Part shown: positions 1-64,000 of the stretch, piece by piece
How positions within the stretch are numbered: the stretch's first letter is position 1
Layout: every line of letters starts with the position of its first letter
Sequence record: OR513085.1
Reading direction: 5' to 3' (one strand)
Length of the DNA stretch: 64,000 nt
Notes under the pieces: generated by a model
The model's database searches: none
Seen by the model: the letters and a program-made list of their open reading frames with translations, nothing else
What the model was told of the DNA's origin: nothing
Position numbers and translations under genes: made by a program

Positions 1-6
1 GCATAT

Positions 7-249
7 ATGTTCAATTCTGCTTGGGGTTATAGTAATGCATACGTATATAATGAACTTGCGGAGGCTGTTACTGATGAGCAACTTACTGCTATTTGTAAAA
101 TTTTGTCTTCACCTAAACATGCTGTTTACAGAATGCAGAAAATAGTTGATGGCTACCAGCCTAAATCATTTACTGAGGAGTATGCTGACGAACTTTCTAT
201 AGTTACTGCATATGTTCTGGCTCATGATAGCCTAGAAAACATTTATTAG
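7..249 (+). CDS. hypothetical protein (possibly 5'-truncated by window edge)
   Basis: ORF at window start, followed by a promoter-containing gap. Confidence 0.6.
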   Translation: MFNSAWGYSNAYVYNELAEAVTDEQLTAICKILSSPKHAVYRMQKIVDGYQPKSFTEEYADELSIVTAYVLAHDSLENIY

Positions 250-286
250 CAAAATTGTTAATAACTTTTGGCATTTTTATTTTAAA

Positions 287-311
287 AAGTCAATAAAAAT
301 GCCTATATTTG
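287..311 (+). promoter_or_regulatory. phage early-type promoter (AAGTC-N12-TATATTTG)
   Basis: TATATTTG at 304-311 matches the Bacteroidota -7 element TAnnTTTG; same 12-nt spacer as the other copies. Confidence 0.65.
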
Positions 312-343
312 TAATATCAAAATAACATAAAAATAAAAATCAT

Positions 344-1507
344 ATGTCAACAGAAAACTTCTTATCGTACGTTTATTCAAAATCTATCAACGAGCACCAG
401 GACAAAATTAGGACAGGTATGTCCGACCACGAGATAAGAGTTAATTCATGCCTTAAATTGGCGTTATCAGTAGCCAAACAATACCATGCACAATCAGGCA
501 CTAAAATGTCTTTAGAAGACGTAACACAATATGCATTTGAAGGAGTTTGTATAGCGTCTCAACGTTACAATGACCCTAACGTTAAGTTCTCAGCTTATGC
601 TTACCACTGGATTAAAAAATGTGTCTTAGATGCAATTAACATAACTGCAAGACCTCTAGCGGTTTCAAATGTTGAGGGCTTTGGCCGAGTTACTGACGAA
701 ATCAAATTCCTTTCAAAAGATGCTAAATTTTCCAATGGCTCTGACGACATGGAAGGTGACAAAAATCCAATTTACAATTCGTTAACTGCGGATAGTTTGA
801 CAGAAGACTTGGCTGACTATGATGTTGCAGTTAACTCAACTAGGTCTGCTATCAAAGATATGCTTTCATCACTTAATGCACATGAACTTAAAGTTACTTG
901 CTGCTATTTTGGATTGGCACCATTTGAAGCACCAAGTTCAATTCAGCAAGTTGCAGCACAATTCAGATATTCAAAACCTATTGTAGAGCTTATCATCAAC
1001 AACTCCATCATTAACATGAAAAATTATGCAGAAGCTCATGGTATGGACTTACAGGAATTGCTAACTGAAGCTAAAACGTTAAGCAATGTAAAGACTAAGG
1101 AGTCTATTGCAGATGACTACATGGACAGAGACTTCTATAAAAAGTCAGAAATTGATGACAACTTAAAAGCTATACAAGATGCTTCAGGACTAACTGACGA
1201 GCAGATGCAAATGGCAATTAACTTTGATCTTGCTGATGGTTATCACTTCATAGCTAAACGCGAAATTGCAGGATTGACTTTGTATCAACGACATACTATT
1301 ATCAAAAGGTTTGGTAATGGCCGAGTAACTTTGGCTTGCGTACACTCAATATTTGATAAGAACGGCAATATGAGAAAAGAGGAAACTTTTACGCATATCA
1401 ACAAAAGCGTACCAATTTGGGAGTTCTCGAAATATTGCAAAGAACACAGAATTAACCAAATGCATTCACCAATATTCCCTGCACCAAATGGGCAACTTAT
1501 CTACTAG
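344..1507 (+). CDS. sigma-70 family (RpoD/RpoH-like) RNA polymerase sigma factor with C-terminal extension
   Basis: region 2 motif LEDVTQYAFEGVCIASQRYN..KFSAYAYHWIKK; degenerate region 4 LNAHELKVTCCYFGL..SIQQVAAQF; about 140 extra C-terminal residues. Confidence 0.8.
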   Translation: MSTENFLSYVYSKSINEHQDKIRTGMSDHEIRVNSCLKLALSVAKQYHAQSGTKMSLEDVTQYAFEGVCIASQRYNDPNVKFSAYAYHWIKKCVLDAINITARPLAVSNVEGFGRVTDEIKFLSKDAKFSNGSDDMEGDKNPIYNSLTADSLTEDLADYDVAVNSTRSAIKDMLSSLNAHELKVTCCYFGLAPFEAPSSIQQVAAQFRYSKPIVELIINNSIINMKNYAEAHGMDLQELLTEAKTLSNVKTKESIADDYMDRDFYKKSEIDDNLKAIQDASGLTDEQMQMAINFDLADGYHFIAKREIAGLTLYQRHTIIKRFGNGRVTLACVHSIFDKNGNMRKEETFTHINKSVPIWEFSKYCKEHRINQMHSPIFPAPNGQLIY

Positions 1508-1718
1508 CAAACTGCCAGAATGGTGGGAGAGCCTTGTAAACGAAGGTCCTGAACCAACTCCAGAAGAAATAGCCAAGGAATTTGGTGACTATACAAACGA
1601 CAAAGACAATTGCCCACACAATCAAACAAATCCGATACTAGGCTTCGGTAATGAAATAATTGGAGAGTATTGCACTCAATGCGGCCAGGCATTTAATAAT
1701 TATGGCAGATTAATGTAA
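1488..1718 (+). CDS. small hypothetical protein, possible Zn ribbon
   Basis: CPH...CTQC motif; overlaps the upstream stop. Confidence 0.6.
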   Translation: MGNLSTSKLPEWWESLVNEGPEPTPEEIAKEFGDYTNDKDNCPHNQTNPILGFGNEIIGEYCTQCGQAFNNYGRLM

Positions 1719-1723
1719 CGAAT

Positions 1724-1945
1724 ATGACAAAACTAAAAATATACTTAAAAATGCTTTTCTATTCAGGCATGTTAACATTTTTCATGGTAACTGCGGTTGC
1801 TATATTCCTAGAAGTTACAATGCCGGCTCGTTACGGCTTTAAGCATTATGCATACAACTGGCTATTATTTACAATATGCTTTTCTATAGCAGCATATCAT
1901 GACGAATTAAAAGAACTTAAACAACAAAATAATAAAAACAAATGA
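1724..1945 (+). CDS. small membrane protein
   Basis: two hydrophobic segments. Confidence 0.65.
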   Translation: MTKLKIYLKMLFYSGMLTFFMVTAVAIFLEVTMPARYGFKHYAYNWLLFTICFSIAAYHDELKELKQQNNKNK

Positions 1946-2157
1946 AAAAATTCTCAGTAGCATTAGCTTCAGATAGTACACTAACACACTTCATTACAGA
2001 AGCTACTTCAGAAATAAACGCTTTAGAAATTTTAATGGAACGTCCTGAACTAAATTTTGATGATGACGAACAGAATGCTTTACCAAAAGACTACAAAGAA
2101 GCTCGTAACTATTTTATGCAGGAATTGGAAATGGAAGTTTCTGTAATTGAACTTTAA
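1942..2157 (+). CDS. hypothetical protein
   Basis: ATGA-type overlap with upstream gene. Confidence 0.65.
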   Translation: MKKFSVALASDSTLTHFITEATSEINALEILMERPELNFDDDEQNALPKDYKEARNYFMQELEMEVSVIEL

Positions 2158-2170
2158 ACAACAAATACAC

Positions 2171-2731
2171 ATGTCAGAAATTAAAAAATATCCAAAAGGA
2201 CTAGAAAAGGAACGTAGATTCTTACTTAAAGAGGACCAATTTGACCCTACAATTTTCCATAACAAAAAATTCATTCAGCAAGCTTACCTTTCAGTAGACA
2301 ATGAATCAGGTAATAACACTAGGTTACGCATTGAAGACTGGGCTAAAGCTACTATAACTCACAAGCACATCGTAGATGCGCAAACTAGACAAGAATTTGA
2401 CTTTGATGTTGATTTATCAAAAGCATCAGAATTATTTGCTAAGTCTACATGGAAGCTTGAAAAAATGAGGTACTCTAAGTTAATAATGCAGCATGGCGGC
2501 CAAGTTAATGGCGAATTGGTTGTAGACTTTTATCCAGATGGCACTGCAGTGGTAGAAATTGAATACTTTGACGAATGGCTTTACAATTTGCACCAGGCGT
2601 ATGATGGCAGAAATTTACCTGACTTATGCGGAAAGGAAATTACTGGACTTAAAGCATTCTCTAACATTACACTTGCCGCAATGATGGAAAATCAGCAATT
2701 CGATCATAACGCAGCACTTCCTGCAATTTAA
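2171..2731 (+). CDS. CYTH (triphosphate tunnel metalloenzyme) domain protein
   Basis: N-terminal ExERRF motif, RLRI, KMRY, VVEIE; likely start ATG 2171. Confidence 0.8.
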   Translation: MSEIKKYPKGLEKERRFLLKEDQFDPTIFHNKKFIQQAYLSVDNESGNNTRLRIEDWAKATITHKHIVDAQTRQEFDFDVDLSKASELFAKSTWKLEKMRYSKLIMQHGGQVNGELVVDFYPDGTAVVEIEYFDEWLYNLHQAYDGRNLPDLCGKEITGLKAFSNITLAAMMENQQFDHNAALPAI

Positions 2732-2754
2732 GCAAAAACATACATAAAGCAAAC

Positions 2755-2787
2755 AAAAGGCCGAGCGTTACTAACGCTCGGCCTTTT
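2755..2787 (+). terminator. intrinsic terminator
   Basis: 16-bp inverted repeat AAAAGGCCGAGCGTTA-C-TAACGCTCGGCCTTTT. Confidence 0.85.
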
Positions 2788-2813
2788 GTGTGTACAACAA
2801 ACTAAACGTAAGT

Positions 2814-2821
2814 TATAAATA
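2814..2821 (+). promoter_or_regulatory. T4-type late promoter motif TATAAATA
   Basis: exact T4 late consensus about 30 nt upstream of the structural gene block. Confidence 0.5.
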
Positions 2822-2849
2822 ACACATAACAATATAAACCATAAAAAGA

Positions 2850-5834
2850 ATGTCGCTATTTAAAGTTCCGGTGTTTACTAAACTAAACGCTAAAAACGGT
2901 ACGCTTTACAATTTGCAGAACTTCAACAACGATCTTACACAATCTTTGGCTAACTCAACTACTTTTAAGCGAGCGCCATCCAAATTCGTTTGTGTTAAGA
3001 TTCCAAAGTGGAACAATGCAAATGGTCGTCACGTTTACTTAGCTCCTGATAAAATTTCAACTACTCCGCTAGTTTCTGACCCTAACGTACTAATTCCAAA
3101 GCTTTTACAAAACTATGCTGAGAACATGTCTGCATATGCGTCAAAAGAGGAAATTACAGATTCCAACATTCCTGAATGGGCTTTTTGGAAATTAATGCAA
3201 ACTCTAGGTGCAGTAGACCTTGATGTTAATGCAGATGGTTCAATATTTGACAAGCTTACTGATGATGGTAATTTCGTTAAGTATGTAGGTGACATGAACT
3301 TAGTTAATTATGTCGAGTACGGCAACCGTACTTACACTGAACTTTATTTGCATATACCTTCGGATGCTAAGCCTCTTGACAAGCTTAATTGGACTAAACG
3401 TGCTACAACAACTAAGTCGTCTTCGCTATCCAGACTACCAATTCTTGAAAATGGTCAGAATACTGCGTTAGGCTTAACGCCTTCGCCTACAGAATTAACT
3501 GATGCAGTTTATGATTTTGATGATGCTGGTAATACTAAGCAATATTATGATCTTTCAAGACAAACAGACAAATCAGTACTAGATTTTGGTTCCGGTGTTT
3601 CCGTTGAAGGCGCAGAAGACTTTGACTTCAATGCAATTCTTATGTACTACGATACTTGGGAAGTTGATGCTACTGGACGTACATTCAATTTCAAAACTAA
3701 GTTAGGTTCAGTGTTTTTCCTTGACCACTTTGTGCAAAATGCTGCACAGGGCTACTGGGAAATTCCATCAATTACAAAATACAATTCTGCAGAAAACAAT
3801 ACAGTTGCAGGAAATGCATTAGCTTTCAGACTTTGTACTACATTCTTTAGCACAAATGCGCAGGCTACTATTGACACGATAATCAACCAGTACAACAACC
3901 TTTCAATGGACTTGTATGTTAAGGCGTTATCTGAAATGATGAAAACTGCCGAGTACTTCCAAAATGACCAGGGTTTAATTCAGCAAATTGCAGAACGTTT
4001 GTCTCGCCTGAACTACGGAGAGGACTTGTTTATGAAACTTGCCGAAAACGAGGCTAAGCTGCAACAACTTACAAACACAGTTAACGCACTAACAGGAGCT
4101 TCAGGTTACCAAGTTACTAACTTTGAACTATTAGATGCTTTCAAAAAATTATCTGATGACTTCAAAGGAATTAACGGGCAGAACATTGAAAACACATTCG
4201 TTTTTGGACAAACCGCGGCTGGCGAAACTATACAATTCAATAGGCTATATGCGTACATTCAAAATGGCAAGTACTCAATAGGCTATGCTGATGAAACAAT
4301 GTTACAAATTGGACTAATACGTAACAGATTGCTTAGCAAATATGGCGTTAACGCTACTAAAGCTAATGGCAAACTAACGTTAACGCTTAAAGGCGCTACA
4401 CCTCAACTAACATATGCTATCGATGGCAAAGTTTATACTAATGCTACAAACAACCAAGTAGTTCAAATTTCATTTGCTTCCGACTTATCAAAGGCATATG
4501 CATACGTTCTAGTTATCAACAAAAACAATGGTAAGCTTGAATTGTATGACTATGACTACATGAAGAAAACTGCTTTGGAAGACTTTGCATATGTAGGTTC
4601 TTTCATACTACCTACTGAAGCATTATTTGATACTAATGGCCTAGTTATTGATGACAACGACGATACTAAAGGTACAAAACTAACAAATGACTTACATGTA
4701 AGCCTAAGACCTGGCGAAAACCAAGGAACTTACGATACTGGTGATGTTATACCTGCAGGAACTACCTTAATGGAGATTGTTCAGAAAATGCTAGTAGATT
4801 CCAAAAATCAAGGTTACATAACACCTGAATTGGAAGTTACTGCAAACACAGTAGGTATGCTCGGACAGCTTAACGTTATCCCAGTAGATTGGAAAGTAAT
4901 GCAAAATGATGGAGGCGATATTGATGGCCAACATTTTACTTCTAATGCAATCACTATCAAATTCAATGTAGATTTTACGGCAGGCATTATAAAAATTGGA
5001 CAATATGAATATTCGGTTACTGACAATACTGCTTTAGGTAAACAGCAAAACCAAATGTTCACAGTAACTACTAATCAAAGTGGCGACCTTATACTGTATT
5101 CAGAGTCGTTAAAAATTAACACTACTGACTTTGGTACTATTGATAGCAATGCAGAAGACCCAACTGACCCAGGCACAGATAACGAATTCTACCAACATTC
5201 AATTATAGTTACTGCAGGTACTGCAGCCAAGGATTTAACTTTGAACATTCAGCTTGACTATGATGCTTCACTTAACTTTAAGTCTGGAAGATTTTTGTTC
5301 CCTGTAGAATTTTCTGCAAGCTTCACTAATTTACTTATTGAAGGTAGGGTAGCATTTCAGGATGGCCCAGTTAAATATGATTTTGCAGGAAATCCAATTT
5401 CAGGTAATGTGCAAGCATCTACAAAACTATTCCAGTTTACATTCGGAAAACGTTTACCTGTCATACTTTACCAAGCAGCAGATGCTAACAACGTACCTGA
5501 CATAACTACACTTAACAAAATATTCTTGTTTGATGAGAAAGCATGGTACAAATTTATGGCTCAGCCTGGATTGCCTAAGCTAATTTTTGCTACACCAAAG
5601 AACATTGGTTACGAAATACAACTTGGAGCTCTTTACGTTGATGACGTTCTACGTTCTAACTTACTAGCGGCTACTAGGTTTTCTGACGAAATAACAATTA
5701 ATAGTGAACCTTACTTCATTGATGCTTACGATATTCCGGCAGGCTTCCTTGACGTAACAAAAGTAAAAGCAATATTTGGTAAAGTCGGACAATTTGTTTC
5801 CTTCGACTCATCATATGACATGGACTTTATATAG
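2850..5834 (+). CDS. large virion structural protein (baseplate/tail associated)
   Basis: 994 aa, central coiled coil, beta-rich C-half, first gene of a late block. Confidence 0.55.
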   Translation: MSLFKVPVFTKLNAKNGTLYNLQNFNNDLTQSLANSTTFKRAPSKFVCVKIPKWNNANGRHVYLAPDKISTTPLVSDPNVLIPKLLQNYAENMSAYASKEEITDSNIPEWAFWKLMQTLGAVDLDVNADGSIFDKLTDDGNFVKYVGDMNLVNYVEYGNRTYTELYLHIPSDAKPLDKLNWTKRATTTKSSSLSRLPILENGQNTALGLTPSPTELTDAVYDFDDAGNTKQYYDLSRQTDKSVLDFGSGVSVEGAEDFDFNAILMYYDTWEVDATGRTFNFKTKLGSVFFLDHFVQNAAQGYWEIPSITKYNSAENNTVAGNALAFRLCTTFFSTNAQATIDTIINQYNNLSMDLYVKALSEMMKTAEYFQNDQGLIQQIAERLSRLNYGEDLFMKLAENEAKLQQLTNTVNALTGASGYQVTNFELLDAFKKLSDDFKGINGQNIENTFVFGQTAAGETIQFNRLYAYIQNGKYSIGYADETMLQIGLIRNRLLSKYGVNATKANGKLTLTLKGATPQLTYAIDGKVYTNATNNQVVQISFASDLSKAYAYVLVINKNNGKLELYDYDYMKKTALEDFAYVGSFILPTEALFDTNGLVIDDNDDTKGTKLTNDLHVSLRPGENQGTYDTGDVIPAGTTLMEIVQKMLVDSKNQGYITPELEVTANTVGMLGQLNVIPVDWKVMQNDGGDIDGQHFTSNAITIKFNVDFTAGIIKIGQYEYSVTDNTALGKQQNQMFTVTTNQSGDLILYSESLKINTTDFGTIDSNAEDPTDPGTDNEFYQHSIIVTAGTAAKDLTLNIQLDYDASLNFKSGRFLFPVEFSASFTNLLIEGRVAFQDGPVKYDFAGNPISGNVQASTKLFQFTFGKRLPVILYQAADANNVPDITTLNKIFLFDEKAWYKFMAQPGLPKLIFATPKNIGYEIQLGALYVDDVLRSNLLAATRFSDEITINSEPYFIDAYDIPAGFLDVTKVKAIFGKVGQFVSFDSSYDMDFI

Positions 5835-5873
5835 GCTAAGCCAATGTTACACATAGAAAACATAAAAATTTAA

Positions 5874-8270
5874 ATGAGAGCAGACAACGCACTATTAATC
5901 AATACTATCCGTAATAACAAGGCTAAAGCGAGTAATACTCGCTTCCTTGTATCGGATGCTTTAGACGCTTTGAACCAAGACAAATTTGGTGCCGAAGACA
6001 CTTATACAAAAGAGCAAATTAACGCTTTAGTAGCCGGACAAATGGGCGATGCTTATGTTCCAATGATTGGTACTACTACAGCAAAACCTTTTACTGGTGG
6101 ACTTTATGGCCGGCCTACAACAATAGACCCATTAAGACCTAGGTCTTTTAACATAGGTATGCGTGTACCTAACGATCCTACTTCATACGGCTTAAACATT
6201 CAGGCAGATACTCGTGATGCAAATAATACAGGATATACTGCAGTAACTAACATAGATGCCGGTGTAGTGTTTAATTCAACATACTACGATAATAACGCAG
6301 TAACTAAAACTGCAAAATTTAAGGCAGACATTGCGGATATTACTTTGTCATTGTCTGACGTAGTATCTGGAGTTAATGGCTTTGCAATTGAAAAGAACAA
6401 CATTGGATTTACTTACCATGCAGGGCAACCTGACCAGTACATTATAAACATGGCTAGTAGTGGACTTTATGCTACTAAGCAATTTGTACCTACATCAGAT
6501 AACCATTTTGTTCAGAAGAAATGGGTTGTAGATGCTATTGCAGGTAACACTCCACAAGGCTTTGTTCCGCTAGCAGGTACTACTGCAATGTCTGGACAAA
6601 TAATTTATACTTCAAACTTAACTCCTACTGATGGCAAAGCTTTAGTCCAAAAACAATGGGTAGATACACAAGTAGCTACTAAAATTCCTTTGGCAGGCTC
6701 GGCTAACATTACTGGAGGCTTAACTGGTACTACAATTTTTGCACCGACTAACAACAACTCATTTGTGCAAAAAGGTTGGGTTGACGGAGCTATAAGCACT
6801 GCACTTTCAGGAATTGGAGGATTTGTTCCGCTTACTGGTACAAACTCATCTAATCCAATAACTGGTAACTTGTACGGTAAAGGTAATGCTGATACTATTT
6901 TTGAATTTGGCGCAACATCTACAACATCACCAAAGTTAAGCATGATTGGTTCTGAAATTGTAGGCGTAGACAAAACGGAAATCATAACTTACGTAGACAA
7001 AAATAGGACTGAATTTACTAACAACGTTTTTCAAGGAAATTCTGCAACTATACGTACAAAAGCTTCGATTCAACAGTCAAACATAGGTGTTACGTTTATT
7101 TATGCTAATGCAGCCACTATGGCTACTGCAACTAACAGATTGGAACTAAACGAAACTATCACGGCTTCGGTTTATAGTACTGGTAGCCAGACGTATGCAA
7201 CATATAAATTTGAAGGCGACGGATTCAGAGCTTTAACTTATATAGTGCCTGCTTCAGACAACCATTATGTACAAAGAAAGTTTGTTAATGATAGCATCAA
7301 TACAGCAATTTCTGGAATAGCTATGCCTTTCATACCTTTGGCAGGTTCTACGTCAATTACTGGTGGTTTGGTAGGTACCGCACAATTTACACCTACATCT
7401 GACAACGCATTTGTTCAGAAGAAATGGGTAACAGATGCTATTGCTGCAAGTTCAGGAGGCGGAAATTTCATTCCGTTAACAGGTACTACAACTACACCAG
7501 TTTCAGGTAGAATTGAATTTAAGGATGCAGCTAATGGTACTAACACTATGTACATAGGAACACCGTTAGCTGGTCAACGTTATGGCATTGCACTTTATTC
7601 TACAGTAGGACCAAAATCTATAGAGCATACAGTTAATGTTGATGAGTTCAACTACCAAAATTCAAATCCTACAGCAACTGAATTTGCTAATATTAACGCA
7701 TCTACTACTAACGGTGCTAAGATATCGTCTTCTACAATGCGAGGAGATTCTGCAGTAACTGCATATGGTCAGAATGTTAAAATTTCAGCAAATCCTCCTG
7801 GTACTAGTGATGGTGTTAACGAAGTTACTTTTGCACCAGGTCATACTTTTACAGATCAGCCTAGAGATAACACAGCATATGGTGCTTCGGATTTTATTCA
7901 AAAAGACTACCATGACTATGCTAATAGTTGGGAATTGTTTACTAACCGTAAAATTGGTGGTATTGCTGACATGGATGGTAATGGTGTTAACTCAGAATTG
8001 TACACTATAATGGTTAAGCAAACATTTACTGCATCGCAAACAATAGTTAACATTGATGTTTCAAACTTTAATCCTAGACGAATTTTTAAAGTTGAAGGCA
8101 TTGCAGTGGATAGCAATTCAAAAAATGAAATGATGCTTAATGCATTCCATCCAGTAACTAAACGTACTACAGTAATTTTAGTAAATGATAAGCCGGACCA
8201 CATTGAATTAACATCTACTGGCGATAACTTTGACGGATACGCATTAGTATGCATTACATACATTAAGTAA
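5874..8270 (+). CDS. tail fibre protein
   Basis: G/T/S/A-rich with repeated F(V/I)PL(A/T)GT and DNxFVQKxWV modules. Confidence 0.7.
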   Translation: MRADNALLINTIRNNKAKASNTRFLVSDALDALNQDKFGAEDTYTKEQINALVAGQMGDAYVPMIGTTTAKPFTGGLYGRPTTIDPLRPRSFNIGMRVPNDPTSYGLNIQADTRDANNTGYTAVTNIDAGVVFNSTYYDNNAVTKTAKFKADIADITLSLSDVVSGVNGFAIEKNNIGFTYHAGQPDQYIINMASSGLYATKQFVPTSDNHFVQKKWVVDAIAGNTPQGFVPLAGTTAMSGQIIYTSNLTPTDGKALVQKQWVDTQVATKIPLAGSANITGGLTGTTIFAPTNNNSFVQKGWVDGAISTALSGIGGFVPLTGTNSSNPITGNLYGKGNADTIFEFGATSTTSPKLSMIGSEIVGVDKTEIITYVDKNRTEFTNNVFQGNSATIRTKASIQQSNIGVTFIYANAATMATATNRLELNETITASVYSTGSQTYATYKFEGDGFRALTYIVPASDNHYVQRKFVNDSINTAISGIAMPFIPLAGSTSITGGLVGTAQFTPTSDNAFVQKKWVTDAIAASSGGGNFIPLTGTTTTPVSGRIEFKDAANGTNTMYIGTPLAGQRYGIALYSTVGPKSIEHTVNVDEFNYQNSNPTATEFANINASTTNGAKISSSTMRGDSAVTAYGQNVKISANPPGTSDGVNEVTFAPGHTFTDQPRDNTAYGASDFIQKDYHDYANSWELFTNRKIGGIADMDGNGVNSELYTIMVKQTFTASQTIVNIDVSNFNPRRIFKVEGIAVDSNSKNEMMLNAFHPVTKRTTVILVNDKPDHIELTSTGDNFDGYALVCITYIK

Positions 8271-8309
8271 AACAACACACGACCTTTTTATATTTTCAAC
8301 ATTGTTATG

Positions 8310-8341
8310 AAAGCCGGGACTTTTTGCAGTCCTGGCTTTTT
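8310..8341 (+). terminator. intrinsic terminator
   Basis: AAAGCCGGGACT-loop-AGTCCTGGCTTTTT. Confidence 0.8.
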
Positions 8342-8349
8342 ATGCATTA

Positions 8350-8390
8350 TATGCGAAGCATGCACAACTTTAGATAAAGTTGTGTACATA
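8350..8390 (+). promoter_or_regulatory. conserved hairpin element copy 1 (TATGC..AGCATGCACAA..TTGTGTA)
   Basis: related copies at 28041, 37354 and 43126. Confidence 0.6.
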
Positions 8391-8407
8391 ATTCAAATAA
8401 TTTATAA

Positions 8408-8761
8408 ATGGAAGACTTAGCAATACTAGTACCTGGCGTAGAATCGGAAGGTGTTTATGCATTTGTCGAAGAGATTAATGCCTGCCTAAAGACCAGGCCT
8501 TATGAGGCAATTTTAGACTATACTGCAGGCCGGGCCAATGGTGAATTTTTGATTGGAGAAACTTCATTATCTGCAGGTAGAATTATAGACTTGCTAAAAG
8601 AAGACATTCAGCAAAAATGCAAAGGTTCTACAAAATATGCTTACACTATCAACGTTCAGTTCGTAAAAGGCAATCGTAATGACATGGTAGTTGTACATAT
8701 TAGCATAAATAATCCAAATAATCCACAGGAACCAATTAACTATTACCACACATTCAGATAA
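8408..8761 (+). CDS. small baseplate wedge protein (gp25-like, tentative)
   Basis: size and position immediately before the gp6-like gene. Confidence 0.4.
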   Translation: MEDLAILVPGVESEGVYAFVEEINACLKTRPYEAILDYTAGRANGEFLIGETSLSAGRIIDLLKEDIQQKCKGSTKYAYTINVQFVKGNRNDMVVVHISINNPNNPQEPINYYHTFR

Positions 8762-8763
8762 AC

Positions 8764-10452
8764 ATGAGCAACTATAAATTCAACCTTTACAAAATGTTTA
8801 GGTTTTCCCGAAATACAAACGAAATTAAGCAGCATAATTTCGAGGACCGCCTAAAATTCTTGGACAAAACTAACAACTCAGTTAACCAAATTTCGGCTAA
8901 ACTTGATGGTGTAGCTAGGAAAGCTTATCGTGATGAGGGCAAATCATACTCGGAACGTTCACCTTACCAAATGCTACTTACTGCATTTAAGGAAATTCAA
9001 AACTTTACCTCGTTTTACCTTACAAGGACAGTTAACAACAACAATATTTTAACATCAGACAACATAGTTAACACAAAAGGCTTGGCTGCGCTATCAGGAT
9101 TCGATGCTATCAATAAATCTGCAGCAACTGGTTCGGTTATCGTAACAGTCAAAGCTTTCGACAATGATACTTCTACGTTAGTTATACAAAATGGCGCTCA
9201 GCTTATCAACCGAACTAACGGAATGCAATATTTTGTTACAATGAAACAGGATTTTGAGCAATTCCATATTCGTTACAATGGTGCAATTACGCTATCTGTA
9301 GTCCAAGGAGTTAAGCATGAATTGTCATTTACTGGCTCTGGTGATAATCTACAAACTTACAATATTGGCGGTAGTGACATAGACGATGAGTTCTTGGAAG
9401 TATATGTTAACAATGTGCGTTGGCTAAGAGTTAACAAACTAACTGACATGCATTATGCGGACAAAACATTTATGGTTAGGAACTCACTACAAGGAGGTAT
9501 AAACATTCATTTTGGTACTGGCGTTAATGGTCAAATTCCAAAAACTGGTGACACTATCAAAGTTTTGTACGTTACGTCTTCGGGAGCCGATGGTAATTCA
9601 GGAGCTAATGAAACTATGGAGTTTGTAAATGGTGTTGTAGACCGACAAGGTAACTACGTAGATACTCGTAACATTCTTAAAGTCATGACAATTACTAACT
9701 TACTAGGCGGTTACAATGGCGACACGATCAAGGAGATTGCTTTGAATGCCGGAATGCAGACACCTTCAAATTTAGTTACGACAGTCGACAATTATTATGC
9801 TTTTATGCGTAAGTACGTAGAGCTTCAAGTTGTTGACGTTTGGACTGAGCCACAAACTCAGAGCGTTACAAACATGTTAGTAATGCCAAACCTACGTTCG
9901 ATATCCAACAGAAGACTTTGTACTTATTTTGACCTGGAGTTTTCAGACTTTGAAATGGATTCCGAAGAAATTGAAACATTGCATTCAAATATTGTTGGCA
10001 ATCGTAAATATCAGTTAATGTCGGCACTTAACATCTACAACTACCAACTAATTCCTTATGCAATTTGTGTTTTTGTTAAGGCTGGCAAATTTACAATACC
10101 TGAGCAAGTTTATCAAAAAGTAGTTACTGTGTTACATAATGCTTTACTTGACGAAACTGAGGAAAATGCTCAGCTTATCAGAGCATCAAAGCTTACAAAG
10201 GCTATACATGAAAATGTTGAGGAAATTTCGGAATTGTTTGTTAAGTTTGTAGGTAACACTGACTACATTAATGAATTTGGCGATATTGACACACAAAACA
10301 AAATTATTAACGAATTTGGTGACGAAGAGTTCATGGCAATTCCTTACTTTACAAAGGGAAAATATGACAACGTAGACTTCCCAACTATCCCAGTTAAAGT
10401 AATGTCTAAAGTAGGCAGCCAATGGGTCGACATTAACCAAACACAAAGCTAA
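8764..10452 (+). CDS. baseplate wedge protein (T4 gp6/baseplate J-like)
   Basis: SAATG..., IHFGTGVNGQIP, GGYNGDT..EI, VTTVDNY resemble gp6 FGDG..G / GG.D.E / VT..DY motifs. Confidence 0.7.
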   Translation: MSNYKFNLYKMFRFSRNTNEIKQHNFEDRLKFLDKTNNSVNQISAKLDGVARKAYRDEGKSYSERSPYQMLLTAFKEIQNFTSFYLTRTVNNNNILTSDNIVNTKGLAALSGFDAINKSAATGSVIVTVKAFDNDTSTLVIQNGAQLINRTNGMQYFVTMKQDFEQFHIRYNGAITLSVVQGVKHELSFTGSGDNLQTYNIGGSDIDDEFLEVYVNNVRWLRVNKLTDMHYADKTFMVRNSLQGGINIHFGTGVNGQIPKTGDTIKVLYVTSSGADGNSGANETMEFVNGVVDRQGNYVDTRNILKVMTITNLLGGYNGDTIKEIALNAGMQTPSNLVTTVDNYYAFMRKYVELQVVDVWTEPQTQSVTNMLVMPNLRSISNRRLCTYFDLEFSDFEMDSEEIETLHSNIVGNRKYQLMSALNIYNYQLIPYAICVFVKAGKFTIPEQVYQKVVTVLHNALLDETEENAQLIRASKLTKAIHENVEEISELFVKFVGNTDYINEFGDIDTQNKIINEFGDEEFMAIPYFTKGKYDNVDFPTIPVKVMSKVGSQWVDINQTQS

Positions 10453-10459
10453 ACAATAT

Positions 10460-10711
10460 ATGATAACTAACAGAGACTCTCTGCATAAATTCAAGGTTCA
10501 GAACTTCAAGGATTCAAACTACAACGTTCCTAGGAATAAGTTTGAACAAGTTCTGTACCGCCTGGTTCCTGAATACATATTTAAAGCAGAAAATAAATTG
10601 ACTTCGTTGTTTTCAAATGGTCTAGCACTTATGGCTACTTTGCTTACTGGATTGATTGAATACAACGAGCACTACTTCGAGAACCACGAACGTAGATTTA
10701 ACAACAAATAG
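10460..10711 (+). CDS. small hypothetical protein in the baseplate block
   Basis: operonic position. Confidence 0.55.
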   Translation: MITNRDSLHKFKVQNFKDSNYNVPRNKFEQVLYRLVPEYIFKAENKLTSLFSNGLALMATLLTGLIEYNEHYFENHERRFNNK

Positions 10712-10716
10712 AACTT

Positions 10717-13464
10717 ATGATTGTACTTGATACAAAAGACTCAAGCAGAATTAACGATATAGTCTACTTTGAAGACACTTCCATAAAGCTAGTTGCATCC
10801 AAGCAACTAGCTATTCTGGTTAAAATACCGCATGCTACATTTACGTTAGACAATGGCGACGTTTTTAAGTTTTTTGAAGTTGACAGAGCTACCAGAAACA
10901 TTACAAACAAATTTACAACATTCAATTCTACGTCTACTACTAGAGTTGGCGATAATTACTTGCATATCGTAAATATCCTGGCTACTTCTGAAACTGAAGG
11001 CCAATACATGGATGTTATTTCCGGACAATCTGGTCCTGAAAATTTTGAGGCAGTACTACAACTTACTACAATTGACGAAGAAGACAGATTTGCAGTAGCT
11101 TTAGCAAACAACAAATTCTACATTAACGATAAGTTTTTGCATACATTCAAGGATGCTGACATTAACGAAGCGTTCACTGACTTTAAGCTACTAAATGAAA
11201 AGCGCAGAGAGTTGCTGTTAGACTTGTTCAGTATAAAATCGTTTATCGGAGTTTACTATGGACTTGTAAATGCTCTAAAATATTTTGGCTACGATGATGA
11301 CGTTATTATCAAAGAATTTTGGACTTACTTCGATTCTAGACTAGAGGACAATGTGCTTGTTAGGAAAAACATAGAGGAGGATGTTTCTAAACTTACAAAA
11401 GGCTACAACAAAACTAACATGTTCAACATTACGTACAGGATTAATGATGTTACTGGCGATTATGGTCCGGATGACTTGCCTGAATTAACTATGAACTTCT
11501 TTAATGACTACGAAGCTCTGGTTAAGATGAACAACTTACGAATTATTCTGGAAACTTATTTCCTTCCTGCGCATGCAATGATAGTTGAGATTGTCGGCGA
11601 ACATATTTCATTCTACAAATCCGGAATGGCTTACTACTTCCATGCAGCTTTCATTCATTACTATTGCACAGAAGTCAAAGGAATTTACGATAGCACAGTT
11701 TACAAATATCACGAAGATTTGCAAGTTGATCTTTGGGAACCTCACAATCCGGCTGTTATCATGGATACGTACGCGGTACGTCTACGTAATATTTTCCCAG
11801 TCAAAAAGCCATCGAATATGGACAATGCATTGTATACGTTCTATGAAGATAACTTTGCATGGGCTAAAGTCAAATTTAACCAGGCGTTCTACGACTTTAT
11901 GCAAACATGTACAATGGTGCTAGTAGACGATAAAAACAGAGAAGTCTTAAAAATTGAGGACGTTACTGAGCCTGAGGTTTTGTTAGGATTCCTACATGAA
12001 GGTGAGTATACGTTGAAAACTATATGCACTGATAAGTACAACTTAATTCACGTTTACTACCTTAAGCTAACAACTGAATTCGTCAGACATCAATTTGACG
12101 TTTTTACTGTTAAGAATTCGTTAAATTACAAAGAGCCACTAGAACGTACGCATTTTGCTACAACTAAGGAAGCTTTTGAATATTTTGCATGGCTAAAGAA
12201 TGCTAAAGCTTTTAATGATGATATCGTTAAGCTACAATACTCAGGACTACAAACAATCGAAGCGTACTCTTCGCATAAGCCTGGCAAAGGAATGCAAAAC
12301 TACTACGACTACAAAGATGGTCAATATCCGTTTATGAAGGACATGGTAGCTGCATTACAACCTTACCGCTTCGTTACACAGAACTTAGCTACAATTAACA
12401 AGTTTGACATCGACACAGAAAAATATGCCAGGATTCCAAAAGAACTTTATGCATCGCTAAACAAAGCATACTTAACGTTTTATGCTTACGTTGAGCAAGG
12501 CCAGAACGTCATTGACATTGAGCTTAATGGAGCTATCGGCAAATTTACGTTTTACGCATCTACTATTGATCTTAACTCAATGGAGAACTCAGTAGTTAGA
12601 CAATTTATGCTACAAGCTAACGACAACTACAACAAAGACATTGGCATACTAAAAGCTTTTGATTGCTATTGCTATCCAATTGTTGACGCTGAAACGCAGA
12701 ACGTTCGGCATATAGTTACGTTAATTGCTAAAGAGCCTAGTGACGTAACAACTACAAAAGCTATAACATCAGCTAACGTTGACCAAACTTACAAAAACTT
12801 AATTTCACATTCAGGAGCTTTTGCATACTTTAATGTTTACGATGGCATGTATATCGGCAAAAACATTGAGTTACGTTTAGCCGACAAAGCATACTACTAC
12901 AGAAGCACTACGGATATTACAGATATTACCCAGTTAGTTACGTTAATAAACGGAATGTTTAAGCAATATGAACGTTTAGCTAGGTTTGAGGCTTTTGCAT
13001 TAGACGATCATACGATTTTTATAAACGGCGACAACTCATTTACGTTTAGCGTCGGCGAAAATGTTTGGTGTTCTGGATCAACTCACGACCATGTAGTTAA
13101 CGACCTCATCAAAATTCCACCGGGCGTAGACATCATGCAATATTCTTTAGTTTTCGCAAAAATCAACGAAACTGCGTTATCTAGGCCGCATGACATTACT
13201 TGGAGGCTGTATGAAAATTCTGGTAATGACCGTAACTTAGTTTATACGTCTACCGACTATTTCTTCCAGTACTTAGTCAAGGACAAATCATCGTATAGCC
13301 TAGAATTGGAGTATTACGACAAGCCTACTTACATGGCAGGTGATATTGTGAATGCTGAGAAATTTAAGCGTACTGTAGAAAAGCCAGGAGTATTCTTGAC
13401 TACAAACAACATTTTCGACACACTTTATAAGAAATTTACAGAATCACTGTATAAAAACAGATAG
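10717..13464 (+). CDS. baseplate protein (gp7/gpI-like)
   Basis: FIGVYYGLVNALKYFGY resembles the KGT..GL...L motif; follows the gp6-like gene. Confidence 0.5.
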   Translation: MIVLDTKDSSRINDIVYFEDTSIKLVASKQLAILVKIPHATFTLDNGDVFKFFEVDRATRNITNKFTTFNSTSTTRVGDNYLHIVNILATSETEGQYMDVISGQSGPENFEAVLQLTTIDEEDRFAVALANNKFYINDKFLHTFKDADINEAFTDFKLLNEKRRELLLDLFSIKSFIGVYYGLVNALKYFGYDDDVIIKEFWTYFDSRLEDNVLVRKNIEEDVSKLTKGYNKTNMFNITYRINDVTGDYGPDDLPELTMNFFNDYEALVKMNNLRIILETYFLPAHAMIVEIVGEHISFYKSGMAYYFHAAFIHYYCTEVKGIYDSTVYKYHEDLQVDLWEPHNPAVIMDTYAVRLRNIFPVKKPSNMDNALYTFYEDNFAWAKVKFNQAFYDFMQTCTMVLVDDKNREVLKIEDVTEPEVLLGFLHEGEYTLKTICTDKYNLIHVYYLKLTTEFVRHQFDVFTVKNSLNYKEPLERTHFATTKEAFEYFAWLKNAKAFNDDIVKLQYSGLQTIEAYSSHKPGKGMQNYYDYKDGQYPFMKDMVAALQPYRFVTQNLATINKFDIDTEKYARIPKELYASLNKAYLTFYAYVEQGQNVIDIELNGAIGKFTFYASTIDLNSMENSVVRQFMLQANDNYNKDIGILKAFDCYCYPIVDAETQNVRHIVTLIAKEPSDVTTTKAITSANVDQTYKNLISHSGAFAYFNVYDGMYIGKNIELRLADKAYYYRSTTDITDITQLVTLINGMFKQYERLARFEAFALDDHTIFINGDNSFTFSVGENVWCSGSTHDHVVNDLIKIPPGVDIMQYSLVFAKINETALSRPHDITWRLYENSGNDRNLVYTSTDYFFQYLVKDKSSYSLELEYYDKPTYMAGDIVNAEKFKRTVEKPGVFLTTNNIFDTLYKKFTESLYKNR

Positions 13465-13466
13465 AC

Positions 13467-15221
13467 ATGGCATTCCACACCGAAATTGGCGCTAGGCCAG
13501 TACTTTTACATATTCAAAATGACACCGCTTACGAAATTCGTTTTCGTAGACCTATGCGTGATCATATTAAATTCATAAACTTTGACGACCAGGCCTCTTC
13601 GGAGGCTAAGGTTCGTTATGCTATTTCATATTCGTTCGACAACCGCAATTGGTCGCCATACGACCCTGATATGCTAGGCGTTCCTGCATACATTGAAATG
13701 CATAAACAAACATCAGGATTAGAACAATTCTGGCTAAAATTTAAGATCATTTGCGACTTTACTGAAGCCGATGACTTTTACCGATTGTTTTGCATCGACG
13801 TTAATGGCGTAGCAATAAGCCCAGCGGACTTAGCATTCAGCGAAATATCTACTTACAGAGGCATTACAAATTCACATAAAAAGAACCTGTTTAAGCCCTA
13901 CGCCAACCTTGATACTTCGATTGACAGAATGCTGGCAATGGCTAATGTTACAAATGAAGTTTTTGGCCACGAAGTGTTCTATGTTAAAGTCAAAGAAGTC
14001 GATGAGTCATTTAATGCAACATTCAAAACGTATGCTAAGTTTGTAGCGGACTCAATCAAAAAGATCAAAGTGTCTATACCAGACAACGACTTCAAAGCTA
14101 ACACGCTAGTTTATTCTGAATTTAATGTTGAGTATGAGCAAGACTTAGCTGCACATATTGTTTTGGAAGAATTTCAACGAGCTTTTGGAATCGGCGCATA
14201 TCCGCAGGCAAAGGACATCATATACATTCCGCAGGTTGGTCGAACGTACGATGTTGTTGCAGCTAACAGCGAACTACAGCTTGGCAACGTTCCTGTTTAC
14301 TCAATTGCTAAGTTACGTAAACACGTTACTTCTACAGATGTTTTTACTGATGGTGTTATCAATGATGCAGGATTCGACATTAACCAAGCATTAGACTACG
14401 GAATTAACGACTTTGAAAATTCAACATCTGCATCAGGTGATGAGGGTATGATTGTTTCAGAAAACAACGATCCTTATTTGTCAGTAGACGATGATAACGG
14501 GCAAAAAACAGGCAACATAATTTCAGATGCTAACGTAGAAGGTTTGCAGGCTCAAAGCTTACAAGACTATTACTACTTAAAAAATCATGATGCTATACGA
14601 CTTTACACTCATAAAAGTTTAGAAGTCATGAACCAACCGCTAAAAATTAACGATGCTCCAATATTTTTCCGTTACTACAAACCTACATTACGTACAGACG
14701 GCATAGTTATCCAATACACTAGAGTTAAGATAGTCAATCCTGCCAAGTTTTTTAACTTATCGTTGTGGTTTAAGTCAACAAAAGATAGTCACAGAATTAT
14801 TAGCTTCTACAACATTTTGTTACGTAAGCAAGGCAATAACGTAGAGTTAGTAGATAGCAAAACAAACGAAATGTTATCAAGCATAGCGTTAGCAGATGAT
14901 TCGTTGTGGCATTTCGTAGATGTCAATATTAACGTAGAAACTATGATGCTTAATTTTTCAGTTTTTGCATATGACCAAGTAGCCGTAGAATTTAAGCTAG
15001 TGCGTGAAGAATGGGCTAAGTCAACGCTGATAAAGACTAATAAATATATTGACAAACTATTCGTATACAGTGGTATGCTGTTTTCAAATGTTAAGCTTTA
15101 TGCCAAGTCATTTGAGAACGACCAGCTAATTTCGTTAGCAGTAGACCGAACGTTCAACGTTGATGGCAAAATTGTTATTGACACAGTGTTCGACATTGCT
15201 AAACCTACTGAAGACATCTAA
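13467..15221 (+). CDS. neck/head-closure protein (T4 gp14-like) with C-terminal LamG-like domain
   Basis: FGHEVFYVK and PQAKDIIYIP resemble gp14; FNLSLWFKS...WHFV suggests a ConA/LamG fold. Confidence 0.55.
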   Translation: MAFHTEIGARPVLLHIQNDTAYEIRFRRPMRDHIKFINFDDQASSEAKVRYAISYSFDNRNWSPYDPDMLGVPAYIEMHKQTSGLEQFWLKFKIICDFTEADDFYRLFCIDVNGVAISPADLAFSEISTYRGITNSHKKNLFKPYANLDTSIDRMLAMANVTNEVFGHEVFYVKVKEVDESFNATFKTYAKFVADSIKKIKVSIPDNDFKANTLVYSEFNVEYEQDLAAHIVLEEFQRAFGIGAYPQAKDIIYIPQVGRTYDVVAANSELQLGNVPVYSIAKLRKHVTSTDVFTDGVINDAGFDINQALDYGINDFENSTSASGDEGMIVSENNDPYLSVDDDNGQKTGNIISDANVEGLQAQSLQDYYYLKNHDAIRLYTHKSLEVMNQPLKINDAPIFFRYYKPTLRTDGIVIQYTRVKIVNPAKFFNLSLWFKSTKDSHRIISFYNILLRKQGNNVELVDSKTNEMLSSIALADDSLWHFVDVNINVETMMLNFSVFAYDQVAVEFKLVREEWAKSTLIKTNKYIDKLFVYSGMLFSNVKLYAKSFENDQLISLAVDRTFNVDGKIVIDTVFDIAKPTEDI

Positions 15222-15231
15222 AAATCTACAC

Positions 15232-16008
15232 ATGAGAAAAGGAGGACCAGGAGGTTCCGGAGGCTTTGATATCGGAAGCCTCATGGAACAATCCGATGAA
15301 ATGCTACAGATAATGGAGGACAACTATGACAAACTCCATGTCAAAGAGAACAACGCAACAATTAAACGAGATATTCAAACTTTTATCGACGGCTTAGTTA
15401 AGCAAAGATTACGTGATGCCGATATAAGCCATGCTAAATTTGCTATCGACATGCTAGTCAAAATGGAAGCTAGAACGTTGATATCTGCATACAAGCAAAA
15501 TATTTACTTGGAGCACCTTATTGACACTTTGATGGTAAGGATTGACGAATCTAATGGTGGCGGTGTTGGCGAGTACTATGCAATCATGCACTTACAGGAT
15601 GCGCTACTTAAGGCGCAATCATACTTAATGCTTACAGTACGTCAGCTACCAGTAAACATTCAGAATACTGTACAATCAATGGTCGACACATTCCAAATTG
15701 AAGTTGAAGAAATTGAGGCTGCTGGAGGTTCTGGACCAGTTATGATTGGCAAAACATCTGCATTACTTGAATCGCTAGACACTATCAAAAAGGAGGTAGA
15801 AGTTCAAAACGCTGAGATTGACGAAATGAAGCCGGACGAATTGCCAAAAGAATGGATTGTTACTGATGATGCGTTAATTGCTACAGACAACCCAGATGCT
15901 GCAATAGCTATGGACAAAGCTAACAGAACTGGAGCGTTTGCAGATGCTGAGATATTGCCAGGACAAAAACAATTTGATGATGATGAGTTTGACGACGATG
16001 AAGACTAG
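15232..16008 (+). CDS. helical protein with acidic C-terminal tail
   Basis: likely start ATG 15232; ends DDDEFDDDED. Confidence 0.65.
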   Translation: MRKGGPGGSGGFDIGSLMEQSDEMLQIMEDNYDKLHVKENNATIKRDIQTFIDGLVKQRLRDADISHAKFAIDMLVKMEARTLISAYKQNIYLEHLIDTLMVRIDESNGGGVGEYYAIMHLQDALLKAQSYLMLTVRQLPVNIQNTVQSMVDTFQIEVEEIEAAGGSGPVMIGKTSALLESLDTIKKEVEVQNAEIDEMKPDELPKEWIVTDDALIATDNPDAAIAMDKANRTGAFADAEILPGQKQFDDDEFDDDED

Positions 16009-16049
16009 ATACTAAACAACATTTACATTTTTACGAACATAACTTTCAG

Positions 16050-16076
16050 GGCTGTTTATATTGATTATAAACAGCC
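16050..16076 (+). terminator. hairpin terminator, identical to 34589-34615
   Basis: GGCTGTTTATA-TTGAT-TATAAACAGCC followed by T-rich sequence. Confidence 0.75.
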
Positions 16077-16100
16077 TTTGTTGTGTAAAGTTTTTGCCTA

Positions 16101-16136
16101 AATATTTTCAGATGTCGTAAAAAAGTTATAAATTTA
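16101..16136 (+). promoter_or_regulatory. phage early-type promoter
   Basis: AATATTTTCAGATGTC-N12-TAAATTTA. Confidence 0.7.
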
Positions 16137-16170
16137 TACTATAATTAAAAACAAATAAAAATACCTTAAC

Positions 16171-16452
16171 ATGGCAACGACTACAACAATCCTAGAAAAC
16201 GAAGTACTTACAACAATCCAAGCAATGGACAATTACAATCCGGACGAACCTACTGAAGCATTCTACGGAACTCTTGAAACTAGCGACTTTTCTGAAGGGA
16301 TGTTCAAGACTAAAAGATCACTAGGCGGAGTAGTTGCTTCACTAGTTAAGAAAGGCTTAATTATGGTTGAACAAACGGAAGTTGAAAATATCATGGCTTT
16401 TACTGAAGCCGGAGAGACATATATTAACGAAAATGGCTTAGTTATCGACTAA
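16171..16452 (+). CDS. small winged-helix-like protein, paralogue A
   Basis: SLGGVVASLVKKGLI...FTEAG; paralogous to 16562. Confidence 0.7.
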   Translation: MATTTTILENEVLTTIQAMDNYNPDEPTEAFYGTLETSDFSEGMFKTKRSLGGVVASLVKKGLIMVEQTEVENIMAFTEAGETYINENGLVID

Positions 16453-16487
16453 GCCATTTTTGCATTTTATTTGAAAATAGCTGCAAA

Positions 16488-16523
16488 AATATTTTCAGAT
16501 GTCAAATAATTTTCTTATATTTG
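16488..16523 (+). promoter_or_regulatory. phage early-type promoter
   Basis: AATATTTTCAGATGTC-N12-TATATTTG. Confidence 0.7.
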
Positions 16524-16561
16524 TATTATACAAAAATCAAACAAATAAAAAATACCTTAGT

Positions 16562-16906
16562 ATGGCAACTACAGAACAAAACAACATTACACTAACAGAA
16601 TTAGAAATCGAAGTATTTAAAACTATCCAATATTCGGATTATTTTGAAGCAGAAGACCCTACAGGACTAATTTGGACACTAGATTGCAATGATTTTAAGG
16701 AAGGCTTGTTTAAATCAAAGAAAGCTTTAGGCGCAGTAATGGCATCTCTTAGTAAGAAAGGACTAATTATTTGCTATCCTGATGGTAGAGATTCTGTATG
16801 CGGATATACTATTCCAGGCTTAAAATTACTTATACGTTTAGGATTGGCAAATGACCATAATATGGTTCCATTCACTGAATACATTAGCAACAGACAAGGG
16901 CTTTAA
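16562..16906 (+). CDS. small winged-helix-like protein, paralogue B
   Basis: ALGAVMASLSKKGLI...YTIPG; likely start ATG 16562 after the same AAATAAAAATACCTT leader as gene 16171. Confidence 0.7.
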   Translation: MATTEQNNITLTELEIEVFKTIQYSDYFEAEDPTGLIWTLDCNDFKEGLFKSKKALGAVMASLSKKGLIICYPDGRDSVCGYTIPGLKLLIRLGLANDHNMVPFTEYISNRQGL

Positions 16907-16936
16907 AAGTCCTTGTCTTTAAATAACATAAACATC

Positions 16937-17200
16937 ATGACAGAACAAGAGAAAAAGATAAAGCAAGGAGTAGACTCGATTATAGAGGACGTTAAGGAAA
17001 TGTTGCCTAATGCAGGAGAGCCTGAAGTAAATGAAGTTGCTGCATACATAGCAAATTCAAAGTTTATTTCAGCCAACCGAACGTTAGACATTGCTAAACA
17101 AAGCAATAAGTACGTTTATGACGCTACTTATGCAGAAGCTGATGCTAACATAGCGTTACTAGAGTCTGTAGCATTTGAATTATTAGGACGTAAATACTAA
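16937..17200 (+). CDS. hypothetical protein
   Basis: likely start ATG 16937. Confidence 0.65.
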   Translation: MTEQEKKIKQGVDSIIEDVKEMLPNAGEPEVNEVAAYIANSKFISANRTLDIAKQSNKYVYDATYAEADANIALLESVAFELLGRKY

Positions 17201-17207
17201 CAACGAT

Positions 17208-17369
17208 ATGAGCAAAGTACATTTTATGATTTTAGTAGCACTTTTTACGCCAACCGCTATAGCTTTACTTGGCTATGCAATTTGGTCACGTCATAGCTAC
17301 TTTAAGCAATTCATGGCTGAACGTAAAGAACGTAAGAAGCATAACAAAAACTACAAACAAATAAAATAA
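17208..17369 (+). CDS. 53-aa membrane protein (not in ORF track)
   Basis: MSKVHFMILVALFTPTAIALLGYAIW...basic tail; fills the gap. Confidence 0.55.
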   Translation: MSKVHFMILVALFTPTAIALLGYAIWSRHSYFKQFMAERKERKKHNKNYKQIK

Positions 17370-17373
17370 CAAT

Positions 17374-17727
17374 ATGAGCACTGACATAGTTAAAAACGAA
17401 CTGCCTACAGTAGATTATGTAACTACCGAACAACTTAAAAGTCTAGGCTTTACTAGTGATCCGGACAGACCTGATTCAGAATGGTCTGAATATCTAAACC
17501 TTGTGCATAATGGCATAACTTTTCATGCTAGCTGCAATAACCGCAAAAGTCCTCAGAAATGCTTTAGAATTGAGTTGCTAGGATGGCAGCCGGAGAAGTA
17601 TGCAATTAAAGGTCAACTACTAAACCAAGGATTGCCTCAGCTAATTAAGTTTATGGTAGATATTTCCTTGTTAGTTGGTATGTTAAGAACAAAGAGAGAA
17701 TTTGAAAACTGGTTAGATAGTAAATAG
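17374..17727 (+). CDS. hypothetical protein
   Basis: ORF with A-rich leader. Confidence 0.65.
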   Translation: MSTDIVKNELPTVDYVTTEQLKSLGFTSDPDRPDSEWSEYLNLVHNGITFHASCNNRKSPQKCFRIELLGWQPEKYAIKGQLLNQGLPQLIKFMVDISLLVGMLRTKREFENWLDSK

Positions 17728-17753
17728 TAGTAAACTACAATTATAATAAGAAT

Positions 17754-18698
17754 ATGGACGTACAATATTTCAAACAATTAAAGCACATCTTACATAACGG
17801 AGTAAGCAAAGGGGACCGTACTGGGACCGGCACGAAGTCAGTTTTTGGCTACCAAATGAGATTCGATATGCATGACGGTTTTCCGTTGTCTACAACAAAA
17901 AAGACTCACTGGAAGTCGATAATGCATGAATTAGTTTGGTTCCTTAGAGGCGAGACTAATATCGGCTACCTTAAAGAAAATGGGGTAAGTATCTGGGATG
18001 AATGGGCTGATGAAAACGGTGACTTAGGCCCAGTTTACGGTAAACAATGGAGGTCATGGCCAAATCCTAATGGCGATGAAATCGACCAAATTAAGCAAGT
18101 AATTCATGACATTGAGCATAACCCGTATTCTCGCAGACACATTGTGACTGGCTGGAATCCTTCAGTTTTGCCAGACCCGTCAAAATCATTCGCAGAAAAC
18201 ATAGCTAATGGAAAGCAAGCTTTGCCTCCTTGTCACTTGCTATTCCAATTTGACGTACAGCCCATTGACTATATTATGGTTGATGGTGAGTATGCATATC
18301 ATTTTGAAGGTAAGTTACGCAAAACTGGAAAAACTAAAGCATCTGACTTAGTTTTGTTACCTCAAAACTTTTTGAATGTTCAGCTATACATGAGGTCGGT
18401 CGACACGGGTCTTGGGGAACCTTTCAATATAGCATCATATGCAGCGCTACTTCATATTATTGCACATTTTACTAAAACTCAGCCAGGTGTATTTGTGTTA
18501 AGTACAGGAGATACTCACATTTACAACAACCACATTGACAAAATAAAAGAATTGTTGACTCGTGACCCTAAAAAATACAAATTGCCTACAATCAAAATTG
18601 CACCGTCGCTAAAAGACATCGATGAACTTGAGTTTGATGATGTTATGATTGAAGGTTATGAGTCTTACCCTCACATTAAAATGGATATTTCAGTATGA
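17754..18698 (+). CDS. thyA: thymidylate synthase
   Basis: DRTGTGT, ELVWFL, RRHIV, PPCH, RSVD..LG.PFN (dUMP-specifying Asn), GDTHIY. Confidence 0.97.
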   Translation: MDVQYFKQLKHILHNGVSKGDRTGTGTKSVFGYQMRFDMHDGFPLSTTKKTHWKSIMHELVWFLRGETNIGYLKENGVSIWDEWADENGDLGPVYGKQWRSWPNPNGDEIDQIKQVIHDIEHNPYSRRHIVTGWNPSVLPDPSKSFAENIANGKQALPPCHLLFQFDVQPIDYIMVDGEYAYHFEGKLRKTGKTKASDLVLLPQNFLNVQLYMRSVDTGLGEPFNIASYAALLHIIAHFTKTQPGVFVLSTGDTHIYNNHIDKIKELLTRDPKKYKLPTIKIAPSLKDIDELEFDDVMIEGYESYPHIKMDISV

Positions 18699-19165
18699 CA
18701 AAACAAGAATATGACAAGAATCATGGCTTCTTCAAAAGCCATGATTCTGAAATAACTAAATTATGCAATGAAGCTAGTGTAAACTATAATTACTTTATTG
18801 CAAACTTTACTAACCAAATGTCAAAATATGCTAAGCTTAACATTATGTTAGCTAACATAGAACGTTGTGATTTTGACGATAATATGTCAACTAAAGCGAT
18901 TTTAAACAAAGCTATAGTATGCAGTAAAGAATCTGAGTTAGCGAATACTACTGACCAACTTAATTTAGTTAGGTCTAAAATATTTGACTTTTTAGATGGC
19001 ATTACAGCTGAATGCGTTTACAAAATAATTATGCTGCCTATATTTGACTACGGATTTATTTTTAGTGCACGTAAATATGGCTACAAAAAGTCAAAATATA
19101 ATGGCATAGTAAATTTAGATTTGGCTATGGAGTATGCTAAATACAGACTTTCAAAATCGTTATAA
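18695..19165 (+). CDS. hypothetical protein
   Basis: translationally coupled to thyA. Confidence 0.65.
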   Translation: MTKQEYDKNHGFFKSHDSEITKLCNEASVNYNYFIANFTNQMSKYAKLNIMLANIERCDFDDNMSTKAILNKAIVCSKESELANTTDQLNLVRSKIFDFLDGITAECVYKIIMLPIFDYGFIFSARKYGYKKSKYNGIVNLDLAMEYAKYRLSKSL

Positions 19166-19167
19166 CA

Positions 19168-19644
19168 ATGAACAAAGTAATGTACATAAGCCAGGCATTC
19201 CTGGACCAAATAAAAGCCAAGTCAGTCAACGGAGATTCCGTGGCTGACGAATGGCTAGAAATATTTCAGAAAGTAAAGCTTTTCGTCTATGGCGAAACTA
19301 TTAGAGATTTATCTGAAATGGAGAATTTCGTAGATGGTATAGTTATTGGCGTAGAGCCTACTAAGTTTGAAAGCTTTGACGTTAATTACGCTATTGGCGA
19401 TGACGTTCTAACTTACGAACTATACAACCAACACAACGATCTTAGTTATTATGCAATTAGCCTAGGCCAGCAACTAGATATGCACGAAAAACATATTTTG
19501 CCAGGCTACTATGAGGACTATAAAGTGCCAGAAGACTTAGTAGTTAGGTTCTTGGTCGATGAGGTCGATGCCTTAGATATGCTAGCAAAACAGTATAATA
19601 AAATTCTAAAATTCGACATCAATGAACCAAATAACCACTTATAA
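19168..19644 (+). CDS. hypothetical protein
   Basis: operonic ORF. Confidence 0.65.
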   Translation: MNKVMYISQAFLDQIKAKSVNGDSVADEWLEIFQKVKLFVYGETIRDLSEMENFVDGIVIGVEPTKFESFDVNYAIGDDVLTYELYNQHNDLSYYAISLGQQLDMHEKHILPGYYEDYKVPEDLVVRFLVDEVDALDMLAKQYNKILKFDINEPNNHL

Positions 19645-19840
19645 CTTAAAGTTTAAGCCTTATGGAATGCACGATAAACCATACATTTTAGTTAAGCATA
19701 CTGGAATAAAATTTGCAGTAGGCGAGCATGAATGGTACCCTACTAGTGAAGTCGTTAGAGTTGAGGATGAGCAAGGATATACTCATGATGCATTTCCAGA
19801 TGAACTAGAACCAATAAATACAGATAGTAATGATGCATAA
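19622..19840 (+). CDS. hypothetical protein
   Basis: operonic ORF. Confidence 0.6.
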   Translation: MNQITTYNLKFKPYGMHDKPYILVKHTGIKFAVGEHEWYPTSEVVRVEDEQGYTHDAFPDELEPINTDSNDA

Positions 19841-20672
19841 TAGCAAAGCTTACGAGCTAAAAGCAGAAAATATTTTCACACCTGAACAAATTGAGCATAT
19901 ACTTACTGCGGCAAACAGAACCGGCGAATTGACTGGAAAGCCATGGACTTATGTATCGTTTGTAGGCATTGACCCCTCAATAAATTCAACCGGCCTGACT
20001 TCAATAGGACTTTCAGTAGTTAACAGTAACGAAATTATACTGGATGTTAAGCATGCGATAATTCCGCCAGTTAAATTTGAAACTAGGCCTTATGTTACAT
20101 GTATGGACTACGAAAAAACATTACATGCTAACAGAACTAACACTGAGTTAGAGAATGCCAGGCTACATAACTTCCAGGCAATTGCAGAAATTTCTAAAAT
20201 GTTTGTTGGCCAGCAAGTAGCATTAATGGCAGTAGGTATTGAAGGTTTAAGCTACAATGCTAGATCGGGCAAACGTAACTCTTCAAGCAATGTTTATGAT
20301 CTTGCAGGATTGAATACACTAATTCGTGACCGAGTTACACTTTACCTTGAACAGCTCAAATACAATGGCCATGGTGTTCGTGAATTTGTTGCATCTTATC
20401 CACCAAAAACAGTTAAAGCTGGATTTATCCACGGTAACGCTGACAAGCATTTAATGTACAAAACATTTGAGCGTGATTACGGATTTGTAGAGGATGACCA
20501 AGTGTCTTGGCCTATCATAAAACGAGGAACTAACGAGTCTTACCTTTTTGACGTAGCAGATTCATATGCGATTGCCAAACGTGAAATGTTCGGATGGCTA
20601 GATGCTAATGTATTCCCTCCGCCGCCACCAAAAGTACGTAAACCAAGAAAAAAGAAAACTGACAATGAGTAA
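19830..20672 (+). CDS. RuvC-like Holliday junction resolvase
   Basis: VGIDPSINSTG, GIEGLSY, DVADSYAIA acidic catalytic motifs. Confidence 0.8.
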   Translation: MMHNSKAYELKAENIFTPEQIEHILTAANRTGELTGKPWTYVSFVGIDPSINSTGLTSIGLSVVNSNEIILDVKHAIIPPVKFETRPYVTCMDYEKTLHANRTNTELENARLHNFQAIAEISKMFVGQQVALMAVGIEGLSYNARSGKRNSSSNVYDLAGLNTLIRDRVTLYLEQLKYNGHGVREFVASYPPKTVKAGFIHGNADKHLMYKTFERDYGFVEDDQVSWPIIKRGTNESYLFDVADSYAIAKREMFGWLDANVFPPPPPKVRKPRKKKTDNE

Positions 20673-21216
20673 CACAATAAAACATACAGTACTAAATTTT
20701 CACGAGCAGCCATTCGATGCTCGTATGCTTAATGAAGTTATTGACACAATAAATGCTACTGACCGCGGATACATCAAAATTATGATGTGCTCGGAAGGCG
20801 GTGAACTTTATGTAATGCAGGCATTACTTGACGTAATTGACCAATATCATGGTAGCGGCATATCAATTGAATTGATTGGCTATGGCGAACTTGATTCATC
20901 AGCATTTGAATTTTTCATTCGTGCAGATTGCTTTAAACGTTTACTTCCACATACACTAGGAATGTTTCATGCAGGTTCTATTTTGATGAACCGTAACGAC
21001 TATGGTAAAGCAGCGTATTCAAGCGGCAAGGCTATAGAGGACCGTGCCGAACAATATTATATGCCAGAAATTGAAAAATTAATGGCAGACTGCGAATTTA
21101 CTGTGGCTGAAGCTACTGCAATTCGTGAAGGTAATGATGTTTACTTCCAGCATGATAGATTCCAGGAAATCTTGGCTGCATATAACAACAATGTAAAATA
21201 CAAAGAAAATGTGTGA
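20665..21216 (+). CDS. ClpP-like serine protease subunit
   Basis: CSEGGEL, DSSAF (nucleophile Ser), LGMFH; likely start ATG 20665. Confidence 0.7.
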   Translation: MSNTIKHTVLNFHEQPFDARMLNEVIDTINATDRGYIKIMMCSEGGELYVMQALLDVIDQYHGSGISIELIGYGELDSSAFEFFIRADCFKRLLPHTLGMFHAGSILMNRNDYGKAAYSSGKAIEDRAEQYYMPEIEKLMADCEFTVAEATAIREGNDVYFQHDRFQEILAAYNNNVKYKENV

Positions 21217-21466
21217 TAAATGCAAAGAAGCCGGAACATTCCAGCATACAATAAAATTACAATACTTACCTAAGCAGGAGGTAGATTCTAACAATATTGA
21301 ATACTTACGCTCAATATTAGACGGCAACATTAAGCTTACAAATCCTGAATTCCGGGATCATGTATTGCGATTCGACGTTATTGAGCTTACATATGTTAGT
21401 TTTGAGTACACGCTACTAACCGGAGTTTTCAAAAAACTTTCAACAAAAACTTTCAAAAGGCCTTAA
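21209..21466 (+). CDS. hypothetical protein
   Basis: N-terminal CDKC; coupled to upstream gene. Confidence 0.55.
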   Translation: MCDKCKEAGTFQHTIKLQYLPKQEVDSNNIEYLRSILDGNIKLTNPEFRDHVLRFDVIELTYVSFEYTLLTGVFKKLSTKTFKRP

Positions 21467-21517
21467 CATTAGCCAACCAATTTGTACAGTATAAATATAC
21501 AACAATATTACATAACT

Positions 21518-21811
21518 ATGAAACAATTTTTTGTAAACGAAAGCAATTCACAATTTAAGCCTATAGAGCAGGTTAAAGTTGGCGATCTAGGCCACGAAAT
21601 TAATCAAAGTAAACTGCTAGAAATTACTGCAATTTACAATGGTTATGACGATTATCAGGCAAGAGCAGGTTATAAAACTAGAAGCTTCGTTTCTGCATGG
21701 ATAGCTGATGGTTGGATAAAGCCGACTGATACTATCATAGAAACTAAAAAGGACTATGCATTCGTATATGGTCCTAACGCAAAAGGAATTGGTTTCGTAG
21801 TTAACAAATAA
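21518..21811 (+). CDS. hypothetical protein
   Basis: ATG 21518 preceded by TATAAATA at 21490-21497. Confidence 0.65.
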   Translation: MKQFFVNESNSQFKPIEQVKVGDLGHEINQSKLLEITAIYNGYDDYQARAGYKTRSFVSAWIADGWIKPTDTIIETKKDYAFVYGPNAKGIGFVVNK

Positions 21812-21843
21812 CACTAAATTTTAAAAACTTTTCATATTTGCAA

Positions 21844-21880
21844 GCAACTTTCCAGGCTGCTTAGTATAATAAAAATCTAA
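21844..21880 (+). promoter_or_regulatory. second promoter class, copy 1
   Basis: 31/37 identical to 27153-27189; contains TATAAT. Confidence 0.6.
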
Positions 21881-21934
21881 TAAACAAATACATTTTTAAC
21901 ATTTTATTTTTAACTTTTTAATTTTTACAACATT

Positions 21935-22924
21935 ATGAGTACAGATCTTTTTAATTCAGTTTTCGATTTTGATGCATCTTCAATGACTACTTTTGAAACC
22001 GTTGCAGGTAACACGGTAGAAATGTTTAACCCAAAACCAGAAGGCGGTAAACAATACTTAGTTCAGGTTAGGTTACTTACTAACGTAAAATCTCCAAAGG
22101 ATTCAATCGTGCATAAAAAATTCTACTGGTTAGGTGATGCTGCCGGAAACTTCGGTTTTGATGCTGCAACTACAGTAGGAGGATTCTGTCCTGTTTCTAC
22201 AGCTTACTGGGCATTATTTAATTCAGAAATCCAAGCTGTTAAGGATTTATCCAATGGCCTAAGACAGCAGAAGTCTTACATCGTTTACATCCAAATTGTT
22301 AACGATACTTACAACGCTTCTAACAACGGAAAAATCTTACCTTGGAAAATCCCGGTTCCAGTTTACAAGAAAATCGAAGGATGGTTAAAGCCAACCGAGG
22401 ATGAAATTAAAGCTGGAATGACTGCTAAGCCACTTTTCAATCCTTTCATGTCATTCAATTTAATGCTGAAAGTAACTAACAAAGTGGTAGGAACTACTAC
22501 AATGAGAGACTATGAAGTTTCTTTAACTGACACTCAACTTCCAATGGCAATTGATGGAGTTCCATTAACTGACACTCCTGAAAACAGAACCAAATTCGTT
22601 GATTATCTAACAGAACATCAAACTGTCGATATCGTTGAAAGGTTCGGTTACAAAGAAGCTGATGATGCTACTAAAGGAAGAGTAAAAGCTATGCTTGGTA
22701 CTACTTACGGTCAACCTACAAACTACTGGCCAGAAATTTCTGCAGTAGCTGGACAAGCCCCGGCAGTAGAAACCGCAGCACCTACAATTGTTAATCCAAT
22801 TGCTGATCAGGTTAAAGTAGCTCAAGCTACAGTAATGACTCCTGAAGTTGTTCAACCTGCTCAAGTTTCTGACCCTGCAGATATCGCTTCAATGGTATCT
22901 TCAATCACTGGAGGAACTAACTAA
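21935..22924 (+). CDS. single-stranded DNA-binding protein (T4 gp32-like)
   Basis: CPV, YIQIVND...NNGKI..WK, FNPF, RDY motifs of gp32-like SSBs. Confidence 0.75.
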   Translation: MSTDLFNSVFDFDASSMTTFETVAGNTVEMFNPKPEGGKQYLVQVRLLTNVKSPKDSIVHKKFYWLGDAAGNFGFDAATTVGGFCPVSTAYWALFNSEIQAVKDLSNGLRQQKSYIVYIQIVNDTYNASNNGKILPWKIPVPVYKKIEGWLKPTEDEIKAGMTAKPLFNPFMSFNLMLKVTNKVVGTTTMRDYEVSLTDTQLPMAIDGVPLTDTPENRTKFVDYLTEHQTVDIVERFGYKEADDATKGRVKAMLGTTYGQPTNYWPEISAVAGQAPAVETAAPTIVNPIADQVKVAQATVMTPEVVQPAQVSDPADIASMVSSITGGTN

Positions 22925-22957
22925 AACAAAGGTTTCCAACCAACACAATGTAAACAG

Positions 22958-22989
22958 ATGCCAGGATTTTCTACAATCCTGGCATTTTT
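22958..22989 (+). terminator. intrinsic terminator
   Basis: ATGCCAGGATT-loop-AATCCTGGCATTTTT. Confidence 0.85.
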
Positions 22990-23015
22990 CGTTATACCGT
23001 AATAATAAATAACAC

Positions 23016-24773
23016 ATGAAAGTCAAATTTATTAACAACGATAAGTTTTTAGAGATAACCGAAGTTACGACTACTGCAGATGTTAAGTTATTAGAAAACG
23101 CGGCTTCTGCAATTCCTATGTACTGGAAAAACAAACGCCAAGTCAAAGGCGACCCTATATGTTACGTTAAGTCTGCAAATTTCAACAAATATATGCCAGC
23201 AGGTCTATGGAACCGTTTGCTAAAATTACAACAAGCCGGGCATAATATTCAGTTTGAAAACTTTATGCAACAGGACACTACTATAACAAAGGAATGGATT
23301 GACAAATTTATAGAGGACCTTGGCGCAATTTATACATTAGCAACTCACCAACTTAATGCAGTTTATACAGCTTTACGTTTTAGGCAAACTGCATGTGCTA
23401 TCGGAACGTCAGGAGGTAAAACATTCATAGCATTTGCATTAGCTTCCATACTACTACGGCAACATAATTATTCATCTGACAAAAAGTACTTAGTTATTGT
23501 GCCATCACAGCTACTTTGCATTCAAGGACATTCGGATTTTGCAGAATTTATGTCTACTATGGACGATCCGCATCTTAAAGTTCATATGATATTTTCAGGA
23601 GCTAAGAACACTCATAAGCTTGCAGAATCTAACGTAGTGTTTGCTACATACCAGTCACTAAGCAACATGACTATGCTTGATGGATTTTTTGACCAATTCC
23701 AATATGTTTATGTTGATGAAGCTCACAGATCAGTAGATGCAGTCAAAAACATTATGAAATACATGGACCACGTAGTATTCCGTAATGCATTTTCGGGGTC
23801 ATTTCCAGAATCGCATACAGTCGAAATGCTTAACATTGAGACATTCATAGGACCATTGCTTTATGAGTTCAAAACCGCTAAGCTTAGGGATGCCGGATTT
23901 ACTTCAGATTTTGCCATAGTTCCAGTTGAAATTATTCACAAGGCCGAAGATACCAGAGCATACTTTACTATGCTAAAGCAAAAGCTAGATTTGCAAAAAG
24001 AGTACAACAAAATGCAACCAGTCTTTGAGTATGTAGCACACCAAAAAGCTAAAATAGCTCAACCAGGCACACTTTATCCGCAAACTTTGGATGAAATGCT
24101 TAAAGGAATTAAGGATGACTCACTAAAATTTATTGACCAGGATTCCTACCAAGCATTAATTGTGCGTAGCAAGGAACTTATGGAACTTGATGCACACAAA
24201 GACATTAACCGTAGAATGCTTGAAGAGGAATATTTGTTTACTGCGCATAATCGTCATAAAGTACTAGCACACCTGGTTGGTTCGTTAGACAAAAATACAT
24301 TGATACTTTCACGTAGACGTAATGATGTTAAAGGTTTGTATGATGCTGGCGTTGAGTACGCACCGCATAAACAATGCCACTTAATTATGGGAGGAATTTC
24401 AAATGCTGACAAAATTTCGTCGATAAACGAAGTTAAGGAGGATGAAGATTTTTCTAGACATGCAGTTTATGGTAATGTTGACATGATTGGTACAGGTACT
24501 TCAATTAAATCGTTATTCTATGCACTTTTTGCAGGTATTGGAAAATCGCCATATACTGCAATACAAACAGTAGGCCGTATGATTCGTAAATTCCATGCAA
24601 AAACGAAGTCATTTGTTTTTGACAGTTTTGACACTTTGGAATGTGATGTGCCAGGCATACCAAGCGCATATAAACGCTCGTACTCTTCGGCTCACGCTAC
24701 AGCAAGACTACAAATATTTGCTGCAGAAGACTATGAAATTATGCATGACAAAAAGATAACTTTAAGGACATAA
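23016..24773 (+). CDS. uvsW: UvsW-like SF2 DNA helicase
   Basis: GTSGGKT, ATYQSL, VDEAH, GTGTSIK, QTVGRMIR. Confidence 0.85.
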   Translation: MKVKFINNDKFLEITEVTTTADVKLLENAASAIPMYWKNKRQVKGDPICYVKSANFNKYMPAGLWNRLLKLQQAGHNIQFENFMQQDTTITKEWIDKFIEDLGAIYTLATHQLNAVYTALRFRQTACAIGTSGGKTFIAFALASILLRQHNYSSDKKYLVIVPSQLLCIQGHSDFAEFMSTMDDPHLKVHMIFSGAKNTHKLAESNVVFATYQSLSNMTMLDGFFDQFQYVYVDEAHRSVDAVKNIMKYMDHVVFRNAFSGSFPESHTVEMLNIETFIGPLLYEFKTAKLRDAGFTSDFAIVPVEIIHKAEDTRAYFTMLKQKLDLQKEYNKMQPVFEYVAHQKAKIAQPGTLYPQTLDEMLKGIKDDSLKFIDQDSYQALIVRSKELMELDAHKDINRRMLEEEYLFTAHNRHKVLAHLVGSLDKNTLILSRRRNDVKGLYDAGVEYAPHKQCHLIMGGISNADKISSINEVKEDEDFSRHAVYGNVDMIGTGTSIKSLFYALFAGIGKSPYTAIQTVGRMIRKFHAKTKSFVFDSFDTLECDVPGIPSAYKRSYSSAHATARLQIFAAEDYEIMHDKKITLRT

Positions 24774-24779
24774 GCAACA

Positions 24780-24807
24780 CAAATGCGCGGCAATTGCCGC
24801 GCATTTG
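24780..24807 (+). terminator. terminator-like perfect palindrome
   Basis: CAAATGCGCGGCAATTGCCGCGCATTTG right after the uvsW stop. Confidence 0.7.
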
Positions 24808-24844
24808 TGTATTATAGCTTTATACAACATATAACTACAACGAC

Positions 24845-25279
24845 ATGTCAAAAGGACTTTTTGATAACTCATACAACAGCACCGAGCTTACGAAAATCAA
24901 CATAAATCCATATGAAGTTTTCGCAATTAAGGATGATGAGTTACACCACGTACGCCTAGAAGCCCAGGCTTTTATGCATGAAAGAAAATACGATGAGTAC
25001 ATTTTTATCAAATACACTCACAAAAAACAATTAAATGCTTTGGCTGCTAACAGAATTTTTGAAGAAGTTTCCAAAGAATTTGTAAAGACATTGTCACTAA
25101 TTGAAGTATTTGCAGTTATCACAAACTACTTTGAAATAAATGAAAAGGAATACTACGCACAACTTTCACCAAAATTCCAGGAGGATTTAAAGAATGCGCT
25201 AATAGAAACATCGACATTTAAACGTCGTGAAATGTTCTGTACTAAGGCAGATGACGACTACTACATGCCAGAACTATAA
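24845..25279 (+). CDS. hypothetical protein
   Basis: ORF with A/C-rich leader. Confidence 0.7.
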   Translation: MSKGLFDNSYNSTELTKININPYEVFAIKDDELHHVRLEAQAFMHERKYDEYIFIKYTHKKQLNALAANRIFEEVSKEFVKTLSLIEVFAVITNYFEINEKEYYAQLSPKFQEDLKNALIETSTFKRREMFCTKADDDYYMPEL

Positions 25280-25289
25280 AATTTATGTT

Positions 25290-25496
25290 ATGATAAAACG
25301 ACTAATAACTGCCATGTTTGGCAAAGCACCAGAACCGGAGGCTTTAAAGCCGCTAGAAATTAGACCTACTAAATTTAATAGTAAGGGCGTATGTACAAAA
25401 TTCGTTTTTGTAGTGCCTTGCAAGTATACTTCAATGAAACTACGAAAAATAAAAGATAACATAGGCGCTTACTTTGTAGGTGCAGGATATCACTAA
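25290..25496 (+). CDS. small hypothetical protein
   Basis: likely start ATG 25290. Confidence 0.5.
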   Translation: MIKRLITAMFGKAPEPEALKPLEIRPTKFNSKGVCTKFVFVVPCKYTSMKLRKIKDNIGAYFVGAGYH

Positions 25497-25498
25497 AC

Positions 25499-25536
25499 AA
25501 AAAAGCCTAGAACAACTTAATGTTCTAGGCTTTTTT
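25499..25536. terminator. bidirectional terminator
   Basis: A-run/AGCCTAGAACA...TGTTCTAGGCT/T-run between convergent genes. Confidence 0.85.
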
Positions 25537-25562
25537 GTTTGTTATAAGTATTATTGGCTTGC

Positions 25563-26474
25563 CTAACTAAATGGTTTGCCTGAATTAGCAAGGTCAATAT
25601 CTCGTACACGTACATGCTTGTCAATGTCTATACGTTTAGCATTTTCGTCATAATAGTATGTTCCGCCATCAACGTAGTATTCATCAGTGCCATCATTAAA
25701 TTGATTTGCTGAAGCTACAGTACCTAAATAATGCTGAATTAATTCGCCATCGCCAGGAGTCAGCGTACCAGGGTCAGTAGGATTAGTAATGCCACCATCT
25801 TCGTCATCATCTTTAGGGCCAGGTTTTGTTGGGTCGATTGTATGGTCAAGTATGTACTTAACTAGCTTGGCAGTCGAGAATGCATGATACGTCAATTCAA
25901 GTTGTATTGCAAAGTCAACTCTTAGTTCATTAGGGTCAGTACCGTAGTCAAACGTTTTGTTTATTCCTGATTGGAAATCTGGCGATTTTAGCACATAAGT
26001 TGCTGAGTATTGTATGCCTAAGCAAGTAAACATAAACGTTTGCGATAGTACTAGGTTGTCTATAATGTACTCAGTTAATGTCATAGCTTCAAGAGCGTTG
26101 GCTGCAAGAACCTGGCAATTGACTGTAGTTACTAACGTTCTAACATTTGAAACTAATGAAAACTTATGCGGAATGCCTGCCGACTTTAGGAAAATGTATG
26201 TGTTTGCTGGCGCTACATTTTGTCTGCCATCTACACTTAAATCGCCAAGGTCAACCATAATTTCATTTGTAGATAACGTTAAGTTTGGAGCAAATTCAAT
26301 TTGGTTTAGCAACGATTCGTAAAGACGTTTAGAGCCTGAGTTAATTATAGCTACTGGCATATGTAGTTGCATAGTTATTGCTTTCATAAAGCCTTCAATA
26401 CCAGTCTGTATTTGTTTTTTGTTGAAGAGTTGCTTAATGAACTCCTCGGATTGTTTCTTTGTAAATAATGCCAT
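25563..26474 (-). CDS. tail terminator/sheath stabilizer-like protein (T4 gp15-like, tentative)
   Basis: IMVDLGDLSVD...TVNCQVLAANALEAMTLTEYIIDNL pattern resembles the gp15 core; one of only two minus-strand genes. Confidence 0.45.
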   Translation of the reverse strand: MALFTKKQSEEFIKQLFNKKQIQTGIEGFMKAITMQLHMPVAIINSGSKRLYESLLNQIEFAPNLTLSTNEIMVDLGDLSVDGRQNVAPANTYIFLKSAGIPHKFSLVSNVRTLVTTVNCQVLAANALEAMTLTEYIIDNLVLSQTFMFTCLGIQYSATYVLKSPDFQSGINKTFDYGTDPNELRVDFAIQLELTYHAFSTAKLVKYILDHTIDPTKPGPKDDDEDGGITNPTDPGTLTPGDGELIQHYLGTVASANQFNDGTDEYYVDGGTYYYDENAKRIDIDKHVRVRDIDLANSGKPFS

Positions 26475-26564
26475 GTTGTTTAAACTTTTTGCAATTGTAT
26501 GTCGTTAGACATGCGTTTTCTACGTAGAAAACGTATATTAGCTTTAAATATTTATCACAATATT

Positions 26565-27146
26565 ATGGACTTGAACTTTTTAATAAACAATACTACTCTT
26601 GCTGATATTGAGTCTAACACGGAGCTTAAGGCTCCTTTTTGGAAGGCTCCAATATACGCAATAGAATATGGCATTCGTAAATACTTGGCAAAGAAAGTTA
26701 CTAAGCGTTACCTGGATGACATTGCTACTTATCCTGAACTTTATGACGCATTCATGATTCAGCAAAAAACTTGTATGTCTAAGGATGAAACATTTATGTT
26801 TATTTCTTACGAAGACAAAATTGGCGCGGATGTACGTGAACAGGCAGGAGGCCAGGAATTAATGCTACTTACAGATTCTTATTTTGCAGAGGCTATGCAA
26901 CCGCTTAACACAAAATACGATGCACTAACATCTTACATTCTTAACACTTTGGCACCATCATTTTGCATGGTCAACAGAACCAAAGTTACTTTTATTGTCC
27001 TTGAATCGCCACATCTTGCACATCTTATGGCAATATTGACTCATAAATGGAAAATAATAATTGGTTGCATATTTTACTTTTTTGCAACATCAATTTTATT
27101 TATGCTAATTGCATTTTTTATAACAATTTTTACAACTTTTTCATAG
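26565..27146 (+). CDS. protein with C-terminal membrane anchor
   Basis: hydrophobic C-terminus; likely start ATG 26565. Confidence 0.6.
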   Translation: MDLNFLINNTTLADIESNTELKAPFWKAPIYAIEYGIRKYLAKKVTKRYLDDIATYPELYDAFMIQQKTCMSKDETFMFISYEDKIGADVREQAGGQELMLLTDSYFAEAMQPLNTKYDALTSYILNTLAPSFCMVNRTKVTFIVLESPHLAHLMAILTHKWKIIIGCIFYFFATSILFMLIAFFITIFTTFS

Positions 27147-27152
27147 AAAGCC

Positions 27153-27189
27153 GCAACTATCCTGGCTACAGAGTATATTAAAAATCTAA
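27153..27189 (+). promoter_or_regulatory. second promoter class, copy 2
   Basis: 31/37 identical to 21844-21880. Confidence 0.6.
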
Positions 27190-27225
27190 TTTAAACAACA
27201 TTTAATTTTTATAAATTTCAATCAC

Positions 27226-27969
27226 ATGAGCAAAGAACAAACTAAAAGCGAAATTAACTTAGTAGAAACGCCACAATTGCAGGACTTCTCACAACTTCCT
27301 GAAAAATGCATTAACGTAGATGCACCACAATTATCATTCGAGGAACTCGATGCTATCGACCTTTTTGATCTTAACGGAATTTCCGATATCAAAAGACTAG
27401 AACAAATTGCAGATTCTGCTGCTACTGCTGCTGAAGTACTTATGGTACAAGGTAAAAAATCACAGCATGTCCTTGAATCGCCAATTAACGAAATTACAGT
27501 AACTTCTAAAGACATGGCTCAGTTACTGAGAAACGGGTCTTTCGATATCAATGCGCAAGTTGCCGGGTCAATCGTAATTGCTGAAGCTATCTTCACAAGA
27601 GTTTCAAAAGTAAAAGCACAATCAGATGCTACAATTTCTTACGATGAGTACAGACATATCTTAAATGCTATGGCTACACAATTCAGAGGAAATTCAAGAA
27701 CTGCTGCTACTTTGAATAACGTTTTTGCAGTATTCGGTTCAATTACTGAGTCTATTGCTGAAACTAACAAGAAAATCGAACTTTACCAAACTATGTATAG
27801 CGCATGTGCTGACATTAAAGGTGATATCGAAGAAGCTGCTAAACAAGCTGATGAAGCTGGAAAGCCTGCAATCGTTGAAGTTGACGAAAACTTTAAAGAA
27901 GTAGTTGCTGAGGAAAAACCTGCAAGGAAAGGTAAAGCTAAAGCTAAAGCTTCTGAAACAAAAGCATAA
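27226..27969 (+). CDS. helical protein with K/A-rich tail, probably highly expressed
   Basis: biased codons (GCT/ACT/AAA), own promoter and terminator. Confidence 0.75.
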   Translation: MSKEQTKSEINLVETPQLQDFSQLPEKCINVDAPQLSFEELDAIDLFDLNGISDIKRLEQIADSAATAAEVLMVQGKKSQHVLESPINEITVTSKDMAQLLRNGSFDINAQVAGSIVIAEAIFTRVSKVKAQSDATISYDEYRHILNAMATQFRGNSRTAATLNNVFAVFGSITESIAETNKKIELYQTMYSACADIKGDIEEAAKQADEAGKPAIVEVDENFKEVVAEEKPARKGKAKAKASETKA

Positions 27970-27990
27970 AAATCTTTGCTTCATATAACC

Positions 27991-28025
27991 AATGCCAAGA
28001 TCATTAATTTGATCTTGGCATTTTT
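27991..28025 (+). terminator. intrinsic terminator
   Basis: AATGCCAAGATCA-loop-TGATCTTGGCATTTTT. Confidence 0.85.
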
Positions 28026-28040
28026 GTTTTTACAAAGTAA

Positions 28041-28080
28041 TATGCAAGCATGCACAACTTACTAAAAGTTGTGTAAATAC
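28041..28080 (+). promoter_or_regulatory. conserved hairpin element copy 2
   Basis: TATGCAAGCATGCACAACTT-ACTAA-AAGTTGTGTA. Confidence 0.6.
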
Positions 28081-28101
28081 TAAAACAACAATAGACTAAT
28101 T

Positions 28102-28521
28102 ATGGCTAAAATAAATGGGCATGACGTAAGCCAGACAACTCACGCAATTTACGTTAACGATGAACAACCGGCTGACGCAAAAACTCGTGTAGCCACATAT
28201 GCTATATTTGACAATGAAATTCCTGCAAAAGCTAAATGGGATGGCATGCTTGTATTTGTACAAGCTATAGGCAAATGGCATCAATATGATAAACCTACAG
28301 ATACGTTAATTCCTTTTGGTGGTAGCGGATCATCTACGATTGTTATCGAAAACGGATTCCGACTTATTTGGAAATATCCTGGCAATACTAACAAGGATAT
28401 TTTGGAACCTAATGATGTTGTCGAAGGATTCTTGGAAGGAGTTTTTATAAAGGCAAGATTCATATCAGGCCCTGAAAACTTAAGGTCTTCTTATACTGAA
28501 TTGGAAACGTACACCCAATAG
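28102..28521 (+). CDS. hypothetical protein, possibly virion-associated
   Basis: monocistronic ORF between hairpin element and terminator. Confidence 0.65.
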   Translation: MAKINGHDVSQTTHAIYVNDEQPADAKTRVATYAIFDNEIPAKAKWDGMLVFVQAIGKWHQYDKPTDTLIPFGGSGSSTIVIENGFRLIWKYPGNTNKDILEPNDVVEGFLEGVFIKARFISGPENLRSSYTELETYTQ

Positions 28522-28553
28522 GGTGCTTGCTTCGCATATACTCAATAAAACAT

Positions 28554-28586
28554 AAAGCCTAGATTCTACAAAGAGTCTAGGCTTTT
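28554..28586 (+). terminator. intrinsic terminator
   Basis: AAAGCCTAGATTCT...AGAGTCTAGGCTTTT. Confidence 0.8.
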
Positions 28587-28704
28587 ATTTTGCTTTGTAG
28601 TTGCTAACGTAACGTTACAATTTGCAAAAGTTTTGCTAACGTAACGTACGCATAGCCTAACGTTAGGCTATGCTATAGCTAAAACTTTTGAAAAATAGTT
28701 GCAA

Positions 28705-28741
28705 AAATGTTTTAATATGTCGTAAAAAATGATTAAATTTA
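28705..28741 (+). promoter_or_regulatory. phage early-type promoter
   Basis: ATGTC-N12-TAAATTTA. Confidence 0.7.
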
Positions 28742-28767
28742 CATATAATTAAAAAAATCAAAATATC

Positions 28768-29154
28768 ATGACAAAATTATTCCAAGCAATCGAATCAGTA
28801 TATGTAACAGTAAATCACAAAGGCTTCCAATTCCAATTTAGTTACGATAACGCAAGTGGTATATACAACATGGTAGTCCTAGATGCAGTACAATATGTAG
28901 GCAATGTATTTGTTACTTTGGCTGAACTTAAGGAAGCTGGTAACTTTTCAAAATTTGCAGAGGCTATCGTAGATGACCAAAGAAACGATAATAGTTTTAC
29001 ATTGGTCAATGATGAAGGCGTTTTTGTAATTTTTCCAGAAAACGAACCAGATGAAGCTACTCAAACATATACAGGTTTTACTTGGGAAGAGGCTTTAGCT
29101 AAGCAGCAAACTCTTGACTATAAAACTACAATAACTTATGACATTAACCTTTAA
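28768..29154 (+). CDS. hypothetical early protein
   Basis: directly after promoter. Confidence 0.7.
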   Translation: MTKLFQAIESVYVTVNHKGFQFQFSYDNASGIYNMVVLDAVQYVGNVFVTLAELKEAGNFSKFAEAIVDDQRNDNSFTLVNDEGVFVIFPENEPDEATQTYTGFTWEEALAKQQTLDYKTTITYDINL

Positions 29155-29165
29155 AATTGTATGAC

Positions 29166-29423
29166 ATGAAGCTAACCGAACAAGGCCGAGAACTTTTAGA
29201 GTACGTGGCGCTATTAGGAATTATGTTAATTTTAGCAATTGCACTTTCATCAGCACTTAAATTTTACAAAGAAGCTGAAGCTAACCGAACATGCTTAACC
29301 GCCGGCAATAACCGAATTTTGTGTATGCTGAACACGTACAAAACATATGTTTTGTGTATTATAAGCATATTATGGCAAAACAAAAATATACATGGAAATT
29401 ATTGTTGGCTGATTTATGCATAG
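29166..29423 (+). CDS. small membrane protein
   Basis: N-terminal hydrophobic helix; likely start ATG 29166. Confidence 0.45.
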   Translation: MKLTEQGRELLEYVALLGIMLILAIALSSALKFYKEAEANRTCLTAGNNRILCMLNTYKTYVLCIISILWQNKNIHGNYCWLIYA

Positions 29424-29485
29424 CTGCAATACTTTTGGTACTTGGTTACTTTTTCGTACAACCTTTTATACCGCAAAACTAAACA

Positions 29486-30622
29486 ATGAAAAACATTTTA
29501 ATTGCTAAACCTAGCAACGACATTTACATTAAAAATCGTGACGACCGTAGCAAAACAGATTTACAGTCATCAGAGATTTTAGCATTCATAAAAGCTATAA
29601 ACTACACAGCATTAGTAACACAGCCAGGCTTTAGATCAGATGCTAAAATTTACTTAGTCAATTCATTTACTACCTGCATGACTAACAATATTGCATTAGC
29701 TACAGATTCGTCATTGAAGTCTAAGCTACACAATGTTAGTCAGCAATCTTGGGAAGGCCAGGCTGCCATTGACGAAGTTAAGTCAAATTTTACAAGCAAG
29801 GATGTTTTCTTTATTTTCTGCGGATTATGGGACCTTGCTAAAATTCAAAACATACAAATAATTGAATTTGCTAAACATTTTCCAGGGAAAGTTTATTATG
29901 TTCAAAATGACTTGCGTTTAGATATGCCGGATGACTTAAAGCCTTACGTTGACAAAATCCTTACACAGGCTACTAAAAACAATGAAGCTAATGGCAGAGA
30001 ATATATGGCGTTAGACTTCTTGCCAGTTTTCTACATTGAGCAACAAATGCAAGTTCCTCACGAATATGATATTGCTGTACCATTTATGAACTGGACTGAC
30101 ATGGGCGAATATAGAAGGCGTAACATACTTTCATTGATTCGTGGCTATGCTAGAGAGGACATAAAACGACTTATTATAGGGCCTAAGGAACAAATTGTTG
30201 AATTGCATATACAAGGTTCGTTTATATTTCAAAAAGGCTGTACATTTTTACCGACAGTAAAACATAATGAACTTGTAAAGACTATGCGAAAGTCTAAAGC
30301 ATCTTACATTATTTCCGAACAGATTTACATCAAAAATGGCCTAACACCTAACAGGGTTATGGAAGCTTTGCTTTCAGGAGTAGTTCCTATAGTAGAATCT
30401 AACACACTAGATTCGTTCAATCCTGACATTATTTCAATGTTTGGAGGTTATTTTTACTATGACCATACTTGTCTAAGTGGTAGCATAGACTTCAATGAAG
30501 TAATTGATGGGCGATCATTATACGAGCAACAGCAACTTACTGCAAGACTGCATACTGATTGCGAAGTTCGTTGGAAAGTGCTTAAATACATAACTGATAA
30601 CTTTGCAAAATTTGTAATATAA
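29486..30622 (+). CDS. DNA beta-glucosyltransferase-like glycosyltransferase (GT-B), paralogue 1
   Basis: VYYVQNDLRL (T4 BGT YYLFTDIRL, catalytic Asp), KILTQA (KVISQG), NRVMEALLSG (LRVWETMASD). Confidence 0.7.
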   Translation: MKNILIAKPSNDIYIKNRDDRSKTDLQSSEILAFIKAINYTALVTQPGFRSDAKIYLVNSFTTCMTNNIALATDSSLKSKLHNVSQQSWEGQAAIDEVKSNFTSKDVFFIFCGLWDLAKIQNIQIIEFAKHFPGKVYYVQNDLRLDMPDDLKPYVDKILTQATKNNEANGREYMALDFLPVFYIEQQMQVPHEYDIAVPFMNWTDMGEYRRRNILSLIRGYAREDIKRLIIGPKEQIVELHIQGSFIFQKGCTFLPTVKHNELVKTMRKSKASYIISEQIYIKNGLTPNRVMEALLSGVVPIVESNTLDSFNPDIISMFGGYFYYDHTCLSGSIDFNEVIDGRSLYEQQQLTARLHTDCEVRWKVLKYITDNFAKFVI

Positions 30623-30629
30623 TAGCTAT

Positions 30630-31367
30630 ATGTCAATTAACAAACAAAATTCGTTGCGTTACGATAAAAACGCATTAGGAAAACAGCCGGCAATAGACCG
30701 GCTTTCCTTTCAATTCGGTAAAATACTGACCTCCACACTACTAATCATTTTAGTAATGGTTACGTTTTTGATAGGAATTTCTGTACACTTGGCTGATGTT
30801 TTCGGCTCTTGGTATCTTGCAGTAGGTATGCAGGCAGTTATCTTAATTGCATCTACAAACTCTGACATCTTACCAACTGTAAAAATTGGTAAAGGTACAT
30901 TGACAGTAATACCATTTGTAATGTCTTTCTTTATGGCTTGGTACATTTTCATATCCTTTGACGGCCTAAAAGTTGAGCCTTGGGGAGTTGACTTTTACAC
31001 GGCATTATCAAAGTCAATTGGTATTGCTGCAACCGAATATATGTTTTCTTACCTTTTTACATTTAGGTTCAATAAATTTATGAATGACTTAAATGGCTTA
31101 AAGAAGTCTGAGGCTGATGCTAAAATTTCAGACCTTGCTGATGAACAAGAATTTAAACGTCAGATGGCTAAGTTTGCCGAGGAGTCTAAGCCTACAAGCA
31201 TAATAAACGCTAATGTGCGTCAGACTCCTATTAGCATAGCTTCGGAATTAGTATCAGAACATCCTATGGAAGCGCCTAATTCACTGCCAAAAATTGTAGT
31301 ACCTGAAGCTAAACCTGTTAAACCTCAGCAAATTAGACCTACTGGACAAACTAACAAAATGCTATAA
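30630..31367 (+). CDS. multi-pass membrane protein with P-rich cytoplasmic tail
   Basis: about 4 hydrophobic segments. Confidence 0.7.
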   Translation: MSINKQNSLRYDKNALGKQPAIDRLSFQFGKILTSTLLIILVMVTFLIGISVHLADVFGSWYLAVGMQAVILIASTNSDILPTVKIGKGTLTVIPFVMSFFMAWYIFISFDGLKVEPWGVDFYTALSKSIGIAATEYMFSYLFTFRFNKFMNDLNGLKKSEADAKISDLADEQEFKRQMAKFAEESKPTSIINANVRQTPISIASELVSEHPMEAPNSLPKIVVPEAKPVKPQQIRPTGQTNKML

Positions 31368-31370
31368 AAC

Positions 31371-31544
31371 ATGAAAATACCTACAAATCCGCTACGTAGA
31401 ATTATTTCTGCAGGCACTAAAGTTACAATTGACGATAATGGCTGCTATGATGTAGTCAGACAATCTAACAATTTTGAATATACTTGGGTCACTGATGGCA
31501 AGTCTACCTGGGAAGTTAGAACTTTACGAATAGCCTTAATTTAG
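31371..31544 (+). CDS. 57-aa hypothetical protein (not in ORF track)
   Basis: MKIPTNPLRRII...LRIALI fills the gap exactly. Confidence 0.5.
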   Translation: MKIPTNPLRRIISAGTKVTIDDNGCYDVVRQSNNFEYTWVTDGKSTWEVRTLRIALI

Positions 31545-31586
31545 TATAATACACACATGCAATTCAATAATACACAAGACAAAATC

Positions 31587-32888
31587 ATGGCAAAGCAAAA
31601 AAACAAAATTTTCATACTTAAAATAGGTTCGTTTATGAGGCCGGAGGGCGATACATCGTCGATAGGTCTGATAACCAAGGAACCTAGTAACTTCGCAAAG
31701 GTTTTAGTTGACACTGTAGGCGATGACTTTGAAATTGTACTAGGCTCAGACAAACATATTGTTGATGTTGACAATAGCCTAACATACATAAACATTGAAC
31801 GTGACGGTAGGTTTTTTGCCAATGACATGAAGCCAGGTGATATCCTGCTAATTTGGCAAGGAGTTTACTTGGACCAAGAACATCATCCGCATATTACTGC
31901 ACACTACGAGTTTATCAACGAACTACAAAAACGTTCAGATGCAGGAACTATCAAGCAATACTTTATGATGACCGACACTAGAGTTCCTTTGCTTAATATA
32001 GTTGACTATGTTAAGTCTAAATTTACTCCTGGCGAATTTGCTTCAAAGTATATGGATGAACATGCTATTGACTTTTTATGCGATACGTCTAGGTTTGACA
32101 TTGATACTGAACAAATTGTTATGCTTACTCAAGCTTACAAAACTGCATTTTTACAAAAGGACTTGGCTGACGGTTTAGTTGAATGTAATAGCTACTACCA
32201 AGGTTTTGAATACAAAAAATACAAAACAATTTGTCACTTACCTATGCATTGCATGCCGCTTATAACGCATACTGTAGATAATTCATTTCCGTACTTCAAT
32301 TCTACAAACATGCCTAAGCATGACATGGTATTCACAGTACAATCGCTAGGATATTTCAACGACTACAGAATGGAACGTTTCCTTGAACTTGTAGCACATC
32401 CTAGCATTTCAACAAATTTTGATGTTGCAGTTTATGGAAAACATAACCGCAAGGCATACAACAAATTGTTTGACTATGTAGAAGCTAATGATACTACTGG
32501 CCATGGAGTTGTTAGTTTACCAAAAATGCTAGGCCCAGTTAAGTTTGACTATATGAAGTACATTCTTAACCAGGCGCAATATAATATGTGCATTTCAGAA
32601 GGTCCTTACGTTAAGTACGATTTATTGCCAAACAGGATTTTTGAATCATTCGCATCCGGTACTTTACCTTTGGTCGATATAGACATTGTACAAACTACTT
32701 CACAAGTTTCATTCAGATGGCTAATGTCAGCAAACAATAAATTCCTAGTCGGTAATACTGATGATGTTGTAGAAGCTTTACGTGGTCATAGCCAAGGCGA
32801 AGTTAACGGGTTTAAAAACGATATCCAAGCATTTATGCAATCTGCACTTACAAACTTTTACGCAGAAATTAAAGACTATTTTTCATAG
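31587..32888 (+). CDS. DNA beta-glucosyltransferase-like glycosyltransferase (GT-B), paralogue 2
   Basis: QYFMMTDTRVP, VMLTQA, NDYRMER, NRIFESFASGTLPLVD; start 31587 or 31557. Confidence 0.75.
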   Translation: MAKQKNKIFILKIGSFMRPEGDTSSIGLITKEPSNFAKVLVDTVGDDFEIVLGSDKHIVDVDNSLTYINIERDGRFFANDMKPGDILLIWQGVYLDQEHHPHITAHYEFINELQKRSDAGTIKQYFMMTDTRVPLLNIVDYVKSKFTPGEFASKYMDEHAIDFLCDTSRFDIDTEQIVMLTQAYKTAFLQKDLADGLVECNSYYQGFEYKKYKTICHLPMHCMPLITHTVDNSFPYFNSTNMPKHDMVFTVQSLGYFNDYRMERFLELVAHPSISTNFDVAVYGKHNRKAYNKLFDYVEANDTTGHGVVSLPKMLGPVKFDYMKYILNQAQYNMCISEGPYVKYDLLPNRIFESFASGTLPLVDIDIVQTTSQVSFRWLMSANNKFLVGNTDDVVEALRGHSQGEVNGFKNDIQAFMQSALTNFYAEIKDYFS

Positions 32889-32890
32889 CA

Positions 32891-32926
32891 ATTTTGGCAA
32901 AAACTTTTAAAAGTTTTTGCCAAAAT
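32891..32926. repeat. perfect 36-bp palindrome abutting an early promoter
   Basis: ATTTTGGCAAAAACTTTT/AAAAGTTTTTGCCAAAAT. Confidence 0.9.
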
Positions 32927-32959
32927 GTTTTCTAGTGTCGTTTATTTTTCTTAAATTTA
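32924..32959 (+). promoter_or_regulatory. phage early-type promoter
   Basis: GTGTC-N12-TAAATTTA. Confidence 0.7.
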
Positions 32960-32984
32960 CATAAGAATTTAAAATACATACAAC

Positions 32985-33359
32985 ATGAAAACATATACAG
33001 TACAAGTAAAGGTTAACGACAAAGGAACTGGATTTGAAGTTGTATCACCTACAGGAACATCAATAAATTTGCATTTAGGACAAACAAAAGGTCTAAAGCT
33101 TGAACAATCAATGCTTTACAATAAGTTAGTTAAGAAGTCAGGAAACTATCAAGTAACTGCTGATGAAATGCGTACATTGCTAGACATATCAAAACATACT
33201 AACGTTCTTGCTAATGGCTTAAAGAACGTACAATTCAAAAAGTCTGGTAAGTATGTAGCTTTTGAAAAGAAGTTTAACGATGAAAAGCATGAACAAAACT
33301 ACATTAACCAAATGATGAAAAATGGTTACGACTATATTGGGATAACCGACGCATATTGA
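32985..33359 (+). CDS. hypothetical early protein
   Basis: directly after promoter. Confidence 0.7.
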   Translation: MKTYTVQVKVNDKGTGFEVVSPTGTSINLHLGQTKGLKLEQSMLYNKLVKKSGNYQVTADEMRTLLDISKHTNVLANGLKNVQFKKSGKYVAFEKKFNDEKHEQNYINQMMKNGYDYIGITDAY

Positions 33360-33416
33360 TGAAACATCAAATTGCTTCGCATAATAGCATATAAACAAAT
33401 ACACAACAAAATACAC

Positions 33417-34124
33417 ATGTCAAAATTACAACAATTGTCCAAATTAAGCACGGACATTAAATTACTGCAAACGCTATGGACTGTTATAACGCAGGCCGAC
33501 GTAGATGCTAATGTAGCCAAGTATTCGGCAGATTTGTCAAGAGCTATTGTAGAAAGCTACGGTTATTCGACGATTAACAACTGGGACAAAATTACAGTTT
33601 ATCAAGGTACACGCATTATTTTTGAATACCAGATTAAGCTTGAACAGTCTATGGCACCAATGCTTAGTCATTCTCAGGAAACTGTACGTGCTTATGTAAT
33701 GTTTCTAAACAAACAATTGCAACAACTAACTAACGCTACACCAGAAGAGCTAGAGGAAGTAAAAGCTACACTTAACGTAACGTTAGAGCCTAGTGTTGCA
33801 TTGGATAACGCCAACAAATTGGTTGATTTGGCAGCTTTGCAACAACAAAAAGCAGACTTCCTTGATAACCTACAGCCTGGCCAAGAAGTACTTATAGTAG
33901 CCGAAGGCGGCTTAACTTACGTAAAAGTAGGTTCGGTAGTAGGCAATCGTAGGTTCAAGGCAGAAATTACTGATAGCAATGAAACTTATGAAGCCGTAGT
34001 AAATCCTGATGTCGTTATGGCTATACAGTCAAACCATCCAAGTGCATCAAAGTTACAAGGCTTAACTAAAACATACATTATGTTTGACCCAGAACACTGG
34101 TCAATTCGCAATAGAATTTTATAA
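33417..34124 (+). CDS. hypothetical protein
   Basis: likely start ATG 33417; coiled coil then SH3/KOW-like tail. Confidence 0.65.
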   Translation: MSKLQQLSKLSTDIKLLQTLWTVITQADVDANVAKYSADLSRAIVESYGYSTINNWDKITVYQGTRIIFEYQIKLEQSMAPMLSHSQETVRAYVMFLNKQLQQLTNATPEELEEVKATLNVTLEPSVALDNANKLVDLAALQQQKADFLDNLQPGQEVLIVAEGGLTYVKVGSVVGNRRFKAEITDSNETYEAVVNPDVVMAIQSNHPSASKLQGLTKTYIMFDPEHWSIRNRIL

Positions 34125-34145
34125 CCACAAAATAAAACAAACAAA

Positions 34146-34580
34146 ATGCCAACAGATTATTCACAGCCAGCTTCAACGCTTTGGCTAATGCAAGATCACA
34201 TTGACAGAACTGAAAATGAATTTGTCGAACGCAAGGAGTTTATGCGTCTAATAAACCAAATTAACTGCAGAAATATTTCCGAATCTACAATAGACGGATA
34301 TCGTAGAGCATTAACAATTATTGGAGTTTTGTCTGAACCAACCTCACCAGGAGTCTACAAAATTTTGATTAAAAATGCTTATCGTTTTTCATCATCCGAT
34401 CTACAAACATATGCTTCGGATGTTTTGCATAAACGCAATACTGAAATTTGGCCAGTGCATATGAAACGTTTCAATCCAATTAAGTTTGTCAAAGGTAACG
34501 ACTGTACTATGCTAAGGCTTGACCCTAAGTCGCACATGACTTCCAAACAAAAGGAATTGTTCAACAAAGACTTTAAGTAA
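34146..34580 (+). CDS. hypothetical protein, possible DNA-binding
   Basis: ORF with A-rich leader. Confidence 0.65.
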   Translation: MPTDYSQPASTLWLMQDHIDRTENEFVERKEFMRLINQINCRNISESTIDGYRRALTIIGVLSEPTSPGVYKILIKNAYRFSSSDLQTYASDVLHKRNTEIWPVHMKRFNPIKFVKGNDCTMLRLDPKSHMTSKQKELFNKDFK

Positions 34581-34588
34581 AACAACTA

Positions 34589-34615
34589 GGCTGTTTATAT
34601 TGATTATAAACAGCC
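34589..34615 (+). terminator. hairpin terminator, identical to 16050-16076
   Basis: GGCTGTTTATA-TTGAT-TATAAACAGCC. Confidence 0.75.
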
Positions 34616-34639
34616 ATTTTTGTGTAAAATTGTTGCAAA

Positions 34640-34675
34640 AATATTTTCAGATGTCGAAAATTATGCTTATATTTA
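34640..34675 (+). promoter_or_regulatory. phage early-type promoter
   Basis: AATATTTTCAGATGTC-N12-TATATTTA. Confidence 0.7.
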
Positions 34676-34708
34676 TATAACAAAATTAAACAAATAAATC
34701 ATAACAAA

Positions 34709-34957
34709 ATGGAAACATTAGAATTTTTTCACCAAGCTTTAGGAAACACGAAAGTAGGATTAGCATTAGCTTTAGGATTTGTATTGCAATATGCTATTAT
34801 CACAGGATTGTTATTTGCAGGATTCTACAGAAAACGTCCGGCTACTTTGATATGGAACGTACTACCATTCTTTTGGTTAGTAAAGCTAACGTTAGCAGTA
34901 GCACAGGCTTTCTACGAAACTACAATTTTAAGAAGTAAGAACAGATACCACAACTAA
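34709..34957 (+). CDS. small membrane protein
   Basis: two hydrophobic segments. Confidence 0.65.
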   Translation: METLEFFHQALGNTKVGLALALGFVLQYAIITGLLFAGFYRKRPATLIWNVLPFFWLVKLTLAVAQAFYETTILRSKNRYHN

Positions 34958-34958
34958 T

Positions 34959-35531
34959 ATGGCTACGACAATAACAACAAACGGCCTAGATTTGCTAACA
35001 ATGCCAGAGCTATTCAGACCTGACGTACCAAATCTTAACGACACTAACCAAATAACGTTCAAATTTTTGATAGATGCATCATTTCCTGAAAAATCATTTG
35101 TTGCCAGGAAGTCGTACTATCCAAATGGTTACGTTAACCCAAATACCGGCAAGAACTATCAAAAGCAATGTTTTGGTTGGATTTTGATAGTTGCAGATGA
35201 CAAAAATCCTGATAACGTAGGTAAAGTTAAGCCGCTACACATATACCAGAATTTGATTGACATTGTGTTTAAGCCAATGGAAAATATCAACCATTACATA
35301 GGCTTACGTAGTCATAACGTTACAATAACGTACCACTACAATCCAGAAGCTAGGCGCATACTAACAATTCCAGAAGTGTCAGCGGAGCTTAGCTATTTGG
35401 ATATGCCAGGCTTTAACTTTGACGACTACGAAAAGCCTACTACCATGGAACAGCTTAGAGCAAAGAACGTTATAGCAAAAAGTCAAATGTACTTTGACAT
35501 TAAACAACTAGAACAAGACTTTTACAGCTAA
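34959..35531 (+). CDS. hypothetical protein
   Basis: operonic ORF. Confidence 0.7.
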   Translation: MATTITTNGLDLLTMPELFRPDVPNLNDTNQITFKFLIDASFPEKSFVARKSYYPNGYVNPNTGKNYQKQCFGWILIVADDKNPDNVGKVKPLHIYQNLIDIVFKPMENINHYIGLRSHNVTITYHYNPEARRILTIPEVSAELSYLDMPGFNFDDYEKPTTMEQLRAKNVIAKSQMYFDIKQLEQDFYS

Positions 35532-35545
35532 ACAAATAAAAAATC

Positions 35546-36037
35546 ATGGCAAATAAAGAATTACATGAAAAGCATTTAGGAATTTTCTTTCCTTACAAAG
35601 TAGATGACTACGTACTAACGTTCGATGCGCTAGGCAATCCAATTGCCGAACTATGCGGACGTATTACCGAAGTGACTAAATTATACGGTGTTAAAATTAG
35701 ATCGACTGATCTTGGCACTTTAAATGAATCGTTTAGATTTGCAGACCGCATAGAATCGGTGCATCATAATTACGCATTAAATGCTTTTGATGCCGACATA
35801 AAAGGAATTGTAGCTAGACTAAAAGACAAAGATGTTTATGTTTTACCTGGCTGGGTAGTAGAAGGCATCGACACTGAGACCTCTAAAGATGGCGCATTTA
35901 TGAAGTTTAATAATGGATGGTCAGTACAATTTGAAAACGAAGTTATTGGCGAGTACGAAACTCAGCTAACTGCATATACACATGACCCTTACGGTGACAT
36001 TAGATATTCAAAAACACAACAAACAACATTTTTATAA
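35546..36037 (+). CDS. hypothetical protein
   Basis: operonic ORF. Confidence 0.7.
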   Translation: MANKELHEKHLGIFFPYKVDDYVLTFDALGNPIAELCGRITEVTKLYGVKIRSTDLGTLNESFRFADRIESVHHNYALNAFDADIKGIVARLKDKDVYVLPGWVVEGIDTETSKDGAFMKFNNGWSVQFENEVIGEYETQLTAYTHDPYGDIRYSKTQQTTFL

Positions 36038-36044
36038 CAACATT

Positions 36045-36290
36045 ATGGTAGGATGCAAAATAGATTTTAAACATCACAGTAGCACAGACAAGCTGCAAGG
36101 AATTGTAGTAGCTCAGATTATTGAGACTGATAATCAGTCAAAGCCGCAAACCAAATTCTTGGTACAATTGGCAGGAACTGTTAAGGAAATTGACAATTCA
36201 AGAGTAGTTAAAATTTTACCTTATGCAGTAATTTACGTTAACCAGGCGGACCTTCAATTTGTTATAAGAAATGGACGTTCAGTACTCTAA
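36045..36290 (+). CDS. hypothetical protein
   Basis: likely start ATG 36045. Confidence 0.6.
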   Translation: MVGCKIDFKHHSSTDKLQGIVVAQIIETDNQSKPQTKFLVQLAGTVKEIDNSRVVKILPYAVIYVNQADLQFVIRNGRSVL

Positions 36291-36564
36291 GCCTAAGCTT
36301 TGCCTAACGCTAGCATTGTTATTGCTAGCGTTTGCATTAAGTAGCGTATCATGTAGCAGAACATACACTGACCCTGCTACAGGAAACGTTTATGAATTGA
36401 ATGATGTTTGTATAGATGGCGCATATGTAGATGAACCTCAATATATGCCAGTAGTACAATCGGATGGCAGTATACAATTTATGTACTACGTTAACCACGT
36501 TTACAAATGTTATGCTACAAAAACAGACACTATACTAATTGGTAACCAAAAAGACTTGAAATGA
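36271..36564 (+). CDS. predicted lipoprotein
   Basis: hydrophobic leader ending ALSSVSC (lipobox-like Cys). Confidence 0.55.
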   Translation: MDVQYSKPKLCLTLALLLLAFALSSVSCSRTYTDPATGNVYELNDVCIDGAYVDEPQYMPVVQSDGSIQFMYYVNHVYKCYATKTDTILIGNQKDLK

Positions 36565-36842
36565 TTAAACATACACTAACTAGCCCATTGCTATATTACA
36601 TATTATTTTTTGTATTTTGTGTAATTATGGCGGCCCGCCAACAACTTGATTGGCAAGAAAACTACCATACTAAGGTAGACGTAACGTTTAACAATGGAAC
36701 TACAAAAACATTTACTTACGAAGGACGTCCTGACGTTATGCTAAACAAAGGTGACTTAAAAGTTGGCGGATGGGTTGAATGTAGTAACGTTACTACGTTT
36801 GACTGGAAAGTTTATAAAAACGATAACAAATCAAAAAACTAA
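36561..36842 (+). CDS. small protein with N-terminal membrane anchor
   Basis: LLYYILFFVFCVIMA segment. Confidence 0.6.
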   Translation: MIKHTLTSPLLYYILFFVFCVIMAARQQLDWQENYHTKVDVTFNNGTTKTFTYEGRPDVMLNKGDLKVGGWVECSNVTTFDWKVYKNDNKSKN

Positions 36843-36849
36843 ACATAAT

Positions 36850-37113
36850 ATGAACGATAATTTAATAGGACTAACGGTACGATTTGTAATTCCTGCAGGC
36901 TACGACGACTACGATATGCATAGAACTTATGAAGGCCGAGTAATGTCAAAAGTCAGAACTAACATGATTTTCAAAGGAAACGTTGCAGTAGCTGATGCTT
37001 ACGTTATTAACGCTACTATAGTTGGCGAAGATGGCAAAGTACATCCTTGTATGCAAGCTATGCTTAAACTGTGTAAACCTGAGTGGTTAACTAAAGTAAT
37101 TTCTGCAATATGA
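36850..37113 (+). CDS. hypothetical protein
   Basis: likely start ATG 36850. Confidence 0.6.
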   Translation: MNDNLIGLTVRFVIPAGYDDYDMHRTYEGRVMSKVRTNMIFKGNVAVADAYVINATIVGEDGKVHPCMQAMLKLCKPEWLTKVISAI

Positions 37114-37328
37114 TAAAATATGCTGCTAGATTAGTCATAGATAAGTCCGGACATTTTACTAATGCTGGACTTTATTTTGCTTTGGATGGCAATGATAAAG
37201 TACAATTTTATAGCGAGCCTCACTGGAACAAACTATACATCGAAAAGCATTCGCTACTTGCAGCGTTAAGCTTACATTGCAAAAACTGCCAATTTGTCAT
37301 TGAAGAGCATTATCGCGAAGTAAACTAA
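37110..37328 (+). CDS. hypothetical protein
   Basis: ATGA overlap with upstream gene. Confidence 0.55.
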   Translation: MIKYAARLVIDKSGHFTNAGLYFALDGNDKVQFYSEPHWNKLYIEKHSLLAALSLHCKNCQFVIEEHYREVN

Positions 37329-37353
37329 GCACGTAAATTTACCTACGACTTAG

Positions 37354-37390
37354 TATGCAAAGCACGCACAAATTGCCAAATTTGTGTATT
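37354..37390 (+). promoter_or_regulatory. conserved hairpin element copy 3
   Basis: TATGCAAAGCACGCACAAATT-GCCA-AATTTGTGTA. Confidence 0.6.
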
Positions 37391-37422
37391 TTAAACAAAA
37401 TAATTTTTAGCAAATATACCCA

Positions 37423-40400
37423 ATGAGTATCAAAATTTATCACTCAGCAGATGTCCAAGTGAACTGTGCTGGGAAACACTCGAATCGGTACAACGAACAT
37501 GTTTACATGCTAACCCAACAATCTAGCACAGTTATTAACGAAGGTTATGACTTGGCAGTTTTTGTTGGCGACATGTTTGAAAGGGCAAATACTACCGACA
37601 CCGAGAAATCACTTTTAGTCAACCATCTAATAAAGCCAATTTTGGATGCAGGCATTCCAATTTTCTGGACTGATGGTAACCATGACTTAAAACAATCAAA
37701 ATTTTCGTTTGACCCAGGTGATGGTTCAAAGAAAGATGAGGTTGGCGTACTTAGAGCGTTGACCGACTTTATTGATTCTCCGCTACTTACATATGGCGAG
37801 GAAACTGGCTTCTACAACATGGGAGAGTTTAAAGGTCAAAATGTCATTATTGCTTGTTGGTCGCATAAAGCTAAATATTCAACCGAAGCCAAATTCAAAT
37901 CGCCTTGGCTAGAATTGGATGCTAAACCTGCAGAAAAGCAAGAATCTATCCGAGCAGCCTTGGCTAATTCAATTGTTTTTGATACTTACCACGACCCGGT
38001 ACGTAACGTTAAGAACTTTGATGGCAAAGTTGTACGAGGAGATAACGAAGCACGAACTGATATTTCCGAGTTCCTTGGAGACTTCTGTTTGATGGGGGAT
38101 ATTCATATGCCAAGCATTATGAGAACTCCAAACAGAGCTGCAGACTTCTTTGCGTCTTACCCATCATCACCAATGATTTTATATTTCGGTGAAGGCGACT
38201 ACTACACAAACTTTACGTTAGTCGATGAACGTAACCCACATCACGGATTCAATCATGTGGTAGTGCATTCCAAAACTTCAAAGGAAGTTACGTTTGTACC
38301 TTACAATCAACATACAACTAGGCATACTATAACAATTACTGAGGACTTTGATGTCGATGCAATTCCTGATTTTGAATTAAAGAATGCTTCTGCTATCAAC
38401 AACATGGTACGTTTAGTAATGACTACGTTTGAAGGAATTGAACAAGTCGACAAACTAATCAAACACTTACAAAACAAATACACAGTAAGTATTGATATTC
38501 AGACAAAAGTCAATCAAACGCTTACTCAAAACAGTCTAGATGAAAGCTTCAATATTTCCGACCTTTCAGACAAGGACTACTTAATGAAAATTGCAACTCA
38601 GTGTATTACTGACAAAGTCAATGCTACAAGGGATTCCGATGAATACAAGCTACGACTAATCGAGGACACTGTGAAAGTTTTTGAATCTGCGCTTGACAAT
38701 ACACAATACGTAGTACCTCTAAGCAAATACAAATTCCAAACGTTAGACTTGCATAATTTCATGCCAATCAATGAACTTAAATTGGATTTTGACCAAATTC
38801 GTAACTTAGGTTCAATTGTGAAAATCAACGGTAACAATGGTACTGGAAAAACTACAATTTACAAAGGGTTACTTTGGATTGCTACTGGCAAAATTGACTG
38901 GAGACAATCTGAAAATAAAAGCAAACGAAATGCTCTGGACTATTTCAATGACAAAGCATGGGACAAAGATACTACTGCAGGACGTTTAGTTGTTACGCTT
39001 AACGACGAACGTATTGAAGTTTCAAGGTCAATCACTAGACTTTGGGCAGCTAAGACATCTGACACTCATAAAAAATCTGTTAACTGGAAGCACCATGTTT
39101 GGAGAGTTGATGAAAACCTGGAAGTTAAAGTTAATGGTGAAGTACTTGCAGAAAAGGATGCTGACGAAAAGTTACTAGAAGTTTTTGGTGACTTCTACAA
39201 ATTCCAAAGCATGCACGTAGTTAACCAGGCACACTTAGATCACTTGTTGCTAAACTTACCACTCGACAAGTTAATCGACTATATTCTAAAAAGCATTGGA
39301 TTTACTGTAGCCGAGCAACTTAAAGCTAACTTAGAGCCTGAACGTTCTAGGCTATTTAAGGACTTAGTTAAGCATGGTAAGGATATTGCAGGAATCAACA
39401 TTGACATTGGAATTAAGGAAACTGAAATAGTACAGACTGAGGAAAACATTGCTGATGTAGAAAAGCAAATTGACCAGGCTACTGACGAAATTTCAAAAGT
39501 CGGAACTATGCTTAACCAACTTAATGCTAAGCTGCATGTAGTTTCTGACGAAGATAAAGCTAACGTTAGCAAAAAGGAACAAATAGTTGAGCAAATGTCA
39601 GGCTTACAGCTGGCAATCAAGGAGACTCAATACAAAATTGACAATCCTGTTTGGTCAGAGGAAAAGCAACAAGGCTTAGCTGCTTTGAAAGCTGAGCAAG
39701 TTAAGCTTAATGGAGACTTACTTACAGGAACTTCCAGAATTTCAGAGTTGCAATCTACTAACGTTATACTTAACAACACAGTATTTACTGCATCTGGCGA
39801 AATTACGAATATCAATGTAGCACATGCTAATGAAAAGGCTCAGGCTAAGTCAGACTTACAAAAAGCTAAGGCCGATAATTTAGCGACGATTGCAAATTCT
39901 ATAAATCAAATTTTAGATGCAGTTAATGCAGAAGCTAAAGAGCGTAATGCCGAAGTTGGTGAAAAGCTTGATGAACTTAACGAAGCTATACGTGCAACCA
40001 AGGAAAGCAAATCACAATATGAATCTGCTGTAGCTAAGTTAGAAGGGCAAATTGAATCTGAACAAAAACAAATTGACAAACTAAATTCTGGTCAATGTCA
40101 AATTTGTGATAAGTCATATGCCGAACTGCCTACAGTTAAAGCAGAGATAGCTAAGCACCAGGCTACTATTGATACTGCAAATGCTAACATTACTACAATT
40201 AAAGGGCATATTGAAAAGTTTGAAGCTACTATAGCAGCTAACGAACAATCTATAGTTACTACAGAAGCTTTACGTAAAGAAGTAGTTACGCAACTTACGC
40301 AACTTACGCAAGAGCAATTAACTGCTAACATTACTCAGCTTACAGAAATTAAACGTTTGACTGACGAAAATAAGGATGAGTACATACAAACAAAATCCGA

Positions 40401-41403
40401 TGCTATTGATAAACTTGAACTTTCAGAAGGCCAGTTAGCCAGAGTTAACGAATTGAAGCTAACAATTGCAGATGCTGAAGCTAAAGTCAAAGCTAACAAT
40501 GATGCTGTCGAAACGTTACGACTTTCTATAGCAGAGCTTCCTAAAAAGCTAGAAAACGTTCAGCTTGAAATTGCTAATGACGAAGCATTCCGTGAAGCCA
40601 ATACATCAGAAGCACTTTACAAATTGCTGCTAACTCAAAAAGGTTCAGTAGAATCTGGCGAAAAGTTGTTAGAACGAATTGTAGTTGCTGAGAAAAACCT
40701 ACAAGACAATGAGGTAGTAGAGGCTGAAATTAAGCTACAGGAATCGAAGACTGACGAATACAAGAAGGCTTTAAATTTGGCAAATAGCGAAGCGGCTAAA
40801 CTACGTATACGTTTAACTACGTTGAAAACTCAGAAAGCCGGGCTTGAGTCAGTTATTGACGAAATCAAGGACTATGAGCATGCTAACAATATTTGGTCAA
40901 TGTTTATTCACACAATCGGAATCAAAGGATTGAACAAATACGTCTTCGATACTATTGCATTGCAAATTAATGCTGAGTTAAATTCGTTACTTGATGGTCT
41001 TAACTACAGGATTTTCTTTGACTTAGGTGATGGCTATGCATTGAAAATGGTTGACTTACTTGGTAACGCATCTATACGTAACCTATACACAATAGGCGGT
41101 ATGGAATCGACGCTAGGCTCATTGGCATTGCTAACAGTCATAAAGTCCAAGACAATCAAAAATAACGGAGACTTTATGTTCCTTGATGAAATTACCGGAA
41201 AGCTTAACAATTCCAAGGACACTAAAGGAACTGATGCTACAAACAAAGACTACCACTTTGAGTTCTACACAATTTTGAAAAAGCTATCGCAGAATATCAA
41301 CATTTGCATAGTTGACCATGCATTACCAATTGAATGGTTTGCCTCAGTTATCGACATTGTTAAGTACGACAACGGAGTATCTGACATTGTACAGTCAGTT
41401 TAA
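37423..41403 (+). CDS. fused Mre11/SbcD (gp47-like) nuclease and Rad50/SbcC (gp46-like) ATPase
   Basis: phosphoesterase motifs SADVQ, GDMFE, GNHD, GDIH; Walker A GNNGTGKT; long coiled coil with CQIC zinc hook; signature-like IGGME; Walker B FLDE. Confidence 0.9.
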   Translation: MSIKIYHSADVQVNCAGKHSNRYNEHVYMLTQQSSTVINEGYDLAVFVGDMFERANTTDTEKSLLVNHLIKPILDAGIPIFWTDGNHDLKQSKFSFDPGDGSKKDEVGVLRALTDFIDSPLLTYGEETGFYNMGEFKGQNVIIACWSHKAKYSTEAKFKSPWLELDAKPAEKQESIRAALANSIVFDTYHDPVRNVKNFDGKVVRGDNEARTDISEFLGDFCLMGDIHMPSIMRTPNRAADFFASYPSSPMILYFGEGDYYTNFTLVDERNPHHGFNHVVVHSKTSKEVTFVPYNQHTTRHTITITEDFDVDAIPDFELKNASAINNMVRLVMTTFEGIEQVDKLIKHLQNKYTVSIDIQTKVNQTLTQNSLDESFNISDLSDKDYLMKIATQCITDKVNATRDSDEYKLRLIEDTVKVFESALDNTQYVVPLSKYKFQTLDLHNFMPINELKLDFDQIRNLGSIVKINGNNGTGKTTIYKGLLWIATGKIDWRQSENKSKRNALDYFNDKAWDKDTTAGRLVVTLNDERIEVSRSITRLWAAKTSDTHKKSVNWKHHVWRVDENLEVKVNGEVLAEKDADEKLLEVFGDFYKFQSMHVVNQAHLDHLLLNLPLDKLIDYILKSIGFTVAEQLKANLEPERSRLFKDLVKHGKDIAGINIDIGIKETEIVQTEENIADVEKQIDQATDEISKVGTMLNQLNAKLHVVSDEDKANVSKKEQIVEQMSGLQLAIKETQYKIDNPVWSEEKQQGLAALKAEQVKLNGDLLTGTSRISELQSTNVILNNTVFTASGEITNINVAHANEKAQAKSDLQKAKADNLATIANSINQILDAVNAEAKERNAEVGEKLDELNEAIRATKESKSQYESAVAKLEGQIESEQKQIDKLNSGQCQICDKSYAELPTVKAEIAKHQATIDTANANITTIKGHIEKFEATIAANEQSIVTTEALRKEVVTQLTQLTQEQLTANITQLTEIKRLTDENKDEYIQTKSDAIDKLELSEGQLARVNELKLTIADAEAKVKANNDAVETLRLSIAELPKKLENVQLEIANDEAFREANTSEALYKLLLTQKGSVESGEKLLERIVVAEKNLQDNEVVEAEIKLQESKTDEYKKALNLANSEAAKLRIRLTTLKTQKAGLESVIDEIKDYEHANNIWSMFIHTIGIKGLNKYVFDTIALQINAELNSLLDGLNYRIFFDLGDGYALKMVDLLGNASIRNLYTIGGMESTLGSLALLTVIKSKTIKNNGDFMFLDEITGKLNNSKDTKGTDATNKDYHFEFYTILKKLSQNINICIVDHALPIEWFASVIDIVKYDNGVSDIVQSV

Positions 41404-41424
41404 CATGCAAAACATTTTTAACTA

Positions 41425-41461
41425 AAAATGGCCAAAACTTTTAAAAAGTTTTGGCCATTTT
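41425..41461. repeat. 37-bp inverted repeat abutting an early promoter
   Basis: AAAATGGCCAAAACTTTT-A-AAAAGTTTTGGCCATTTT. Confidence 0.9.
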
Positions 41462-41494
41462 GTTTTCATATGTCGAAAAAAATGATTAAATTTA
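41460..41494 (+). promoter_or_regulatory. phage early-type promoter
   Basis: ATGTC-N12-TAAATTTA. Confidence 0.7.
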
Positions 41495-41518
41495 CATATA
41501 ATTAAAAAATCAAAAACA

Positions 41519-41704
41519 ATGTTTCAGTTTATCATAACAAACGCAATTCCATTACTTTATGCAATAGCTGCTATGCAGTTATTTATGCTGTTCTTTATGC
41601 AACTATTGTATTGGGACAGACTTAGTAAATGGACAATGATTACTTCATTTATTCCAGTTATAGGTGCAGCAATTATGATATACGAAATTAACTCAAACAA
41701 ATAG
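41519..41704 (+). CDS. small membrane protein
   Basis: two hydrophobic segments. Confidence 0.65.
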   Translation: MFQFIITNAIPLLYAIAAMQLFMLFFMQLLYWDRLSKWTMITSFIPVIGAAIMIYEINSNK

Positions 41705-41711
41705 AACGACT

Positions 41712-42128
41712 ATGAACACTAACAACTTACCAATATTTAACAATGTACCTGTAGATTTATACCACAGAAGCATGTCGTATGCGGACATTATGCACATGGT
41801 ACTAGACACTAAAGATATAGTGTTGCCAAACTACCTTGATGCAACATACATCACTACAGAAAATGGCCAGCTTATGGCTGATGCTATAAGCGCAGGTTTC
41901 CAAATGTCACCAATATTCTTTGTACATAATGTTTCTACAAACAAAACGCCAATAACTCTAGCAAACGCTAACTTACTTGGCGTAATAAGTTGTATGCTAG
42001 GTGCCTTACCATCGCAACTACACCAACGTAAACTACGTTTATTACCGCTTAATGTAGTATGCTTAACAGTAGCTAGCAGTGCAGAACAAACTAACTTAGT
42101 ATCAACTTTAAACAAATTTTACAAATAA
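41712..42128 (+). CDS. degenerate DUF262/ParB-like domain protein (tentative)
   Basis: IVLPNYL...LMADAISAGFQMSPIFFV recalls IP.YQR...LIDSI..G.PI..IF. Confidence 0.35.
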   Translation: MNTNNLPIFNNVPVDLYHRSMSYADIMHMVLDTKDIVLPNYLDATYITTENGQLMADAISAGFQMSPIFFVHNVSTNKTPITLANANLLGVISCMLGALPSQLHQRKLRLLPLNVVCLTVASSAEQTNLVSTLNKFYK

Positions 42129-42129
42129 C

Positions 42130-42690
42130 ATGAAACGAATTATCGAAGCTATAAAAGCATTCTTTGGCAACAAGCATTTTGAAGAACCTAGCATAACTTA
42201 TCACAAAATGGACTTCCTGGCAGGCAGTGAACCTGAGGAGCTTGCAATGACAACTTTTCCAAAAGACCAAGTCAAGATTAACGAAAACAAGGCTAAAGGA
42301 ATTAAACTACATAAAGCATTTGGTACAGTATGTACGTCATTTAATGTTTTACGTAATGATAGCTCACGTACGTACGTTGCGGACGTTTACTTTACTAAAG
42401 TAGATGGTATAGTTTACAAAGGTAAGCTAGATAACAAGCAAGTTATGCAATTTGTAGATTTTGCAGGACTTTATGAAGTAATTTTGCAATCTACAGATGA
42501 CGTCGAGCAAGGCGATACTATCAAAATTTATCAGATCAACTTAACAGAATCTGTAGTTACAATTAACTTTGAATTTGATGAGGCGCATTACTCTAAACAT
42601 TTTGAAATTGATGATTGTATGCAGCATGACTTATTCAATAAAGATGCTATAATAAACGTTGCATTGAAGTACTATGAGACAGCTGAGTAG
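42130..42690 (+). CDS. hypothetical protein
   Basis: operonic ORF. Confidence 0.7.
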   Translation: MKRIIEAIKAFFGNKHFEEPSITYHKMDFLAGSEPEELAMTTFPKDQVKINENKAKGIKLHKAFGTVCTSFNVLRNDSSRTYVADVYFTKVDGIVYKGKLDNKQVMQFVDFAGLYEVILQSTDDVEQGDTIKIYQINLTESVVTINFEFDEAHYSKHFEIDDCMQHDLFNKDAIINVALKYYETAE

Positions 42691-43120
42691 TTGGATAGCA
42701 AAAACGTTAAGCTTTCGTAATGCTAAACGTTTGGAACGTAGCTTTAGCGAGCATATAATCGTTTTTAGTAATAACGGTTTTGTAGGAAAAACGCAAATAC
42801 AATACAAAGATGTTAACCGACATGACTTTGGCGTGGCTTTGCTAGACACTGAAATACTTAAAGCTACTGGTGCTATCAATGAATCTGCATTAGAATATGA
42901 CGGCGTAATGAAGTATTTCCGCTATGAACCACAAAGACAATTGTTTTATGTTAAGTTCTATGACAACAAAATTCAGGACCACGTTACTATGCAATATACG
43001 CTAAGCTATGTTTTACGTAAAAGCTTTATACGTCACAACCATTTGTTGGAATATCTTGCTAACTATAAATCATTTGACTACAAAAAAGTAATTGACGAGT
43101 TTGATGTTAACTTAGGCTAA
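42674..43120 (+). CDS. hypothetical protein
   Basis: operonic ORF. Confidence 0.6.
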   Translation: MRQLSSWIAKTLSFRNAKRLERSFSEHIIVFSNNGFVGKTQIQYKDVNRHDFGVALLDTEILKATGAINESALEYDGVMKYFRYEPQRQLFYVKFYDNKIQDHVTMQYTLSYVLRKSFIRHNHLLEYLANYKSFDYKKVIDEFDVNLG

Positions 43121-43125
43121 GCTTA

Positions 43126-43168
43126 TATGCTTTAGCTTGCGCAATTTGCTAACAAATTGTGTACATAT
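43126..43168 (+). promoter_or_regulatory. conserved hairpin element copy 4
   Basis: TATGCTTTAGCTTGCGCAATTTG-CTAA-CAAATTGTGTACA. Confidence 0.55.
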
Positions 43169-43205
43169 AACCACAAACAAAAACAACTTACAATTTTTAA
43201 CCGAC

Positions 43206-44243
43206 ATGACAAAGACAAAATTAATAACATTCTTGTATACTTTTGCCAATGAGGCGCATATTTCAGGTAAACATATTCTTATAGCTAACCTAGCATACTT
43301 AAAAACTTTGCAAAACAAATATGACTGCGAAGTCTATGTTTACAAAAAGTCTAAAATTCGCACATTCAATGATGGAATGCTTGATGCTATGGGATTCAAA
43401 ACTGCCAATGACAAGGACCTTGCTGAAATAGAATTTGACCACTTCGCTTATGCTGGTACAGGCTCGCAAAAATTTGTTCTGCCTGCACATTTACGAAGAA
43501 ACTTTTATCCAAGCATTGAAGGCGAGGCTTACGAATCACTTGAACATATGCAGGATAATTCGTCAAAAGTTTACTACACTGCGGCATTTAACTACCTCAA
43601 AGACAAGAAAAACGTATACAACTATGTTATTGACCCGCTATACGATAACATTTACCTTGACATGAATTACTTTTACTTCTGCAACTATCCTGATGTTGAC
43701 GGCGAAAAGCTTAATGAATGTCATGCTGAACGTTTAGCATATTACAATGTCTATGTCGAGCTAATTAAACAATTCTACCCAGAGCTTTTTTACGTTAAAG
43801 ACGCTGAGCGTATCAACGATGTTTACGCTAACTTTGCTAACGTTAAACGCTTCAACAACAAACGTTCAGACTACTTATTAGATGCTATTGACAAAGGCTT
43901 AGGGATTAACAACCACAATTCTAAGTTTATTGACTCTATAAGCTACATGACTAATCTTTGTAAGCATAGATTTACGTTAGCTACGTATAGCTACGACCCT
44001 AGAACGTTTTCGCTACTTAGATGCTTAGATGCTTTAGCGTTAGGCTTAGTTCCAATGGTTGCTGTAGAATATAGCGATTTAGTAAATTTCATGGGTGCAG
44101 AGTTTGCAGACTATCTAAAAAGTCAAGGACTTATAACTGCAGAACCTGACTTTGATTTTGCTAAGCTACAAGCCTGGGATGATTCAAAATTTGCAGAAGT
44201 TCGACAACAACTTAAAAACTTACTAAACATTAACAACATATAA
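43206..44243 (+). CDS. third GT-B-like glycosyltransferase (RB69-type arabinosyltransferase-like, tentative)
   Basis: VYNYVIDP and FTLATYSYDPRTFSLLRCLDALALGLVPMV parallel GT-B motifs; likely start ATG 43206. Confidence 0.55.
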   Translation: MTKTKLITFLYTFANEAHISGKHILIANLAYLKTLQNKYDCEVYVYKKSKIRTFNDGMLDAMGFKTANDKDLAEIEFDHFAYAGTGSQKFVLPAHLRRNFYPSIEGEAYESLEHMQDNSSKVYYTAAFNYLKDKKNVYNYVIDPLYDNIYLDMNYFYFCNYPDVDGEKLNECHAERLAYYNVYVELIKQFYPELFYVKDAERINDVYANFANVKRFNNKRSDYLLDAIDKGLGINNHNSKFIDSISYMTNLCKHRFTLATYSYDPRTFSLLRCLDALALGLVPMVAVEYSDLVNFMGAEFADYLKSQGLITAEPDFDFAKLQAWDDSKFAEVRQQLKNLLNINNI

Positions 44244-44256
44244 CAAAATTTAAACA

Positions 44257-45237
44257 ATGTCAATTTTCCAGCCTAGAAAACACTATAAACCATTTGAATA
44301 TCCGCAAGTACTACAATTCACAGAAGCCATGCAAAAAGGCTTCTGGGTACATTCTGAAGTAGATTTTACTGCGGATGTTCAAGACTTCCATTCACAACTT
44401 GAACCATTTGAACAAAATGCAGTTAAGAATGCTTTACTTGCAATCGCACAAATCGAAGTTTCAGTTAAAACATTTTGGGGTAACCTTTACAACTTATTTC
44501 CTAAGCCTGAACTTAACGGTTTAGGCGCTACTTTTGCCGAATGTGAATTTCGTCATTCGGAAGCATACTCTAGGCTACTTGAAGTTCTTGGCTTCAACGA
44601 CGAATTTGAAAAAGTTCTTCAAGTACCTGCAATTGCTAAACGTATTGCACAGCTTAACTTGGCTAGAACTGACTATCCTAACTTAACAGAGGAACAGGCA
44701 AAAACAGTTAACTTACTTATGTTTGCTGTGCTTGTTGAGAATGTTTCGTTATTTTCACAATTCGCTACGGTACTATATAAGTCCCGATTCTACGGTGTCA
44801 TGAAAAATGTCGCAAATATAATAAATTGGACCTCAATTGATGAGGGATTGCATGGACAGGCCGGGCTAATGCTAATCAATATAATAAAGGAAGAGCACCC
44901 GGAAATTTTTACTGATGACCTTAAAGCCGAGATCGTTAACAAAATTCGCGAGTCTATCGACATAGAAGCCGAAATTAATGCTTGGATTTTTGAGCAGGGC
45001 GACTTTGAAAAATGTACACAGGCCGACTTGTTAGCTTACATGAAGCAAAGAGTTAACGATAGTATGGAAGTTATTGGCTTTGACAAACCATTCTCAGCAG
45101 ATGAAATAGTTTTGGCTAAAAATTTAAAATTCTTTGAGGAGGAGGTGTATGCTAATTCTTTGGATGACTTTTTTGCCCGCAGACCGGTTGACTATTCTAA
45201 GCATGACAAATCAATTACTGCCAATGACTTATTCTAA
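44257..45237 (+). CDS. nrdB: ribonucleotide reductase class I beta subunit (Flavobacterium-type, class Id-like)
   Basis: AQIEVSVKTFW, ECEFRHSEAY, VENVSLFSQF, IDEGLH, DFFARRPVDY. Confidence 0.95.
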   Translation: MSIFQPRKHYKPFEYPQVLQFTEAMQKGFWVHSEVDFTADVQDFHSQLEPFEQNAVKNALLAIAQIEVSVKTFWGNLYNLFPKPELNGLGATFAECEFRHSEAYSRLLEVLGFNDEFEKVLQVPAIAKRIAQLNLARTDYPNLTEEQAKTVNLLMFAVLVENVSLFSQFATVLYKSRFYGVMKNVANIINWTSIDEGLHGQAGLMLINIIKEEHPEIFTDDLKAEIVNKIRESIDIEAEINAWIFEQGDFEKCTQADLLAYMKQRVNDSMEVIGFDKPFSADEIVLAKNLKFFEEEVYANSLDDFFARRPVDYSKHDKSITANDLF

Positions 45238-46325
45238 CATAGGCATACAAATAAACTTATCCGAGTTGCACAAAAACCCGGATAAGTTTTTTGACATTAT
45301 AGATCATAATTGCTATACAATTTACAAAGTTACCAATTTAGTTAACAACAAGTCGTATATAGGCGATACTAAAATAAGTTTACGTGTACGAATATTTGAT
45401 CACATACATGGCAGTTTTGCTAAAGTTCCATTGCATTTATATAATGCAATTAATAAGCATGGCCTTGAAAATTTTGCAGTAGAGGTAGTGTCATATAACG
45501 AACATGATACCGAAAAATTCTACATTGACAAATATGACACATGGTATAATGGATATAATGCAACAAAAGATGGTAAATTTTATCAACGGCATGCATATGA
45601 CAAAACTATATCAGTTTTTAGCAAACAATTAGATATTTATCGTCGAATTAAACCTTTTGAACTTGACACGTATTTGTCTAATGGATGGGTAAAACGAAAC
45701 GTTCATTCAGATTATAAGTGCATATACAATGAAAGTTTAGACATTTATACAAAGGTGCATAAAAATGAACTTGACACGTATTTGTCTAATGGATGGATAT
45801 TGCAAGGTTTAAATACTGGCACAGTATATATGACTACTAATGATGGCAAGCGTACTAAAATAAAGCCTGAATTAGTACAAGACAAATTATTACAAGGGTA
45901 TACTATTGGCTGGGGACCTAATGACCCAGACAGCCGTAAATACATACCGGTGCATAACGCTGAACATACAGTAAAAGTTTCAAAAAAACGAACTGCAGAA
46001 ATTTTTAGACAATGGTTTTATGCGAGGACTGCATCCAAATGACAGAAAAACTAAAGACAGAGGGCTATATACGTATGTGCATAATTATGTTTCGCAAAAG
46101 CGTATATTACGATCTGAACTTGACACGTATTTGTCTAATGGATATGTTAGTGCTAAGTTAGCTCAATCTAAAATTAAAGTTAGAGTAATTAATTGCATAA
46201 ACAAATGCAAAGAACTTAACTTAGAAATTAACGAAGAAAATTTTAACAGTGTACGTAATCAAGGCGATATACGTTTCATAGAGTATACTAAAACAAAAGA
46301 GGCATTCCCCTCATTTTTCAACTAA
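45224..46325 (+). mobile_element. free-standing GIY-YIG homing endonuclease split by a +1 frameshift at A7 (45982-45988)
   Basis: TIYKVTN..YIG motif; ELDTYLSNG repeats continue in the +1 frame ORF 46020-46325. Confidence 0.8.
45658..46143 (+). repeat. three exact 29-bp direct repeats TGAACTTGACACGTATTTGTCTAATGGAT
   Basis: at 45658, 45766 and 46115; encode ELDTYLSNG. Confidence 0.9.
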
Positions 46326-46345
46326 CTAAAATACAAAACAAACAC

Positions 46346-46639
46346 ATGACAATTATCAATCAGGTAGCAACTTACCTAAGCACAGAAAAGTATCAAAAAG
46401 AGTACAAAGCACAATACGAAGACCGTGTTGTAAGAATGCATGACGAATTTATGGAAGTGTTCAGACGATATTCTGGTCTTGGCGCATTCATAAACAACAC
46501 TGAAGCTTTTGCTAAAGTTGACGAAGGTCACCGAAACTTAATGCCTAAGCAATACAAAGCAATGGGCGATTACTTAAAGGCTTTGGGTGCCAGAATTATC
46601 TTGGATGCTAAAAACTTTCCTAACGTAACTGAGGACTAG
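46346..46639 (+). CDS. hypothetical protein
   Basis: ORF with A/C-rich leader. Confidence 0.65.
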   Translation: MTIINQVATYLSTEKYQKEYKAQYEDRVVRMHDEFMEVFRRYSGLGAFINNTEAFAKVDEGHRNLMPKQYKAMGDYLKALGARIILDAKNFPNVTED

Positions 46640-46641
46640 CT

Positions 46642-47106
46642 ATGGAAATACGTAAGTACGAAGATGGCATGACTCTTGGCGAACATGAGTACTTGCTAAA
46701 AGTAAACAATACTTTCATTGAATATCCTGAGTTCTGTGCAAAGTCTGGATTTTTAACTAAACTAAATGCAGGTAACAAAAAGCCTCCTAAAAAGTTCTTG
46801 GACTGGGGTAATGAATACACTCATAGAAAGAATCCAAATAACAACTACAGCTACATTCGCGAACATTTGTATTCGCCAGAAATTTTTGTAGTAGACCAAT
46901 CTGAATTTAGAAGAGGCTGGGCTTTACTTGGCTACAGATCGGGAGAATCACAAGACTGGGTTAAAATTCTACACCCTGACGGTTACATTCTTGAAGTCCA
47001 TGCTAAGCATTTTTATGACGATATTTTGCCAAGAGTCACAATTGACTTATGCAAAATTATGGCAGAAATGCGATGGGTAGATGGCAAGCTTGAACTTATT
47101 GACTAA
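46642..47106 (+). CDS. hypothetical protein
   Basis: operonic ORF. Confidence 0.7.
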   Translation: MEIRKYEDGMTLGEHEYLLKVNNTFIEYPEFCAKSGFLTKLNAGNKKPPKKFLDWGNEYTHRKNPNNNYSYIREHLYSPEIFVVDQSEFRRGWALLGYRSGESQDWVKILHPDGYILEVHAKHFYDDILPRVTIDLCKIMAEMRWVDGKLELID

Positions 47107-47128
47107 ACAAACTTTTTAAACATTTTAT

Positions 47129-47161
47129 AGAAGAGGACGTGCAAAAGTACGTCCTCTTCTT
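47129..47161 (+). terminator. intrinsic terminator
   Basis: AGAAGAGGACGT-loop-ACGTCCTCTTCT. Confidence 0.75.
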
Positions 47162-47200
47162 GTATTATAGAACAATAATATATAATTAAACAACAGATAA

Positions 47201-48424
47201 ATGTACAAATTCATATACGTCTGGTATAACAAAGCCAGATTTTTTGACAAAACTAAAGACTTACCTTGGATTTATATCGGCATGCACAGAGGGCATATTG
47301 ACGATGGTTATATATCGTCTTCAATTTACTTAAATACTGAAATGCAACAAGATACTGGCAATAATTGGCAGCGTATAATTATTAAGCGTTACGAAGATTC
47401 CGTAAGCGTAGAAGAAGTTTATGCACATGAATGCGCATTGATACGTGCAGCATTTAAACGATATGGCTTTAGCAAAGTACTTAATAGAACTGCAACATTT
47501 AATAAGCCAACATCAAAGGGAAAAGTAAGACTTATAGTACCTGATTCTAATGGTGCTATGATTTGGGTGCCTAAGGCAAATAAAGAAGCATACTTGGAAC
47601 TTGGATATGCTACATTAGCAGGTAAATATAAAACTATTGGTAAGCTTAAAATAACTAACGGCGAAGAAAATAAATTAGTAACAAAAGAAGCTTTTGCTGA
47701 AATGGACCAAAGCATTTGGCGCATTGGTCAGACTAACCGAGTTGAATTTGGAAAAGCTATAAACAAAGATGGTCAAGTAAGATATGCAAAAAGTCATGAA
47801 CTAGATTCATTTTTAGCAGAAGGCTGGACATTAGGAATAGGTAAACGACCAAAATCTCCTAAAGCTGGCGACTCTATGCGCGGTAAAGTTGCTATAAATA
47901 AAGATGGACGTAATAAGTATGTAATGCCTGAAGAACTTGACACTTTTTTAGCAGATGGTTATATTAGAGGTACTGTAAAATGCCCTACTGAAAATCTAAT
48001 TTGCGTGAACAAAGATGGTAAAAACAAATTTATAATGCATGAAGAGGTCGATGCGTTTTTAGCAGATGGCTGGACATTAGGTAACACTAAACGAGGTAAG
48101 CGTAGACTTATGAATAATGGCGAGCATGCTAAACATGTACCAAATGAAGAGGTCGATGCGTTTTTAGCAGATGGTTGGGTATACGGCAAAATAATAAATG
48201 CTGATGCAGAACGCAAAGTATGCATCAACAAAGACGGCAGTACTAAATTCGTATCGCCATCCGTAATTGAAGCATTCTTAGCAGATGGTTGGAAGTATGG
48301 CAGCCCTAACAAAGGCTCACGAAAACTTATGACTAAAGATGGTGAGCGTAACAGGTATATAAATGAATCTGACATAGAAGCATTCTTAGCAGATGGCTGG
48401 ACATTAGGCAATAAAAAAGTATAA
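47201..48424 (+). mobile_element. free-standing Seg-like GIY-YIG endonuclease with about 6 C-terminal repeats
   Basis: FIYVW...IYIGMH.G..DDGY.SSS; repeated NKDG..K.V...E.DAFLADGW..G. Confidence 0.8.
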
Positions 48425-48468
48425 TAACAACATATCAAAATTTAAACTTTCAAAAAGAAAACATTTTT

Positions 48469-50190
48469 ATGCAAGAACGAAATGCACCTTCGTGGATAAA
48501 CGAAGAATCACTGGCTATGCTTAACAGAGGTTATTTATTGCCAGGAGAAACTGTAAACGATGCAATTGACAGAATATGTAAAGCTGCGGCGTCTTATTTT
48601 GTAGGGACTAAATACGAAGCAGATGCTTATAGTAAATTCCGCAGAAACATTGAAAATAACTGGATATCATTCAGTTCACCAGTTTGGTCCAACATGGGAA
48701 CTAATCGAGGCTTACCTATATCTTGTTTCAATACACATATTCCAGATGAAATGTTTGGCATAGCAAATAAACATACAGAGAATGTTATGATGTCTAAGCT
48801 AGGAGGAGGTACTTCATCATACTGGGGCGAGCTAAGAGCCAGAGGTACTAACATTACAGATAACGGAAAAGCTGGCGGCCCAGTACCATTCATGAAAATG
48901 TTCGACACTATGATGACTGTAATTTCCCAAGGAGGTGTTAGAAGGGGAAGCCATGCAGCTTACTTAGATATCGACCATGCAGATATTGAAGAGTTCTTGC
49001 AAATTAAAGAAATCGGCAACGATATACAAAACCTATTCACTGGTGTTAACGTTCCGGACTACTGGATGAATGACATGATTAATGGAGATACTAAAAAGCG
49101 TGAAATCTGGGCTAAAGTGTTAGAGTCAAGAAAAACTAAAGGATTGCCTTACATTTTCTTTACTGACAACGTTAACAAAAATAAACCGCAAATTTACAAA
49201 GATCGTAAGGCAGATATTAAGTCTTCAAATTTATGCGCCGAAATAATGTTGCCATCTACGTTGACTGAATCATTCGTCTGCTGTCTTTCATCAATCAACT
49301 TAATTAAGTGGGATGAAATTAAAGATACTGATGCTATATTCTGGGCCATATTGTTCCTAGATGCAGTTATGCAAGAATTTATTAACAAAACTAAGGATAT
49401 GCCAGGTATGGCCGAATCCAGAGCATTTGCAGAAAGACATAGAGCCATCGGCTTAGGAGTTCTAGGCTATCATGCATACTTGCAGTCTAAAATGGTAGCA
49501 TTTGATTCTTTTGAGGCTACTAGAATCAACAACAGTATATTTAAACAATTGGGCAAGCAAACTAAAGAAGCTTCCGAAGAAATTGGAAAAGAACTTGGAT
49601 TTGCTCCAATATTCCTAGAAGGCGAAACTACTGATATTCCTAGAAGGCACACTACGACCATGGCGTTGCCCCCTACGACATCATCTTCAAGTATAAGTCA
49701 AATTTTCTATAAAAACGAAGATGGTTCAACAGAGGCCTTTGGTAATTCCCCTGGGATAGAGCCGTATTCATCAAATTATTACAAAGCCGGTCTTGCAAAA
49801 GGCAATTTTATGAGAACTAACGGATTCTTAAAACGATTGCTGGTAGAAAAAGGCCTGGACAATGAAGACATTTGGAGAGGCATAATGCTTAACCATGGCT
49901 CAGTTCAGCACATAAACGAACTATCCGATCATGAGAAAAATGTTTTCAAAACGTTCAAAGAAATTTCGCCGTCAGCTATTATAACACAAGCAGCTCAGCG
50001 ACAAGTTTACGTAGATCAAGGTCAATCTTTGAACTTGCTAATTCCTACAGAAATGAGCGTCAAAGACGTCAATCGTCTATACATCGAAGCCTGGGAAAAA
50101 GGCGTTAAAACATTGTACTACCAAAGATCATCGTCAGTTTCCAAGGAAATGATGACTGGCTTTGTAACTTGCAATAGCTGTGAAGCTTGA
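48469..50190 (+). CDS. nrdA: ribonucleotide reductase class I alpha subunit, no ATP cone
   Basis: FSSPVW, PISCF, GGGT, SNLCAE, CCLSS, PPTTSSS, KTLYYQR, C-terminal CNSC. Confidence 0.95.
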   Translation: MQERNAPSWINEESLAMLNRGYLLPGETVNDAIDRICKAAASYFVGTKYEADAYSKFRRNIENNWISFSSPVWSNMGTNRGLPISCFNTHIPDEMFGIANKHTENVMMSKLGGGTSSYWGELRARGTNITDNGKAGGPVPFMKMFDTMMTVISQGGVRRGSHAAYLDIDHADIEEFLQIKEIGNDIQNLFTGVNVPDYWMNDMINGDTKKREIWAKVLESRKTKGLPYIFFTDNVNKNKPQIYKDRKADIKSSNLCAEIMLPSTLTESFVCCLSSINLIKWDEIKDTDAIFWAILFLDAVMQEFINKTKDMPGMAESRAFAERHRAIGLGVLGYHAYLQSKMVAFDSFEATRINNSIFKQLGKQTKEASEEIGKELGFAPIFLEGETTDIPRRHTTTMALPPTTSSSSISQIFYKNEDGSTEAFGNSPGIEPYSSNYYKAGLAKGNFMRTNGFLKRLLVEKGLDNEDIWRGIMLNHGSVQHINELSDHEKNVFKTFKEISPSAIITQAAQRQVYVDQGQSLNLLIPTEMSVKDVNRLYIEAWEKGVKTLYYQRSSSVSKEMMTGFVTCNSCEA

Positions 50191-50211
50191 TGCAAAAATA
50201 ACAAAACTACT

Positions 50212-50529
50212 ATGCAAAAATTTAAATTTTCAGACTTATTGTCTATGTTCTCAAACGCACTGTTTATCATGCGTTTAGTTTTTACAACTCTTGCATTTTA
50301 TATAGCATTCAGACTAACTCTCACATATTTAAATTTTGAAACGCTGGCTACTTTGTGGCCAGCTTTTTCTAAAATTGACCCAGAGTTGCTAAGTACTATG
50401 ACTATGCTAGGACGTATGGCTTTATTATGCTACATTGGCTATACATATATTATCAACGCATGTAATGCTATTCACGACAGATTGACTGCTGGCGAGTATA
50501 TTAATACAGAGGTTGATAAAACTGTATAG
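50212..50529 (+). CDS. small membrane protein
   Basis: two hydrophobic segments. Confidence 0.65.
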   Translation: MQKFKFSDLLSMFSNALFIMRLVFTTLAFYIAFRLTLTYLNFETLATLWPAFSKIDPELLSTMTMLGRMALLCYIGYTYIINACNAIHDRLTAGEYINTEVDKTV

Positions 50530-50547
50530 AACTCACAACAACACAAT

Positions 50548-50754
50548 ATGAAAACATTTAGCCAGTTTATCACCGACTGCATGGTCAGTTTCGGCAACTT
50601 CGTTCTGTCAAAAGAACGTGAGGATAATGTTTCCGAAGAAGTCAAACGATCAGTTACGGATGCTGACTTGGCTAATTGGAAAGAAAAGAACAACATAACG
50701 GACAATAACAACTCAATAGAAAATCACGAACCTGGGAATGGCATCAAACTTTAA
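50548..50754 (+). CDS. small hypothetical protein
   Basis: operonic ORF. Confidence 0.55.
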   Translation: MKTFSQFITDCMVSFGNFVLSKEREDNVSEEVKRSVTDADLANWKEKNNITDNNNSIENHEPGNGIKL

Positions 50755-52108
50755 TAACGATCAAAACGGAAATGGAGGGCTTGGCTCTGATGGAATGTAT
50801 CACGATGGACATATGTATGTTTCCGATGAAATGCTAAATTGCGGACCTGTAGGAGGCCAGCTACAAGGCGGTCAATGGAGACACTTCAAAACATTTGACC
50901 CTAACTCAAACGGTTCATTGCCTTGCGGTAACTGTGGCAATTCACACTGTCATCATTGTCATACTTACTTACAAAATGGTAAATGGTCAAATGACTATCA
51001 TGGCTACAATCATCATGGATATTCGCCTGACCAAACTACAAGGTACATGATGAAATATCATGGAGGAAATTATGCACAGCTTAAAAATCTAAACAAAATT
51101 GTCAAAGATCGTAAAGCGACAAAAGTTATTTACATGGATTTTGATGGCATATTCTCCGGAACTATGGCATACAATAAGGACGAGAAATTCATGAAGACTG
51201 CGCAATTTTCTGCACGTTATGCTATTGAAATGCTTAGATTCTACGGATTTGAAGTTAACATTATAACAGGCGACCAATCTGGTTCAGGGTTTGACATTAC
51301 TAACAAAATTTTGGAAAGAATTCCGGTTAATTCTGTACAATACGTATCTGGTCATGACAAATTCATGCATATGTCTGCCAACCACGACATAACTAAAATA
51401 TTCTATGTCGGCGATGATCTTTTCGACTTAGGAATGGCTGCTGGTCGTAGAACTCCTATTCTTATGACTACAGCAAATGCTATGTGGGCTTTGAAAAATA
51501 TGGCACATTACACGGCACTTTCAGGTTCGCATGATTATTCAGTGTTTGACATTGCGTCGGCTATACTTATGTCTTTTGAAATTGACCCTATTGCATATGC
51601 TGCCAAGACTAGAAGAAACAAAATTGCTACAGACCTTGCGGCTAACATAAACTTTAGAATCGGAAATAACATAGCATTCACTGAAAATTCGCAAAACTGG
51701 ACTGCTAATTACTTACCAATTTTAGTTTCTGACTATGGAGTTAATCCTGATCACATAGGACTTACTACTCCTTATGTTAAGCCAGACAACATGAAGTCTG
51801 TAGATGACATTTATATTGCTACTAACTTAGATTATTTTGTAGACAACTATGCATCATTAAGGCATAACAGGACTTATTTCTTACTACCTAGAGAAATTGG
51901 CCTAGGTGATGTTAAGTTTATTGAAACATTAATGGCACTGGACAAACTACTAGCATCGCCACTAATTGAATGGACTATATTAACTGACCACCTTTCTGAA
52001 AATTCCAAGCCTATGCTTTATGCAATTTGTATGGAGAAAAAGCTATACAATGTACTTTCTGCGACAGGCTTTACTGACCCGCAGATATCACCTACTAGCG
52101 GAGGCTAA
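50738..52108 (+). CDS. KdsC/YrbI-type HAD sugar-phosphate phosphatase with His/Cys/Gly-rich N-terminus and extra C-terminal domain
   Basis: DFDGIFS (motif I), IITG, HDK, YVGDDLFD; N-terminal CGNCGNSHCHHCH. Confidence 0.75.
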   Translation: MASNFNNDQNGNGGLGSDGMYHDGHMYVSDEMLNCGPVGGQLQGGQWRHFKTFDPNSNGSLPCGNCGNSHCHHCHTYLQNGKWSNDYHGYNHHGYSPDQTTRYMMKYHGGNYAQLKNLNKIVKDRKATKVIYMDFDGIFSGTMAYNKDEKFMKTAQFSARYAIEMLRFYGFEVNIITGDQSGSGFDITNKILERIPVNSVQYVSGHDKFMHMSANHDITKIFYVGDDLFDLGMAAGRRTPILMTTANAMWALKNMAHYTALSGSHDYSVFDIASAILMSFEIDPIAYAAKTRRNKIATDLAANINFRIGNNIAFTENSQNWTANYLPILVSDYGVNPDHIGLTTPYVKPDNMKSVDDIYIATNLDYFVDNYASLRHNRTYFLLPREIGLGDVKFIETLMALDKLLASPLIEWTILTDHLSENSKPMLYAICMEKKLYNVLSATGFTDPQISPTSGG

Positions 52109-52110
52109 AA

Positions 52111-52150
52111 ACAAAAATGCCAGGACTTCAAAAAGTCCTGGCATTTTTGT
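52111..52150. terminator. bidirectional terminator
   Basis: ACAAAAATGCCAGGACT...AGTCCTGGCATTTTTGT between convergent genes. Confidence 0.85.
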
Positions 52151-53974
52151 TTATCGTTCAGATGCATAAATCCAAAAATTACGTATCCATTGCTTAACTG
52201 CCAAGGTATACCCAAAGTTGTTTGGATGTAAACCATCACCGGTAGTTATTGACAATGTCTCATCAGTAATTTCAGACTGTCTAAATTGGTCAATGTATCG
52301 CCAACCATTTAGTGCGGCAATGGTCATAATTGCAATTTCGTAGTCTAAAAGTGTATGACCTGCGGTGTTTGTTGATGTTGATGTATAACCGCCATTGTTT
52401 CGCCTAAAGGCATTAGAGCAAAATATAACTGCACCAGGTGTAAGACTTTGAACTTTGTCATTAAACGCTCTTAATGCGCCATAATATGTTAGTATGCCTG
52501 TAGCATTTTTATAATCATCAATTGTACCTATAGGAATATTACGCTTAAAGTCATTAGTAATAGTGTCAATTGACCAAAAGCCATCAGAAGTATCAGTCCA
52601 TGTATTAAAATAGTTTGTTATAGATGCAGTATCGCCAGTAGGTAATGTAGCGCCTAATGATCTTCCTGAGTAACAATATTTGTTGTAACCGTTGAACTTA
52701 AATATTTTTTTAATTAATGTTTGTATACCTACAGCCATAGTGTCAGTACCGCTATACAAAACACCATCCTGGGCCCATATAGAATGACCTACACAATGCC
52801 AAACTTTGTCAATTTTGATCTTTTCAGTAGCTTTGGTAGTAGGCAATAACTTTTCAATTATCTTTGGCCCAGTTAATGTTACTACTGGAGGAGTTGCAGA
52901 ATATCCGCAAGCTCTAATAGCAACTATGTCTGCAGGAACAATTACTTTAATTGGTTCCAATGAATGATCTGAATTGCCAATTAATACTTGTACACTGTTA
53001 TCTGCTTTGTAACCCACCATACCAACTGCTGCAGTAGATTGATTAGTTGCGCCAGTATAGCCTAACGTTAAACCTGCAACATCATGAATAAGTTCAGTAG
53101 TTCTCCAATTGCCGGAATTAATTACTGCGCCATTAGCATCTATGTATGAATTGGCTGGTGTATAATCACCGGTAATGTCAGTTACTATGCTTTCAGTAAG
53201 CGGCGACATTATAACGTTTTTGCCTTCATCTGTAGCTACTATGGCGTATTCAAGCTTATTAAATTCAAGTGAAATGTCTATAAATCCTTGTGCAGTGCCA
53301 AATGCGGTTCCGCTTAAATCATTGACTGTAGTAATGTATGGTGTACCATAACCTGCTGCGGCGGTACGTAATACTGCTGGCGACACTCGCTTATATGCAA
53401 ATGGGTTGTTTGCTAATATTTGCACCCACATGTCGTTAGAATAGTCTATAGCTAGGTCAAAGTTTATCGTAGCTAGTGCTTGGACTGTTGTGCTAGCAGG
53501 AATAACTTGACGCTTCTTTTTAATTAGTCTACCACCTGCTGCTTTGCCTTCAAACAACCTAATTTCAATTTCAGTTACAGGAGTTTCAATTTTTTGGGCA
53601 AAATGAATGTTTACTTTGTCAAAAGGCTCGGCTACAATTCCTAACGATGCAGATATTCCATGAACCGATGTAACTGTAGAATTGCCAATAGTTCCGGTTG
53701 CAGTAACTTGCTTTTCAGAAGTTTCTACTAAAGCATTAGTGAACAAAGTATTTTGTATAAGTACTTTAGTGTCTATGTATTCAGAAGTAGCCTTCATTAC
53801 TGCGCCTTTAGTATCATCTGCAGGATTAAATGAAGTTTCCAAGTTAATGCCTGGCATGTCTTCCTGATTTAAGACTTTTAGCACATCACCTTCAGTCACT
53901 ATAATTTTTGCTTTAACTTTCTCGGTAGCACCGCCTAACTGCGATGGTAACAGCCGCTTAAATTCATTAGCCAT
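52151..53974 (-). CDS. virion-associated protein with C-terminal SGNH/GDSL esterase domain
   Basis: VGHSI (block I), SGRSL, ITND, DGLHPN; beta-rich N-part; TATAAATA upstream on the minus strand. Confidence 0.7.
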   Translation of the reverse strand: MANEFKRLLPSQLGGATEKVKAKIIVTEGDVLKVLNQEDMPGINLETSFNPADDTKGAVMKATSEYIDTKVLIQNTLFTNALVETSEKQVTATGTIGNSTVTSVHGISASLGIVAEPFDKVNIHFAQKIETPVTEIEIRLFEGKAAGGRLIKKKRQVIPASTTVQALATINFDLAIDYSNDMWVQILANNPFAYKRVSPAVLRTAAAGYGTPYITTVNDLSGTAFGTAQGFIDISLEFNKLEYAIVATDEGKNVIMSPLTESIVTDITGDYTPANSYIDANGAVINSGNWRTTELIHDVAGLTLGYTGATNQSTAAVGMVGYKADNSVQVLIGNSDHSLEPIKVIVPADIVAIRACGYSATPPVVTLTGPKIIEKLLPTTKATEKIKIDKVWHCVGHSIWAQDGVLYSGTDTMAVGIQTLIKKIFKFNGYNKYCYSGRSLGATLPTGDTASITNYFNTWTDTSDGFWSIDTITNDFKRNIPIGTIDDYKNATGILTYYGALRAFNDKVQSLTPGAVIFCSNAFRRNNGGYTSTSTNTAGHTLLDYEIAIMTIAALNGWRYIDQFRQSEITDETLSITTGDGLHPNNFGYTLAVKQWIRNFWIYASER

Positions 53975-54003
53975 ATTTATAATTTTTAATAGTATTTGTA
54001 GTT

Positions 54004-54011
54004 TATTTATA
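54004..54011 (-). promoter_or_regulatory. T4-type late promoter motif TATAAATA (minus strand)
   Basis: TATTTATA on plus strand, about 30 nt upstream of the 53974 start. Confidence 0.45.
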
Positions 54012-54051
54012 TTGCACCTAAAATTGCAATAAATATGTATATTAGAATAAT

Positions 54052-54276
54052 ATGCTAACTTATATAACAGACAGGAAGCGCCACTTAATATGTGAGCCGT
54101 ATAGCTTAGAAAACTTGCATCGCATGGCTACGGAATTGAACATAAACATTTGCTGGTTCCATGGTGGCAAATATCCACACTACGATATTCCTAAACGTAG
54201 AATTGCAGATATTGAAGAACGCTGCAAAATAGTTAGGCCTCGTGAATTGTTGCAAATTATCAAAGATAACCAGTAA
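54052..54276 (+). CDS. DUF4031-like small protein
   Basis: LHRMA..L.I...WF......HYDIP pattern. Confidence 0.6.
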   Translation: MLTYITDRKRHLICEPYSLENLHRMATELNINICWFHGGKYPHYDIPKRRIADIEERCKIVRPRELLQIIKDNQ

Positions 54277-54328
54277 CTTTGCCGCATGCTTAGTATCATA
54301 TACACATATAACAAATAAACATAGACAA

Positions 54329-54934
54329 ATGCTAGTACTTTTTGAAGGTCCGGATGGTTCCGGTAAATCCACACTAATTGCCAAAATAAAGCAAAAGTTT
54401 CTGCCGGAAGCTTTAGTATGTAAGCGTAATTCGTTCAAAACATACAATCCGGAGGAATCAAAATACCCAACTAATATCGACTTAACGTTATCCGCACCAT
54501 GGGACTGGAGATTTTTCTTGGAAATGCATGAAGCTAATTTCAAGTCACATAATTTCCTTTGCGACAGATCATTCATTACACAAAGAGTTTACCAGGATGC
54601 TTTAGGCCCTGAAACTAAAACTCCTGAATTGGATGCTACTTTGTTAGCTTACGAACATGAAGTTTCGCAAATTCCTCACCTAGTAGTTTATTGTAAGCGT
54701 AAAACTCTACGTAACGATGGCGACTTTGCTGCAATGGATAACAAAGAACTTGATATTGTTGCAAGGTACGAGGAATACATTGACAATGAATGTACTTTGA
54801 ACAAAATTGTCATTGACACTGAAAAACTTGACATCGACTCTTGTACTGCTTTGATAGTCGGTGCTATCCAGGCAGCTTACAATCACTATGTAGAAAACAA
54901 ATCTGGTAAAGCTATTAACATATGGGCAGATTAA
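54329..54934 (+). CDS. deoxynucleoside monophosphate (thymidylate kinase-like) kinase
   Basis: FEGPDGSGKST P-loop, CDRSFIT..VY; likely start ATG 54329. Confidence 0.85.
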   Translation: MLVLFEGPDGSGKSTLIAKIKQKFLPEALVCKRNSFKTYNPEESKYPTNIDLTLSAPWDWRFFLEMHEANFKSHNFLCDRSFITQRVYQDALGPETKTPELDATLLAYEHEVSQIPHLVVYCKRKTLRNDGDFAAMDNKELDIVARYEEYIDNECTLNKIVIDTEKLDIDSCTALIVGAIQAAYNHYVENKSGKAINIWAD

Positions 54935-56265
54935 ACAAACAGCCTGGGGGTCTTCTTGACTCCCAGTTTTCCGCAATACTTTCACAAAAAACTAACAGAA
55001 CAATAATCGAAGCCAATTCGGTTCATGATGCTTACGTTCTAGGACTTCATGCATTAGCTAACGGTAGCCAGGATATCGAAGTTAAGGAAGGAGTCAAAAC
55101 AAAAAACTTACACAATGCAATAATTGAACTTACTCCTCAGTATTCCGAGGAAAATCCAATGGGCTACTTTAGTAAGCGAGTTTTTTGTAAAAAGCGTAAC
55201 CTGACTAACAAAATTCAAAATGCTGAGTTTGCTTGGTATATGACGCTAAACTCCGAAGTTGACGCTATCACACCTTACATCAAAAATTGGAATAAGTTTT
55301 CTGATGACGGCATTCATGTTAATTCAAACTACGGAGCTATCTGGGCTGAGCAAATGCCAGGAGTCATACAAAAGCTGGTTTTTGATAAGTATACTAGGCA
55401 GGCTTCGTTAGCAATTTATTCAAGAGACATGGCTAACATGCATGACTCCAAGGATATAAATTGTACATTGTCAGTAGACTTCAAAATTTTACCAAGAGCT
55501 ATTGGCGGAGGTGATGAACTTCATATGACTGTAATGATGAGGTCTAACGATATTGTTCACGGTCTACCAATTGACATGTTCTGTTTCGGTACGCTTTTGG
55601 AATTGTTACGTAACGAACTAGCTACGTACTACGAAAACTTATACTTAGGAACTTACACGCATATTGCAACATCATTGCATATCTACGAAAATGCTTACGA
55701 TAAGTTAGAAGGCATTGAACTTATGGAGCCTGAACGTATTCAAAAGAAAAACGAAATCACAGCAATTCCGCCGGCAGTAACTTACATGAACTTCTGGGTA
55801 CATCAACCTGCATATATCATGGGCATCCTGGATAAAAAACATTTTGCCAAGTTCACCAAGAACTATGATATGTTCTTTTCGTTCAATTTCATTAACTCGT
55901 TAGTTGAGGAGCTTTATATCGACAAGCATAAAAACTACACTAACTTGATTAAAATTGAGGACTTAATGCCAGTATTCGATGAAGTTGTAGCATACTGTGA
56001 TGAGTATGACATTACATTACCTGCACAAGAATATGCTAAGGACAAAGTAAAAATGTTTGATTTACTTTATGACTGTGCTAAAATAGCAGGAACACAAATG
56101 ATGTCTACTGCATTTTTGTCAACAGTTATACTGGCTAGGGATGCTGCACATTTTAAACAATCATTCACGCATATAAGCGGTTTTGCATCTAGCAAATTCC
56201 CGATAACTAGATATTGTGCATACCAGGCAGTACTTAATTATGTTCTAAACGCACCGAAAGACTAG
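54922..56265 (+). CDS. dCMP hydroxymethylase/hydroxylase-like enzyme (T4 gp42-like, thymidylate-synthase fold) with C-terminal extension
   Basis: AEFAWY, VNSNYG, DINCT (catalytic Cys), MRSNDIVHGLPID (Asp at the dCMP-specificity position), SLHIY. Confidence 0.85.
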   Translation: MGRLNKQPGGLLDSQFSAILSQKTNRTIIEANSVHDAYVLGLHALANGSQDIEVKEGVKTKNLHNAIIELTPQYSEENPMGYFSKRVFCKKRNLTNKIQNAEFAWYMTLNSEVDAITPYIKNWNKFSDDGIHVNSNYGAIWAEQMPGVIQKLVFDKYTRQASLAIYSRDMANMHDSKDINCTLSVDFKILPRAIGGGDELHMTVMMRSNDIVHGLPIDMFCFGTLLELLRNELATYYENLYLGTYTHIATSLHIYENAYDKLEGIELMEPERIQKKNEITAIPPAVTYMNFWVHQPAYIMGILDKKHFAKFTKNYDMFFSFNFINSLVEELYIDKHKNYTNLIKIEDLMPVFDEVVAYCDEYDITLPAQEYAKDKVKMFDLLYDCAKIAGTQMMSTAFLSTVILARDAAHFKQSFTHISGFASSKFPITRYCAYQAVLNYVLNAPKD

Positions 56266-56334
56266 CATCTTTTATTATAATTTCAATGTTTGGGCTGGCA
56301 TAAGCTGGCCCATTTTTGCATTTTAAAATTACTT

Positions 56335-58374
56335 ATGGAAAATAATTTAGAAAACGACATTTTAAACATTTTAGGAGGTGGCCCGGCTGAACGGATAGAG
56401 CCATCAAAAGACGAATTCATTGAGGCGATTGTAGAATCACATGACCCTACTAGCCCAATTGCTAAAGCTTACGAAAAGCTACCAGGCGGTAACGTAACGT
56501 CTGAAAGTTGCGAAGAAAAGCCTGATGAAATGCTAGAACTTATGTTGGCTGTACTTGACAAGGCTTTGGTAGAAATTCAAGCAGGTAACGACAGATTTTC
56601 AATTGAACGATTCAACGGATATCAGCGAGCTATACTAATGGAAATGTTCAAAAACTATATTGCCAGGAAGCATAGCATCTTAATTGCACCAACTGGTTCA
56701 GGTAAATCGTTAATTGGTTTACTTTTTACTCACGTTATTTCGCAGGTTACGCAAGGACGCTCAACAATCCTAGCTTCCGATACGTTCCTGCAAAATCAAT
56801 ACATTGAGTCTGACAATTTCTTTACAAAGCATGTTAAAGATGCTTCATTTGCCATGCTAAAAGGTAAATCAAACTATCGTTGTGATGCCAATTTTCAACC
56901 TTATACTCAAGGAGTTTGTGAAATGCGTAGAGTTAAGCCTGAAGTTGCTGCAGAAACTATGCCGTGCGCAGCTAATTGCGGCTATGTTCAGTCATACTTA
57001 GGTGCCAAAGAAGCTCAGATTCGTGTATACAATTATCACCTTTGGCTATCTTATGCAAATTTTGTAGGCTCGCATCATGCATTACTTAAAGGCGATGTAG
57101 TCAAAGTATTTGACGAGTGTCACAAAGTTGATGACATTATGGATGGCTTTGCTAACGTAAAGATCGGCTTACAATTTATGAAAGCTTTAGATAACGCTAT
57201 AGCTTCAATAGACTTAATGCTAAACACTATTAGTCAGCCATTCCAAGAGCATATAAAAGATGCAAAAATTCAATATGCTGAAGTTTATCGAATGGTGCTT
57301 ACAGGTAACATTCCAGTTGCAGATATCCAGGCACAGTTTATGAAAGCTATGCAAGTAGTTACTACGTTCTACAATAACAATCATATTATTGAGGAGCTTA
57401 TAATTGAAGTATCTGAGCAATACAGCAAAGAAATTCGTAAAGGTGTTGAACTTCCATTTACAATTTCAGCACTTTTTGAGTATGAAACTTTCGTTACTAA
57501 GTGTTCAATGATGTACTACGATTGTAAAAATATTTCGGCAGACAAATTTGTAGTTAACTATGATGCTGGTGATAATTCATTGACTATAGCAAATATCTCA
57601 ACTGCTGACAGATTCCAAAACTTATTCAAGGACAAGCTTTCATGTCCTATAGTTTTCATGTCTGCTACCGTAGGTAATGCTGAATACTTCATAACTTACA
57701 TGGGCTTAAAGCCGGAAGACGTAGGAATTATTGACGTCGACTCGCTATTTGATTTTAGCAGATCGCCAATCATTGCCACACAACCGTTACTTTCGATGAA
57801 CCCAGCAAACAAAGATGCTAACCTACCAGAATTAGTAAAGTATGTTGTGCAAATTATGAAAGCCCATCATTCACATAATGGAGTTATTCATACAGCAAAC
57901 AAGTCTATTGCGCGATATCTTTGGGATAACTTACCGCCTGAGCAACGCTCACGAATCATAACATATTCAAACGCTGCAGAAAAACGTACCGCAGTCGAAA
58001 CGTTGACTCCTACAAGCAACAAAGTTATCATTGCATATTCAATGGAAGAGGGTGTCGACCTTAAGGATGATCTTTGTAGATTCCAAATAATTACAAAACT
58101 AAGCTGGGCGTATCTAGGCGACTACGTTATTAAACGTAAAGCTGATGTTTATCCTGAATGGTATGTAATGTCAACGTTAAACAAAATTTTGCAAACGTTT
58201 GGTAGAGGTAACCGACATATTGACGACTATTGTATCAATTACGTTACAGACACTTCGTTTACTAGAGTGCTTGGCGGAATGGATAGCGTTACAAAATCCA
58301 GGTTTAAAGACATATTCTACGACAACATAACAGAGGAATTTGTACAAAATACATTCAATCCTCCAGCTATTTAA
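56335..58374 (+). CDS. dinG: DinG/YoaA-family Fe-S SF2 helicase
   Basis: APTGSGKS, 4-Cys cluster (C..VC..PC..NC), FDECH, MSAT, EGVDL, QTFGRGNRH; likely start ATG 56335. Confidence 0.85.
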   Translation: MENNLENDILNILGGGPAERIEPSKDEFIEAIVESHDPTSPIAKAYEKLPGGNVTSESCEEKPDEMLELMLAVLDKALVEIQAGNDRFSIERFNGYQRAILMEMFKNYIARKHSILIAPTGSGKSLIGLLFTHVISQVTQGRSTILASDTFLQNQYIESDNFFTKHVKDASFAMLKGKSNYRCDANFQPYTQGVCEMRRVKPEVAAETMPCAANCGYVQSYLGAKEAQIRVYNYHLWLSYANFVGSHHALLKGDVVKVFDECHKVDDIMDGFANVKIGLQFMKALDNAIASIDLMLNTISQPFQEHIKDAKIQYAEVYRMVLTGNIPVADIQAQFMKAMQVVTTFYNNNHIIEELIIEVSEQYSKEIRKGVELPFTISALFEYETFVTKCSMMYYDCKNISADKFVVNYDAGDNSLTIANISTADRFQNLFKDKLSCPIVFMSATVGNAEYFITYMGLKPEDVGIIDVDSLFDFSRSPIIATQPLLSMNPANKDANLPELVKYVVQIMKAHHSHNGVIHTANKSIARYLWDNLPPEQRSRIITYSNAAEKRTAVETLTPTSNKVIIAYSMEEGVDLKDDLCRFQIITKLSWAYLGDYVIKRKADVYPEWYVMSTLNKILQTFGRGNRHIDDYCINYVTDTSFTRVLGGMDSVTKSRFKDIFYDNITEEFVQNTFNPPAI

Positions 58375-58383
58375 AATTAATAC

Positions 58384-58417
58384 AAATTGCACAAACTTTT
58401 AAAAGTTTGTGCAATTT
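58384..58417. repeat. perfect 34-bp palindrome abutting an early promoter
   Basis: AAATTGCACAAACTTTT/AAAAGTTTGTGCAATTT. Confidence 0.9.
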
Positions 58418-58451
58418 TGTTTTCTAGTGTCGTAAAAAATGATTAAATTTA
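58416..58451 (+). promoter_or_regulatory. phage early-type promoter
   Basis: GTGTC-N12-TAAATTTA. Confidence 0.7.
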
Positions 58452-58473
58452 TATAACAATAAAAATAAAAAAT

Positions 58474-58836
58474 ATGTCAACTAAACACACTCAAACGCTA
58501 GAAGAACTTACACCTTATGGAAAATATGCATACAAATTGTTCCAAGAACTTTGCAGTAAATATCCTAATGCAACTTTCCAGTTTTCACATTTTACTATGG
58601 ACATTCAGGGAACTAAGGACATAGAAGAGTGGGTTAACATTTATAGCGAATTAGAAGACGACGAGGATATGGATGACCGTTATGAATATGAAAAATCAAC
58701 TCATGAATTTTTCAAAAAAGAACGTAACGATTTTAAAGTTGGTAATGTTAAGCATGTTTATGCTTACTTTGGCGGAAAGCAACAAAACACTATACAGAAC
58801 AGTGACGAAGTTATTTTAGCAACTCAAAACATTTAA
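58474..58836 (+). CDS. hypothetical protein, paralogue of 59160
   Basis: shared KHTQTL.ELT.Y...EW..IY...DEVIL. Confidence 0.7.
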   Translation: MSTKHTQTLEELTPYGKYAYKLFQELCSKYPNATFQFSHFTMDIQGTKDIEEWVNIYSELEDDEDMDDRYEYEKSTHEFFKKERNDFKVGNVKHVYAYFGGKQQNTIQNSDEVILATQNI

Positions 58837-58841
58837 ATATC

Positions 58842-59153
58842 ATGGCAAACAGCAAAATTTTCTTGGCGCAATATTCATATGGCGAATATTCAGATCGTAC
58901 GGACAAAGTTGCATTCGCTTCACATGACGAAGCTAAAGTAGATGCTTGGGTAGCTAAGTACAACAGAATACTAGAGTCATATCAGTCACAAATAAACAAA
59001 GCATACCAGGCTTTAGTTAGTTACAGAAACACATTACCATTTGACCAACAGCATAGCTTCTGGAGGGACCCTAAACACCAAGCTGTCGGCATTAAACATT
59101 CCAAAATAATGGAGTTTAACAAGGCTTACAAAGTATCACATAACATAATTTAA
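58842..59153 (+). CDS. hypothetical protein
   Basis: operonic ORF. Confidence 0.65.
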   Translation: MANSKIFLAQYSYGEYSDRTDKVAFASHDEAKVDAWVAKYNRILESYQSQINKAYQALVSYRNTLPFDQQHSFWRDPKHQAVGIKHSKIMEFNKAYKVSHNII

Positions 59154-59159
59154 ACAATC

Positions 59160-59549
59160 ATGGCTAACAACAAAATACATACGCAAACATTAGCAGAACT
59201 TACAACATACTTTGGCTCACGCTACTTCGAGCTTTTCAAGGAAAACATAGTAGCTAAATTTCCTGACACTGAACTTATTTTTACGCACTTTATACGTGAG
59301 TCGGACGGCCAGGAATGGATTGGAATCTACGCAGGATATGACGAATATTCATACGAACCAGGTTACAATTTCATTTACGACAACGCAACTATTGATATGA
59401 TTGGCGAATGCATGGCCGACCCAGAGTTGCGTAAAGACCCTAACTGGCGTATAAAGTACAACATTTACTTTAGCAACGTTAAAAGTTTCTACGATGACGA
59501 AGTAATTTTGTTTCACCAAAATCCTAACACTACAAAACCTTTACTATGA
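59160..59549 (+). CDS. hypothetical protein, paralogue of 58474
   Basis: IHTQTLAELTTY...QEWIGIY...DDEVIL. Confidence 0.7.
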   Translation: MANNKIHTQTLAELTTYFGSRYFELFKENIVAKFPDTELIFTHFIRESDGQEWIGIYAGYDEYSYEPGYNFIYDNATIDMIGECMADPELRKDPNWRIKYNIYFSNVKSFYDDEVILFHQNPNTTKPLL

Positions 59550-59869
59550 AGCAAATACTAATTGTACTAATGTTAGCAATTGCTAACGTAACGTACGCTC
59601 AGCTAACGTTTGGTACTACAAAACAAAGCGGAACAAAATGGTATGTCAATCCTCATGGCGATCCTACAATTCCAGTTAGACAAGACATTAGATTCCGTCC
59701 AGGTCCTAATGGCTCAACGATTCTTAGCGTTAATGTAGGCTCGGCTAACATAGCGTTCCGCAAAGAGTTTGTTATTGGTAAGCAAAAACCAATGACTAAA
59801 GCCGATTCGATTCAAGCTAAAAAAGAGTATGACTACTACATGAAAAATAACATATATGCTCGGCCATAA
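59546..59869 (+). CDS. secreted protein with Sec signal peptide
   Basis: MKQILIVLMLAIANVTYA|Q. Confidence 0.6.
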   Translation: MKQILIVLMLAIANVTYAQLTFGTTKQSGTKWYVNPHGDPTIPVRQDIRFRPGPNGSTILSVNVGSANIAFRKEFVIGKQKPMTKADSIQAKKEYDYYMKNNIYARP

Positions 59870-59889
59870 ATCTCACAAATTTAAATAAT

Positions 59890-60684
59890 ATGCTAGACCT
59901 TAGAGACCCTAACAAAACTATGGAAGATTTTGCTAACGAATTTACTGGCAAAATAGAACGTAGACTAACTGAAACTTCAGCCAACAAAAAGCAAACAAGA
60001 TCGGAATTTCTGCAATTTATTTACGATGTTCTGCATGAGGACTACCAAACATCACAAATGTTTAACGTAGACTCGAAGTCATGTAAGCTTTACTTTTTAG
60101 CGCCAGGTACGCCAGTAATGCTTAGATTCAAAATTAAGCTACAAAAGACCGACAAAACAAGGAAGGTTAGTAATACTCGCCTAGCTTACCTCTATACGTT
60201 CGATAGCATTGAAGTAGCTGAGCCTATAGAACGTTACAAAACTTTACATTCAATTGTAGGATTGTCTGTACAGCAATACAATTTTGATGAGTACGTTAAG
60301 CTACAACATTTAGAAGCTAATGCTTTTGAACGTTACGACTATTGGAAGCTTTACGTTACTAAAGCTATGGAGTGGTCTGCTAACAATGGAAACTACTTAG
60401 GACTTAACACTTATTTCATAAAGCCAAATTCAGACATTTTCCATTGGTCAAGAGCTAATTGTTGTCTAGATGCTTACAAATGGTATGAAGGGTGTTGCAT
60501 TATAGCTAATCGTTTGTACCCTAAGTCTAACCCAGAGGCTATAACATTCGCAAACACTATTTTTGACTTGTTTGAGGAGCATGGTAACTTAAACCATGAT
60601 TTTGAAGCATTTGCTATGCGTTTAGTATCTTACTATAAATTACAAAATCACTTCAAAGAAAATGAACAACGTAATAGACCTTAA
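59890..60684 (+). CDS. hypothetical protein
   Basis: operonic ORF. Confidence 0.7.
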   Translation: MLDLRDPNKTMEDFANEFTGKIERRLTETSANKKQTRSEFLQFIYDVLHEDYQTSQMFNVDSKSCKLYFLAPGTPVMLRFKIKLQKTDKTRKVSNTRLAYLYTFDSIEVAEPIERYKTLHSIVGLSVQQYNFDEYVKLQHLEANAFERYDYWKLYVTKAMEWSANNGNYLGLNTYFIKPNSDIFHWSRANCCLDAYKWYEGCCIIANRLYPKSNPEAITFANTIFDLFEEHGNLNHDFEAFAMRLVSYYKLQNHFKENEQRNRP

Positions 60685-60976
60685 ACGTTTGCACTTTACT
60701 ACGACTACTATTAAAGAACAGAATGGCCATGAGCGTAAAGTTTATGCAATAAAACAAAGTCAGTTGGACGAACTTGGCATTAGGGCTGCTTATGGAAACG
60801 AACCAGACTGTCCAGTATTTACTTTAGTTGATGATGAAGGTAAACGACATATATGTACATCTGCCGGACCTCTTAGCATTCCTGGCACAACTAACGTTTA
60901 CATAGGCCGTAAGTACAATTTTGGTCACTGGTACTATAAGCATAACCTGCACATTATTGACGATAAAAGTTTTTAA
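60662..60976 (+). CDS. hypothetical protein
   Basis: operonic ORF. Confidence 0.6.
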   Translation: MNNVIDLKRLHFTTTTIKEQNGHERKVYAIKQSQLDELGIRAAYGNEPDCPVFTLVDDEGKRHICTSAGPLSIPGTTNVYIGRKYNFGHWYYKHNLHIIDDKSF

Positions 60977-60990
60977 AAAATAAGTACCAA

Positions 60991-61026
60991 AATATTTTCA
61001 CATGCCATTTATTTTTCTTAAATTTA
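60991..61026 (+). promoter_or_regulatory. phage early-type promoter
   Basis: AATATTTTCACATGCC-N12-TAAATTTA. Confidence 0.65.
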
Positions 61027-61051
61027 TACTATCAAATAAAAATAATACAAC

Positions 61052-62971
61052 ATGAACATAACAAAGGCAGAAATTGACCAAATCTTAGCAACATACGGAT
61101 TTACGTATGACATAGAATTGTACGAAGAGGCTGTAGAAGCTTACGAACTTTCAGATCAACCGCTAATGACTGATGGTGACTTTGACAAACTTAAAGCATA
61201 TTTAATTCATAACGGCTCAATAAAATTTGAAGCAGGCGTTGCTGAAGGTACAATTAAAGGTGAAAAAGTTGAATTAGTTTATCCAATGCTAAGCATTCAG
61301 TCAGTTCACCAAAAGGACTTACATTCAGCCGAAATACTTACAGACTTCCTTGGTAAAAAATATGACAACGGCACATCCGATGTTTACGATATTTCTTGGA
61401 AATATGACGGTCTGGCATTACAAGCCGAATATGACAATGATGGAAATCGTTTAAGAATCCTAACAAGAGGTGAACGTACCAAAGGAGTTGACGTTACACA
61501 TAAGATGGCTCATGCATTCCCTGCAAAAGTTCCTAAATATGTTAGATGTCTTATTGGCGAAGCTTTACTTTCCAAAGAAAACTTCAAGGAACATTTTTCC
61601 CACAGATACAAAAACGAACGTAACACAGTTTCAGGCTTACTAAATGCCGATGATGCCGAAAGAGCTGAACTTCGTAGAAAATATGTAGATGTTGCTTTGT
61701 TCAAAATTTATACATGGGATGACAGAATTACTACAATTGCTGATGATAGCATAAACCTTGATGGGGTTTCTGCATTTATAGCTTCACAATTTGAAGTAGA
61801 TTCTGCAGCAGAAGTATACGACCAAATAATGGAATTACAGAAACTACGCGAAGACTTCAAATACCGAACTGATGGTATAGTTATTCGTAATATGTTTGTT
61901 AAGTTAAGTTCAATCAAATCCGGACTATACTTCGCATACACTGCTTACAAATTCCATGCAGAACAAGCTAGGACTACAATCAAAGCCATAGACTTCAGGT
62001 TACGTAATAACGGAGATTTATTCCCAAGGGCTATACTTGAACCTGTTGAACTAGATGGCTCAACAGTTAGGCATGCATCGTTATTCAACTATGGAAATAT
62101 GCTTAAACAAGGACTATTCCCAGGAGCTGAAGTTATTGTCGTAAAATCTGGTGACATTATTCCGGATATCGAAATGGTTTTGGTAAGATCAGAGGAAACT
62201 CAGGGGTTCAAGGACGAATATGAATTGAACGAATGTGTTTATGATGGAGTTAACCTAAAATCCAACAGAGATGTAACTGCAAAAAGATTCACTGCAGGAT
62301 GTAACTGGCTAGGATTCAAAGATGCAGGACATGCAATGTTTGTTAAACTATTCGATGCAGGCTATAACACAACAATGGACCTTTTTAAATTTGACAAAGA
62401 CGCATTCATTGAAAAGTATGGAAACAACAAAACATCCAACAATATTTCAGATCAGATTTTATCCAAGTTTTCCAAAATGAACCTAGCAGCATTGATTGGC
62501 TCTTTAAGATTCCCAGGAATTGGAAACACGATGTCCGGAGTACTTGCAGATGCTATAAAACAATATGCTAATTCAAATATGCTAATGGATAGCAATCTAA
62601 ACGAATTAATTTTAGACAATACTGATGGTATCAATAAATGGGCTAGAACATTTCTTGACTCAGAAGTATTTGAACAATTAATTAAATGCATTATTATTTT
62701 TGATGAACGAATTGATTGGTCTACTGAAGTTAAGCAAGAAGTTTCTGCAGATGCCTTGAAAATTATGATGACTGGTTCACCAAAAAACTTCGGTTACAAA
62801 ACAAAAGATGTATTCATGGCTTACTTAACTGAGAAAGGAATTGATTTTGTAGAGGTTGGCAAAATTGCAGAATGCGATGTTCTTATTGCAGACTCAGTTG
62901 ATGGAAACTCTTCAAAATTGAAGGACGCTAGAAACAAAGGAAAAGAAATCAAAACATATGGCGATTTTTAA
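61052..62971 (+). CDS. ligA: NAD+-dependent DNA ligase
   Basis: D.DFD in domain Ia, WKYDG, GEA, TDGIV, HASLFN, SGDIIP, C-terminal BRCT. Confidence 0.92.
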   Translation: MNITKAEIDQILATYGFTYDIELYEEAVEAYELSDQPLMTDGDFDKLKAYLIHNGSIKFEAGVAEGTIKGEKVELVYPMLSIQSVHQKDLHSAEILTDFLGKKYDNGTSDVYDISWKYDGLALQAEYDNDGNRLRILTRGERTKGVDVTHKMAHAFPAKVPKYVRCLIGEALLSKENFKEHFSHRYKNERNTVSGLLNADDAERAELRRKYVDVALFKIYTWDDRITTIADDSINLDGVSAFIASQFEVDSAAEVYDQIMELQKLREDFKYRTDGIVIRNMFVKLSSIKSGLYFAYTAYKFHAEQARTTIKAIDFRLRNNGDLFPRAILEPVELDGSTVRHASLFNYGNMLKQGLFPGAEVIVVKSGDIIPDIEMVLVRSEETQGFKDEYELNECVYDGVNLKSNRDVTAKRFTAGCNWLGFKDAGHAMFVKLFDAGYNTTMDLFKFDKDAFIEKYGNNKTSNNISDQILSKFSKMNLAALIGSLRFPGIGNTMSGVLADAIKQYANSNMLMDSNLNELILDNTDGINKWARTFLDSEVFEQLIKCIIIFDERIDWSTEVKQEVSADALKIMMTGSPKNFGYKTKDVFMAYLTEKGIDFVEVGKIAECDVLIADSVDGNSSKLKDARNKGKEIKTYGDF

Positions 62972-63039
62972 TCGCAAATTTTGAAACAATATGGCGACTA
63001 TTAGTAGTCGCCATTAAAACAAAATACACATACAAAAAC

Positions 63040-63756
63040 ATGAACACTACACCATTTTACGTAGAGCACAAACGTGCAGCATCCGACTACTTTGAATTGT
63101 TAAGAACTGTGCTTGACGAATTCAAAATTGCAAAAGGCATGGGTAACTTACTAGCCTTGATTAGACTTATTGACTTGGAAAACTTCCTAGCCAATGCAAC
63201 ACCAGAATTTATACGTGATGAAGACTTAGCCAGGCTACTTGACGACTTAGGAATTTCATACGACTTCGTTATATTTGCAAACAATTCTGAATATAAGCCA
63301 AACAATTTGGATAGCATTAGCAAAGATAACGTACTAGAAGCTAATACTATTGAAGCTACTAATGTTACGTTGATACAACATCACAATGTTACATTCAAAT
63401 CTGAAATTTTGGACAAGCGCACATTTAATGATGATGCATTAAAGGATACGATAAGTATAGTTTACAGATTGCCAGAATCTGCAGATATTAGTTCAATTCA
63501 AGACTATCCGCAAATGCTAACAATTAATTATACAGTTGCTTCTGATGATGTAACGCCGGCTGACCATATGGATGTTATGATGCTAACGTTTTACAAAACT
63601 AACGTACACTTAGTTGAGAACTTCCTAGAAATGCCAGGTCAATACATTGGCAACTCTGTATTCTTCGACAGTAATGGTGGCATACATAACTATGCAGTAT
63701 ACTTAGAAACTGAGGTTGAACTTGACGGTGATGCTGAAGAAGTTACAGAGGACTAG
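63040..63756 (+). CDS. acidic hypothetical protein
   Basis: ORF with A/C-rich leader. Confidence 0.7.
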   Translation: MNTTPFYVEHKRAASDYFELLRTVLDEFKIAKGMGNLLALIRLIDLENFLANATPEFIRDEDLARLLDDLGISYDFVIFANNSEYKPNNLDSISKDNVLEANTIEATNVTLIQHHNVTFKSEILDKRTFNDDALKDTISIVYRLPESADISSIQDYPQMLTINYTVASDDVTPADHMDVMMLTFYKTNVHLVENFLEMPGQYIGNSVFFDSNGGIHNYAVYLETEVELDGDAEEVTED

Positions 63757-63782
63757 TAAAAGTTTTTAAAAATAGTTTCCCA

Positions 63783-63818
63783 AATGTTTTCACGTTTGGG
63801 AATTTTTGTTTATATTTA
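63783..63818 (+). promoter_or_regulatory. early-type promoter variant with TTTG upstream element
   Basis: TTTTCACGTTTG-N12-TATATTTA. Confidence 0.6.
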
Positions 63819-63842
63819 CATAACAATAAAAATTTAAAAATA

Positions 63843-64000
63843 ATGAACAAACCAGTATATCCAAAATTTGTAGTACTAAATGATGGCCAAGAGACTATAA
63901 TTGTGGCAGGAATGTGTACGTATCACAGAGAACTGTTTAACGAAAAGCACTTCAATTGCATAGGCGGAGGATGGTTCAAATGGGATCGTCAAGCCGGAAT
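63843..64000 (+). CDS. hypothetical protein, 3'-truncated by window edge
   Basis: MNKPVYPKFVV...CIGGGWF. Confidence 0.55.
   Translation, partial: MNKPVYPKFVVLNDGQETIIVAGMCTYHRELFNEKHFNCIGGGWFKWDRQAG

Follow-up and report, generated by a model that had tools for sequence, protein, structure and literature searches.

The glucosyl-5-hydroxymethylcytosine system of phage T4 comprises the dCMP hydroxymethylase gp42, the dNMP kinase gp1, the dCTPase gp56, and alpha- and beta-glucosyltransferases. A second system, arabinosylated 5-hydroxycytosine and its gene set, was published in 2025–2026 (PMC13326640) and is known from RB69, DLP3 and HY126; in DLP3, RB69 and RL38J1 a thymidylate synthase (TS) homolog is paired with a thymidylate kinase (TMK)-like kinase, and an AfhE-like architecture has been described in phages whose DNA is arabinosylated (PMC13326640). 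A third point of comparison is PAU, a phage with a Sphingobacterium host and a gene cluster at gp179–gp187, whose DNA is reported to be extensively modified (PMC7824862).

The window analysed here is a 64,000-nucleotide stretch of Chryseobacterium phage MA9V-2 (OR513085.1; adding 62000 to a window position gives that in the record), a 218-kb jumbo phage with a Bacteroidota host. A preliminary description had proposed that it mixes T4-type and RB69-type parts in a dispersed system of cytosine hypermodification. The core of that idea survives, without its trisaccharide or its third GT-B: the genes are real and dispersed, and five of the six genes named were upheld, the exception lying at 43206–44243. 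The T4-type parts are an enzyme with a dCMP-hydroxymethylase signature and its kinase, together with two DNA glycosyltransferases resembling T4 beta-glucosyltransferase (BGT); the RB69-type parts are encoded outside the window and comprise an arabinose-5-phosphate isomerase and a bifunctional enzyme resembling AfhE. The combination was not recognised from a described phage at that time, a statement overtaken by the context that now exists (PMC13326640; PAU, PMC7824862). A keyword search of PMC13414440 and PMC10537231 returned no statement on virion DNA modification for MA9V-1 or MA9V-2. We lean, with modest confidence, towards a putative pathway of pre-replicative plus post-replicative cytosine hypermodification, with the steps proposed below; if this is true, the modified DNA would be expected to shield the phage from restriction enzymes and CRISPR nucleases. 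The features concerned are as follows.

17754..18698, + strand: canonical thymidylate synthase ThyA, MA9V2_094 (Pfam, identity, residues)
29486..30622, + strand: second BGT-like glycosyltransferase, paralog, MA9V2_112, 378 aa (profile, residues, BLASTP)
31557..32888, + strand: T4 BGT-like GT-B DNA glycosyltransferase, MA9V2_115, 443 aa (PHROG, PDB profile, AlphaFold/Foldseek)
43206..44243, + strand: open reading frame MA9V2_132, claimed as a third GT-B, membership of the system unsupported (no family or fold match)
50738..52108, + strand: KdsC-type HAD-IIIA phosphatase domain in MA9V2_142, 456 aa (NCBIfam, PDB profile, motifs, synteny)
54329..54934, + strand: TMK-like P-loop nucleotide kinase, MA9V2_145 (PHROG, motifs, synteny)
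54922..56265, + strand: TS-fold enzyme, predicted dCMP 5-hydroxymethylase, MA9V2_146, 447 aa (Pfam, PHROG, PDB profile, active-site columns)

The gp42-like TS-fold enzyme expected at 54922 proved well founded. MA9V2_146 has a TS domain (residues ~17–280) followed, unlike the T4 enzyme, by a C-terminal extension of ~170 aa, and it matches Pfam PF00303 (5.6e-13) and PHROG 5131 (2.4e-34; thymidylate synthase families). Its nearest solved relatives by profile search of the PDB are two cytidylate hydroxymethylases, MilA (1.1e-16) and T4 dCMP hydroxymethylase (3.9e-8), followed by a 234–238-aa chain titled 'Thymidylate synthase' (9iqu/9iqc, 1.7e-6), which we take to be the HY126-type enzyme, and by canonical TS at 2e-3 or worse. 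In E. coli ThyA numbering, its active site keeps C146 and D169 and carries L143D and N177D, and all 15 inspected columns are those of the T4-like dCMP hydroxymethylase of Aeromonas phage UP87. N177D has been described as a marker for dCMP, L143D/E as a non-methyl marker and D169N as diagnostic for 5-hydroxy-dCMP synthases (PMC13326640). The same alignments place Asn169 in the RB69-type enzyme of HY126 and in PAU gp182, and Asp169 in MA9V2_146, within a gap-free, well-anchored stretch where R166, S167, G173 and P175 are identical to E. coli ThyA; because Asp169 is kept, MA9V2_146 lacks the D169N mark of RB69-type synthases. Judged by these residues the enzyme is cytosine-specific, and its signature speaks for 5-hydroxymethylcytosine and against 5-hydroxycytosine, an assignment that relies on one paper's correlational residue rule (PMC13326640). 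Of the '5-hydroxy(methyl)cytosine' proposed earlier, the kept Asp169 leaves the hydroxymethyl form as the more likely.

The 3' end of MA9V2_145 overlaps the start of this gene by 13 nt, and the dNMP kinase that had been coupled to it is recognisable as TMK-like, not gp1-like as in T4, by PHROG 761 'thymidylate kinase' (1.2e-18). TIGR00041 (2.7e-6) and Pfam P-loop families also match, with all Pfam and NCBIfam scores below curated cut-offs, and the P-loop and DR motif are invariant in the family alignment (A8); the family profile had no match in the PDB. In two related metagenomic phage contigs, L015 and L017, kinase orthologs are next to TS homologs. The TS homolog of L017 does not show the canonical catalytic residues in alignment, which counts against the pathway proposed below. 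We predict from sequence that MA9V2_145 phosphorylates modified dCMP. The separate true ThyA of the preliminary description is present at 17754–18698 but lies outside the span of 29486–56265 given for the system. MA9V2_094 (PF00303 1.2e-104; 54% identity to E. coli ThyA) retains L143, D169 and N177 and would keep thymine supply apart from the cytosine branch. Elsewhere the MA9V-2 genome encodes a MazG-like pyrophosphatase, a dCMP deaminase domain, DHFR, and a DUF1599 protein with two DUF1599 'nucleotide modification associated' domains.

Both BGT-like GT-B genes predicted earlier hold up, with the start of MA9V2_115 at 31557; the 31587 given previously is an internal Met, the start used in MA9V-1. 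MA9V2_115 matches phrog_32512 (1.4e-14), as does MA9V2_112, and has 20 relatives by exhaustive search. T4 BGT is the sole PDB match of the family profile (2.1e-5), and its D100, R195, R269 and E272 align with the invariant or near-invariant D140, R271, R360 and E363 of the family (MA9V2_115 numbering). With the AlphaFold model of MA9V2_115 (pLDDT 87.6), the top six Foldseek matches are all T4 BGT (E down to 1.7e-12, TM 0.74–0.81), and other GT-B structures reach TM 0.58 or lower. MA9V2_112 is recovered at full length (1.3e-30) by a profile without any MA9V sequence, matches MA9V2_115 by BLASTP over the C-terminal motif (5e-7) and keeps E42, D140, R142, Q192, R271, Y351, P358-N359-R360 and E363 in the same numbering. 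The two are paralogs of one family, whose sole solved relative, by profile and by the confident AlphaFold model, is T4 DNA beta-glucosyltransferase; unlike T4, MA9V-2 has no AGT-like enzyme.

The divergent third GT-B reported at 43206 found no support. MA9V2_132 has no match in Pfam, PHROG or NCBIfam, its sole homolog is in MA9V-1, and hhalign found no link to the BGT-like profile (probability 0.6%); its AlphaFold model is poor (pLDDT 43.6) and gave nothing below E 0.2 in Foldseek. The trisaccharide is without basis because only two glycosyltransferases are supported.

A KdsC-type phosphatase had been placed at 50738, where MA9V2_142 contains an intact KdsC-type HAD domain (residues ~119–290), preceded by an N-terminal extension of low complexity and followed by a conserved C-terminal domain. 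NCBIfam KdsC matches below cut-off (6.5e-7), the family profile (A6) matches nothing but KdsC/YrbI chains in the PDB (best 2.3e-9), and the HAD motifs D134/D136, T177, K208 and D226/D227 are invariant. L015 and L017 each carry a homolog directly upstream of the genes for the kinase and the TS homolog, and PAU gp216 is a further homolog. In the natural substrate of KdsC, too, the terminal phosphate is that of arabinose-5-phosphate. A search of the rest of the genome for a dCTPase and sugar-nucleotide genes had been advised; outside the window lie the MazG-like pyrophosphatase, a candidate NTP pyrophosphatase, and genes for an isomerase and an AfhE-like protein. The latter, MA9V2_235, matches HY126 AfhE at full length (phmmer 5.2e-35) and phrog_4098 (4.2e-70), has NTP-transferase and APH-kinase domains and occurs in 246 phage records with at least 80% coverage; most of its database matches fall in phage groups named in PMC13326640. 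The SIS arabinose-5-phosphate isomerase MA9V2_233 (TIGR00393 3.3e-24; PHROG 5670 1.5e-36; HY126 isomerase 7.5e-22) is its neighbour, as in HY126. The distance from these two genes is ~68 kb to the TS module and ~90 kb to the glycosyltransferase genes. For the arabinosyltransferase, AfhF phosphatase and kinase of HY126, MA9V-2 yielded no homolog.

In the pathway that we propose, MA9V2_146 would convert dCMP to 5-hydroxymethyl-dCMP with methylene-tetrahydrofolate, as its active-site residues suggest, and MA9V2_145, by adjacency and family, would phosphorylate the product for entry into DNA. The MazG-like pyrophosphatase, DUF1599 protein and dCMP-deaminase domain could serve to deplete canonical dCTP, while ThyA and DHFR would sustain dTMP synthesis. 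MA9V2_112 and MA9V2_115, with their BGT fold and catalytic residues, would then move a sugar onto the 5-hydroxymethyl group in DNA, and may act consecutively to give a disaccharide, or at different sites. By homology to the Afh pathway of HY126 and RB69, the phage probably makes its own sugar donor, an NDP-arabinose: MA9V2_233 would turn ribulose-5-phosphate into arabinose-5-phosphate, the kinase half of MA9V2_235 would form arabinose-1,5-bisphosphate, MA9V2_142 would stand in non-orthologously for AfhF to release arabinose-1-phosphate, and the nucleotidyltransferase half of MA9V2_235 would complete NDP-arabinose. The most likely product is 5-hydroxymethylcytosine bearing a sugar, possibly arabinose, attached by the two BGT-like enzymes; for MA9V-2 DNA, both the kind of sugar and the length of its chain are what we infer. 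To our knowledge, all characterised Afh-type pathways pair with 5-hydroxycytosine and GT4-like, not BGT-like, arabinosyltransferases, which counts against this proposal.

Host UDP-glucose is the alternative donor. T4-like glucosylation alone would then give glucosyl- or diglucosyl-5-hydroxymethylcytosine, with the isomerase, AfhE-like and KdsC-like genes as auxiliary metabolic genes for sugars of the host envelope (KDO/LPS or capsule) and not of DNA. T4 BGT, the sole characterised relative, uses UDP-glucose (PDB entry titles), the families of KdsD-like and KdsC-like proteins belong to the KDO pathway, and the sugar-nucleotide genes are distant from the glycosyltransferases. We nevertheless consider this unlikely, given that neither KdsA nor KdsB is annotated in the genome, that the AfhE-like gene, of an architecture associated with arabinosylated DNA, adjoins the isomerase gene as in HY126, and that synteny of the HAD gene with those for the kinase and the TS homolog extends over three lineages. 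A flavin-dependent 5-hydroxy-dCMP synthase of RB69/PAU type, with sugars ether-linked to C5 (glycosyl-5-hydroxycytosine), is more doubtful still: the HY126/RB69 pathway homologs, the BGT-like family that PAU shares alongside its Asn169 signature, and the roughly equal distance of MA9V2_146 from all characterised TS-homolog branches speak for it, against which stand the anchored Asp169, the 15 concordant T4-like columns and the higher PDB scores of solved hydroxymethylases than of the putative HY126-type chain. A non-glycosylated base (5-hydroxymethylcytosine or, as in Xp12, 5-methylcytosine), with BGT-like proteins that act on virion proteins, teichoic acids or lipids, is very improbable, for although GT-B enzymes use many acceptors and residue 143 is polar in the Xp12 methylase (Asn) as in hydroxymethylases (Asp), T4 BGT alone is matched in the PDB at the level of sequence and is by far the closest fold, and in PAU two BGT-like family members, adjoining dTDP-sugar genes, directly flank the TS homolog.

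Under the proposed glycosylated 5-hydroxymethylcytosine, MA9V-2 would resemble T4 in its hydroxymethylase signature (C146, D143, D169, D177), its kinase, NTP pyrophosphatase candidate, dCMP deaminase and separate ThyA, and its BGT-fold enzymes with equivalents of Asp100, Arg195, Arg269 and Glu272. It differs in its low identity to T4-like enzymes (~13–30%), in an NDP-arabinose-type pathway absent from T4, and in being a jumbo phage of a Bacteroidota host. With the RB69/DLP3/HY126 system (PMC13326640) it shares the adjoining AfhE-like and isomerase genes, a MazG-like pyrophosphatase, a phosphatase of the HAD type and the placing of a TMK-like kinase gene next to that of the TS homolog; unlike that single cluster, its genes are spread over >120 kb, its TS homolog lacks D169N, its phosphatase is KdsC-type rather than AfhF-type, and its glycosyltransferases are BGT-like rather than GT4/BshA-like. 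PAU, of the same jumbo-phage clade (PMC10537231), is the nearest sequenced phage beyond MA9V-1 and MA9V-2 to carry the BGT-like family, of which it has two paralogs, and it also encodes a TMK, a KdsC-like HAD homolog and a TS homolog; unlike in MA9V-2, its genes are clustered, its TS homolog is short (235 aa) with the Asn169 hydroxylase signature, and its sugar genes are of dTDP-hexose (Rml) type, not arabinose type. In MA9V-1, every component checked is present, at ~85–97% identity to MA9V-2.

The candidate DNA-modification genes of Chryseobacterium phage MA9V-2 are a hybrid of two known systems, in which a hydroxymethylase signature is combined with an arabinose-nucleotide pathway and with transferases of the T4 beta-glucosyltransferase (BGT) family, not the GT4 family. 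The window is 100% identical to the record of MA9V-2, a myovirus of C. indologenes (OR513085.1, 218,539 bp; record position = window position + 62000), and the sister phage MA9V-1 is ~90% identical across it. The genes concerned are:

17754-18698, canonical ThyA, separate from the TS-fold enzyme
29486-30622 and 31557-32888, BGT-like GT-B paralogs (phrog_32512)
50738-52108, 456-aa protein with a KdsC-type HAD-IIIA domain at residues ~119-290
54329-54934, candidate TMK-like P-loop kinase with P-loop and DR motif (PHROG 761, 1.2e-18)
54922-56265, thymidylate synthase (TS)-fold enzyme of 447 aa (PF00303, 5.6e-13; PHROG 5131, 2.4e-34)

The 54922 enzyme was aligned with E. coli ThyA, the phage's own ThyA, a T4-like Aeromonas phage dCMP hydroxymethylase, SPO1-like and ViI dUMP hydroxymethylases, Xp12 dCMP methylase, PAU gp182 and the enzyme of HY126, the RB69-type reference phage for the Afh (arabinosyl-5-hydroxycytosine) pathway, which was taken from the gene cluster reached via an AfhE-like match; the stretch from R166 to N177 was free of gaps. 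The enzyme retains the catalytic C146 as well as R166, S167 and D169, carries L143D and N177D, and agrees with the T4-like dCMP hydroxymethylase at 15/15 columns inspected, in keeping with its preliminary description as gp42-like. According to published residue rules, N177D denotes a dCMP substrate (cytosine, not uracil), L143D/E a non-methyl product, and D169N the flavin-dependent 5-hydroxy-dCMP synthases (PMC13326640). The D169N signature of the RB69 gp48/HY126 type is absent from the 54922 enzyme, which has Asp169, whereas these alignments place Asn169 in both PAU gp182 and the HY126 enzyme. Ranking PDB chains with a profile of two sequences placed MilA CMP hydroxymethylase first (E = 1.1e-16), followed by T4 dCMP hydroxymethylase (3.9e-8), a 234-238-aa chain named 'Thymidylate synthase' (9iqu/9iqc, 1.7e-6) that we take to be the HY126-type enzyme, and canonical TS (2e-3 or worse). 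In TS, Asp169 is a folate-contacting residue; its retention, together with hydroxymethylases as the best PDB profile matches, indirectly suggests that the product would be 5-hydroxymethyl-dCMP, made via methylene-tetrahydrofolate. A uracil (5-hmU) pathway was considered since SPO1-type enzymes were the best tblastn matches, and was rejected because column 177 is Asp in the 54922 enzyme versus Asn in the SPO1-like and ViI enzymes.

The predicted hydroxymethylation of dCMP would be followed by glycosyl transfer. Two BGT-like GT-B genes had been proposed from the sequence, and both are now supported. Neither protein matched Pfam or NCBIfam, the sole PHROG match of each was to a family of unknown function, and single-sequence searches of the PDB returned nothing. 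The link to T4 BGT surfaced only after an exhaustive HMMER search of representatives, which gave 20 relatives of the 31557 protein, and construction of a family profile, which matched one sequence in the PDB, T4 DNA beta-glucosyltransferase (2.1e-5). The 29486 protein was recovered at 1.3e-30 by a profile devoid of any MA9V sequence. In T4 BGT, Asp100 is catalytic, a role also signalled by the PDB title 'BGT-D100A mutant', and the Arg and Glu positions bind the nucleotide-sugar. BGT residues D100, R195, R269 and E272 align to D140, R271, R360 and E363 (31557 numbering), which are invariant or nearly so in the family and kept in both paralogs. The AlphaFold model of the 31557 protein (pLDDT 87.6, pTM 0.87) bears out the proposed structural likeness: its best six Foldseek matches in the PDB were all T4 BGT (E = 1.7e-12 to 1.5e-10, TM 0.74-0.81), versus TM <= 0.58 for other GT-B enzymes. 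Fold, family and active-site residues are shown; the GT-B fold, with two Rossmann domains and T4 BGT as its nearest match, is assigned by model for 31557 and by profile membership alone for 29486. The contigs that encode the relatives P0004 and P0007, although too short to reveal gene context, bear tandem BGT-like paralogs; two short metagenomic contigs carry such tandem pairs at L013:442-2941 and L014:1-2030, as in phage PAU; pairing may be a trait of this family.

In PAU (NC_019521, 6823-15468), gp179 and gp180, both BGT-like paralogs, adjoin gp182, a genomic association that links this transferase family with DNA modification based on TS homologs. T4 BGT uses UDP-glucose to act on 5-hydroxymethylcytosine in duplex DNA, which is also the predicted acceptor of the MA9V-2 enzymes. 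PAU gp182 is a 235-aa TS homolog with Glu143, Asn169 and Asp177, the published 5-hydroxy-dCMP synthase signature, and is followed by RmlB/RmlC/RmlA-like dTDP-sugar genes; a homolog of the 50738 HAD domain is also present in this phage. PAU DNA is reported to be extensively modified (PMC7824862), and its gene content would predict a glycosylated, possibly 6-deoxyhexosyl, 5-hydroxycytosine.

Sugar-nucleotide genes, for which a search of the rest of the genome had been suggested, were found outside the window: MA9V2_233 is an SIS arabinose-5-P isomerase, and MA9V2_235, two genes downstream, is a full-length homolog of AfhE, which in phage HY126 is a bifunctional arabinose-5-P kinase/UDP-arabinose pyrophosphorylase (PMC13326640). 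The isomerase and the bifunctional AfhE-like enzyme of the Afh/RB69-type NDP-arabinose pathway are both present. No homologs of the HY126 arabinosyltransferase, AfhF and cluster kinase were found in MA9V-2, and AfhF and the cluster glycosyltransferase, used as phmmer queries against this genome, returned nothing at E up to 10. Where the Afh system has an AfhF-type small HAD protein and GT4-like arabinosyltransferases, MA9V-2 has a KdsC-type HAD protein and BGT-like transferases. The suggested mixture of T4-type and RB69-type parts holds for the hydroxymethylase signature, the BGT-like transferases and the isomerase/AfhE-like pair.

The KdsC-type sugar-phosphate phosphatase proposed at 50738 was confirmed at the level of the domain. 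Four HAD motifs (D134/D136, T177, K208, D226/D227) are invariant among five relatives, and the family profile matched only KdsC/YrbI-type chains in the PDB (best 2.3e-9). Against the KdsC equivalog for true KDO-8-P phosphatase the protein scored 29 bits (cut-off 208), and its length of 456 aa, with additional segments at both termini, departs from the single-domain architecture of KdsC/YrbI (~160-190 aa). Its N-terminal extension (50738-51090) is a ~118-aa low-complexity segment rich in Gly, His, Cys and Asn that is missing from three of four relatives; its C-terminal domain (residues ~290-456) is conserved and belongs to no recognisable family. In two metagenomic phage contigs, L015 and L017, the gene for the HAD homolog immediately precedes those for the kinase and TS-homolog orthologs, and we therefore regard HAD-kinase-TS as a conserved module; contiguous in both contigs, it is interrupted in MA9V-2 by a small DUF4031 ORF and a minus-strand SGNH hydrolase gene. 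The latter (52151-53974, minus strand), an SGNH/GDSL hydrolase with a tail-fibre-like PHROG match, is the sole sizeable minus-strand gene in this region. The kinase gene lies upstream of the TS-fold gene and overlaps it by 13 nt; its product fell short of the curated cut-offs of Pfam and NCBIfam, and its profile matched nothing in the PDB. The TS-homolog ortholog of L017 (11978-13267) has 34% identity over the TS domain, lacks the canonical catalytic residues, cysteine included, in two alignments, and may be divergent or inactive. A related-locus search in IMG/VR found no relatives of the TS homolog. The separate, true ThyA that had been described is indeed encoded at 17754.

In our best model, T4-style synthesis of 5-hydroxymethyl-dCTP would come first, and the DNA would then be glycosylated by the two BGT-like enzymes; the donor would most likely be a phage-made NDP-arabinose, in whose synthesis the KdsC-type phosphatase would take the place of AfhF. 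Here we infer the substrates, the identity and number of the sugars and the completeness of cytosine replacement. It is possible, if somewhat doubtful, that MA9V-type phages make 5-hydroxymethylcytosine bearing one arabinose (or two, or a pentose-hexose mixture), an adduct so far undemonstrated in any virus, that its installer is a new branch of the T4 BGT family switched to a phage-made NDP-pentose, and that within one Bacteroidota jumbo-phage clade the same transferase family serves 5hmC in MA9V and 5hoC in PAU. Arabinosyl-5-hydroxymethylcytosine is reportedly the structure first, and wrongly, assigned to RB69.

Glycosylated cytosines decide phage survival against restriction enzymes, type IV enzymes and CRISPR nucleases, and also affect the sequencing, cloning and engineering of phage DNA. 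To our knowledge, the well-studied cases are all Straboviridae of Proteobacteria, plus Pootjesviridae; the MA9V gene set would bring the theme to a Bacteroidota jumbo-phage clade and would couple an NDP-arabinose pathway to a hydroxymethylase-type, not a hydroxylase-type, enzyme. The BGT-like set, with ~20 representative clusters among 1.8 billion proteins, would form a new and widely diverged branch of the T4 BGT family, by which DNA glycosylation could be flagged in metagenomic data. MA9V-1 and MA9V-2 are under development for biocontrol, and unrecognised DNA hypermodification would therefore be of practical relevance to the characterisation of both phages. A keyword search of the MA9V phage papers (PMC13414440, PMC10537231) found no statement on virion DNA modification. 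The MA9V-1 paper gives PAU and the Tenacibaculum phages PTm1 and pT24 as the nearest phages to MA9V-1.

A third, divergent GT-B had also been proposed, at 43206-44243, and we reject it as a supported glycosyltransferase, since it failed every test: it matched nothing in Pfam, NCBIfam or PHROG, and a search for homologs, an hhalign comparison, an AlphaFold model and a Foldseek search each gave a negative or uninformative outcome. No additional glycosyltransferase emerged when 20 more unannotated MA9V-2 proteins were scanned against Pfam. The scan did identify two proteins outside the window that are hypothetical in GenBank: MA9V2_025 (record positions 21560-22762), with a C-terminal dCMP/cytidine deaminase domain (5e-15), and MA9V2_030 (24793-26202), with two copies of DUF1599, 'nucleotide modification associated domain 1' (3e-38). 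The genome also encodes DHFR and a MazG-like pyrophosphatase.

GC content is uniform across the window (0.34-0.38), in which no tRNAs and no Rfam families were found. Two free-standing GIY-YIG endonuclease genes (45134-46042 and 47201-48424, plus strand) lie between the ribonucleotide reductase (RNR) beta (44257-45237) and alpha (48469-50190) genes, a region in which Rfam detected no group I intron. Upstream of the RNR-HAD-kinase-TS region, a plus-strand gene (37423-41403) encodes a 1326-aa SbcC-like protein (Metallophos and AAA_23 in relatives), and its gene order is kept in L015 and L017. GenBank annotates a CYTH-domain triphosphatase-like gene at 2147-2731 (plus strand), and such enzymes could aid the depletion of canonical NTPs, according to a survey of jumbo phages (PMC7824862).

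Follow-up and report, generated by a model that had tools for sequence, protein, structure and literature searches.

Two divergent T4 β-glucosyltransferase-like proteins of Chryseobacterium phage MA9V-2, a putative pair of modified-cytosine glycosyltransferases

The jumbo Chryseobacterium phage MA9V-2 encodes two proteins, MA9V2_112 and MA9V2_115, referred to in the following as ORF1 and ORF2, that have the GT-B fold and resemble T4 β-glucosyltransferase (BGT) more closely than any other structure. The best explanation of our results, to which we assign a probability of about 0.6, is that the two proteins are members of a small and deeply branching family that is sister to BGT, and form an active, inverting, non-redundant pair of enzymes that glycosylates the phage's own cytosine-modified DNA. 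Judging from the gene content, the sugars on the modified cytosine would most likely protect the phage DNA from host nucleases; the paper describing MA9V-2 mentions neither restriction nor glycosylation.

The analysis was done on a window of 64,000 nt from record OR513085.1, and all coordinates refer to this window (record position = window position + 62000). The two ORFs were found on the + strand where an earlier reading based on the sequence only (the sequence-only reading) had put them, at 378 and 443 aa. The features of this region are:

29486..30622, + strand: ORF1 (MA9V2_112), BGT-like GT-B glycosyltransferase of type 1 (ORF1-like), 378 aa
30630..31367, + strand: MA9V2_113, predicted membrane protein between the glycosyltransferase (GT) genes, 245 aa from the upstream ATG
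31371..31544, + strand: MA9V2_114, small ORF between the GT genes, 57 aa
31557..32888, + strand: ORF2 (MA9V2_115), BGT-like GT-B glycosyltransferase of type 2 (ORF2-like), 443 aa
32891..32926, + strand: terminator-like hairpin with a 16-bp stem, directly 3' of ORF2 (consensus scan; pattern match only)

Both ORF1 and ORF2 are annotated as hypothetical in the record. ORF2 probably begins at the ATG at 31587 (M11), which gives a protein of 433 aa, because the MA9V-1 orthologue and P0002 begin there and residues 1–15 of the ORF2 model have no regular secondary structure. MA9V2_113, with three predicted hydrophobic segments, is full-length when compared with MA9V-1 (92% amino acid identity, dN/dS 0.05), and MA9V2_114 is 91% identical to its MA9V-1 counterpart (dN/dS 0.09); neither had a match in Pfam or PHROG. 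A second terminator-like hairpin, again a pattern match only, was seen at 28554–28585. With hairpins at these two positions, the region from 28.6 to 32.9 kb may constitute a single transcription unit.

AlphaFold modeling followed by superposition, the check that had been proposed for the GT-B fold, showed that both proteins are GT-B, with T4 BGT as the top match by a wide margin. The ORF1 AF2 model (pLDDT 79, pTM 0.83) matched BGT with a Foldseek E of 3e-11 and a VIA Z of 25.7 over 307 residues, and T4 AGT came second at 19.5. For the ORF2 model (pLDDT 87.8, pTM 0.88), the corresponding values were E 9e-13 and Z 31.8, with an rmsd of 2.8 Å over 342/351 residues, and T4 AGT was again second at 21. 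Generic GT-B enzymes reached Z ≤18.7 against the two models. The top 5–6 Foldseek matches were all BGT for both models, and the neighbors in the ESM Atlas were PF09198 clusters, PF09198 (CAZy GT63) being the family of T4 BGT.

At the sequence level, homology to BGT was seen through the family profile only. The ORF2-family profile matched T4 BGT (1bgt_A) end to end with an E of 4.5e-5, and hhalign of the ORF2 family against T4 BGT gave 96.9% (E 1.5e-10). Identity of ORF1 and ORF2 to T4 BGT is 13–16%. ORF1 matched no Pfam family at E ≤ 1, PF09198 included; the Pfam search with ORF2 yielded only a spurious IGPS match and not PF09198, which was matched by 0/25 family members. ORF1 aligned to the ORF2 family by hhalign with 99.7% (E 1.8e-26), showing homology over 294 columns. 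The two proteins are indeed very different from each other, as had been pointed out before: the similarity found by BLASTP was limited to a single stretch of 50 residues (34% identity, E 5e-7), and identity in the family alignment is 18%.

The family has 25 representatives in 1.84 billion. Its tree splits into a type 1 (ORF1-like) and a type 2 (ORF2-like) side with support of 97/96, and the type-1 gene lies upstream of the type-2 gene in three lineages (MA9V, L015 and L014). This split, together with the shared gene order, shows that the duplication is old. An MA9V-specific duplication was rejected by the AU test (p 2.4e-7), while the test for the L015 pair, which involves long branches, was borderline (p 0.051). 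These old, recurrently paired lineages lend support to the previous suggestion that the two activities are non-redundant, be it through stepwise addition, distinct donors or distinct sequence contexts. Besides ORF1 and ORF2, no family member was found within the 215.5 kb of MA9V-2 that were scanned, no glycosyltransferase gene is annotated in positions 1–215,500 of the 218,539 of the genome, and the two BGT-like genes were the only GTs detected in MA9V-2.

The motifs listed in the sequence-only reading were present in ORF1 (NDLRL 141, LTQA 159, NRVME 289) and in ORF2 (TDTRV 139, LTQA 190, NRIFE 359); in T4 BGT they are found as TDIRL 99, ISQG 135 and LRVWE 268. Their occurrence is beyond chance, because their positions are invariant or nearly invariant columns in the 27-sequence family alignment. 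The ORF1 residues in these conserved columns are E30, D142, R144, Q161, R210, Y281, P288, N289, R290 and E293, and ORF2 keeps E42, D140, R142, Q192, S263, R271, R360 and E363. When the profile was aligned with T4 BGT, the motif columns fell on E22, D100, R195 and R269/E272 of BGT. The counterparts of D100 and E22 (D142 and E30 in ORF1, D140 and E42 in ORF2) are in nearly invariant columns, and those of R195, R269 and E272 (R210, R290 and E293 in ORF1, R271, R360 and E363 in ORF2) are invariant. S189 of BGT corresponds to S263 in ORF2 and is not kept in ORF1, and R191 is not conserved across the family. S189, R191, R195, R269 and E272 are the UDP-binding residues in the BGT structures.

A catalytically dead copy had been considered beforehand, but neither protein looks dead: both have kept the general-base Asp as well as the Arg/Glu positions for nucleotide binding, and both are under strong purifying selection (dN/dS relative to MA9V-1 of 0.10 for ORF1 and 0.05 for ORF2). 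It could still be argued that a single copy is catalytic and that the other is a non-enzymatic heterodimer partner, acting as a scaffold, specificity or regulatory subunit. Phage DLP3 needs two GTs for one arabinose addition (PMC13326640), and the pairing of type 1 with type 2 is conserved. ORF1, moreover, has no equivalent of S189, has a low-confidence segment in its model (61–84), and lacks a helical insert of ~30 residues that, in ORF2 and BGT, separates the catalytic Asp from the TQ motif. However, since every family-invariant residue, including those of the R..E nucleotide-binding helix, is kept in both proteins and the dN/dS is low in both, we regard a non-catalytic partner as improbable.

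The hydroxymethylcytosine (5hmC) acceptor had been an assumption of the sequence-only reading; a predicted source gene, MA9V2_146, is present in the window, together with two other genes of nucleotide metabolism:

54922..56265, + strand: MA9V2_146, divergent thymidylate synthase (TS) homologue, predicted dCMP 5-hydroxymethylase, 447 aa
54329..54934, + strand: MA9V2_145, P-loop nucleotide kinase, candidate (hm)dCMP kinase, adjoining MA9V2_146, 201 aa
17754..18698, + strand: MA9V2_094, canonical ThyA, not the hydroxymethylase, 314 aa

MA9V2_146 scored only 49 bits with Pfam TS, and its best PDB match was the CMP hydroxymethylase MilA (E 3e-8). In E. coli ThyA numbering, its active site has Asp143, Asp169 and Asp177, the same pattern as T4 gp42, and differs from both RB69 gp48, which has Asn169, and ThyA, which has Leu143 and Asn177. 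This pattern suggests that MA9V2_146 is a dCMP hydroxymethylase that supplies the 5hmC acceptor base. MA9V2_094 scored 349.6 bits with Pfam TS, matched ThyA in the PDB with an E of 1e-90, and has Leu143, Asp169 and Asn177. MA9V2_145 matched PHROG thymidylate-kinase families (E 2.5e-16) and Pfam AAA_28; a kinase beside the TS homologue is also found in RB69, DLP3 and RL38J1 (PMC13326640). A gene for a MazG-like pyrophosphatase is present in the MA9V-2 genome as well. Similar combinations occur elsewhere in the family: contig L015 carries the GT pair, ThyA, a ribulose-phosphate epimerase and another TS that shares the dCMP-hydroxymethylase signature, and on contig L016 the genes for MazG, a family GT and a TS are consecutive, the TS in this case being ThyA-like (Asn177). 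In MA9V-2, the GT genes are 22 kb from MA9V2_146 and ~90 kb from the sugar genes, and the linkage is therefore at the level of the genome rather than of an operon.

The acceptor of the pair could instead be something other than DNA: a small molecule, a protein of the virion, or a glycan or lipid of the host envelope. Superinfection exclusion, which has been suggested for many jumbo-phage GT clusters, would be one such role. Consistent with this, the membrane protein MA9V2_113 is encoded between the two GT genes, and the two proteins have acidic to neutral pI values (6.7 and 5.45), in contrast to the basic T4 BGT (9.05). Such values fit binding to the DNA groove less well; they would also be compatible with a nucleotide, or a sugar that is already in place, as the acceptor. 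Clusters of GT and NDP-sugar genes in jumbo phages have been read as surface-polysaccharide modifiers (PMC7824862), and ~65% of phage GT contigs have no adjoining base-modification enzyme (10.1101/2023.12.21.572611). However, the two closest structures are both T4 DNA glucosyltransferases, well above LPS or teichoic-acid enzymes, and family members recurrently adjoin TS homologues and MazG. No transmembrane segment or signal-like region was predicted in ORF1 or ORF2, which are predicted to be soluble. PAU, a phage that carries members of the family, has chemically modified cytosine (PMC5646251), and in MA9V-2 there is a dCMP-hydroxymethylase-type enzyme with no other annotated or detected GT to use its product. 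A non-DNA acceptor thus appears distinctly unlikely.

A sugar other than glucose may be transferred, since two enzymes of the phage UDP-arabinose route are encoded in the genome, an arabinose-5-phosphate isomerase and one that resembles AfhE. The latter, MA9V2_235, is a predicted sugar kinase/nucleotidyltransferase with an N-terminal NTP_transferase domain, a full-length homologue of RB69 gp52:53 (E 1e-33; phrog_4098, 4e-70) that aligns to AfhE-type proteins over 97–99% of its length with E to 8e-34. The isomerase, MA9V2_233, shares 31% identity with RB69 gp55 (E 1e-23; phrog_5670, 1.5e-36) and matched PDB entries 5uqi, 3etn and 2xhz, the first two of which are also given in Table 1 of PMC13326640. 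Another gene is a possible, weakly assigned candidate for a sugar-activation step:

50738..52108, + strand: MA9V2_142, weak KdsC-like HAD sugar-phosphate phosphatase domain (residues ~123–277), 456 aa

By phmmer, MA9V2_142 had weak matches to the KdsC structures 3n07 (E 0.0018) and 2p9j (0.0036), and it had no Pfam or PHROG match. It has no similarity to the RB69 HAD phosphatase gp51 (AfhF), of which tblastn found no homologue in MA9V-2, and the same search gave nothing significant for the GT4-like arabinosyltransferases RB69 gp46 and gp47. The D169N substitution in the TS homologue is diagnostic for 5hodCMP synthases (PMC13326640); the signature at this position is RSQN in RB69 gp48 and RSNN in PAU gp182, and RSND, with Asp169 kept, in MA9V2_146. 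So far, 5-hydroxycytosine together with GT4-like transferases is the only setting in which the AfhE-type pathway is known (PMC13326640); MA9V-2 does not have this combination, which counts against our preferred reading.

Plain T4-like chemistry would fit the nearest structure, a UDP-glucose enzyme, and the hydroxymethylase signature of MA9V2_146: both copies would use host UDP-glucose, which is available everywhere, to make glucosyl-5hmC. As with the T4 α- and β-GT, the only difference between them would be the sites they prefer or their efficiency. The isomerase and the AfhE-like gene would then serve something else, in line with their distance from the GTs. We find this unlikely, given that the AfhE-like homologues in the phage collection are almost all of Straboviridae type, including RB69 and Serratia phage 92A1 (cytosine arabinosylated; PMC13326640), that family relatives adjoin phage sugar-nucleotide genes (dTDP-sugar genes in PAU, the epimerase in L015), that BGT-like enzymes with heptose or Kdo as donor are already known (10.1101/2023.12.21.572611), and that identity to BGT is so low. 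A tentative alternative with somewhat better prospects is that ORF1 and ORF2 are BGT-fold pentosyltransferases that place arabinose from the isomerase and AfhE-like route onto 5hmC, perhaps building a chain of two sugars to which each enzyme adds one. If true, this would be a genuine case of arabinosyl-5hmC, a base once proposed for RB69 and since reassigned to 5-hydroxycytosine, and it would mean that the UDP-arabinose module can work with both kinds of base precursor and with transferases of an unrelated family.

Returning to the preferred reading of a pair acting on modified cytosine, we infer the substrate (DNA or nucleotide), base, sugar and order of action as follows. MA9V2_146 would make 5hm-dCMP, which the adjacent kinase MA9V2_145 would raise towards the triphosphate, while the MazG-like pyrophosphatase may deplete dCTP, and the phage polymerase would incorporate 5hmC. 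ORF1 and ORF2 would then move a sugar from a nucleotide-sugar to the 5hmC hydroxyl, with the counterpart of BGT D100, an Asp, as the general base and the nucleotide held by the Arg and Glu residues that correspond to R195, R269 and E272. Most likely, one enzyme adds the base-proximal sugar and the other extends the chain or acts at a distinct subset of the sites. Host UDP-glucose could be the donor, but, because the genome encodes the isomerase and the AfhE-like enzyme, an NDP-pentose made by the phage (UDP-arabinose) is no less likely. The resulting bulky, neutral adducts would block host restriction and CRISPR nucleases.

The system resembles that of T4 in that the GT-B architecture of BGT is shared along the whole chain and that the genome also has a dCMP-hydroxymethylase-type TS homologue. 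It differs in having two paralogues instead of one gene, in the length of ORF2, which is ~90 residues longer, and possibly in the donor, which is UDP-glucose for T4 BGT. T4 has both an α-GT and a β-GT, and T2 and T6 have a second-sugar transferase. In these phages, two or more GTs work on one modified base, with differing linkages or a disaccharide as the outcome (PMC13216743), and we propose a similar arrangement for MA9V-2. However, T4 AGT and BGT are not close paralogues, whereas the MA9V-2 pair are both BGT-like and come from one old duplication.

The metaviromic GT53, GT66 and GT94 of Burke et al. (10.1101/2023.12.21.572611) are likewise phage GT-B proteins with T4 BGT as the best structural match and a catalytic Asp that aligns with D100. 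Enzymes of this type add heptose or Kdo to 5hmC in conjunction with phage sugar-activation genes, and metaviromic GT-B contigs are frequently associated with TS homologues (10.1101/2023.12.21.572611). The GTs tested in that study came from post-replicative methyltransferase/TET-type clusters, whereas the MA9V-2 route would be pre-replicative, via the TS homologue.

The Afh system of RB69, DLP3 and HY126, which makes arabinosyl-5-hydroxycytosine (Lee et al., NAR 2026, PMC13326640), shares with MA9V-2 the arabinose-5-phosphate isomerase, the AfhE-like enzyme and a TS homologue adjoining a thymidylate-kinase-like gene, and it also uses several GTs on one base. In contrast to MA9V2_146 with its Asp169, its 5hodCMP synthase has D169N; it has GT4-like transferases (RB69 gp46:47, DLP3 gp76/77/79), for which the tblastn search of MA9V-2 with RB69 gp46 and gp47 gave no significant match, as it gave none for gp51, and RB69 and DLP3, unlike MA9V-2, have no BGT homologues. 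The HY126 GT structure 9iqz reached only Z 16.5 against ORF2.

In the Sphingomonas jumbo phage PAU, gp179 and gp180 belong to the same family as ORF1 and ORF2 (309 and 294 bits), lie beside a TS homologue, and have the SSB/UvsW-helicase block upstream, as does the MA9V-2 pair. They differ from the MA9V-2 pair in being a recent duplication within the ORF2-like side of the tree; the adjacent TS homologue of PAU, gp182, carries D169N, the signature of 5-hydroxycytosine, and the PAU sugar genes are of the dTDP-sugar type. PAU DNA migrates 26% slower than lambda DNA and contains an uncharacterised modified cytosine (PMC5646251). If the reading of ORF1 and ORF2 as arabinosyltransferases acting on 5hmC is true, their family would also account for this bulky modification.

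The region at 29000–33500 of the window was 100% identical to Chryseobacterium phage MA9V-2 (OR513085.1), which infects C. indologenes MA9 and has a genome of 218,539 bp; identity to the related phage MA9V-1 was 83.8%. Public sequencing archives listed no run for the region. Record coordinates are window coordinates plus 62000. The two genes under study, ORF1 and ORF2, are both labeled "hypothetical protein" in the record, where no gene in positions 1–215,500 of 218,539 is annotated as a glycosyltransferase (GT), and the MA9V-2 genome paper is silent on glycosyltransferases, restriction and thymidylate synthase (TS). The main features of the region are:

28554–28585: terminator-like hairpin, perfect 14-bp stem and T-rich tail (pattern match only)
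29486–30622, plus strand: ORF1 (MA9V2_112), 378 amino acids
31557–32888, plus strand: ORF2 (MA9V2_115), 443 amino acids
32891–32926: terminator-like hairpin, perfect 16-bp stem and T-rich tail (pattern match only)

Between ORF1 and ORF2 lie a 245-residue ORF, predicted to encode a membrane protein, and a 57-residue ORF, with successive gaps of 7, 3 and 12 bases. The short gaps, together with the hairpin pattern matches that bracket the block, are consistent with co-transcription from ORF1 to ORF2. Annotated start codons disagree between MA9V-1 and MA9V-2 at 31557–31587 and 30630–30756; ORF2 probably starts at 31587 and the membrane ORF at 30630, both as in MA9V-1, rather than, for the latter, at 30756 as annotated in MA9V-2.

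The sequence-only reading had described the two genes as very different paralogues resembling T4 DNA β-glucosyltransferase (BGT). All of the motifs that it quoted were found in both ORFs at the expected places, and the divergence was borne out by BLASTP, which aligned ORF1 and ORF2 only over one 50-residue C-terminal stretch (34% identity, E 5e-7). Standard searches gave little else. Neither ORF had a credible Pfam match, and phmmer searches of the PDB with each ORF singly returned only noise. Both matched phrog_32512, to which PHROG assigns no function (E 1.4e-14 for ORF2 and 1.2e-3 for ORF1). In a word-indexed protein search, matches were limited to the MA9V-1 orthologues, a single metagenomic protein and gp180 of phage PAU, and IMG/VR yielded no relatives when scanned with ORF1 or with an alignment of 7 sequences. 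When a two-sequence ORF1 alignment was compared by hhalign with the lone T4 BGT sequence, the result was not significant (probability 1%), so the link to BGT needs a family profile or a structure.

Such a profile was obtained from an exhaustive profile search of 1.84 billion proteins, with ORF2 and two close relatives as the query, which yielded a family of 25 representatives, none of which matched the Pfam BGT model PF09198. Searched against PDB sequences, the 25-sequence profile had a single significant match, T4 BGT (1bgt_A, E 4.5e-5), with profile positions 23–403 aligned to chain residues 16–347. By hhalign, the family profile matched T4 BGT (sequence from AF158101) with a probability of 96.9% (E 1.5e-10, 279 columns). 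ORF1 matched the ORF2-family profile with a probability of 99.7% (E 1.8e-26, 294 columns) and scored 111 bits against a family HMM built without it. From these comparisons, ORF1 and ORF2 are predicted to belong to a rare sister family of BGT, new here, that current models, Pfam included, miss.

AlphaFold2 models built on the family alignment agreed with this assignment. The ORF2 model had a pLDDT of 87.8 and a pTM of 0.88; the ORF1 model had a pLDDT of 79 and a pTM of 0.83, with one poor segment at residues 61–84. Superposition on T4 BGT, the check that had been proposed for the pair, showed a GT-B fold in both models with T4 BGT as the best match. For ORF2, the top six Foldseek hits were all T4 BGT (E 9e-13 to 1e-10), and VIA-align gave Z 31.8 against T4 BGT (rmsd 2.8 Å, 342 of 351 residues), followed by T4 α-glucosyltransferase (AGT) at 21 and other GT-B enzymes at 18.7 or less; the structure of the arabinosyltransferase of phage HY126 gave Z 16.5. 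For ORF1, the top five Foldseek hits were all T4 BGT (E 3e-11 to 6e-10), and the VIA-align Z was 25.7 over 307 residues, with AGT next at 19.5 and other GT-B enzymes at 18 or less. Independently, both ORFs neighbored PF09198 clusters in the ESM Atlas. At the level of predicted structure, these results establish that both ORFs have a GT-B fold and are specifically related to BGT, and the reading of the pair as real, diverged BGT-like paralogues holds.

In an alignment of 27 family sequences, the invariant or nearly invariant columns (ORF1/ORF2) were E30/E42, D142/D140, R144/R142, Q161/Q192, R210/R271, Y281/Y351, P288-N289-R290/P358-N359-R360 and E293/E363. The profile alignment placed such columns on BGT residues E22, D100, R102, Q137, R195, R269 and E272, of which, in BGT, D100 is the general base and R195, R269 and E272 hold the UDP. 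S189 of BGT corresponds to S263 in ORF2 and lacks an equivalent in ORF1, and BGT R191 is not conserved across the family. ORF1 is missing a helical insert of about 30 residues that, in ORF2 and BGT, follows the catalytic Asp and precedes the TQ/SQ motif. Hydrophobic segments were found in neither protein. Compared with MA9V-1, both genes were intact, with dN/dS of 0.10 for ORF1 (85.7% amino acid identity) and 0.05 for ORF2 (91.7%), at dS of about 0.85–0.97. A catalytically dead copy was among the outcomes that the sequence-only reading had named as speaking against it; we saw no sign of this, as the key residues are kept and both genes are intact and constrained. Judged by sequence, both enzymes are probably active.

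A maximum-likelihood tree of 29 family members separated six ORF1-like sequences (the MA9V ORF1s, the representatives P0016 and P0027, and two genes found in contigs) from 23 ORF2-like sequences with support of 97/96, and the split was unchanged with T4 BGT as outgroup. On the 27-kb contig L015, a 345-residue ORF1-like gene lies immediately upstream of the ORF2-like P0015, and on contig L014, a truncated ORF1-like gene lies immediately upstream of the ORF2-like P0008, so that the order, ORF1-like then ORF2-like, is common to three lineages. AU tests, which involve long branches and groups named only after the first tree was seen, rejected a single clade for MA9V ORF1 and ORF2 (p 2.4e-7) and were borderline for the L015 pair (p 0.051). 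PAU gp179 and gp180 represent a younger duplication inside the ORF2-like side, and no third family member was found in the 215.5 kb of MA9V-2 scanned. The tree and gene order indicate that the two forms have stayed side by side ever since an old duplication, a pairing that is new here, and the retention of that duplication argues for two different jobs for ORF1 and ORF2.

The window has two TS-family genes, one of them preceded by a kinase-like gene:

17754–18698: MA9V2_094, canonical ThyA (Pfam 349.6 bits; PDB E 1e-90)
54329–54934: thymidylate-kinase-like gene, directly upstream of MA9V2_146
54922–56265: MA9V2_146, 447 amino acids, divergent TS homologue (Pfam TS 49 bits)

MA9V2_094 was rejected as a hydroxymethylase on the strength of its canonical ThyA matches. 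The best PDB match of MA9V2_146 was the CMP hydroxymethylase MilA (E 3e-8), followed by 9iqu/9iqc at 5e-5. Its signature residues were read from an alignment with T4 gp42, RB69 gp48, ThyA and other phage homologues.

Signature residues of TS homologues (E. coli ThyA numbering)
MA9V2_146: 143 Asp, 169 Asp, 177 Asp
T4 dCMP hydroxymethylase gp42: 143 Asp, 169 Asp, 177 Asp
RB69 gp48 (5-hydroxy-dCMP synthase): 143 Glu, 169 Asn, 177 Asp
PAU gp182: 143 Glu, 169 Asn, 177 Asp
CP-51 homologue (uracil-type): 169 Asp, 177 Asn
MW202897 homologue (uracil-type): 169 Asp, 177 Asn
ThyA: 143 Leu, 169 Asp, 177 Asn

According to Lee et al. (PMC13326640), N177D is what determines cytosine, an acidic side chain at position 143 marks non-methyl products and D169N is diagnostic of 5-hydroxy-dCMP synthases. 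By these criteria, MA9V2_146 is a predicted dCMP hydroxymethylase, and 5-hydroxymethylcytosine (5hmC) is therefore ranked first as the acceptor. The sugar genes that MA9V-2 has in common with RB69 would instead suggest an RB69-like 5-hydroxycytosine, but D169N is absent from MA9V2_146, and we consider this acceptor less likely than 5hmC. A kinase-like gene likewise lies beside the TS homologue in RB69, DLP3 and RL38J1 (PMC13326640). Elsewhere, the MA9V-2 genome encodes a MazG-like pyrophosphatase; no T4 gp56-type dCTPase was found in it. At its C terminus, MA9V2_146 is extended by about 180 residues that have no family match and are partly alignable with the extension of Bacillus phage CP-51 gp100, a uracil-type homologue.

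Two genes relevant to the sugar lie outside the window. MA9V2_233 is an arabinose-5-phosphate isomerase homologue (31% identity to RB69 gp55, E 1e-23; phrog_5670 at 1.5e-36; PDB matches 5uqi, 3etn and 2xhz). Two genes beyond it, MA9V2_235 (586 residues; phrog_4098 at 4e-70) begins with a nucleotidyltransferase domain and has a kinase-like C terminus. Its alignments to RB69 gp52:53 and the relatives of that protein cover 97–99% of its length and come from 336 phage records, nearly all Straboviridae-type and including RB69 and Serratia phage 92A1, both known arabinosylating phages (PMC13326640). In RB69, DLP3 and HY126, the isomerase, a gp52:53-type enzyme and a HAD phosphatase produce UDP-arabinofuranose for arabinosyl-5-hydroxycytosine (PMC13326640). 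Neither the HAD phosphatase of this pathway (RB69 gp51) nor its GT4-like arabinosyltransferases have a homologue in MA9V-2; a KdsC-like HAD domain in MA9V2_142 (50738–52108) was a weak match only. BGT homologues are absent from RB69 and DLP3 (Lee et al., PMC13326640). MA9V-2 thus appears, from its gene content, to combine a hydroxymethylase-type TS, arabinose-activation genes and BGT-like transferases, a mix of which we found no description. A non-glucose donor for ORF1 and ORF2 is plausible, because BGT-like GT-B enzymes with phage-supplied heptose or Kdo donors are already known (10.1101/2023.12.21.572611).

The gene context of relatives supports DNA as the predicted acceptor at the level of the family. 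Contig L016 has the order MazG, GT (P0010) and a ThyA-like TS homologue. L015 encodes, downstream of a UvsW-like helicase, the GT pair, a ribulose-phosphate 3-epimerase and two TS-family proteins, ThyA and a further TS that bears the hydroxymethylase signature; the epimerase gene (16491–17183), encoding a pentose-phosphate enzyme beside base-modification genes, sits between those for the TS-family proteins. The Sphingomonas jumbo phage PAU (NC_019521, L011 10823–19468) has a single cluster of gp179, gp180, gp181, the TS homologue gp182, gp183 and three dTDP-sugar genes, and an SSB/helicase block upstream of gp179/gp180 is syntenic with MA9V-2. No homologues of PAU gp171, gp181 or gp183 were found in MA9V-2. 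PAU DNA holds a modified cytosine, and in constant-field electrophoresis its migration is 26% slower than that of lambda DNA (PMC5646251). The cluster of GTs, dTDP-sugar genes and gp182, with its D169N signature, predicts that this base is a glycosylated 5-hydroxycytosine, the sugar possibly being a deoxyhexose.

Other features of the ORF1/ORF2 proteins and their location leave room for alternatives. The predicted proteins have acidic to neutral pI values (6.7 for ORF1 and 5.45 for ORF2), in contrast to the basic BGT (9.05); MA9V2_146 lies 22 kb away from the GT genes, and the sugar genes lie at a distance of about 90 kb; and a membrane protein is encoded between ORF1 and ORF2. Glycosylation might therefore occur at the nucleotide level, or one enzyme might act on a sugar rather than on the base. 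The same observations would fit an acceptor other than DNA, which we consider less likely than the DNA acceptor to which the family-level context points.

Several further genes were also observed. On contig L012, the gene right after the ORF2-like P0005 (1670–2941) encodes a 423-residue product with a faint Exostosin_GT47 match; the family HMM did not recognize this protein, which may represent a second GT of unrelated type. The window encodes a 1326-residue "metallo-phosphoesterase" (37423–41403), and an 1184-residue Metallophos/SMC/AAA_23 protein occupies the same position right after the GT pair on L015, which suggests that a fused SbcCD-like nuclease is conserved in this phage group. A GIY-YIG nuclease gene (47201–48424), likely a homing endonuclease, and three small ORFs without annotated function lie between the ribonucleotide reductase beta (44257–45237) and alpha (48469–50190) genes. 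Beyond the window, annotation splits the family-B DNA polymerase into two pieces, MA9V2_192 and MA9V2_196 (L005 33814–40037; record 149314–155537), separated by three genes, one of which encodes a TnpB-family RNA-guided endonuclease.

Glycosylated cytosines decide phage escape from restriction enzymes, CRISPR nucleases and type IV systems, and they also affect how therapeutic phages can be sequenced and engineered. Both MA9V-1 and MA9V-2 are biocontrol candidates against a plant-root pathogen, and their GT genes are "hypothetical" in the genome papers. The present analysis gives these two orphan genes a predicted function and links their family to the cytosine modification of PAU. Phage DNA glycosyltransferases that work after a pyrimidine modifier of the TS family, frequently with several in one genome, are of an already known kind; what is new, as far as gene content indicates, is the unusual mix of a BGT-like pair with UDP-arabinose genes.

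Follow-up and report, generated by a model that had tools for sequence, protein, structure and literature searches.

Two groups of phage DNA sugar transferases offer the closest described comparisons for the gene studied here. The first is represented by the T4 DNA beta-glucosyltransferase (BGT; PF09198, CAZy family GT63) and by the T4 DNA alpha-glucosyltransferase (AGT; GT72). As a positive-control set, 42 relatives of T4 BGT were collected, 36 of which were aligned. Across these 36 sequences, D100, R191, Y261, R269 and E272 are invariant and E22, R195 and K237 near-invariant, and the invariant columns coincide with known functional residues (Arg269 and Glu272 in UDP binding, Asp100 as catalytic base).

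The second group comprises gp3 (ORF003c) and gp46:47 of RB69 as well as gp76/77/79 of DLP3, which are DNA arabinosyltransferases acting on 5-hydroxycytosine (PMC6024577, PMC13326640). The RB69 modification was revised to arabosylated 5-hydroxycytosine in a 2026 NAR paper, in Table 1 of which gp3 is given as 'beta-arabinosyltransferase 2' with GT4-like structural matches (PMC13326640). The same paper describes D169N as the signature of 5-hydroxy-dCMP synthases and reports that phages with poly-glycosylated cytosine possess two or three transferases each (PMC13326640).

The stretch of 64,000 nucleotides analysed here (the window) covers bases 62001-126000 of the 218.5-kb genome of Chryseobacterium phage MA9V-2 (OR513085.1), which infects C. 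indologenes MA9; over the 5 kb surrounding the gene of interest, it is 100% identical to this record. The published description of this phage makes no mention of glycosyltransferases or DNA modification genes. A preliminary description of the window had proposed that the gene upstream of nrdB, MA9V2_132, is a third GT-B-like gene besides two BGT-like ORFs, and that it resembles RB69-type arabinosyltransferases.

Results

A constrained gene with three known family members

43206..44243, + strand: MA9V2_132 CDS, 345 aa; orphan family with three known members; annotated as 'hypothetical protein' in the record

The ORF extends from an ATG at 43206 to a stop at 44243. While a longer, TTG-initiated frame from 43137 is also present, the ATG at 43206 was taken as the start, since the orthologues share the same Met and the DNA immediately 5' of the ATG is conserved. 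Comparison with the orthologue in phage MA9V-1 (92% aa identity) resulted in a dN/dS of 0.074 at a dS of 0.80, which identifies MA9V2_132 as a protein-coding gene under strong purifying selection. Together with a 42%-identical homologue that occupies the corresponding place on a further phage contig, this confirms that the ORF represents a real gene.

Relatives are exceedingly few. Word-index searches of 5.8 billion proteins, run with the single protein as well as with a profile, and HMMER searches of 1.84 billion representatives revealed only two: the MA9V-1 orthologue (P0002) and a protein of 345 aa, 42% identical to MA9V2_132, that is encoded on a 9-kb Logan contig (P0005 on contig L002). 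A third HMMER match (P0006), a protein of 2764 aa with T/D/G-rich repeats, was taken as spurious. A tblastn search of 50,697 phage records detected relatives in MA9V-1 and MA9V-2 alone, and scans of IMG/VR, JGI metagenome and GTDB genome contigs yielded no genuine further relative; a match in a Lachnospiraceae MAG (48 pattern-driven residues within a 254-aa membrane protein) was rejected as chance. A degenerate DNA pattern of the conserved motif did not match any viral or metagenome contig. Furthermore, neither MA9V2_132 nor its MA9V-1 orthologue nor P0005 had a relevant match in Pfam, PHROGs or NCBIfam, with the Pfam scan of MA9V2_132 being empty at E values up to 10. PDB sequence and profile searches returned PDE5 matches only, which we ascribe to chance, and the family profile matched nothing in the genome except MA9V2_132 itself.

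Conservation is distributed unevenly along the protein, with three regions standing out:

43206..43610, + strand: N-terminal part, residues 1-135, Rossmann-like beta-alpha-beta (AF2 pLDDT 55-73, strands and helices alternating)
43815..43877, + strand: block N.VYANF.NVKRFN.KR.D.L, residues 204-224, with invariant columns and two arginines, R215 and R220
43986..44060, + strand: C-terminal segment, residues 261-285, with Y263, R272 and D275 opposite Y261, R269 and E272 of T4 BGT

The last of these is the segment quoted in the preliminary description, which was indeed found at these residues. It corresponds to the best-conserved 25-aa window of the protein (80% identity to P0005, residues 255-280), while the window of residues 201-225 around the arginine-containing block reaches 64%. 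Overall, identity to P0005 is 57% in the C-terminal part (residues 201-310) and 34% in the N-terminal part (residues 1-135), in which the blocks F-L..F-A.....G-K-H (residues 9-23) and Y-A-G-T-G (residues 82-86) are invariant within the family. A better-conserved C-terminal half is the usual pattern of donor versus acceptor domains in GT-B enzymes, including BGT.

Comparison with the RB69 arabinosyltransferases

RB69 ORF003c (366 aa) contains the GT4-type motif 'TVENSSIEAISKGVPVI' (T-V-E-N-S-S-I-E-A-I-S-K-G-V-P-V-I) and, further downstream, an unrelated 'FEYDPDT'. The motif SYD...FS..RF.EA....P, which had been named as that of RB69-type putative arabinosyltransferases, is absent from ORF003c as well as from ORF046c and ORF047c, the two pieces into which the gp46:47 transferase is split in the RB69 record and which were compared separately. 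BLASTP of MA9V2_132 against the three ORFs gave E values of 0.47-2.3; the value of 0.47, obtained for ORF003c, stems from a 12-residue 'YDP' match (F-E-Y-D-P-D-T with Y-S-Y-D-P) outside the GT motif, and BLASTP as a test for membership yielded no match to ORF047c or ORF046c at E up to 10. The profile comparison with ORF003c, which the preliminary description had suggested as a check, did not detect homology either (hhalign probability 1% and P 0.057 over a non-equivalent 16-residue stretch, P 0.13 in the reverse direction), and P values of 0.27 and 0.71 were obtained for ORF047c and ORF046c, respectively. Moreover, the motifs themselves differ: RB69 gp3 has the GT4 arrangement E-x7-E (T-V-E-N-S-S-I-E-A-x-x-x-G-V-P), whereas the helix of MA9V2_132 opens with an arginine (R272-C-L-D275-A-L-A-L-G-L-V-P). 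With that motif missing from all three RB69 proteins and neither sequence nor profile similarity to gp3 or gp46:47, membership of MA9V2_132 in the RB69 families is not supported.

Comparison with BGT-type enzymes

Two other genes in the window are clearly related to T4 BGT:

29486..30622, + strand: BGT-like glycosyltransferase 1 (P0003), hhalign 91.6% probability, E 8e-7 against the T4 BGT family
31557..32888, + strand: BGT-like glycosyltransferase 2 (P0004), hhalign 85.9% probability, E 5e-6, 257 columns

In a joint alignment, both keep equivalents of E22, D100, R191, Y261, R269 and E272. The BGT family HMM matches BGT-like gene 1 only, in both phage genomes (MA9V-2 and MA9V-1), while PF13524 matches BGT-like gene 2 only (genome-level E 0.008), which is also matched by phrog_32512 (E 1e-14); PF24785 and PF03016 do not match anywhere in MA9V-2 or MA9V-1. 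Single-protein scans of viral contigs, intended for building families of the two BGT-like proteins, gave no matches. MA9V2_132 is matched by none of PF13524, PF24785, PF03016 (all three searched at per-genome E values up to 10), phrog_32512 and the T4-BGT family HMM. Compared to the family scores of 86-92% for the two paralogues, the three-member alignment of MA9V2_132 reached a probability of 0.4% (P 0.16) in hhalign against the 36 BGT sequences, and no alignment was produced in global mode.

The conserved C-terminal segment, nevertheless, constitutes the top local alignment of MA9V2_132 with each of BGT-like 1, BGT-like 2, T4 BGT, the BGT family and T4 AGT. In the comparisons with BGT, Y263, R272 and D275 fall on Y261, R269 and E272, in alignments that span only 20-36 columns with P values of 0.007-0.16 and in which the invariant Glu of BGT is replaced by Asp. 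The stretch R-C-L-D-A-L-A-L-G-L-V-P-M-V of MA9V2_132 is aligned with R-V-M-E-A-L-L-S-G-V-V-P-I-V of BGT-like 1 and with R-I-F-E-S-F-A-S-G-T-L-P-L-V of BGT-like 2, so that the continuation G-x-x-P-x-V is common to all three. With T4 BGT, MA9V2_132 shares its length (345 aa compared to 351) and the pattern Y..(5-6)..L-R-x-x-[ED] (residues 263-275 compared to 261-272), whereas equivalents of D100, E22, R191 and R195 are not alignable.

Addition of the two paralogues to the BGT set resulted in the strongest sequence statistic, a P value of 0.0071 for the three-member alignment in hhalign (P 0.01 over 43 columns for P0005 alone). This value was reached neither by any of 60 column shuffles (minimum 0.0085) nor by the reversed alignment (0.42) nor by the best of 57 other MA9V-2 proteins (0.033), and hmmsearch --max gave per-sequence E values of 0.003-0.005. 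As a single sequence, MA9V2_132 obtained a P value of 0.13 and ranked about tenth among 57 phage proteins. The relaxed pattern R-x-x-[DE]-[AS]-x-x-x-G-x-x-P-x-[VI], which was composed after the sequence had been seen, occurs in 3 of 131 ORFs (34,187 residues), namely BGT-like 1, BGT-like 2 and MA9V2_132, each time at 77-81% of ORF length, with 0.005 matches expected from shuffles. The parallel that had been drawn to the GT-B helix of the two BGT-like ORFs finds soft support in the common motif; the result for MA9V2_132 alone and the pattern having been written after the fact count against it.

Outside the motif, the extended hhalign alignments of MA9V2_132 with BGT carry no confidence. D143 (following N-V-Y-N-Y-V-I) and R215/R220 were picked by eye, without statistical support, as candidate counterparts of Asp100 and Arg191/Arg195; the R215/R220 block may represent a phosphate-binding loop comparable to R191/R195 of BGT, a comparison likewise made by eye only. 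It should be noted that RB69 gp3, an accepted GT-B enzyme, itself reached a P value of only 0.2 against the BGT profile in the same set-up. The negative profile results are, therefore, weak evidence against a GT-B fold of MA9V2_132.

For T4 AGT, a positional likeness was observed, as a-gt comes after genes 46/47 in T4 and MA9V2_132 is located 1.8 kb downstream of the following gene:

37423-41403: fused gp47/gp46 homologue

The proteins, in contrast, could be aligned by hhalign over 13 matching columns only (P 0.4), on E-L-G-A-C-G-T-I-P.

Structure prediction

AF2 models based on the three-sequence alignment were of low confidence, both with MA9V2_132 (pLDDT 48.7, pTM 0.47) and with P0005 (pLDDT 40.1, pTM 0.31) as target. 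Residues 1-135 were the sole stretch of the first model to form a plausible beta-alpha-beta sheet, and PDB-wide and BFVD fold searches with both models, unusable at this confidence, returned noise. The ESM Atlas model of the exact MA9V2_132 sequence has a pTM of 0.66, and all 10 sets of its structure neighbours are GT-B or GT-B-like (TM 0.49-0.59 over 244-282 residues), comprising GT47, RXYLT1_C, Glyco_trans_1_2, GT10, GT1/GT4 and pyruvyl transferase families. The named feature neighbours are likewise all GT-B families, mostly viral, and include the PF09198 T4-Gluco-transf cluster (0.94, with 183 of 256 features in common). The nearest clusters by features and structure, many of them viral, are Glyco_trans_1_2 (PF13524), RXYLT1_C (PF24785) and Exostosin GT47 (PF03016); these families have an R/K-x-x-E-A...G..P helix, a motif of a similar type to that of MA9V2_132, although none of the three HMMs matches the protein.

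A GT-B fold of MA9V2_132 is plausible, with most of the weight carried by the ESM Atlas neighbours, which constitute a single source that provides neither an alignment nor an E value. The designation as a third GT-B-like gene is in line with these neighbours, with the motif common to the BGT-like genes and with the P value of 0.007, while no significant match to a GT-B family profile was obtained in Pfam, PHROGs, NCBIfam or the PDB, the very result that the preliminary description had named as refuting it.

Gene order and upstream region

44257..45237, + strand: nrdB (ribonucleotide reductase beta), starting 13 nt past the MA9V2_132 stop
50738..52108, + strand: MA9V2_142, annotated in the record as KdsC-type sugar-phosphate phosphatase, within the conserved MA9V2_132-nrdB-nrdA block
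43138-43163, + strand: hairpin with 11-bp stem and 4-nt loop, without T-run, in the 85-nt spacer 5' of MA9V2_132

MA9V2_132 lies directly 5' of nrdB, as had been described, and this adjacency is kept in MA9V-1; it recurs in contig L002, where a 64-aa ORF separates the two genes. Contig L002 encodes, in this order, P0005, the 64-aa ORF, nrdB (68% identical), small ORFs, an intein-containing nrdA (60%), a further small ORF and, at the contig end, a homologue of the KdsC-annotated protein (31%), which in MA9V-2 has no Pfam match. Hence, the block of MA9V2_132, nrdB, nrdA and phosphatase is conserved in a clearly diverged phage, with MA9V2_132 and the phosphatase diverging faster than the nrd genes. 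Generally, the neighbours of MA9V2_132 are replication and nucleotide genes rather than structural or lysis genes. The link to nucleotide metabolism that had been drawn from nrdB amounts to a conserved gene order rather than a demonstrated functional link; related phages keep gene order anyway, so that the adjacency is hardly informative about function.

The 111-nt stretch upstream of MA9V2_132 folds with z = -2.5, and the hairpin, previously considered the gene's own regulatory element, does exist as a structure. However, it lacks a T-tract, occurs only once in the window and sits in a 20-nt stretch that is missing from the intergenic spacer of MA9V-1. Therefore, we assign no regulatory weight to it. 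A conserved upstream 12-mer, TATAACCACAAA, was considered as a possible promoter and dismissed, since its two occurrences in the window are compatible with chance.

Genes for the modified base and the sugar donor

54922..56265, + strand: second thymidylate-synthase homologue with 'MRSND', T4 gp42 type (dCMP hydroxymethylase signature)

Like T4, MA9V-2 encodes a dCMP hydroxymethylase-type enzyme. The 5-hydroxy-dCMP synthase of RB69, gp48, has 'MRSQN', which is lacking in the MA9V-2 homologue; in contrast to RB69, the latter keeps the Asp at E. coli ThyA position 169 and is thus without D169N. From M-R-S-N-D, the modified base of MA9V-2 is predicted to be hydroxymethylcytosine.

Two further genes are located outside the window. 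MA9V2_233 encodes a SIS isomerase that is 31% identical to the A5P isomerase ORF055c of RB69 (E 1e-22), and MA9V2_235 encodes a fusion of a nucleotidyltransferase (E 7e-11 to ORF053c) and an APH-like kinase (E 8e-25 to ORF052c), the architecture of RB69 ORF53_52c. Judged by their sequences, these genes are the ones that characterize the UDP-arabinose route of RB69, and the presence of such RB69-like genes for donor synthesis makes an arabinose donor plausible in MA9V-2. The resemblance to RB69 concerns the system, in which multiple transferases of GT-B type would be combined with phage-encoded synthesis of an arabinose donor. A third transferase in MA9V-2 would, furthermore, fit the two or three found per phage with poly-glycosylated cytosine.

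Discussion

The gene, its conservation, the motif and the genomic surroundings are direct observations. MA9V2_132 is best regarded as a phage gene under constraint, of early or middle type, and we infer fold, donor, acceptor and activity of its product as follows. The protein would be a very divergent, two-domain glycosyltransferase of the GT-B fold, whose better-conserved C-terminal half (residues about 200-310) may bind the nucleotide sugar. The contacts would be made by the arginine-rich loop with R215 and R220 and by the helix R272-x-x-D275-A-x-x-x-G-x-x-P, with R272-x-x-D275 as the putative counterpart of R269/E272 in T4 BGT. The less conserved, Rossmann-like N-terminal half would bind the acceptor. 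The most likely role of such an enzyme would be that of a third DNA sugar transferase, which either extends glycosylated hydroxymethylcytosine DNA by another sugar or modifies different sites of it. This role is suggested by the other genes of the phage, namely a dCMP hydroxymethylase of the T4 type, the two BGT-like transferases and a pathway for an arabinose donor like that of RB69. We consider this reading, i.e., a very divergent GT-B glycosyltransferase and candidate third DNA sugar transferase, to have slightly less than an even chance of being correct.

What competes with it most directly is that MA9V2_132 is not a glycosyltransferase at all, but an orphan alpha/beta protein that serves another purpose early or midway in infection, for example by assisting ribonucleotide reductase or nucleotide metabolism or by contributing to host takeover, and that the motif match arose by chance. 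This is doubtful, yet deserves serious attention: no family was matched significantly, only three members were found among 1.84 billion representatives, AF2 did not produce a GT-B model, the strongest sequence statistic is only a P of about 0.007, and in three phages the gene keeps its place beside nrdB. However, the feature and structure neighbours in the ESM Atlas are uniformly GT-B, and the alignment with the donor-binding helix of BGT-type enzymes involves precisely the most conserved segment of MA9V2_132, which occupies an equivalent place along the protein. If, on the other hand, the GT-B fold is correct, the protein might still act on an acceptor other than DNA (a protein of phage or host, a glycan of the cell envelope or a small molecule) or be a catalytically dead, glycosyltransferase-like binding protein. 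The Atlas neighbours belong mostly to families that do not act on DNA (GT47, RXYLT1, GT10 and Glyco_trans_1_2), the catalytic Asp100 of BGT has no alignable equivalent, and DNA glycosylation may need no more than the two BGT-like genes; the location amid replication and nucleotide genes and the precedent of up to three transferases in phages with poly-glycosylated cytosine (PMC13326640) argue against it. We regard a non-DNA role as rather improbable. By far the least credible reading is that of an RB69 arabinosyltransferase family member (ORF003c/gp3 or gp46:47 type), for which context alone speaks, as the homologues of ORF055c and ORF053c+052c make an arabinose-type donor likely; the sequence comparisons (BLASTP E 0.47, hhalign P 0.06-0.71) and the difference between E-x7-E and R-x-x-D speak against it.

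In a more specific version of the favored glycosyltransferase reading, MA9V2_132 would be the founding member of a new GT-B family, orphan by sequence. Its enzyme would attach a second or third sugar, either arabinose or a different one, to hydroxymethylcytosine that is already glycosylated, in a jumbo phage of Bacteroidota. Although we consider this unlikely as it stands, it would make MA9V2_132 part of an arabinosyl-hydroxymethylcytosine type of hypermodification, which is so far undemonstrated in any virus. Should the protein turn out not to be a transferase, the gene would count as ordinary among orphan phage genes, and the chief lesson would be that the analogy to RB69 was wrong. If it is active, in contrast, MA9V2_132 would be the third transferase in a predicted hypermodification system in which hydroxymethylcytosine of the T4 type is combined with an arabinose donor of the RB69 type, and it would define a glycosyltransferase family that is invisible to current profile libraries. 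This would help to explain the number of sugars that such phages attach and would provide a handle for annotating orphan genes in the jumbo phages of Bacteroidota.

Putative transcription signals and mobile elements around MA9V2_132

The start of the transcription unit that holds MA9V2_132, the candidate third DNA glycosyltransferase gene, and nrdB is probably marked by a terminator-like hairpin, directly after the gene for a 1326-aa fused gp47/gp46 protein (Mre11-Rad50-like), and by a promoter-like site beyond it.

41425-41461, strong terminator-like hairpin (17 bp), then a T-rich tail
41473-41502, promoter-like site after this hairpin
34120-34131 and 43166-43177, exact 12-mer TATAACCACAAA, upstream of the gene starts at 34146 and 43206, respectively
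45224-46042 and 47201-48424, GIY-YIG homing-endonuclease-like genes between nrdB and nrdA
46346-46639, small ORF matching Pfam PF21825 (crAss001_48-related protein; E 2.5e-14)

The 12-mer copy at 43166 is kept in the related phage MA9V-1. Chance could account for its occurring twice. Mobile elements have a hotspot in the nrd region: in a contig from a related phage, nrdA (L002:4722-7562) has an intein with a LAGLIDADG domain in place of the GIY-YIG genes.

Links to other phage families

The PF21825 match ties MA9V-2, a Chryseobacterium jumbo phage, to the crAss-like phages of Bacteroidota. Furthermore, phrog_32512, a PHROG family listed under "unknown function", is matched by each of the two BGT-like proteins (29486-30622, E 1e-3; 31557-32888, E 1e-14), so that the label of BGT-like DNA glycosyltransferases can probably be given to this family.

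Arabinose donor and predicted modified base

Counterparts of the RB69 UDP-arabinose donor genes (ORF055c and ORF053c+052c) were identified by homology outside the window.

184718-187693 of OR513085.1 (L011:6719-9694), MA9V2_233 and MA9V2_235

MA9V2_233 is a SIS/KpsF-GutQ isomerase homologous to ORF055c, and MA9V2_235, annotated as "GlmU", is a nucleotidyltransferase fused to an APH-like kinase, homologous to ORF053c+052c. The thymidylate-synthase homologue (54922-56265) contains M-R-S-N-D, as does T4 gp42, whereas M-R-S-Q-N is found in RB69 gp48. If the D169N rule is applied, which separates makers of 5-hydroxy-dCMP from those of 5-hydroxymethyl-dCMP (PMC13326640), the MA9V-2 product should therefore be 5-hydroxymethyl-dCMP, not 5-hydroxy-dCMP. 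The predicted 5-hydroxymethyl-dCMP and an arabinose donor in one phage would represent a combination without previous description.

Follow-up and report, generated by a model that had tools for sequence, protein, structure and literature searches.

The locus

The window analysed here, 64,000 nucleotides of sequence record OR513085.1, is from Chryseobacterium phage MA9V-2, a jumbo phage. The product of 54922-56265 is identical to MA9V2_146 of that phage, annotated 'thymidylate synthase'. The reading frame is real, and the observation in a preliminary description that the phage has a second enzyme of the thymidylate synthase (TS) fold, in addition to a canonical ThyA, is confirmed. The features relevant to what follows, in window positions, are these:

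17754-18698, plus strand: canonical ThyA, MA9V2_094, the internal reference for Asn177 and Leu143 (sequence, alignment)
50738-52108, plus strand: MA9V2_142, 456 aa, with a KdsC-like HAD phosphatase core at residues ~115-277 (E 0.0018 to KdsC; DxDG motif conserved)
54329-54934, plus strand: MA9V2_145, P-loop nucleotide kinase (phrog_761, E 1.2e-18), the last 13 nt of its gene overlapping the start of that for MA9V2_146
54922-56265, plus strand: whole reading frame of MA9V2_146, 447 aa, the second TS-fold protein of the phage
54985-55842, plus strand: TS-fold catalytic domain, residues ~22-307 (Pfam PF00303, phrog_5131, VIA superposition)
55450-55467, plus strand: KDINCT, with the catalytic Cys181 (C146 of Escherichia coli TS) and with Asp178 and Thr182 replacing L143 and H147 (alignment)
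55540-55575, plus strand: RSNDIVHGLPID, with R166, S167, N168, a retained D169, G173 and, at the N177 position, Asp218 (alignment; invariant in seven of seven active family members)
55843-56265, plus strand: orphan helical C-terminal domain, residues 308-447, about seven helices, with F379 and C385 its sole invariant residues (predicted model, alignments)
56335-58374, plus strand: DinG/Rad3-like helicase, a conserved downstream neighbour of MA9V2_146 (Pfam, PHROG, synteny)

Membership of MA9V2_146 in the TS / pyrimidine hydroxymethylase superfamily (PF00303) is evident from its fold. The Pfam match has an E of 5.6e-13 (49.1 bits, the cut-off being 24.3) and that to phrog_5131 an E of 2.4e-34, with the PHROG matches ending at residue ~275. 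In VIA superpositions residues 22-307 of the model gave Z scores of 21-26 against TS, gp42-like and MilA structures (MilA 25.6, AfhB 23.2, E. coli TS 21.5), which is far beyond chance. MilA 3-296 superposes on model residues 28-307 and E. coli TS 1-249 on 35-299. Since the TS fold thus extends to ~299-307, what follows it is a tail of ~140 aa and not the 170 or so earlier estimated. Nine further homologues have the same TS plus tail architecture (seven from independent metagenome assemblies, the MA9V-1 orthologue and the fragment P0121), so the layout is not an assembly artefact; the full-length homologues P0002-P0007 are 38-45% identical to MA9V2_146.

The company kept by the gene is also conserved. 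Its pairing with the kinase gene is kept in four relatives (L003, L007, L016, L021) and is apparent in two more (L005, L017), where an upstream reading frame, unchecked for kinase identity, overlaps the TS start. The kinase family itself comprises only 12 clusters, and MA9V2_145 is likely to be a dNMP kinase taking the product of MA9V2_146. In relatives a gene of the MA9V2_142 type lies directly upstream of that for the kinase, and because of this its product may share a pathway with the other two. The same phage encodes a dihydrofolate reductase (DHFR), and with this and a separate canonical ThyA present, MA9V2_146 is not needed for dTMP.

Active-site residues and what they specify

The ThyA of the phage reads RSVDTGLGEPFN and ALPPCH and has all the canonical features: Asn177, Leu143, His147 and the short C-terminal lid of the folate site. 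MA9V2_146 has none of these, D218, D178 and T182 standing in place of the three residues and a helical domain in place of the lid. Asp218 falls in the alignment column of Asn177, just as had been noticed from the letters, and the proposed resemblance of its cysteine context to that of T4 gp42 holds in the alignment of KDINCT with SDFMCT. The residues C181, E102, Y137, R207, S208, H253 and Y255, which correspond to C146, E58, Y94, R166, S167, H207 and Y209, are invariant in seven orthologues. At 18 diagnostic sites R127Q is the sole departure from T4 gp42, agreement extending to E58, W80, Y94, R126, L143D, C146, H147T, Q165M, R166, S167, C168N, D169, G173, N177D, H207 and Y209. As R127 is Gln, which it also is in the SPO1-like enzyme, phosphate binding may be slightly unlike that in T4.

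In the published reading of these positions N177D specifies dCMP, L143D/E a hydroxymethyl product and D169N 5-hydroxy-dCMP (PMC13326640). The last of these is a one-way rule, enzymes with D169N yielding 5-hydroxy-dC (PMC13326640), and a retained D169 is no proof of folate chemistry. MA9V2_146 has the Asp that dCMP hydroxymethylases of the T4 gp42 kind carry at the Asn177 position (D218), the acidic residue at the Leu143 position that admits water (D178) and the folate-site triad of Asp169, Gly173 and Trp80 (D210, G214, W123). The Asn-to-Asp switch on which the preliminary description relied as the dCMP determinant is reinforced by L143 becoming D, by the retention of D169 and by an RSND motif identical to that of T4 gp42. 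The signature is, however, not the unusual thing it was implied to be. Of the 120 database homologues closest to MA9V2_146, some 118 have RSND...G...D, so that the signature is ordinary, and the catalytic assignment is in itself no surprise. We infer, with a probability of roughly 0.6, that MA9V2_146 is a folate-dependent dCMP hydroxymethylase of the T4 gp42 / MilA kind to which a lineage-specific, non-catalytic helical domain is fused.

Sugar genes and the 5-hydroxycytosine alternative

Could the enzyme instead be a flavin-dependent dCMP hydroxylase, that is a 5-hydroxy-dCMP synthase of the AfhB / RB69 gp48 kind, with its product arabinosylated on DNA as in phages RB69, HY126 and DLP3? AfhB is close to it in structure (Z 23.2), a HAD phosphatase is encoded near the TS gene, and in RB69, DLP3 and RL38J1 too a thymidylate-kinase-like gene adjoins the TS homologue. 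Furthermore, elsewhere in the genome, outside the window, there is a gene pair expected of an Afh-type arabinosyl-cytosine DNA modification system: MA9V2_233 and MA9V2_235, an arabinose-5-phosphate isomerase (30% identical to that of HY126; phrog_5670) and a homologue of the bifunctional kinase/uridylyltransferase AfhE, which is full-length (97-99% coverage, ~26% identity and E ~1e-30 to HY126 and RB69-like phages; phrog_4098 at 4e-70). Arabinose-activating enzymes so far accompany 5-hydroxycytosine phages, and their homologues in MA9V-2 count against the folate-dependent assignment.

Nevertheless the hydroxylase alternative, with its flavin/O2 chemistry, is unlikely. The diagnostic Asn is lacking, D210 at the D169 position being invariant in the family. 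HY126 AfhB, RB69 gp48 and AB-Navy71 gp077 all have 80V, 168Q, 169N, 173V and 209F, and MA9V2_146 differs from them at five of the five, with W, N, G and Y at the first, second, fourth and last as in folate enzymes. With HY126 AfhF and its glycosyltransferase as tblastn queries no homologue was found in the genome, and the KdsC-like HAD of MA9V-2 is not an AfhF homologue. The trio of sugar genes is found in a cyanophage too, within a glycan cluster that lacks a TS gene, so its presence need not mean 5-hydroxycytosine; for the same reason we rejected the trio as proof of DNA glycosylation.

Another reading is that a folate-type dCMP hydroxymethylase works together with the Afh UDP-arabinose pathway, placing a pentose on 5-hydroxymethylcytosine rather than on 5-hydroxycytosine, and that the tail is a docking module in a nucleotide-modification/replication complex, the docking being important enough for the tail to be kept even where, as in some relatives, the enzyme is catalytically dead. 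As a whole this is quite unlikely, but sugar-modified hydroxymethylcytosine in MA9V-2 is, on gene content, possible. Such a pentose-decorated base had reportedly been proposed for RB69 at one time, a proposal revised since; to our knowledge it has been demonstrated in no phage. Pfam and PHROG scans of ~30 candidate reading frames identified no DNA glycosyltransferase, with the proviso that divergent enzymes could escape them.

The orphan C-terminal domain and its retention in dead orthologues

That the C-terminal part is helical, as had been claimed, is borne out in the predicted model (block-mean pLDDT ~77-95 within the full-length model). Modelled in isolation the tail is poorer (pLDDT 72.6, as against ~90 inside the full model) because the isolated piece begins with 40-50 residues of the TS domain. 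In this clade the HxY motif is as a rule followed by a C-terminal tail of 60-120 aa, the median being 87.5 aa. MilA has an extra five-helix C-terminal domain that is away from the active site and whose truncation renders the protein insoluble (PMC5175136). MilA up to 296 superposes on the model up to 307, and 308-447 is left without counterpart.

A Pfam scan of seven tails with E up to 10 gave chance-level matches only, and the PHROG scan of MA9V2_146 gave no family match for the tail. Foldseek on the C-terminal domain alone, which had been suggested, found nothing significant in the PDB, MilA included (best E 0.71), and the isolated model fared no better against AlphaFold DB clusters (best E 1.4), in a wide VIA search (best Z 5.1) or against the ESM Atlas (TM up to 0.37). 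A tail profile search of 1.84 billion proteins returned five representatives, each either joined to a TS fold or a fragment of a protein of that layout, and an ESM feature search returned viral TS fragments with a score of 0.74, under the lead threshold. Three candidate identities were considered and rejected. The likeness of residues ~369-441 to an AAA+ lid four-helix bundle, though recurrent (Z 3.5-4.6, rmsd ~3 Å over 62-70 residues), is at noise level for helical bundles; for a MazG-like dCTPase there was no match, and the phage encodes its MazG-like protein separately; and a degenerate kinase is at odds with an all-helical domain without a P-loop.

Two syntenic orthologues, one of them at L016:10001-11290, share C146R, R166S and H207Y together with loss of E58, and yet have intact reading frames and keep the tail. 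They are 48.6% identical to each other, with the tail (48.5%) on a par with the TS part (48.8%). Among active orthologues the tail is only 17-25% identical as against 47-54% for the TS part. Because the dead orthologues retain the full frame and tail, the evidence favours a structural or partner-binding tail over a second catalytic site. Of the two roles offered in the preliminary description, the partner-binding one stands as viable and indirectly favoured, while the second catalytic domain finds no support. What we infer of the tail draws on negative results and patterns of conservation, and Cys385, invariant even in the dead orthologues, could still be functional.

A bifunctional protein, in which the C-terminal 140 residues would be a second catalytic or ligand-binding domain (a pyrophosphatase, a modified-nucleotide transferase or a redox module built on Cys385), has in its favour that Cys385, that the domain is predicted confidently, and that there are viral proteins, similar in total length, in which a TS fold is fused to a kinase or a dCMP deaminase. 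It is decidedly unlikely all the same: one of the two invariant residues is a Phe, so only one is polar, the domain diverges fast, it is all-helical without a nucleotide-binding motif, no family or fold in Pfam, PHROG, PDB, AFDB or the Atlas matches it, and the helical tail of MilA is without known activity.

A proposed pathway

For a folate-dependent dCMP hydroxymethylase the mechanism can be modelled by homology with T4 gp42 and ThyA. The working form would be a homodimer in which Cys181 attacks C6 of dCMP and Asp218 reads N3/N4 of the cytosine, a reading by which dUMP would be disfavoured. Glu102, Tyr137, His253 and Tyr255 would have their usual TS roles, and the site for methylene-tetrahydrofolate would be kept by Asp210 (D169), Gly214 and Trp123. 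With Asp178 where ThyA has the water-excluding Leu143, the exocyclic methylene would be open to addition of water, so that 5-hydroxymethyl-dCMP and tetrahydrofolate are formed. The former would be phosphorylated by the translationally coupled P-loop kinase (54329-54934), dTMP being supplied separately by the canonical ThyA and DHFR. No T4-type dCTPase homologue was identified; the phage has a MazG-like protein (phrog_1992, 4.7e-35), and this pyrophosphatase may deplete dCTP. 5-Hydroxymethylcytosine would then enter the phage DNA, perhaps to be decorated further, and on sequence grounds MA9V-2 probably does incorporate a modified cytosine. Residues 308-447 would most likely serve as a folding/scaffold module, or as a docking module whose partner could be, for instance, the kinase or a nucleotide-synthesis complex, and not as a second enzyme.

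The same Asp at the 177 position and intact folate-type site would also suit a dCMP methyltransferase yielding 5-methyl-dCMP, such as has been reported for 5-methylcytosine phages, or some other methylene-transfer variant, and the phage DHFR could recycle the dihydrofolate. This is very improbable: Asp178 at the L143 position correlates with hydroxymethyl and not methyl products (PMC13326640), a helical domain stands where the C-terminal lid of ThyA would close over folate, and T4 gp42 has identical RSND and CT motifs, in a comparison set that holds no verified dCMP methylase. That the MA9V-2 protein is mainly a structural, pseudoenzyme-like component of a phage with unmodified DNA is extremely improbable, for while the dead full-length orthologues kept by two related phages mean that the protein has value beyond catalysis, none of the catalytic and ligand residues varies among MA9V2_146 and six other orthologues, indicating purifying selection on activity.

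MA9V phages are under development for the biocontrol of Panax notoginseng root rot, and published descriptions of them are silent on DNA modification. A cytosine-modifying pathway, if truly present, would affect sensitivity to restriction, to CRISPR and to modification-dependent defences, the sequencing and cloning of phage DNA, and predictions of host range. Active and dead orthologues sharing one orphan domain are, moreover, a natural set for addressing the long-standing question of C-terminal extensions, such as those of MilA, the SPO1-like enzymes and many phage homologues, and the family bears on the question of any scaffold role of such enzymes, of the sort proposed for the T4 dNTP-synthesizing complex.

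Comparison with known systems

AfhB of HY126 (PDB 9iqc/9iqu) and RB69 gp48 resemble MA9V2_146 in TS fold (Z 23), Cys146, Asp177, an acidic residue at 143 and a kinase neighbour, and their genomes, like that of MA9V-2, have AfhE and arabinose-5-phosphate isomerase homologues. In contrast they are 234-238 aa long with no tail, and have 80V/168Q/169N/173V/209F where MA9V2_146 has W/N/D/G/Y and a 140-aa tail. The SPO1-like dUMP hydroxymethylase of Bacillus phage CampHawk (gp138, 383 aa) has Asp at 143, RSND, Gln at 127 and a long C-terminal extension, all as in MA9V2_146. It has Asn at 177, so that its substrate is dUMP, where MA9V2_146 has Asp, and the two extensions have no detectable homology (hhalign probability 0.3%).

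T4 gp42, a dCMP hydroxymethylase (PDB 1b5d/1b49), has the same TS fold, and its gene, as in MA9V-2, coexists with one for a separate ThyA. Overall identity is ~24%, and the R127 position is Gln in MA9V2_146. The disparity in length to which the preliminary description drew attention is real: 246 aa with ~28 residues after the HxY motif in gp42, 447 aa with 192 after it in MA9V2_146. The T4 gene adjoins that for a glucosyltransferase, and the MA9V-2 gene that for a kinase. The best match, both in sequence (E 3.3e-8) and among solved structures (Z 25.6), is MilA, the CMP hydroxymethylase of mildiomycin biosynthesis (PDB 5jnh/5b6d), which like MA9V2_146 has Asp at 143 as well as at 177. MilA prefers ribo-CMP (Ala176, Lys133'), whereas MA9V2_146, in common with deoxy-specific enzymes, has a Ser (Ser208) at position 167. 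MilA carries an extra helical C-terminal region away from the active site, and this region superposes up to residue 307 of the MA9V2_146 model. The MilA tail is ~90 aa, whereas MA9V2_146 runs on for ~140 aa past the shared part.

A second thymidylate synthase-fold protein and its extent

The window, which corresponds to 62001-126000 of the 218.5 kb genome of Chryseobacterium phage MA9V-2 (OR513085.1; host C. indologenes MA9), matches it at 100% identity by megablast, with the sister phage MA9V-1 being 90% identical. Since MA9V-2 encodes a normal ThyA and DHFR besides, its second protein with the thymidylate synthase (TS) fold, MA9V2_146, is free for another job.

17754-18698, canonical ThyA, motifs ALPPCH and RSVDTGLGEPFN
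54922-56265, + strand, MA9V2_146, 447 aa, annotated 'thymidylate synthase'
55450-55467, KDINCT motif of MA9V2_146
55540-55575, RSNDIVHGLPID motif of MA9V2_146

The fold of its N-terminal part is recognized well above chance (Pfam PF00303, E 5.6e-13), with matches to phrog_5131 (E 2.4e-34) and, by phmmer, to the CMP hydroxymethylase MilA (E 3.3e-8). An AlphaFold2 model made with seven family members as input (mean pLDDT 82.8, pTM 0.85) matches the structures of MilA (Z 25.6), the dCMP hydroxylase of phage HY126 (Z 23.2) and E. coli TS (Z 21.5). As residues 1-249 of E. coli TS superpose on 35-299 of the model, and 3-296 of MilA on 28-307, the TS domain is predicted to end near residue 307. The C-terminal domain of about 170 aa in the preliminary description thus shrinks to some 140 aa (308-447), though it stays helical and unexplained; the reach of the TS domain also accounts for the disorder of the first 40-50 residues when the tail is modelled alone from residue 266.

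Catalytic residues and probable product

Eighteen diagnostic positions (E. coli numbering) were compared with those of T4 gp42 (246 aa; motifs SDFMCT and RSNDVVFGFRND), HY126 AfhB, RB69 gp48, the orthologue from Acinetobacter phage AB-Navy71 aligned beside these two, the SPO1-like enzyme of Bacillus phage CampHawk, from the hydroxymethyl-dUMP phage group, and the ThyA of the window, all from public phage records. T4 gp42 makes hydroxymethyl-dCMP, and AfhB and gp48 make 5-hydroxy-dCMP (PDB 9iqc/9iqu; PMC13326640). MA9V2_146 and six orthologues with intact catalytic residues have E58, W80, Y94, R126, Q127, D143, C146, T147, M165, R166, S167, N168, D169, G173, D177, H207 and Y209; MA9V2_146 differs from T4 gp42 only by R127Q and at the equivalent of 83 (Phe in MA9V2_146, Val in T4). 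The Asp at the dCMP-specifying site, where the ThyA of the window has Asn, and the likeness of DINCT to the DFMCT of gp42 were both rightly perceived at the outset.

According to Lee et al. (PMC13326640), N177D shifts preference from dUMP to dCMP, L143D/E accompanies hydroxymethyl rather than methyl products, and D169N is diagnostic of flavin-dependent 5-hydroxy-dCMP synthases. With N177D and L143D present and D169 kept, the dCMP reading is well supported by residue signature, and the best reading of MA9V2_146 is as a folate-dependent dCMP hydroxymethylase. That it should instead be a hydroxylase yielding 5-hydroxy-dCMP is disfavoured by the same signature: the three aligned hydroxylases all have 80V, 168Q, 169N, 173V and 209F, and MA9V2_146 departs from them at all five, agreeing with the folate enzymes. 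What keeps the hydroxylase alternative alive is the arabinose genes of MA9V-2, considered below. To judge from sequence, the hydroxymethylase assignment is not exotic and the active site is ordinary: RSND...G...D recurs in about 118 of the closest 120 proteins in a 5.8-billion-sequence database, and in most of them an Asp stands three positions ahead of the catalytic Cys.

Neighbouring genes

44257-45237, RNR beta
48469-50190, RNR alpha
50738-52108, + strand, MA9V2_142, with a KdsC-like HAD phosphatase core
54329 (ATG, annotated, 201 aa) or 54242 (GTG, 230 aa) to 54934, + strand, P-loop kinase

The MA9V2_146 ATG sits 13 nt inside the 3' end of the kinase gene (phrog_761 'thymidylate kinase', E 1.2e-18), whose annotated start is supported by homologues aligning from that ATG. 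On the model of T4 gp1, and of the kinases expressed together with TS homologues in PMC13326640, this kinase likely takes over the modified dNMP. It belongs to a small, clade-restricted family (12 clusters) and is 60-67% identical among relatives, versus 38-45% for the TS-fold protein. A MazG-like pyrophosphatase (phrog_1992, E 4.7e-35) is a candidate for depleting dCTP.

The order RNR alpha, small ORF, HAD-domain protein, kinase, TS-fold protein, DinG-like helicase is found whole or in part on every related metagenomic contig recovered. A minus-strand SGNH-hydrolase gene and a DUF4031 gene (52151-54276) lie between the HAD and kinase genes in MA9V-2 and look like an insertion, since they are absent from that site in three relatives (L003, L016, L021). 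The SGNH/GDSL-hydrolase, with a weak tail-fibre-like PHROG match, is the sole minus-strand gene of its stretch. Several ORFs part RNR beta from RNR alpha, including a homing-endonuclease-like gene (45224-46042) and a GIY-YIG nuclease gene (47201-48424), and in contigs L003 and L004 the gene calls split the RNR large subunit into two ORFs. Outside the window (OR513085.1 149314-155537), the annotation divides the family-B DNA polymerase between a 'DNA polymerase II' ORF and a 'DNA polymerase family B' ORF, both matched by HY126 gp43 (tblastn) and parted by three ORFs, one a TnpB-family RNA-guided endonuclease gene.

A possible sugar pathway

Outside the window, MA9V-2 encodes two proteins pertinent to the HY126 scheme, in which, as in RB69-like and Acinetobacter phages, an isomerase and the bifunctional kinase/uridylyltransferase AfhE lead to the UDP-arabinose with which 5-hydroxycytosine in DNA is arabinosylated.

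MA9V2_233, SIS-domain protein; phrog_5670 'arabinose 5-phosphate isomerase', E 1.5e-36; 30% identical to the HY126 isomerase
MA9V2_235, annotated 'GlmU', 586 aa, N-terminal nucleotidyltransferase and C-terminal APH-like kinase; phrog_4098, E 4e-70

Alignments of MA9V2_235 to the AfhE-type enzymes of HY126, RB69-like and Acinetobacter phages cover 97-99% of it (E ~1e-30), and only one small ORF separates the two genes (OR513085.1 184718-187693; L010:9718-12693). The pair suggests a UDP-pentose pathway in this jumbo phage. MA9V2_142 could provide its phosphatase, although it shows no homology to AfhF. The protein has three parts: an N-terminus (~1-115) rich in Gly, His and Cys, the HAD core (~115-277, DxDG conserved) and a C-terminal part of ~175 aa. 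Relatives keep the synteny of its gene with those of the kinase and the TS-fold protein; in L003 the orthologue is shorter, without the N-terminal part.

MA9V DNA may therefore contain a cytosine derivative carrying a pentose, a possibility tempered by two considerations. No DNA glycosyltransferase turned up by tblastn with the HY126 cluster or in Pfam and PHROG scans of about 30 candidate ORFs. In Synechococcus phage S-SRM01 (NC_070963.1 191592-205028), moreover, the isomerase/AfhE-like/phosphatase trio lies in a cluster that also holds a methyltransferase, two epimerases and some nine genes of glycosyltransferase type, and no TS homologue is close by, so that the trio is not specific to DNA modification.

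The C-terminal tail and catalytically dead orthologues

Residues 308-447 form about seven helices in the full-length model (block-mean pLDDT 77-95). The tail matches no Pfam or PHROG family, and structure searches of the PDB (once more by a method independent of Foldseek), AFDB clusters and the ESM Atlas gave nothing significant. Its profile does not resemble that of the extended C-terminus in the SPO1-like enzyme. When 1.84 billion representatives were searched by profile, five matched, each a member or fragment of the MA9V2_146 family. With only F379 and C385 invariant, and identity among the active orthologues of 17-25% against 47-54% for the TS part, its conservation is not what a second active site would show. 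A weak but recurrent resemblance of the last four helices, ~369-441 (56026-56244), to AAA+ lid bundles (Hda, DnaA, RuvB, clamp loader) came up in two independent structure searches; the scores (Z 3.5-4.6, TM ~0.3) are in the noise range and it was rejected as evidence.

Two full-length orthologues at the exact syntenic position, on metagenomic contigs of related phages, have lost the catalytic residues.

L016:10001-11290, P0122, 429 aa
L021:6642-7946, 434-aa orthologue

Compared with MA9V2_146, their identity is 34-36% over the TS part and 31% over the tail, the highest tail identity of any homologue. C146R, R166S and H207Y are common to both, Glu58 has become N or I and Arg126 P or N, and Ser167, Gly173 and Tyr209 are likewise replaced. 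The adjoining kinases retain the P-loop and share 77% identity. With the pair of TS-fold proteins only 48.6% identical to each other, the inactivation is old, and they look like a pseudoenzyme subclade. Since both ORFs are intact with the C-terminal domain kept, and conservation within the pair is equal in the tail and in the former catalytic part (48.5% versus 48.8%), the pair indicates that the TS-fold protein, tail included, has value independent of catalysis, giving indirect support to a scaffold or partner-binding role.

Comparison with known enzymes

Cytosine in the DNA of this biocontrol phage is likely modified, a likelihood unreported in the papers describing MA9V-1 and MA9V-2, which make no mention of DNA modification and name the gene at most 'thymidylate synthase'. 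That, the orphan tail and its retention in dead orthologues are the points of interest. Length after the HxY motif has a median of 87.5 aa among 118 close homologues, versus ~28 in T4; the MA9V2_146 clade is longest at 175-192 aa, with a gap down to the next longest at 124 aa. The one studied precedent for a C-terminal helical region is MilA, where an added domain of five helices sits apart from the active site and truncation leaves the protein insoluble (PMC5175136); part of that MilA region superposes on residues 265-307 of MA9V2_146. MA9V2_146 is best filed with the known dCMP hydroxymethylases, its unusual feature being a large, orphan and fast-evolving helical tail.
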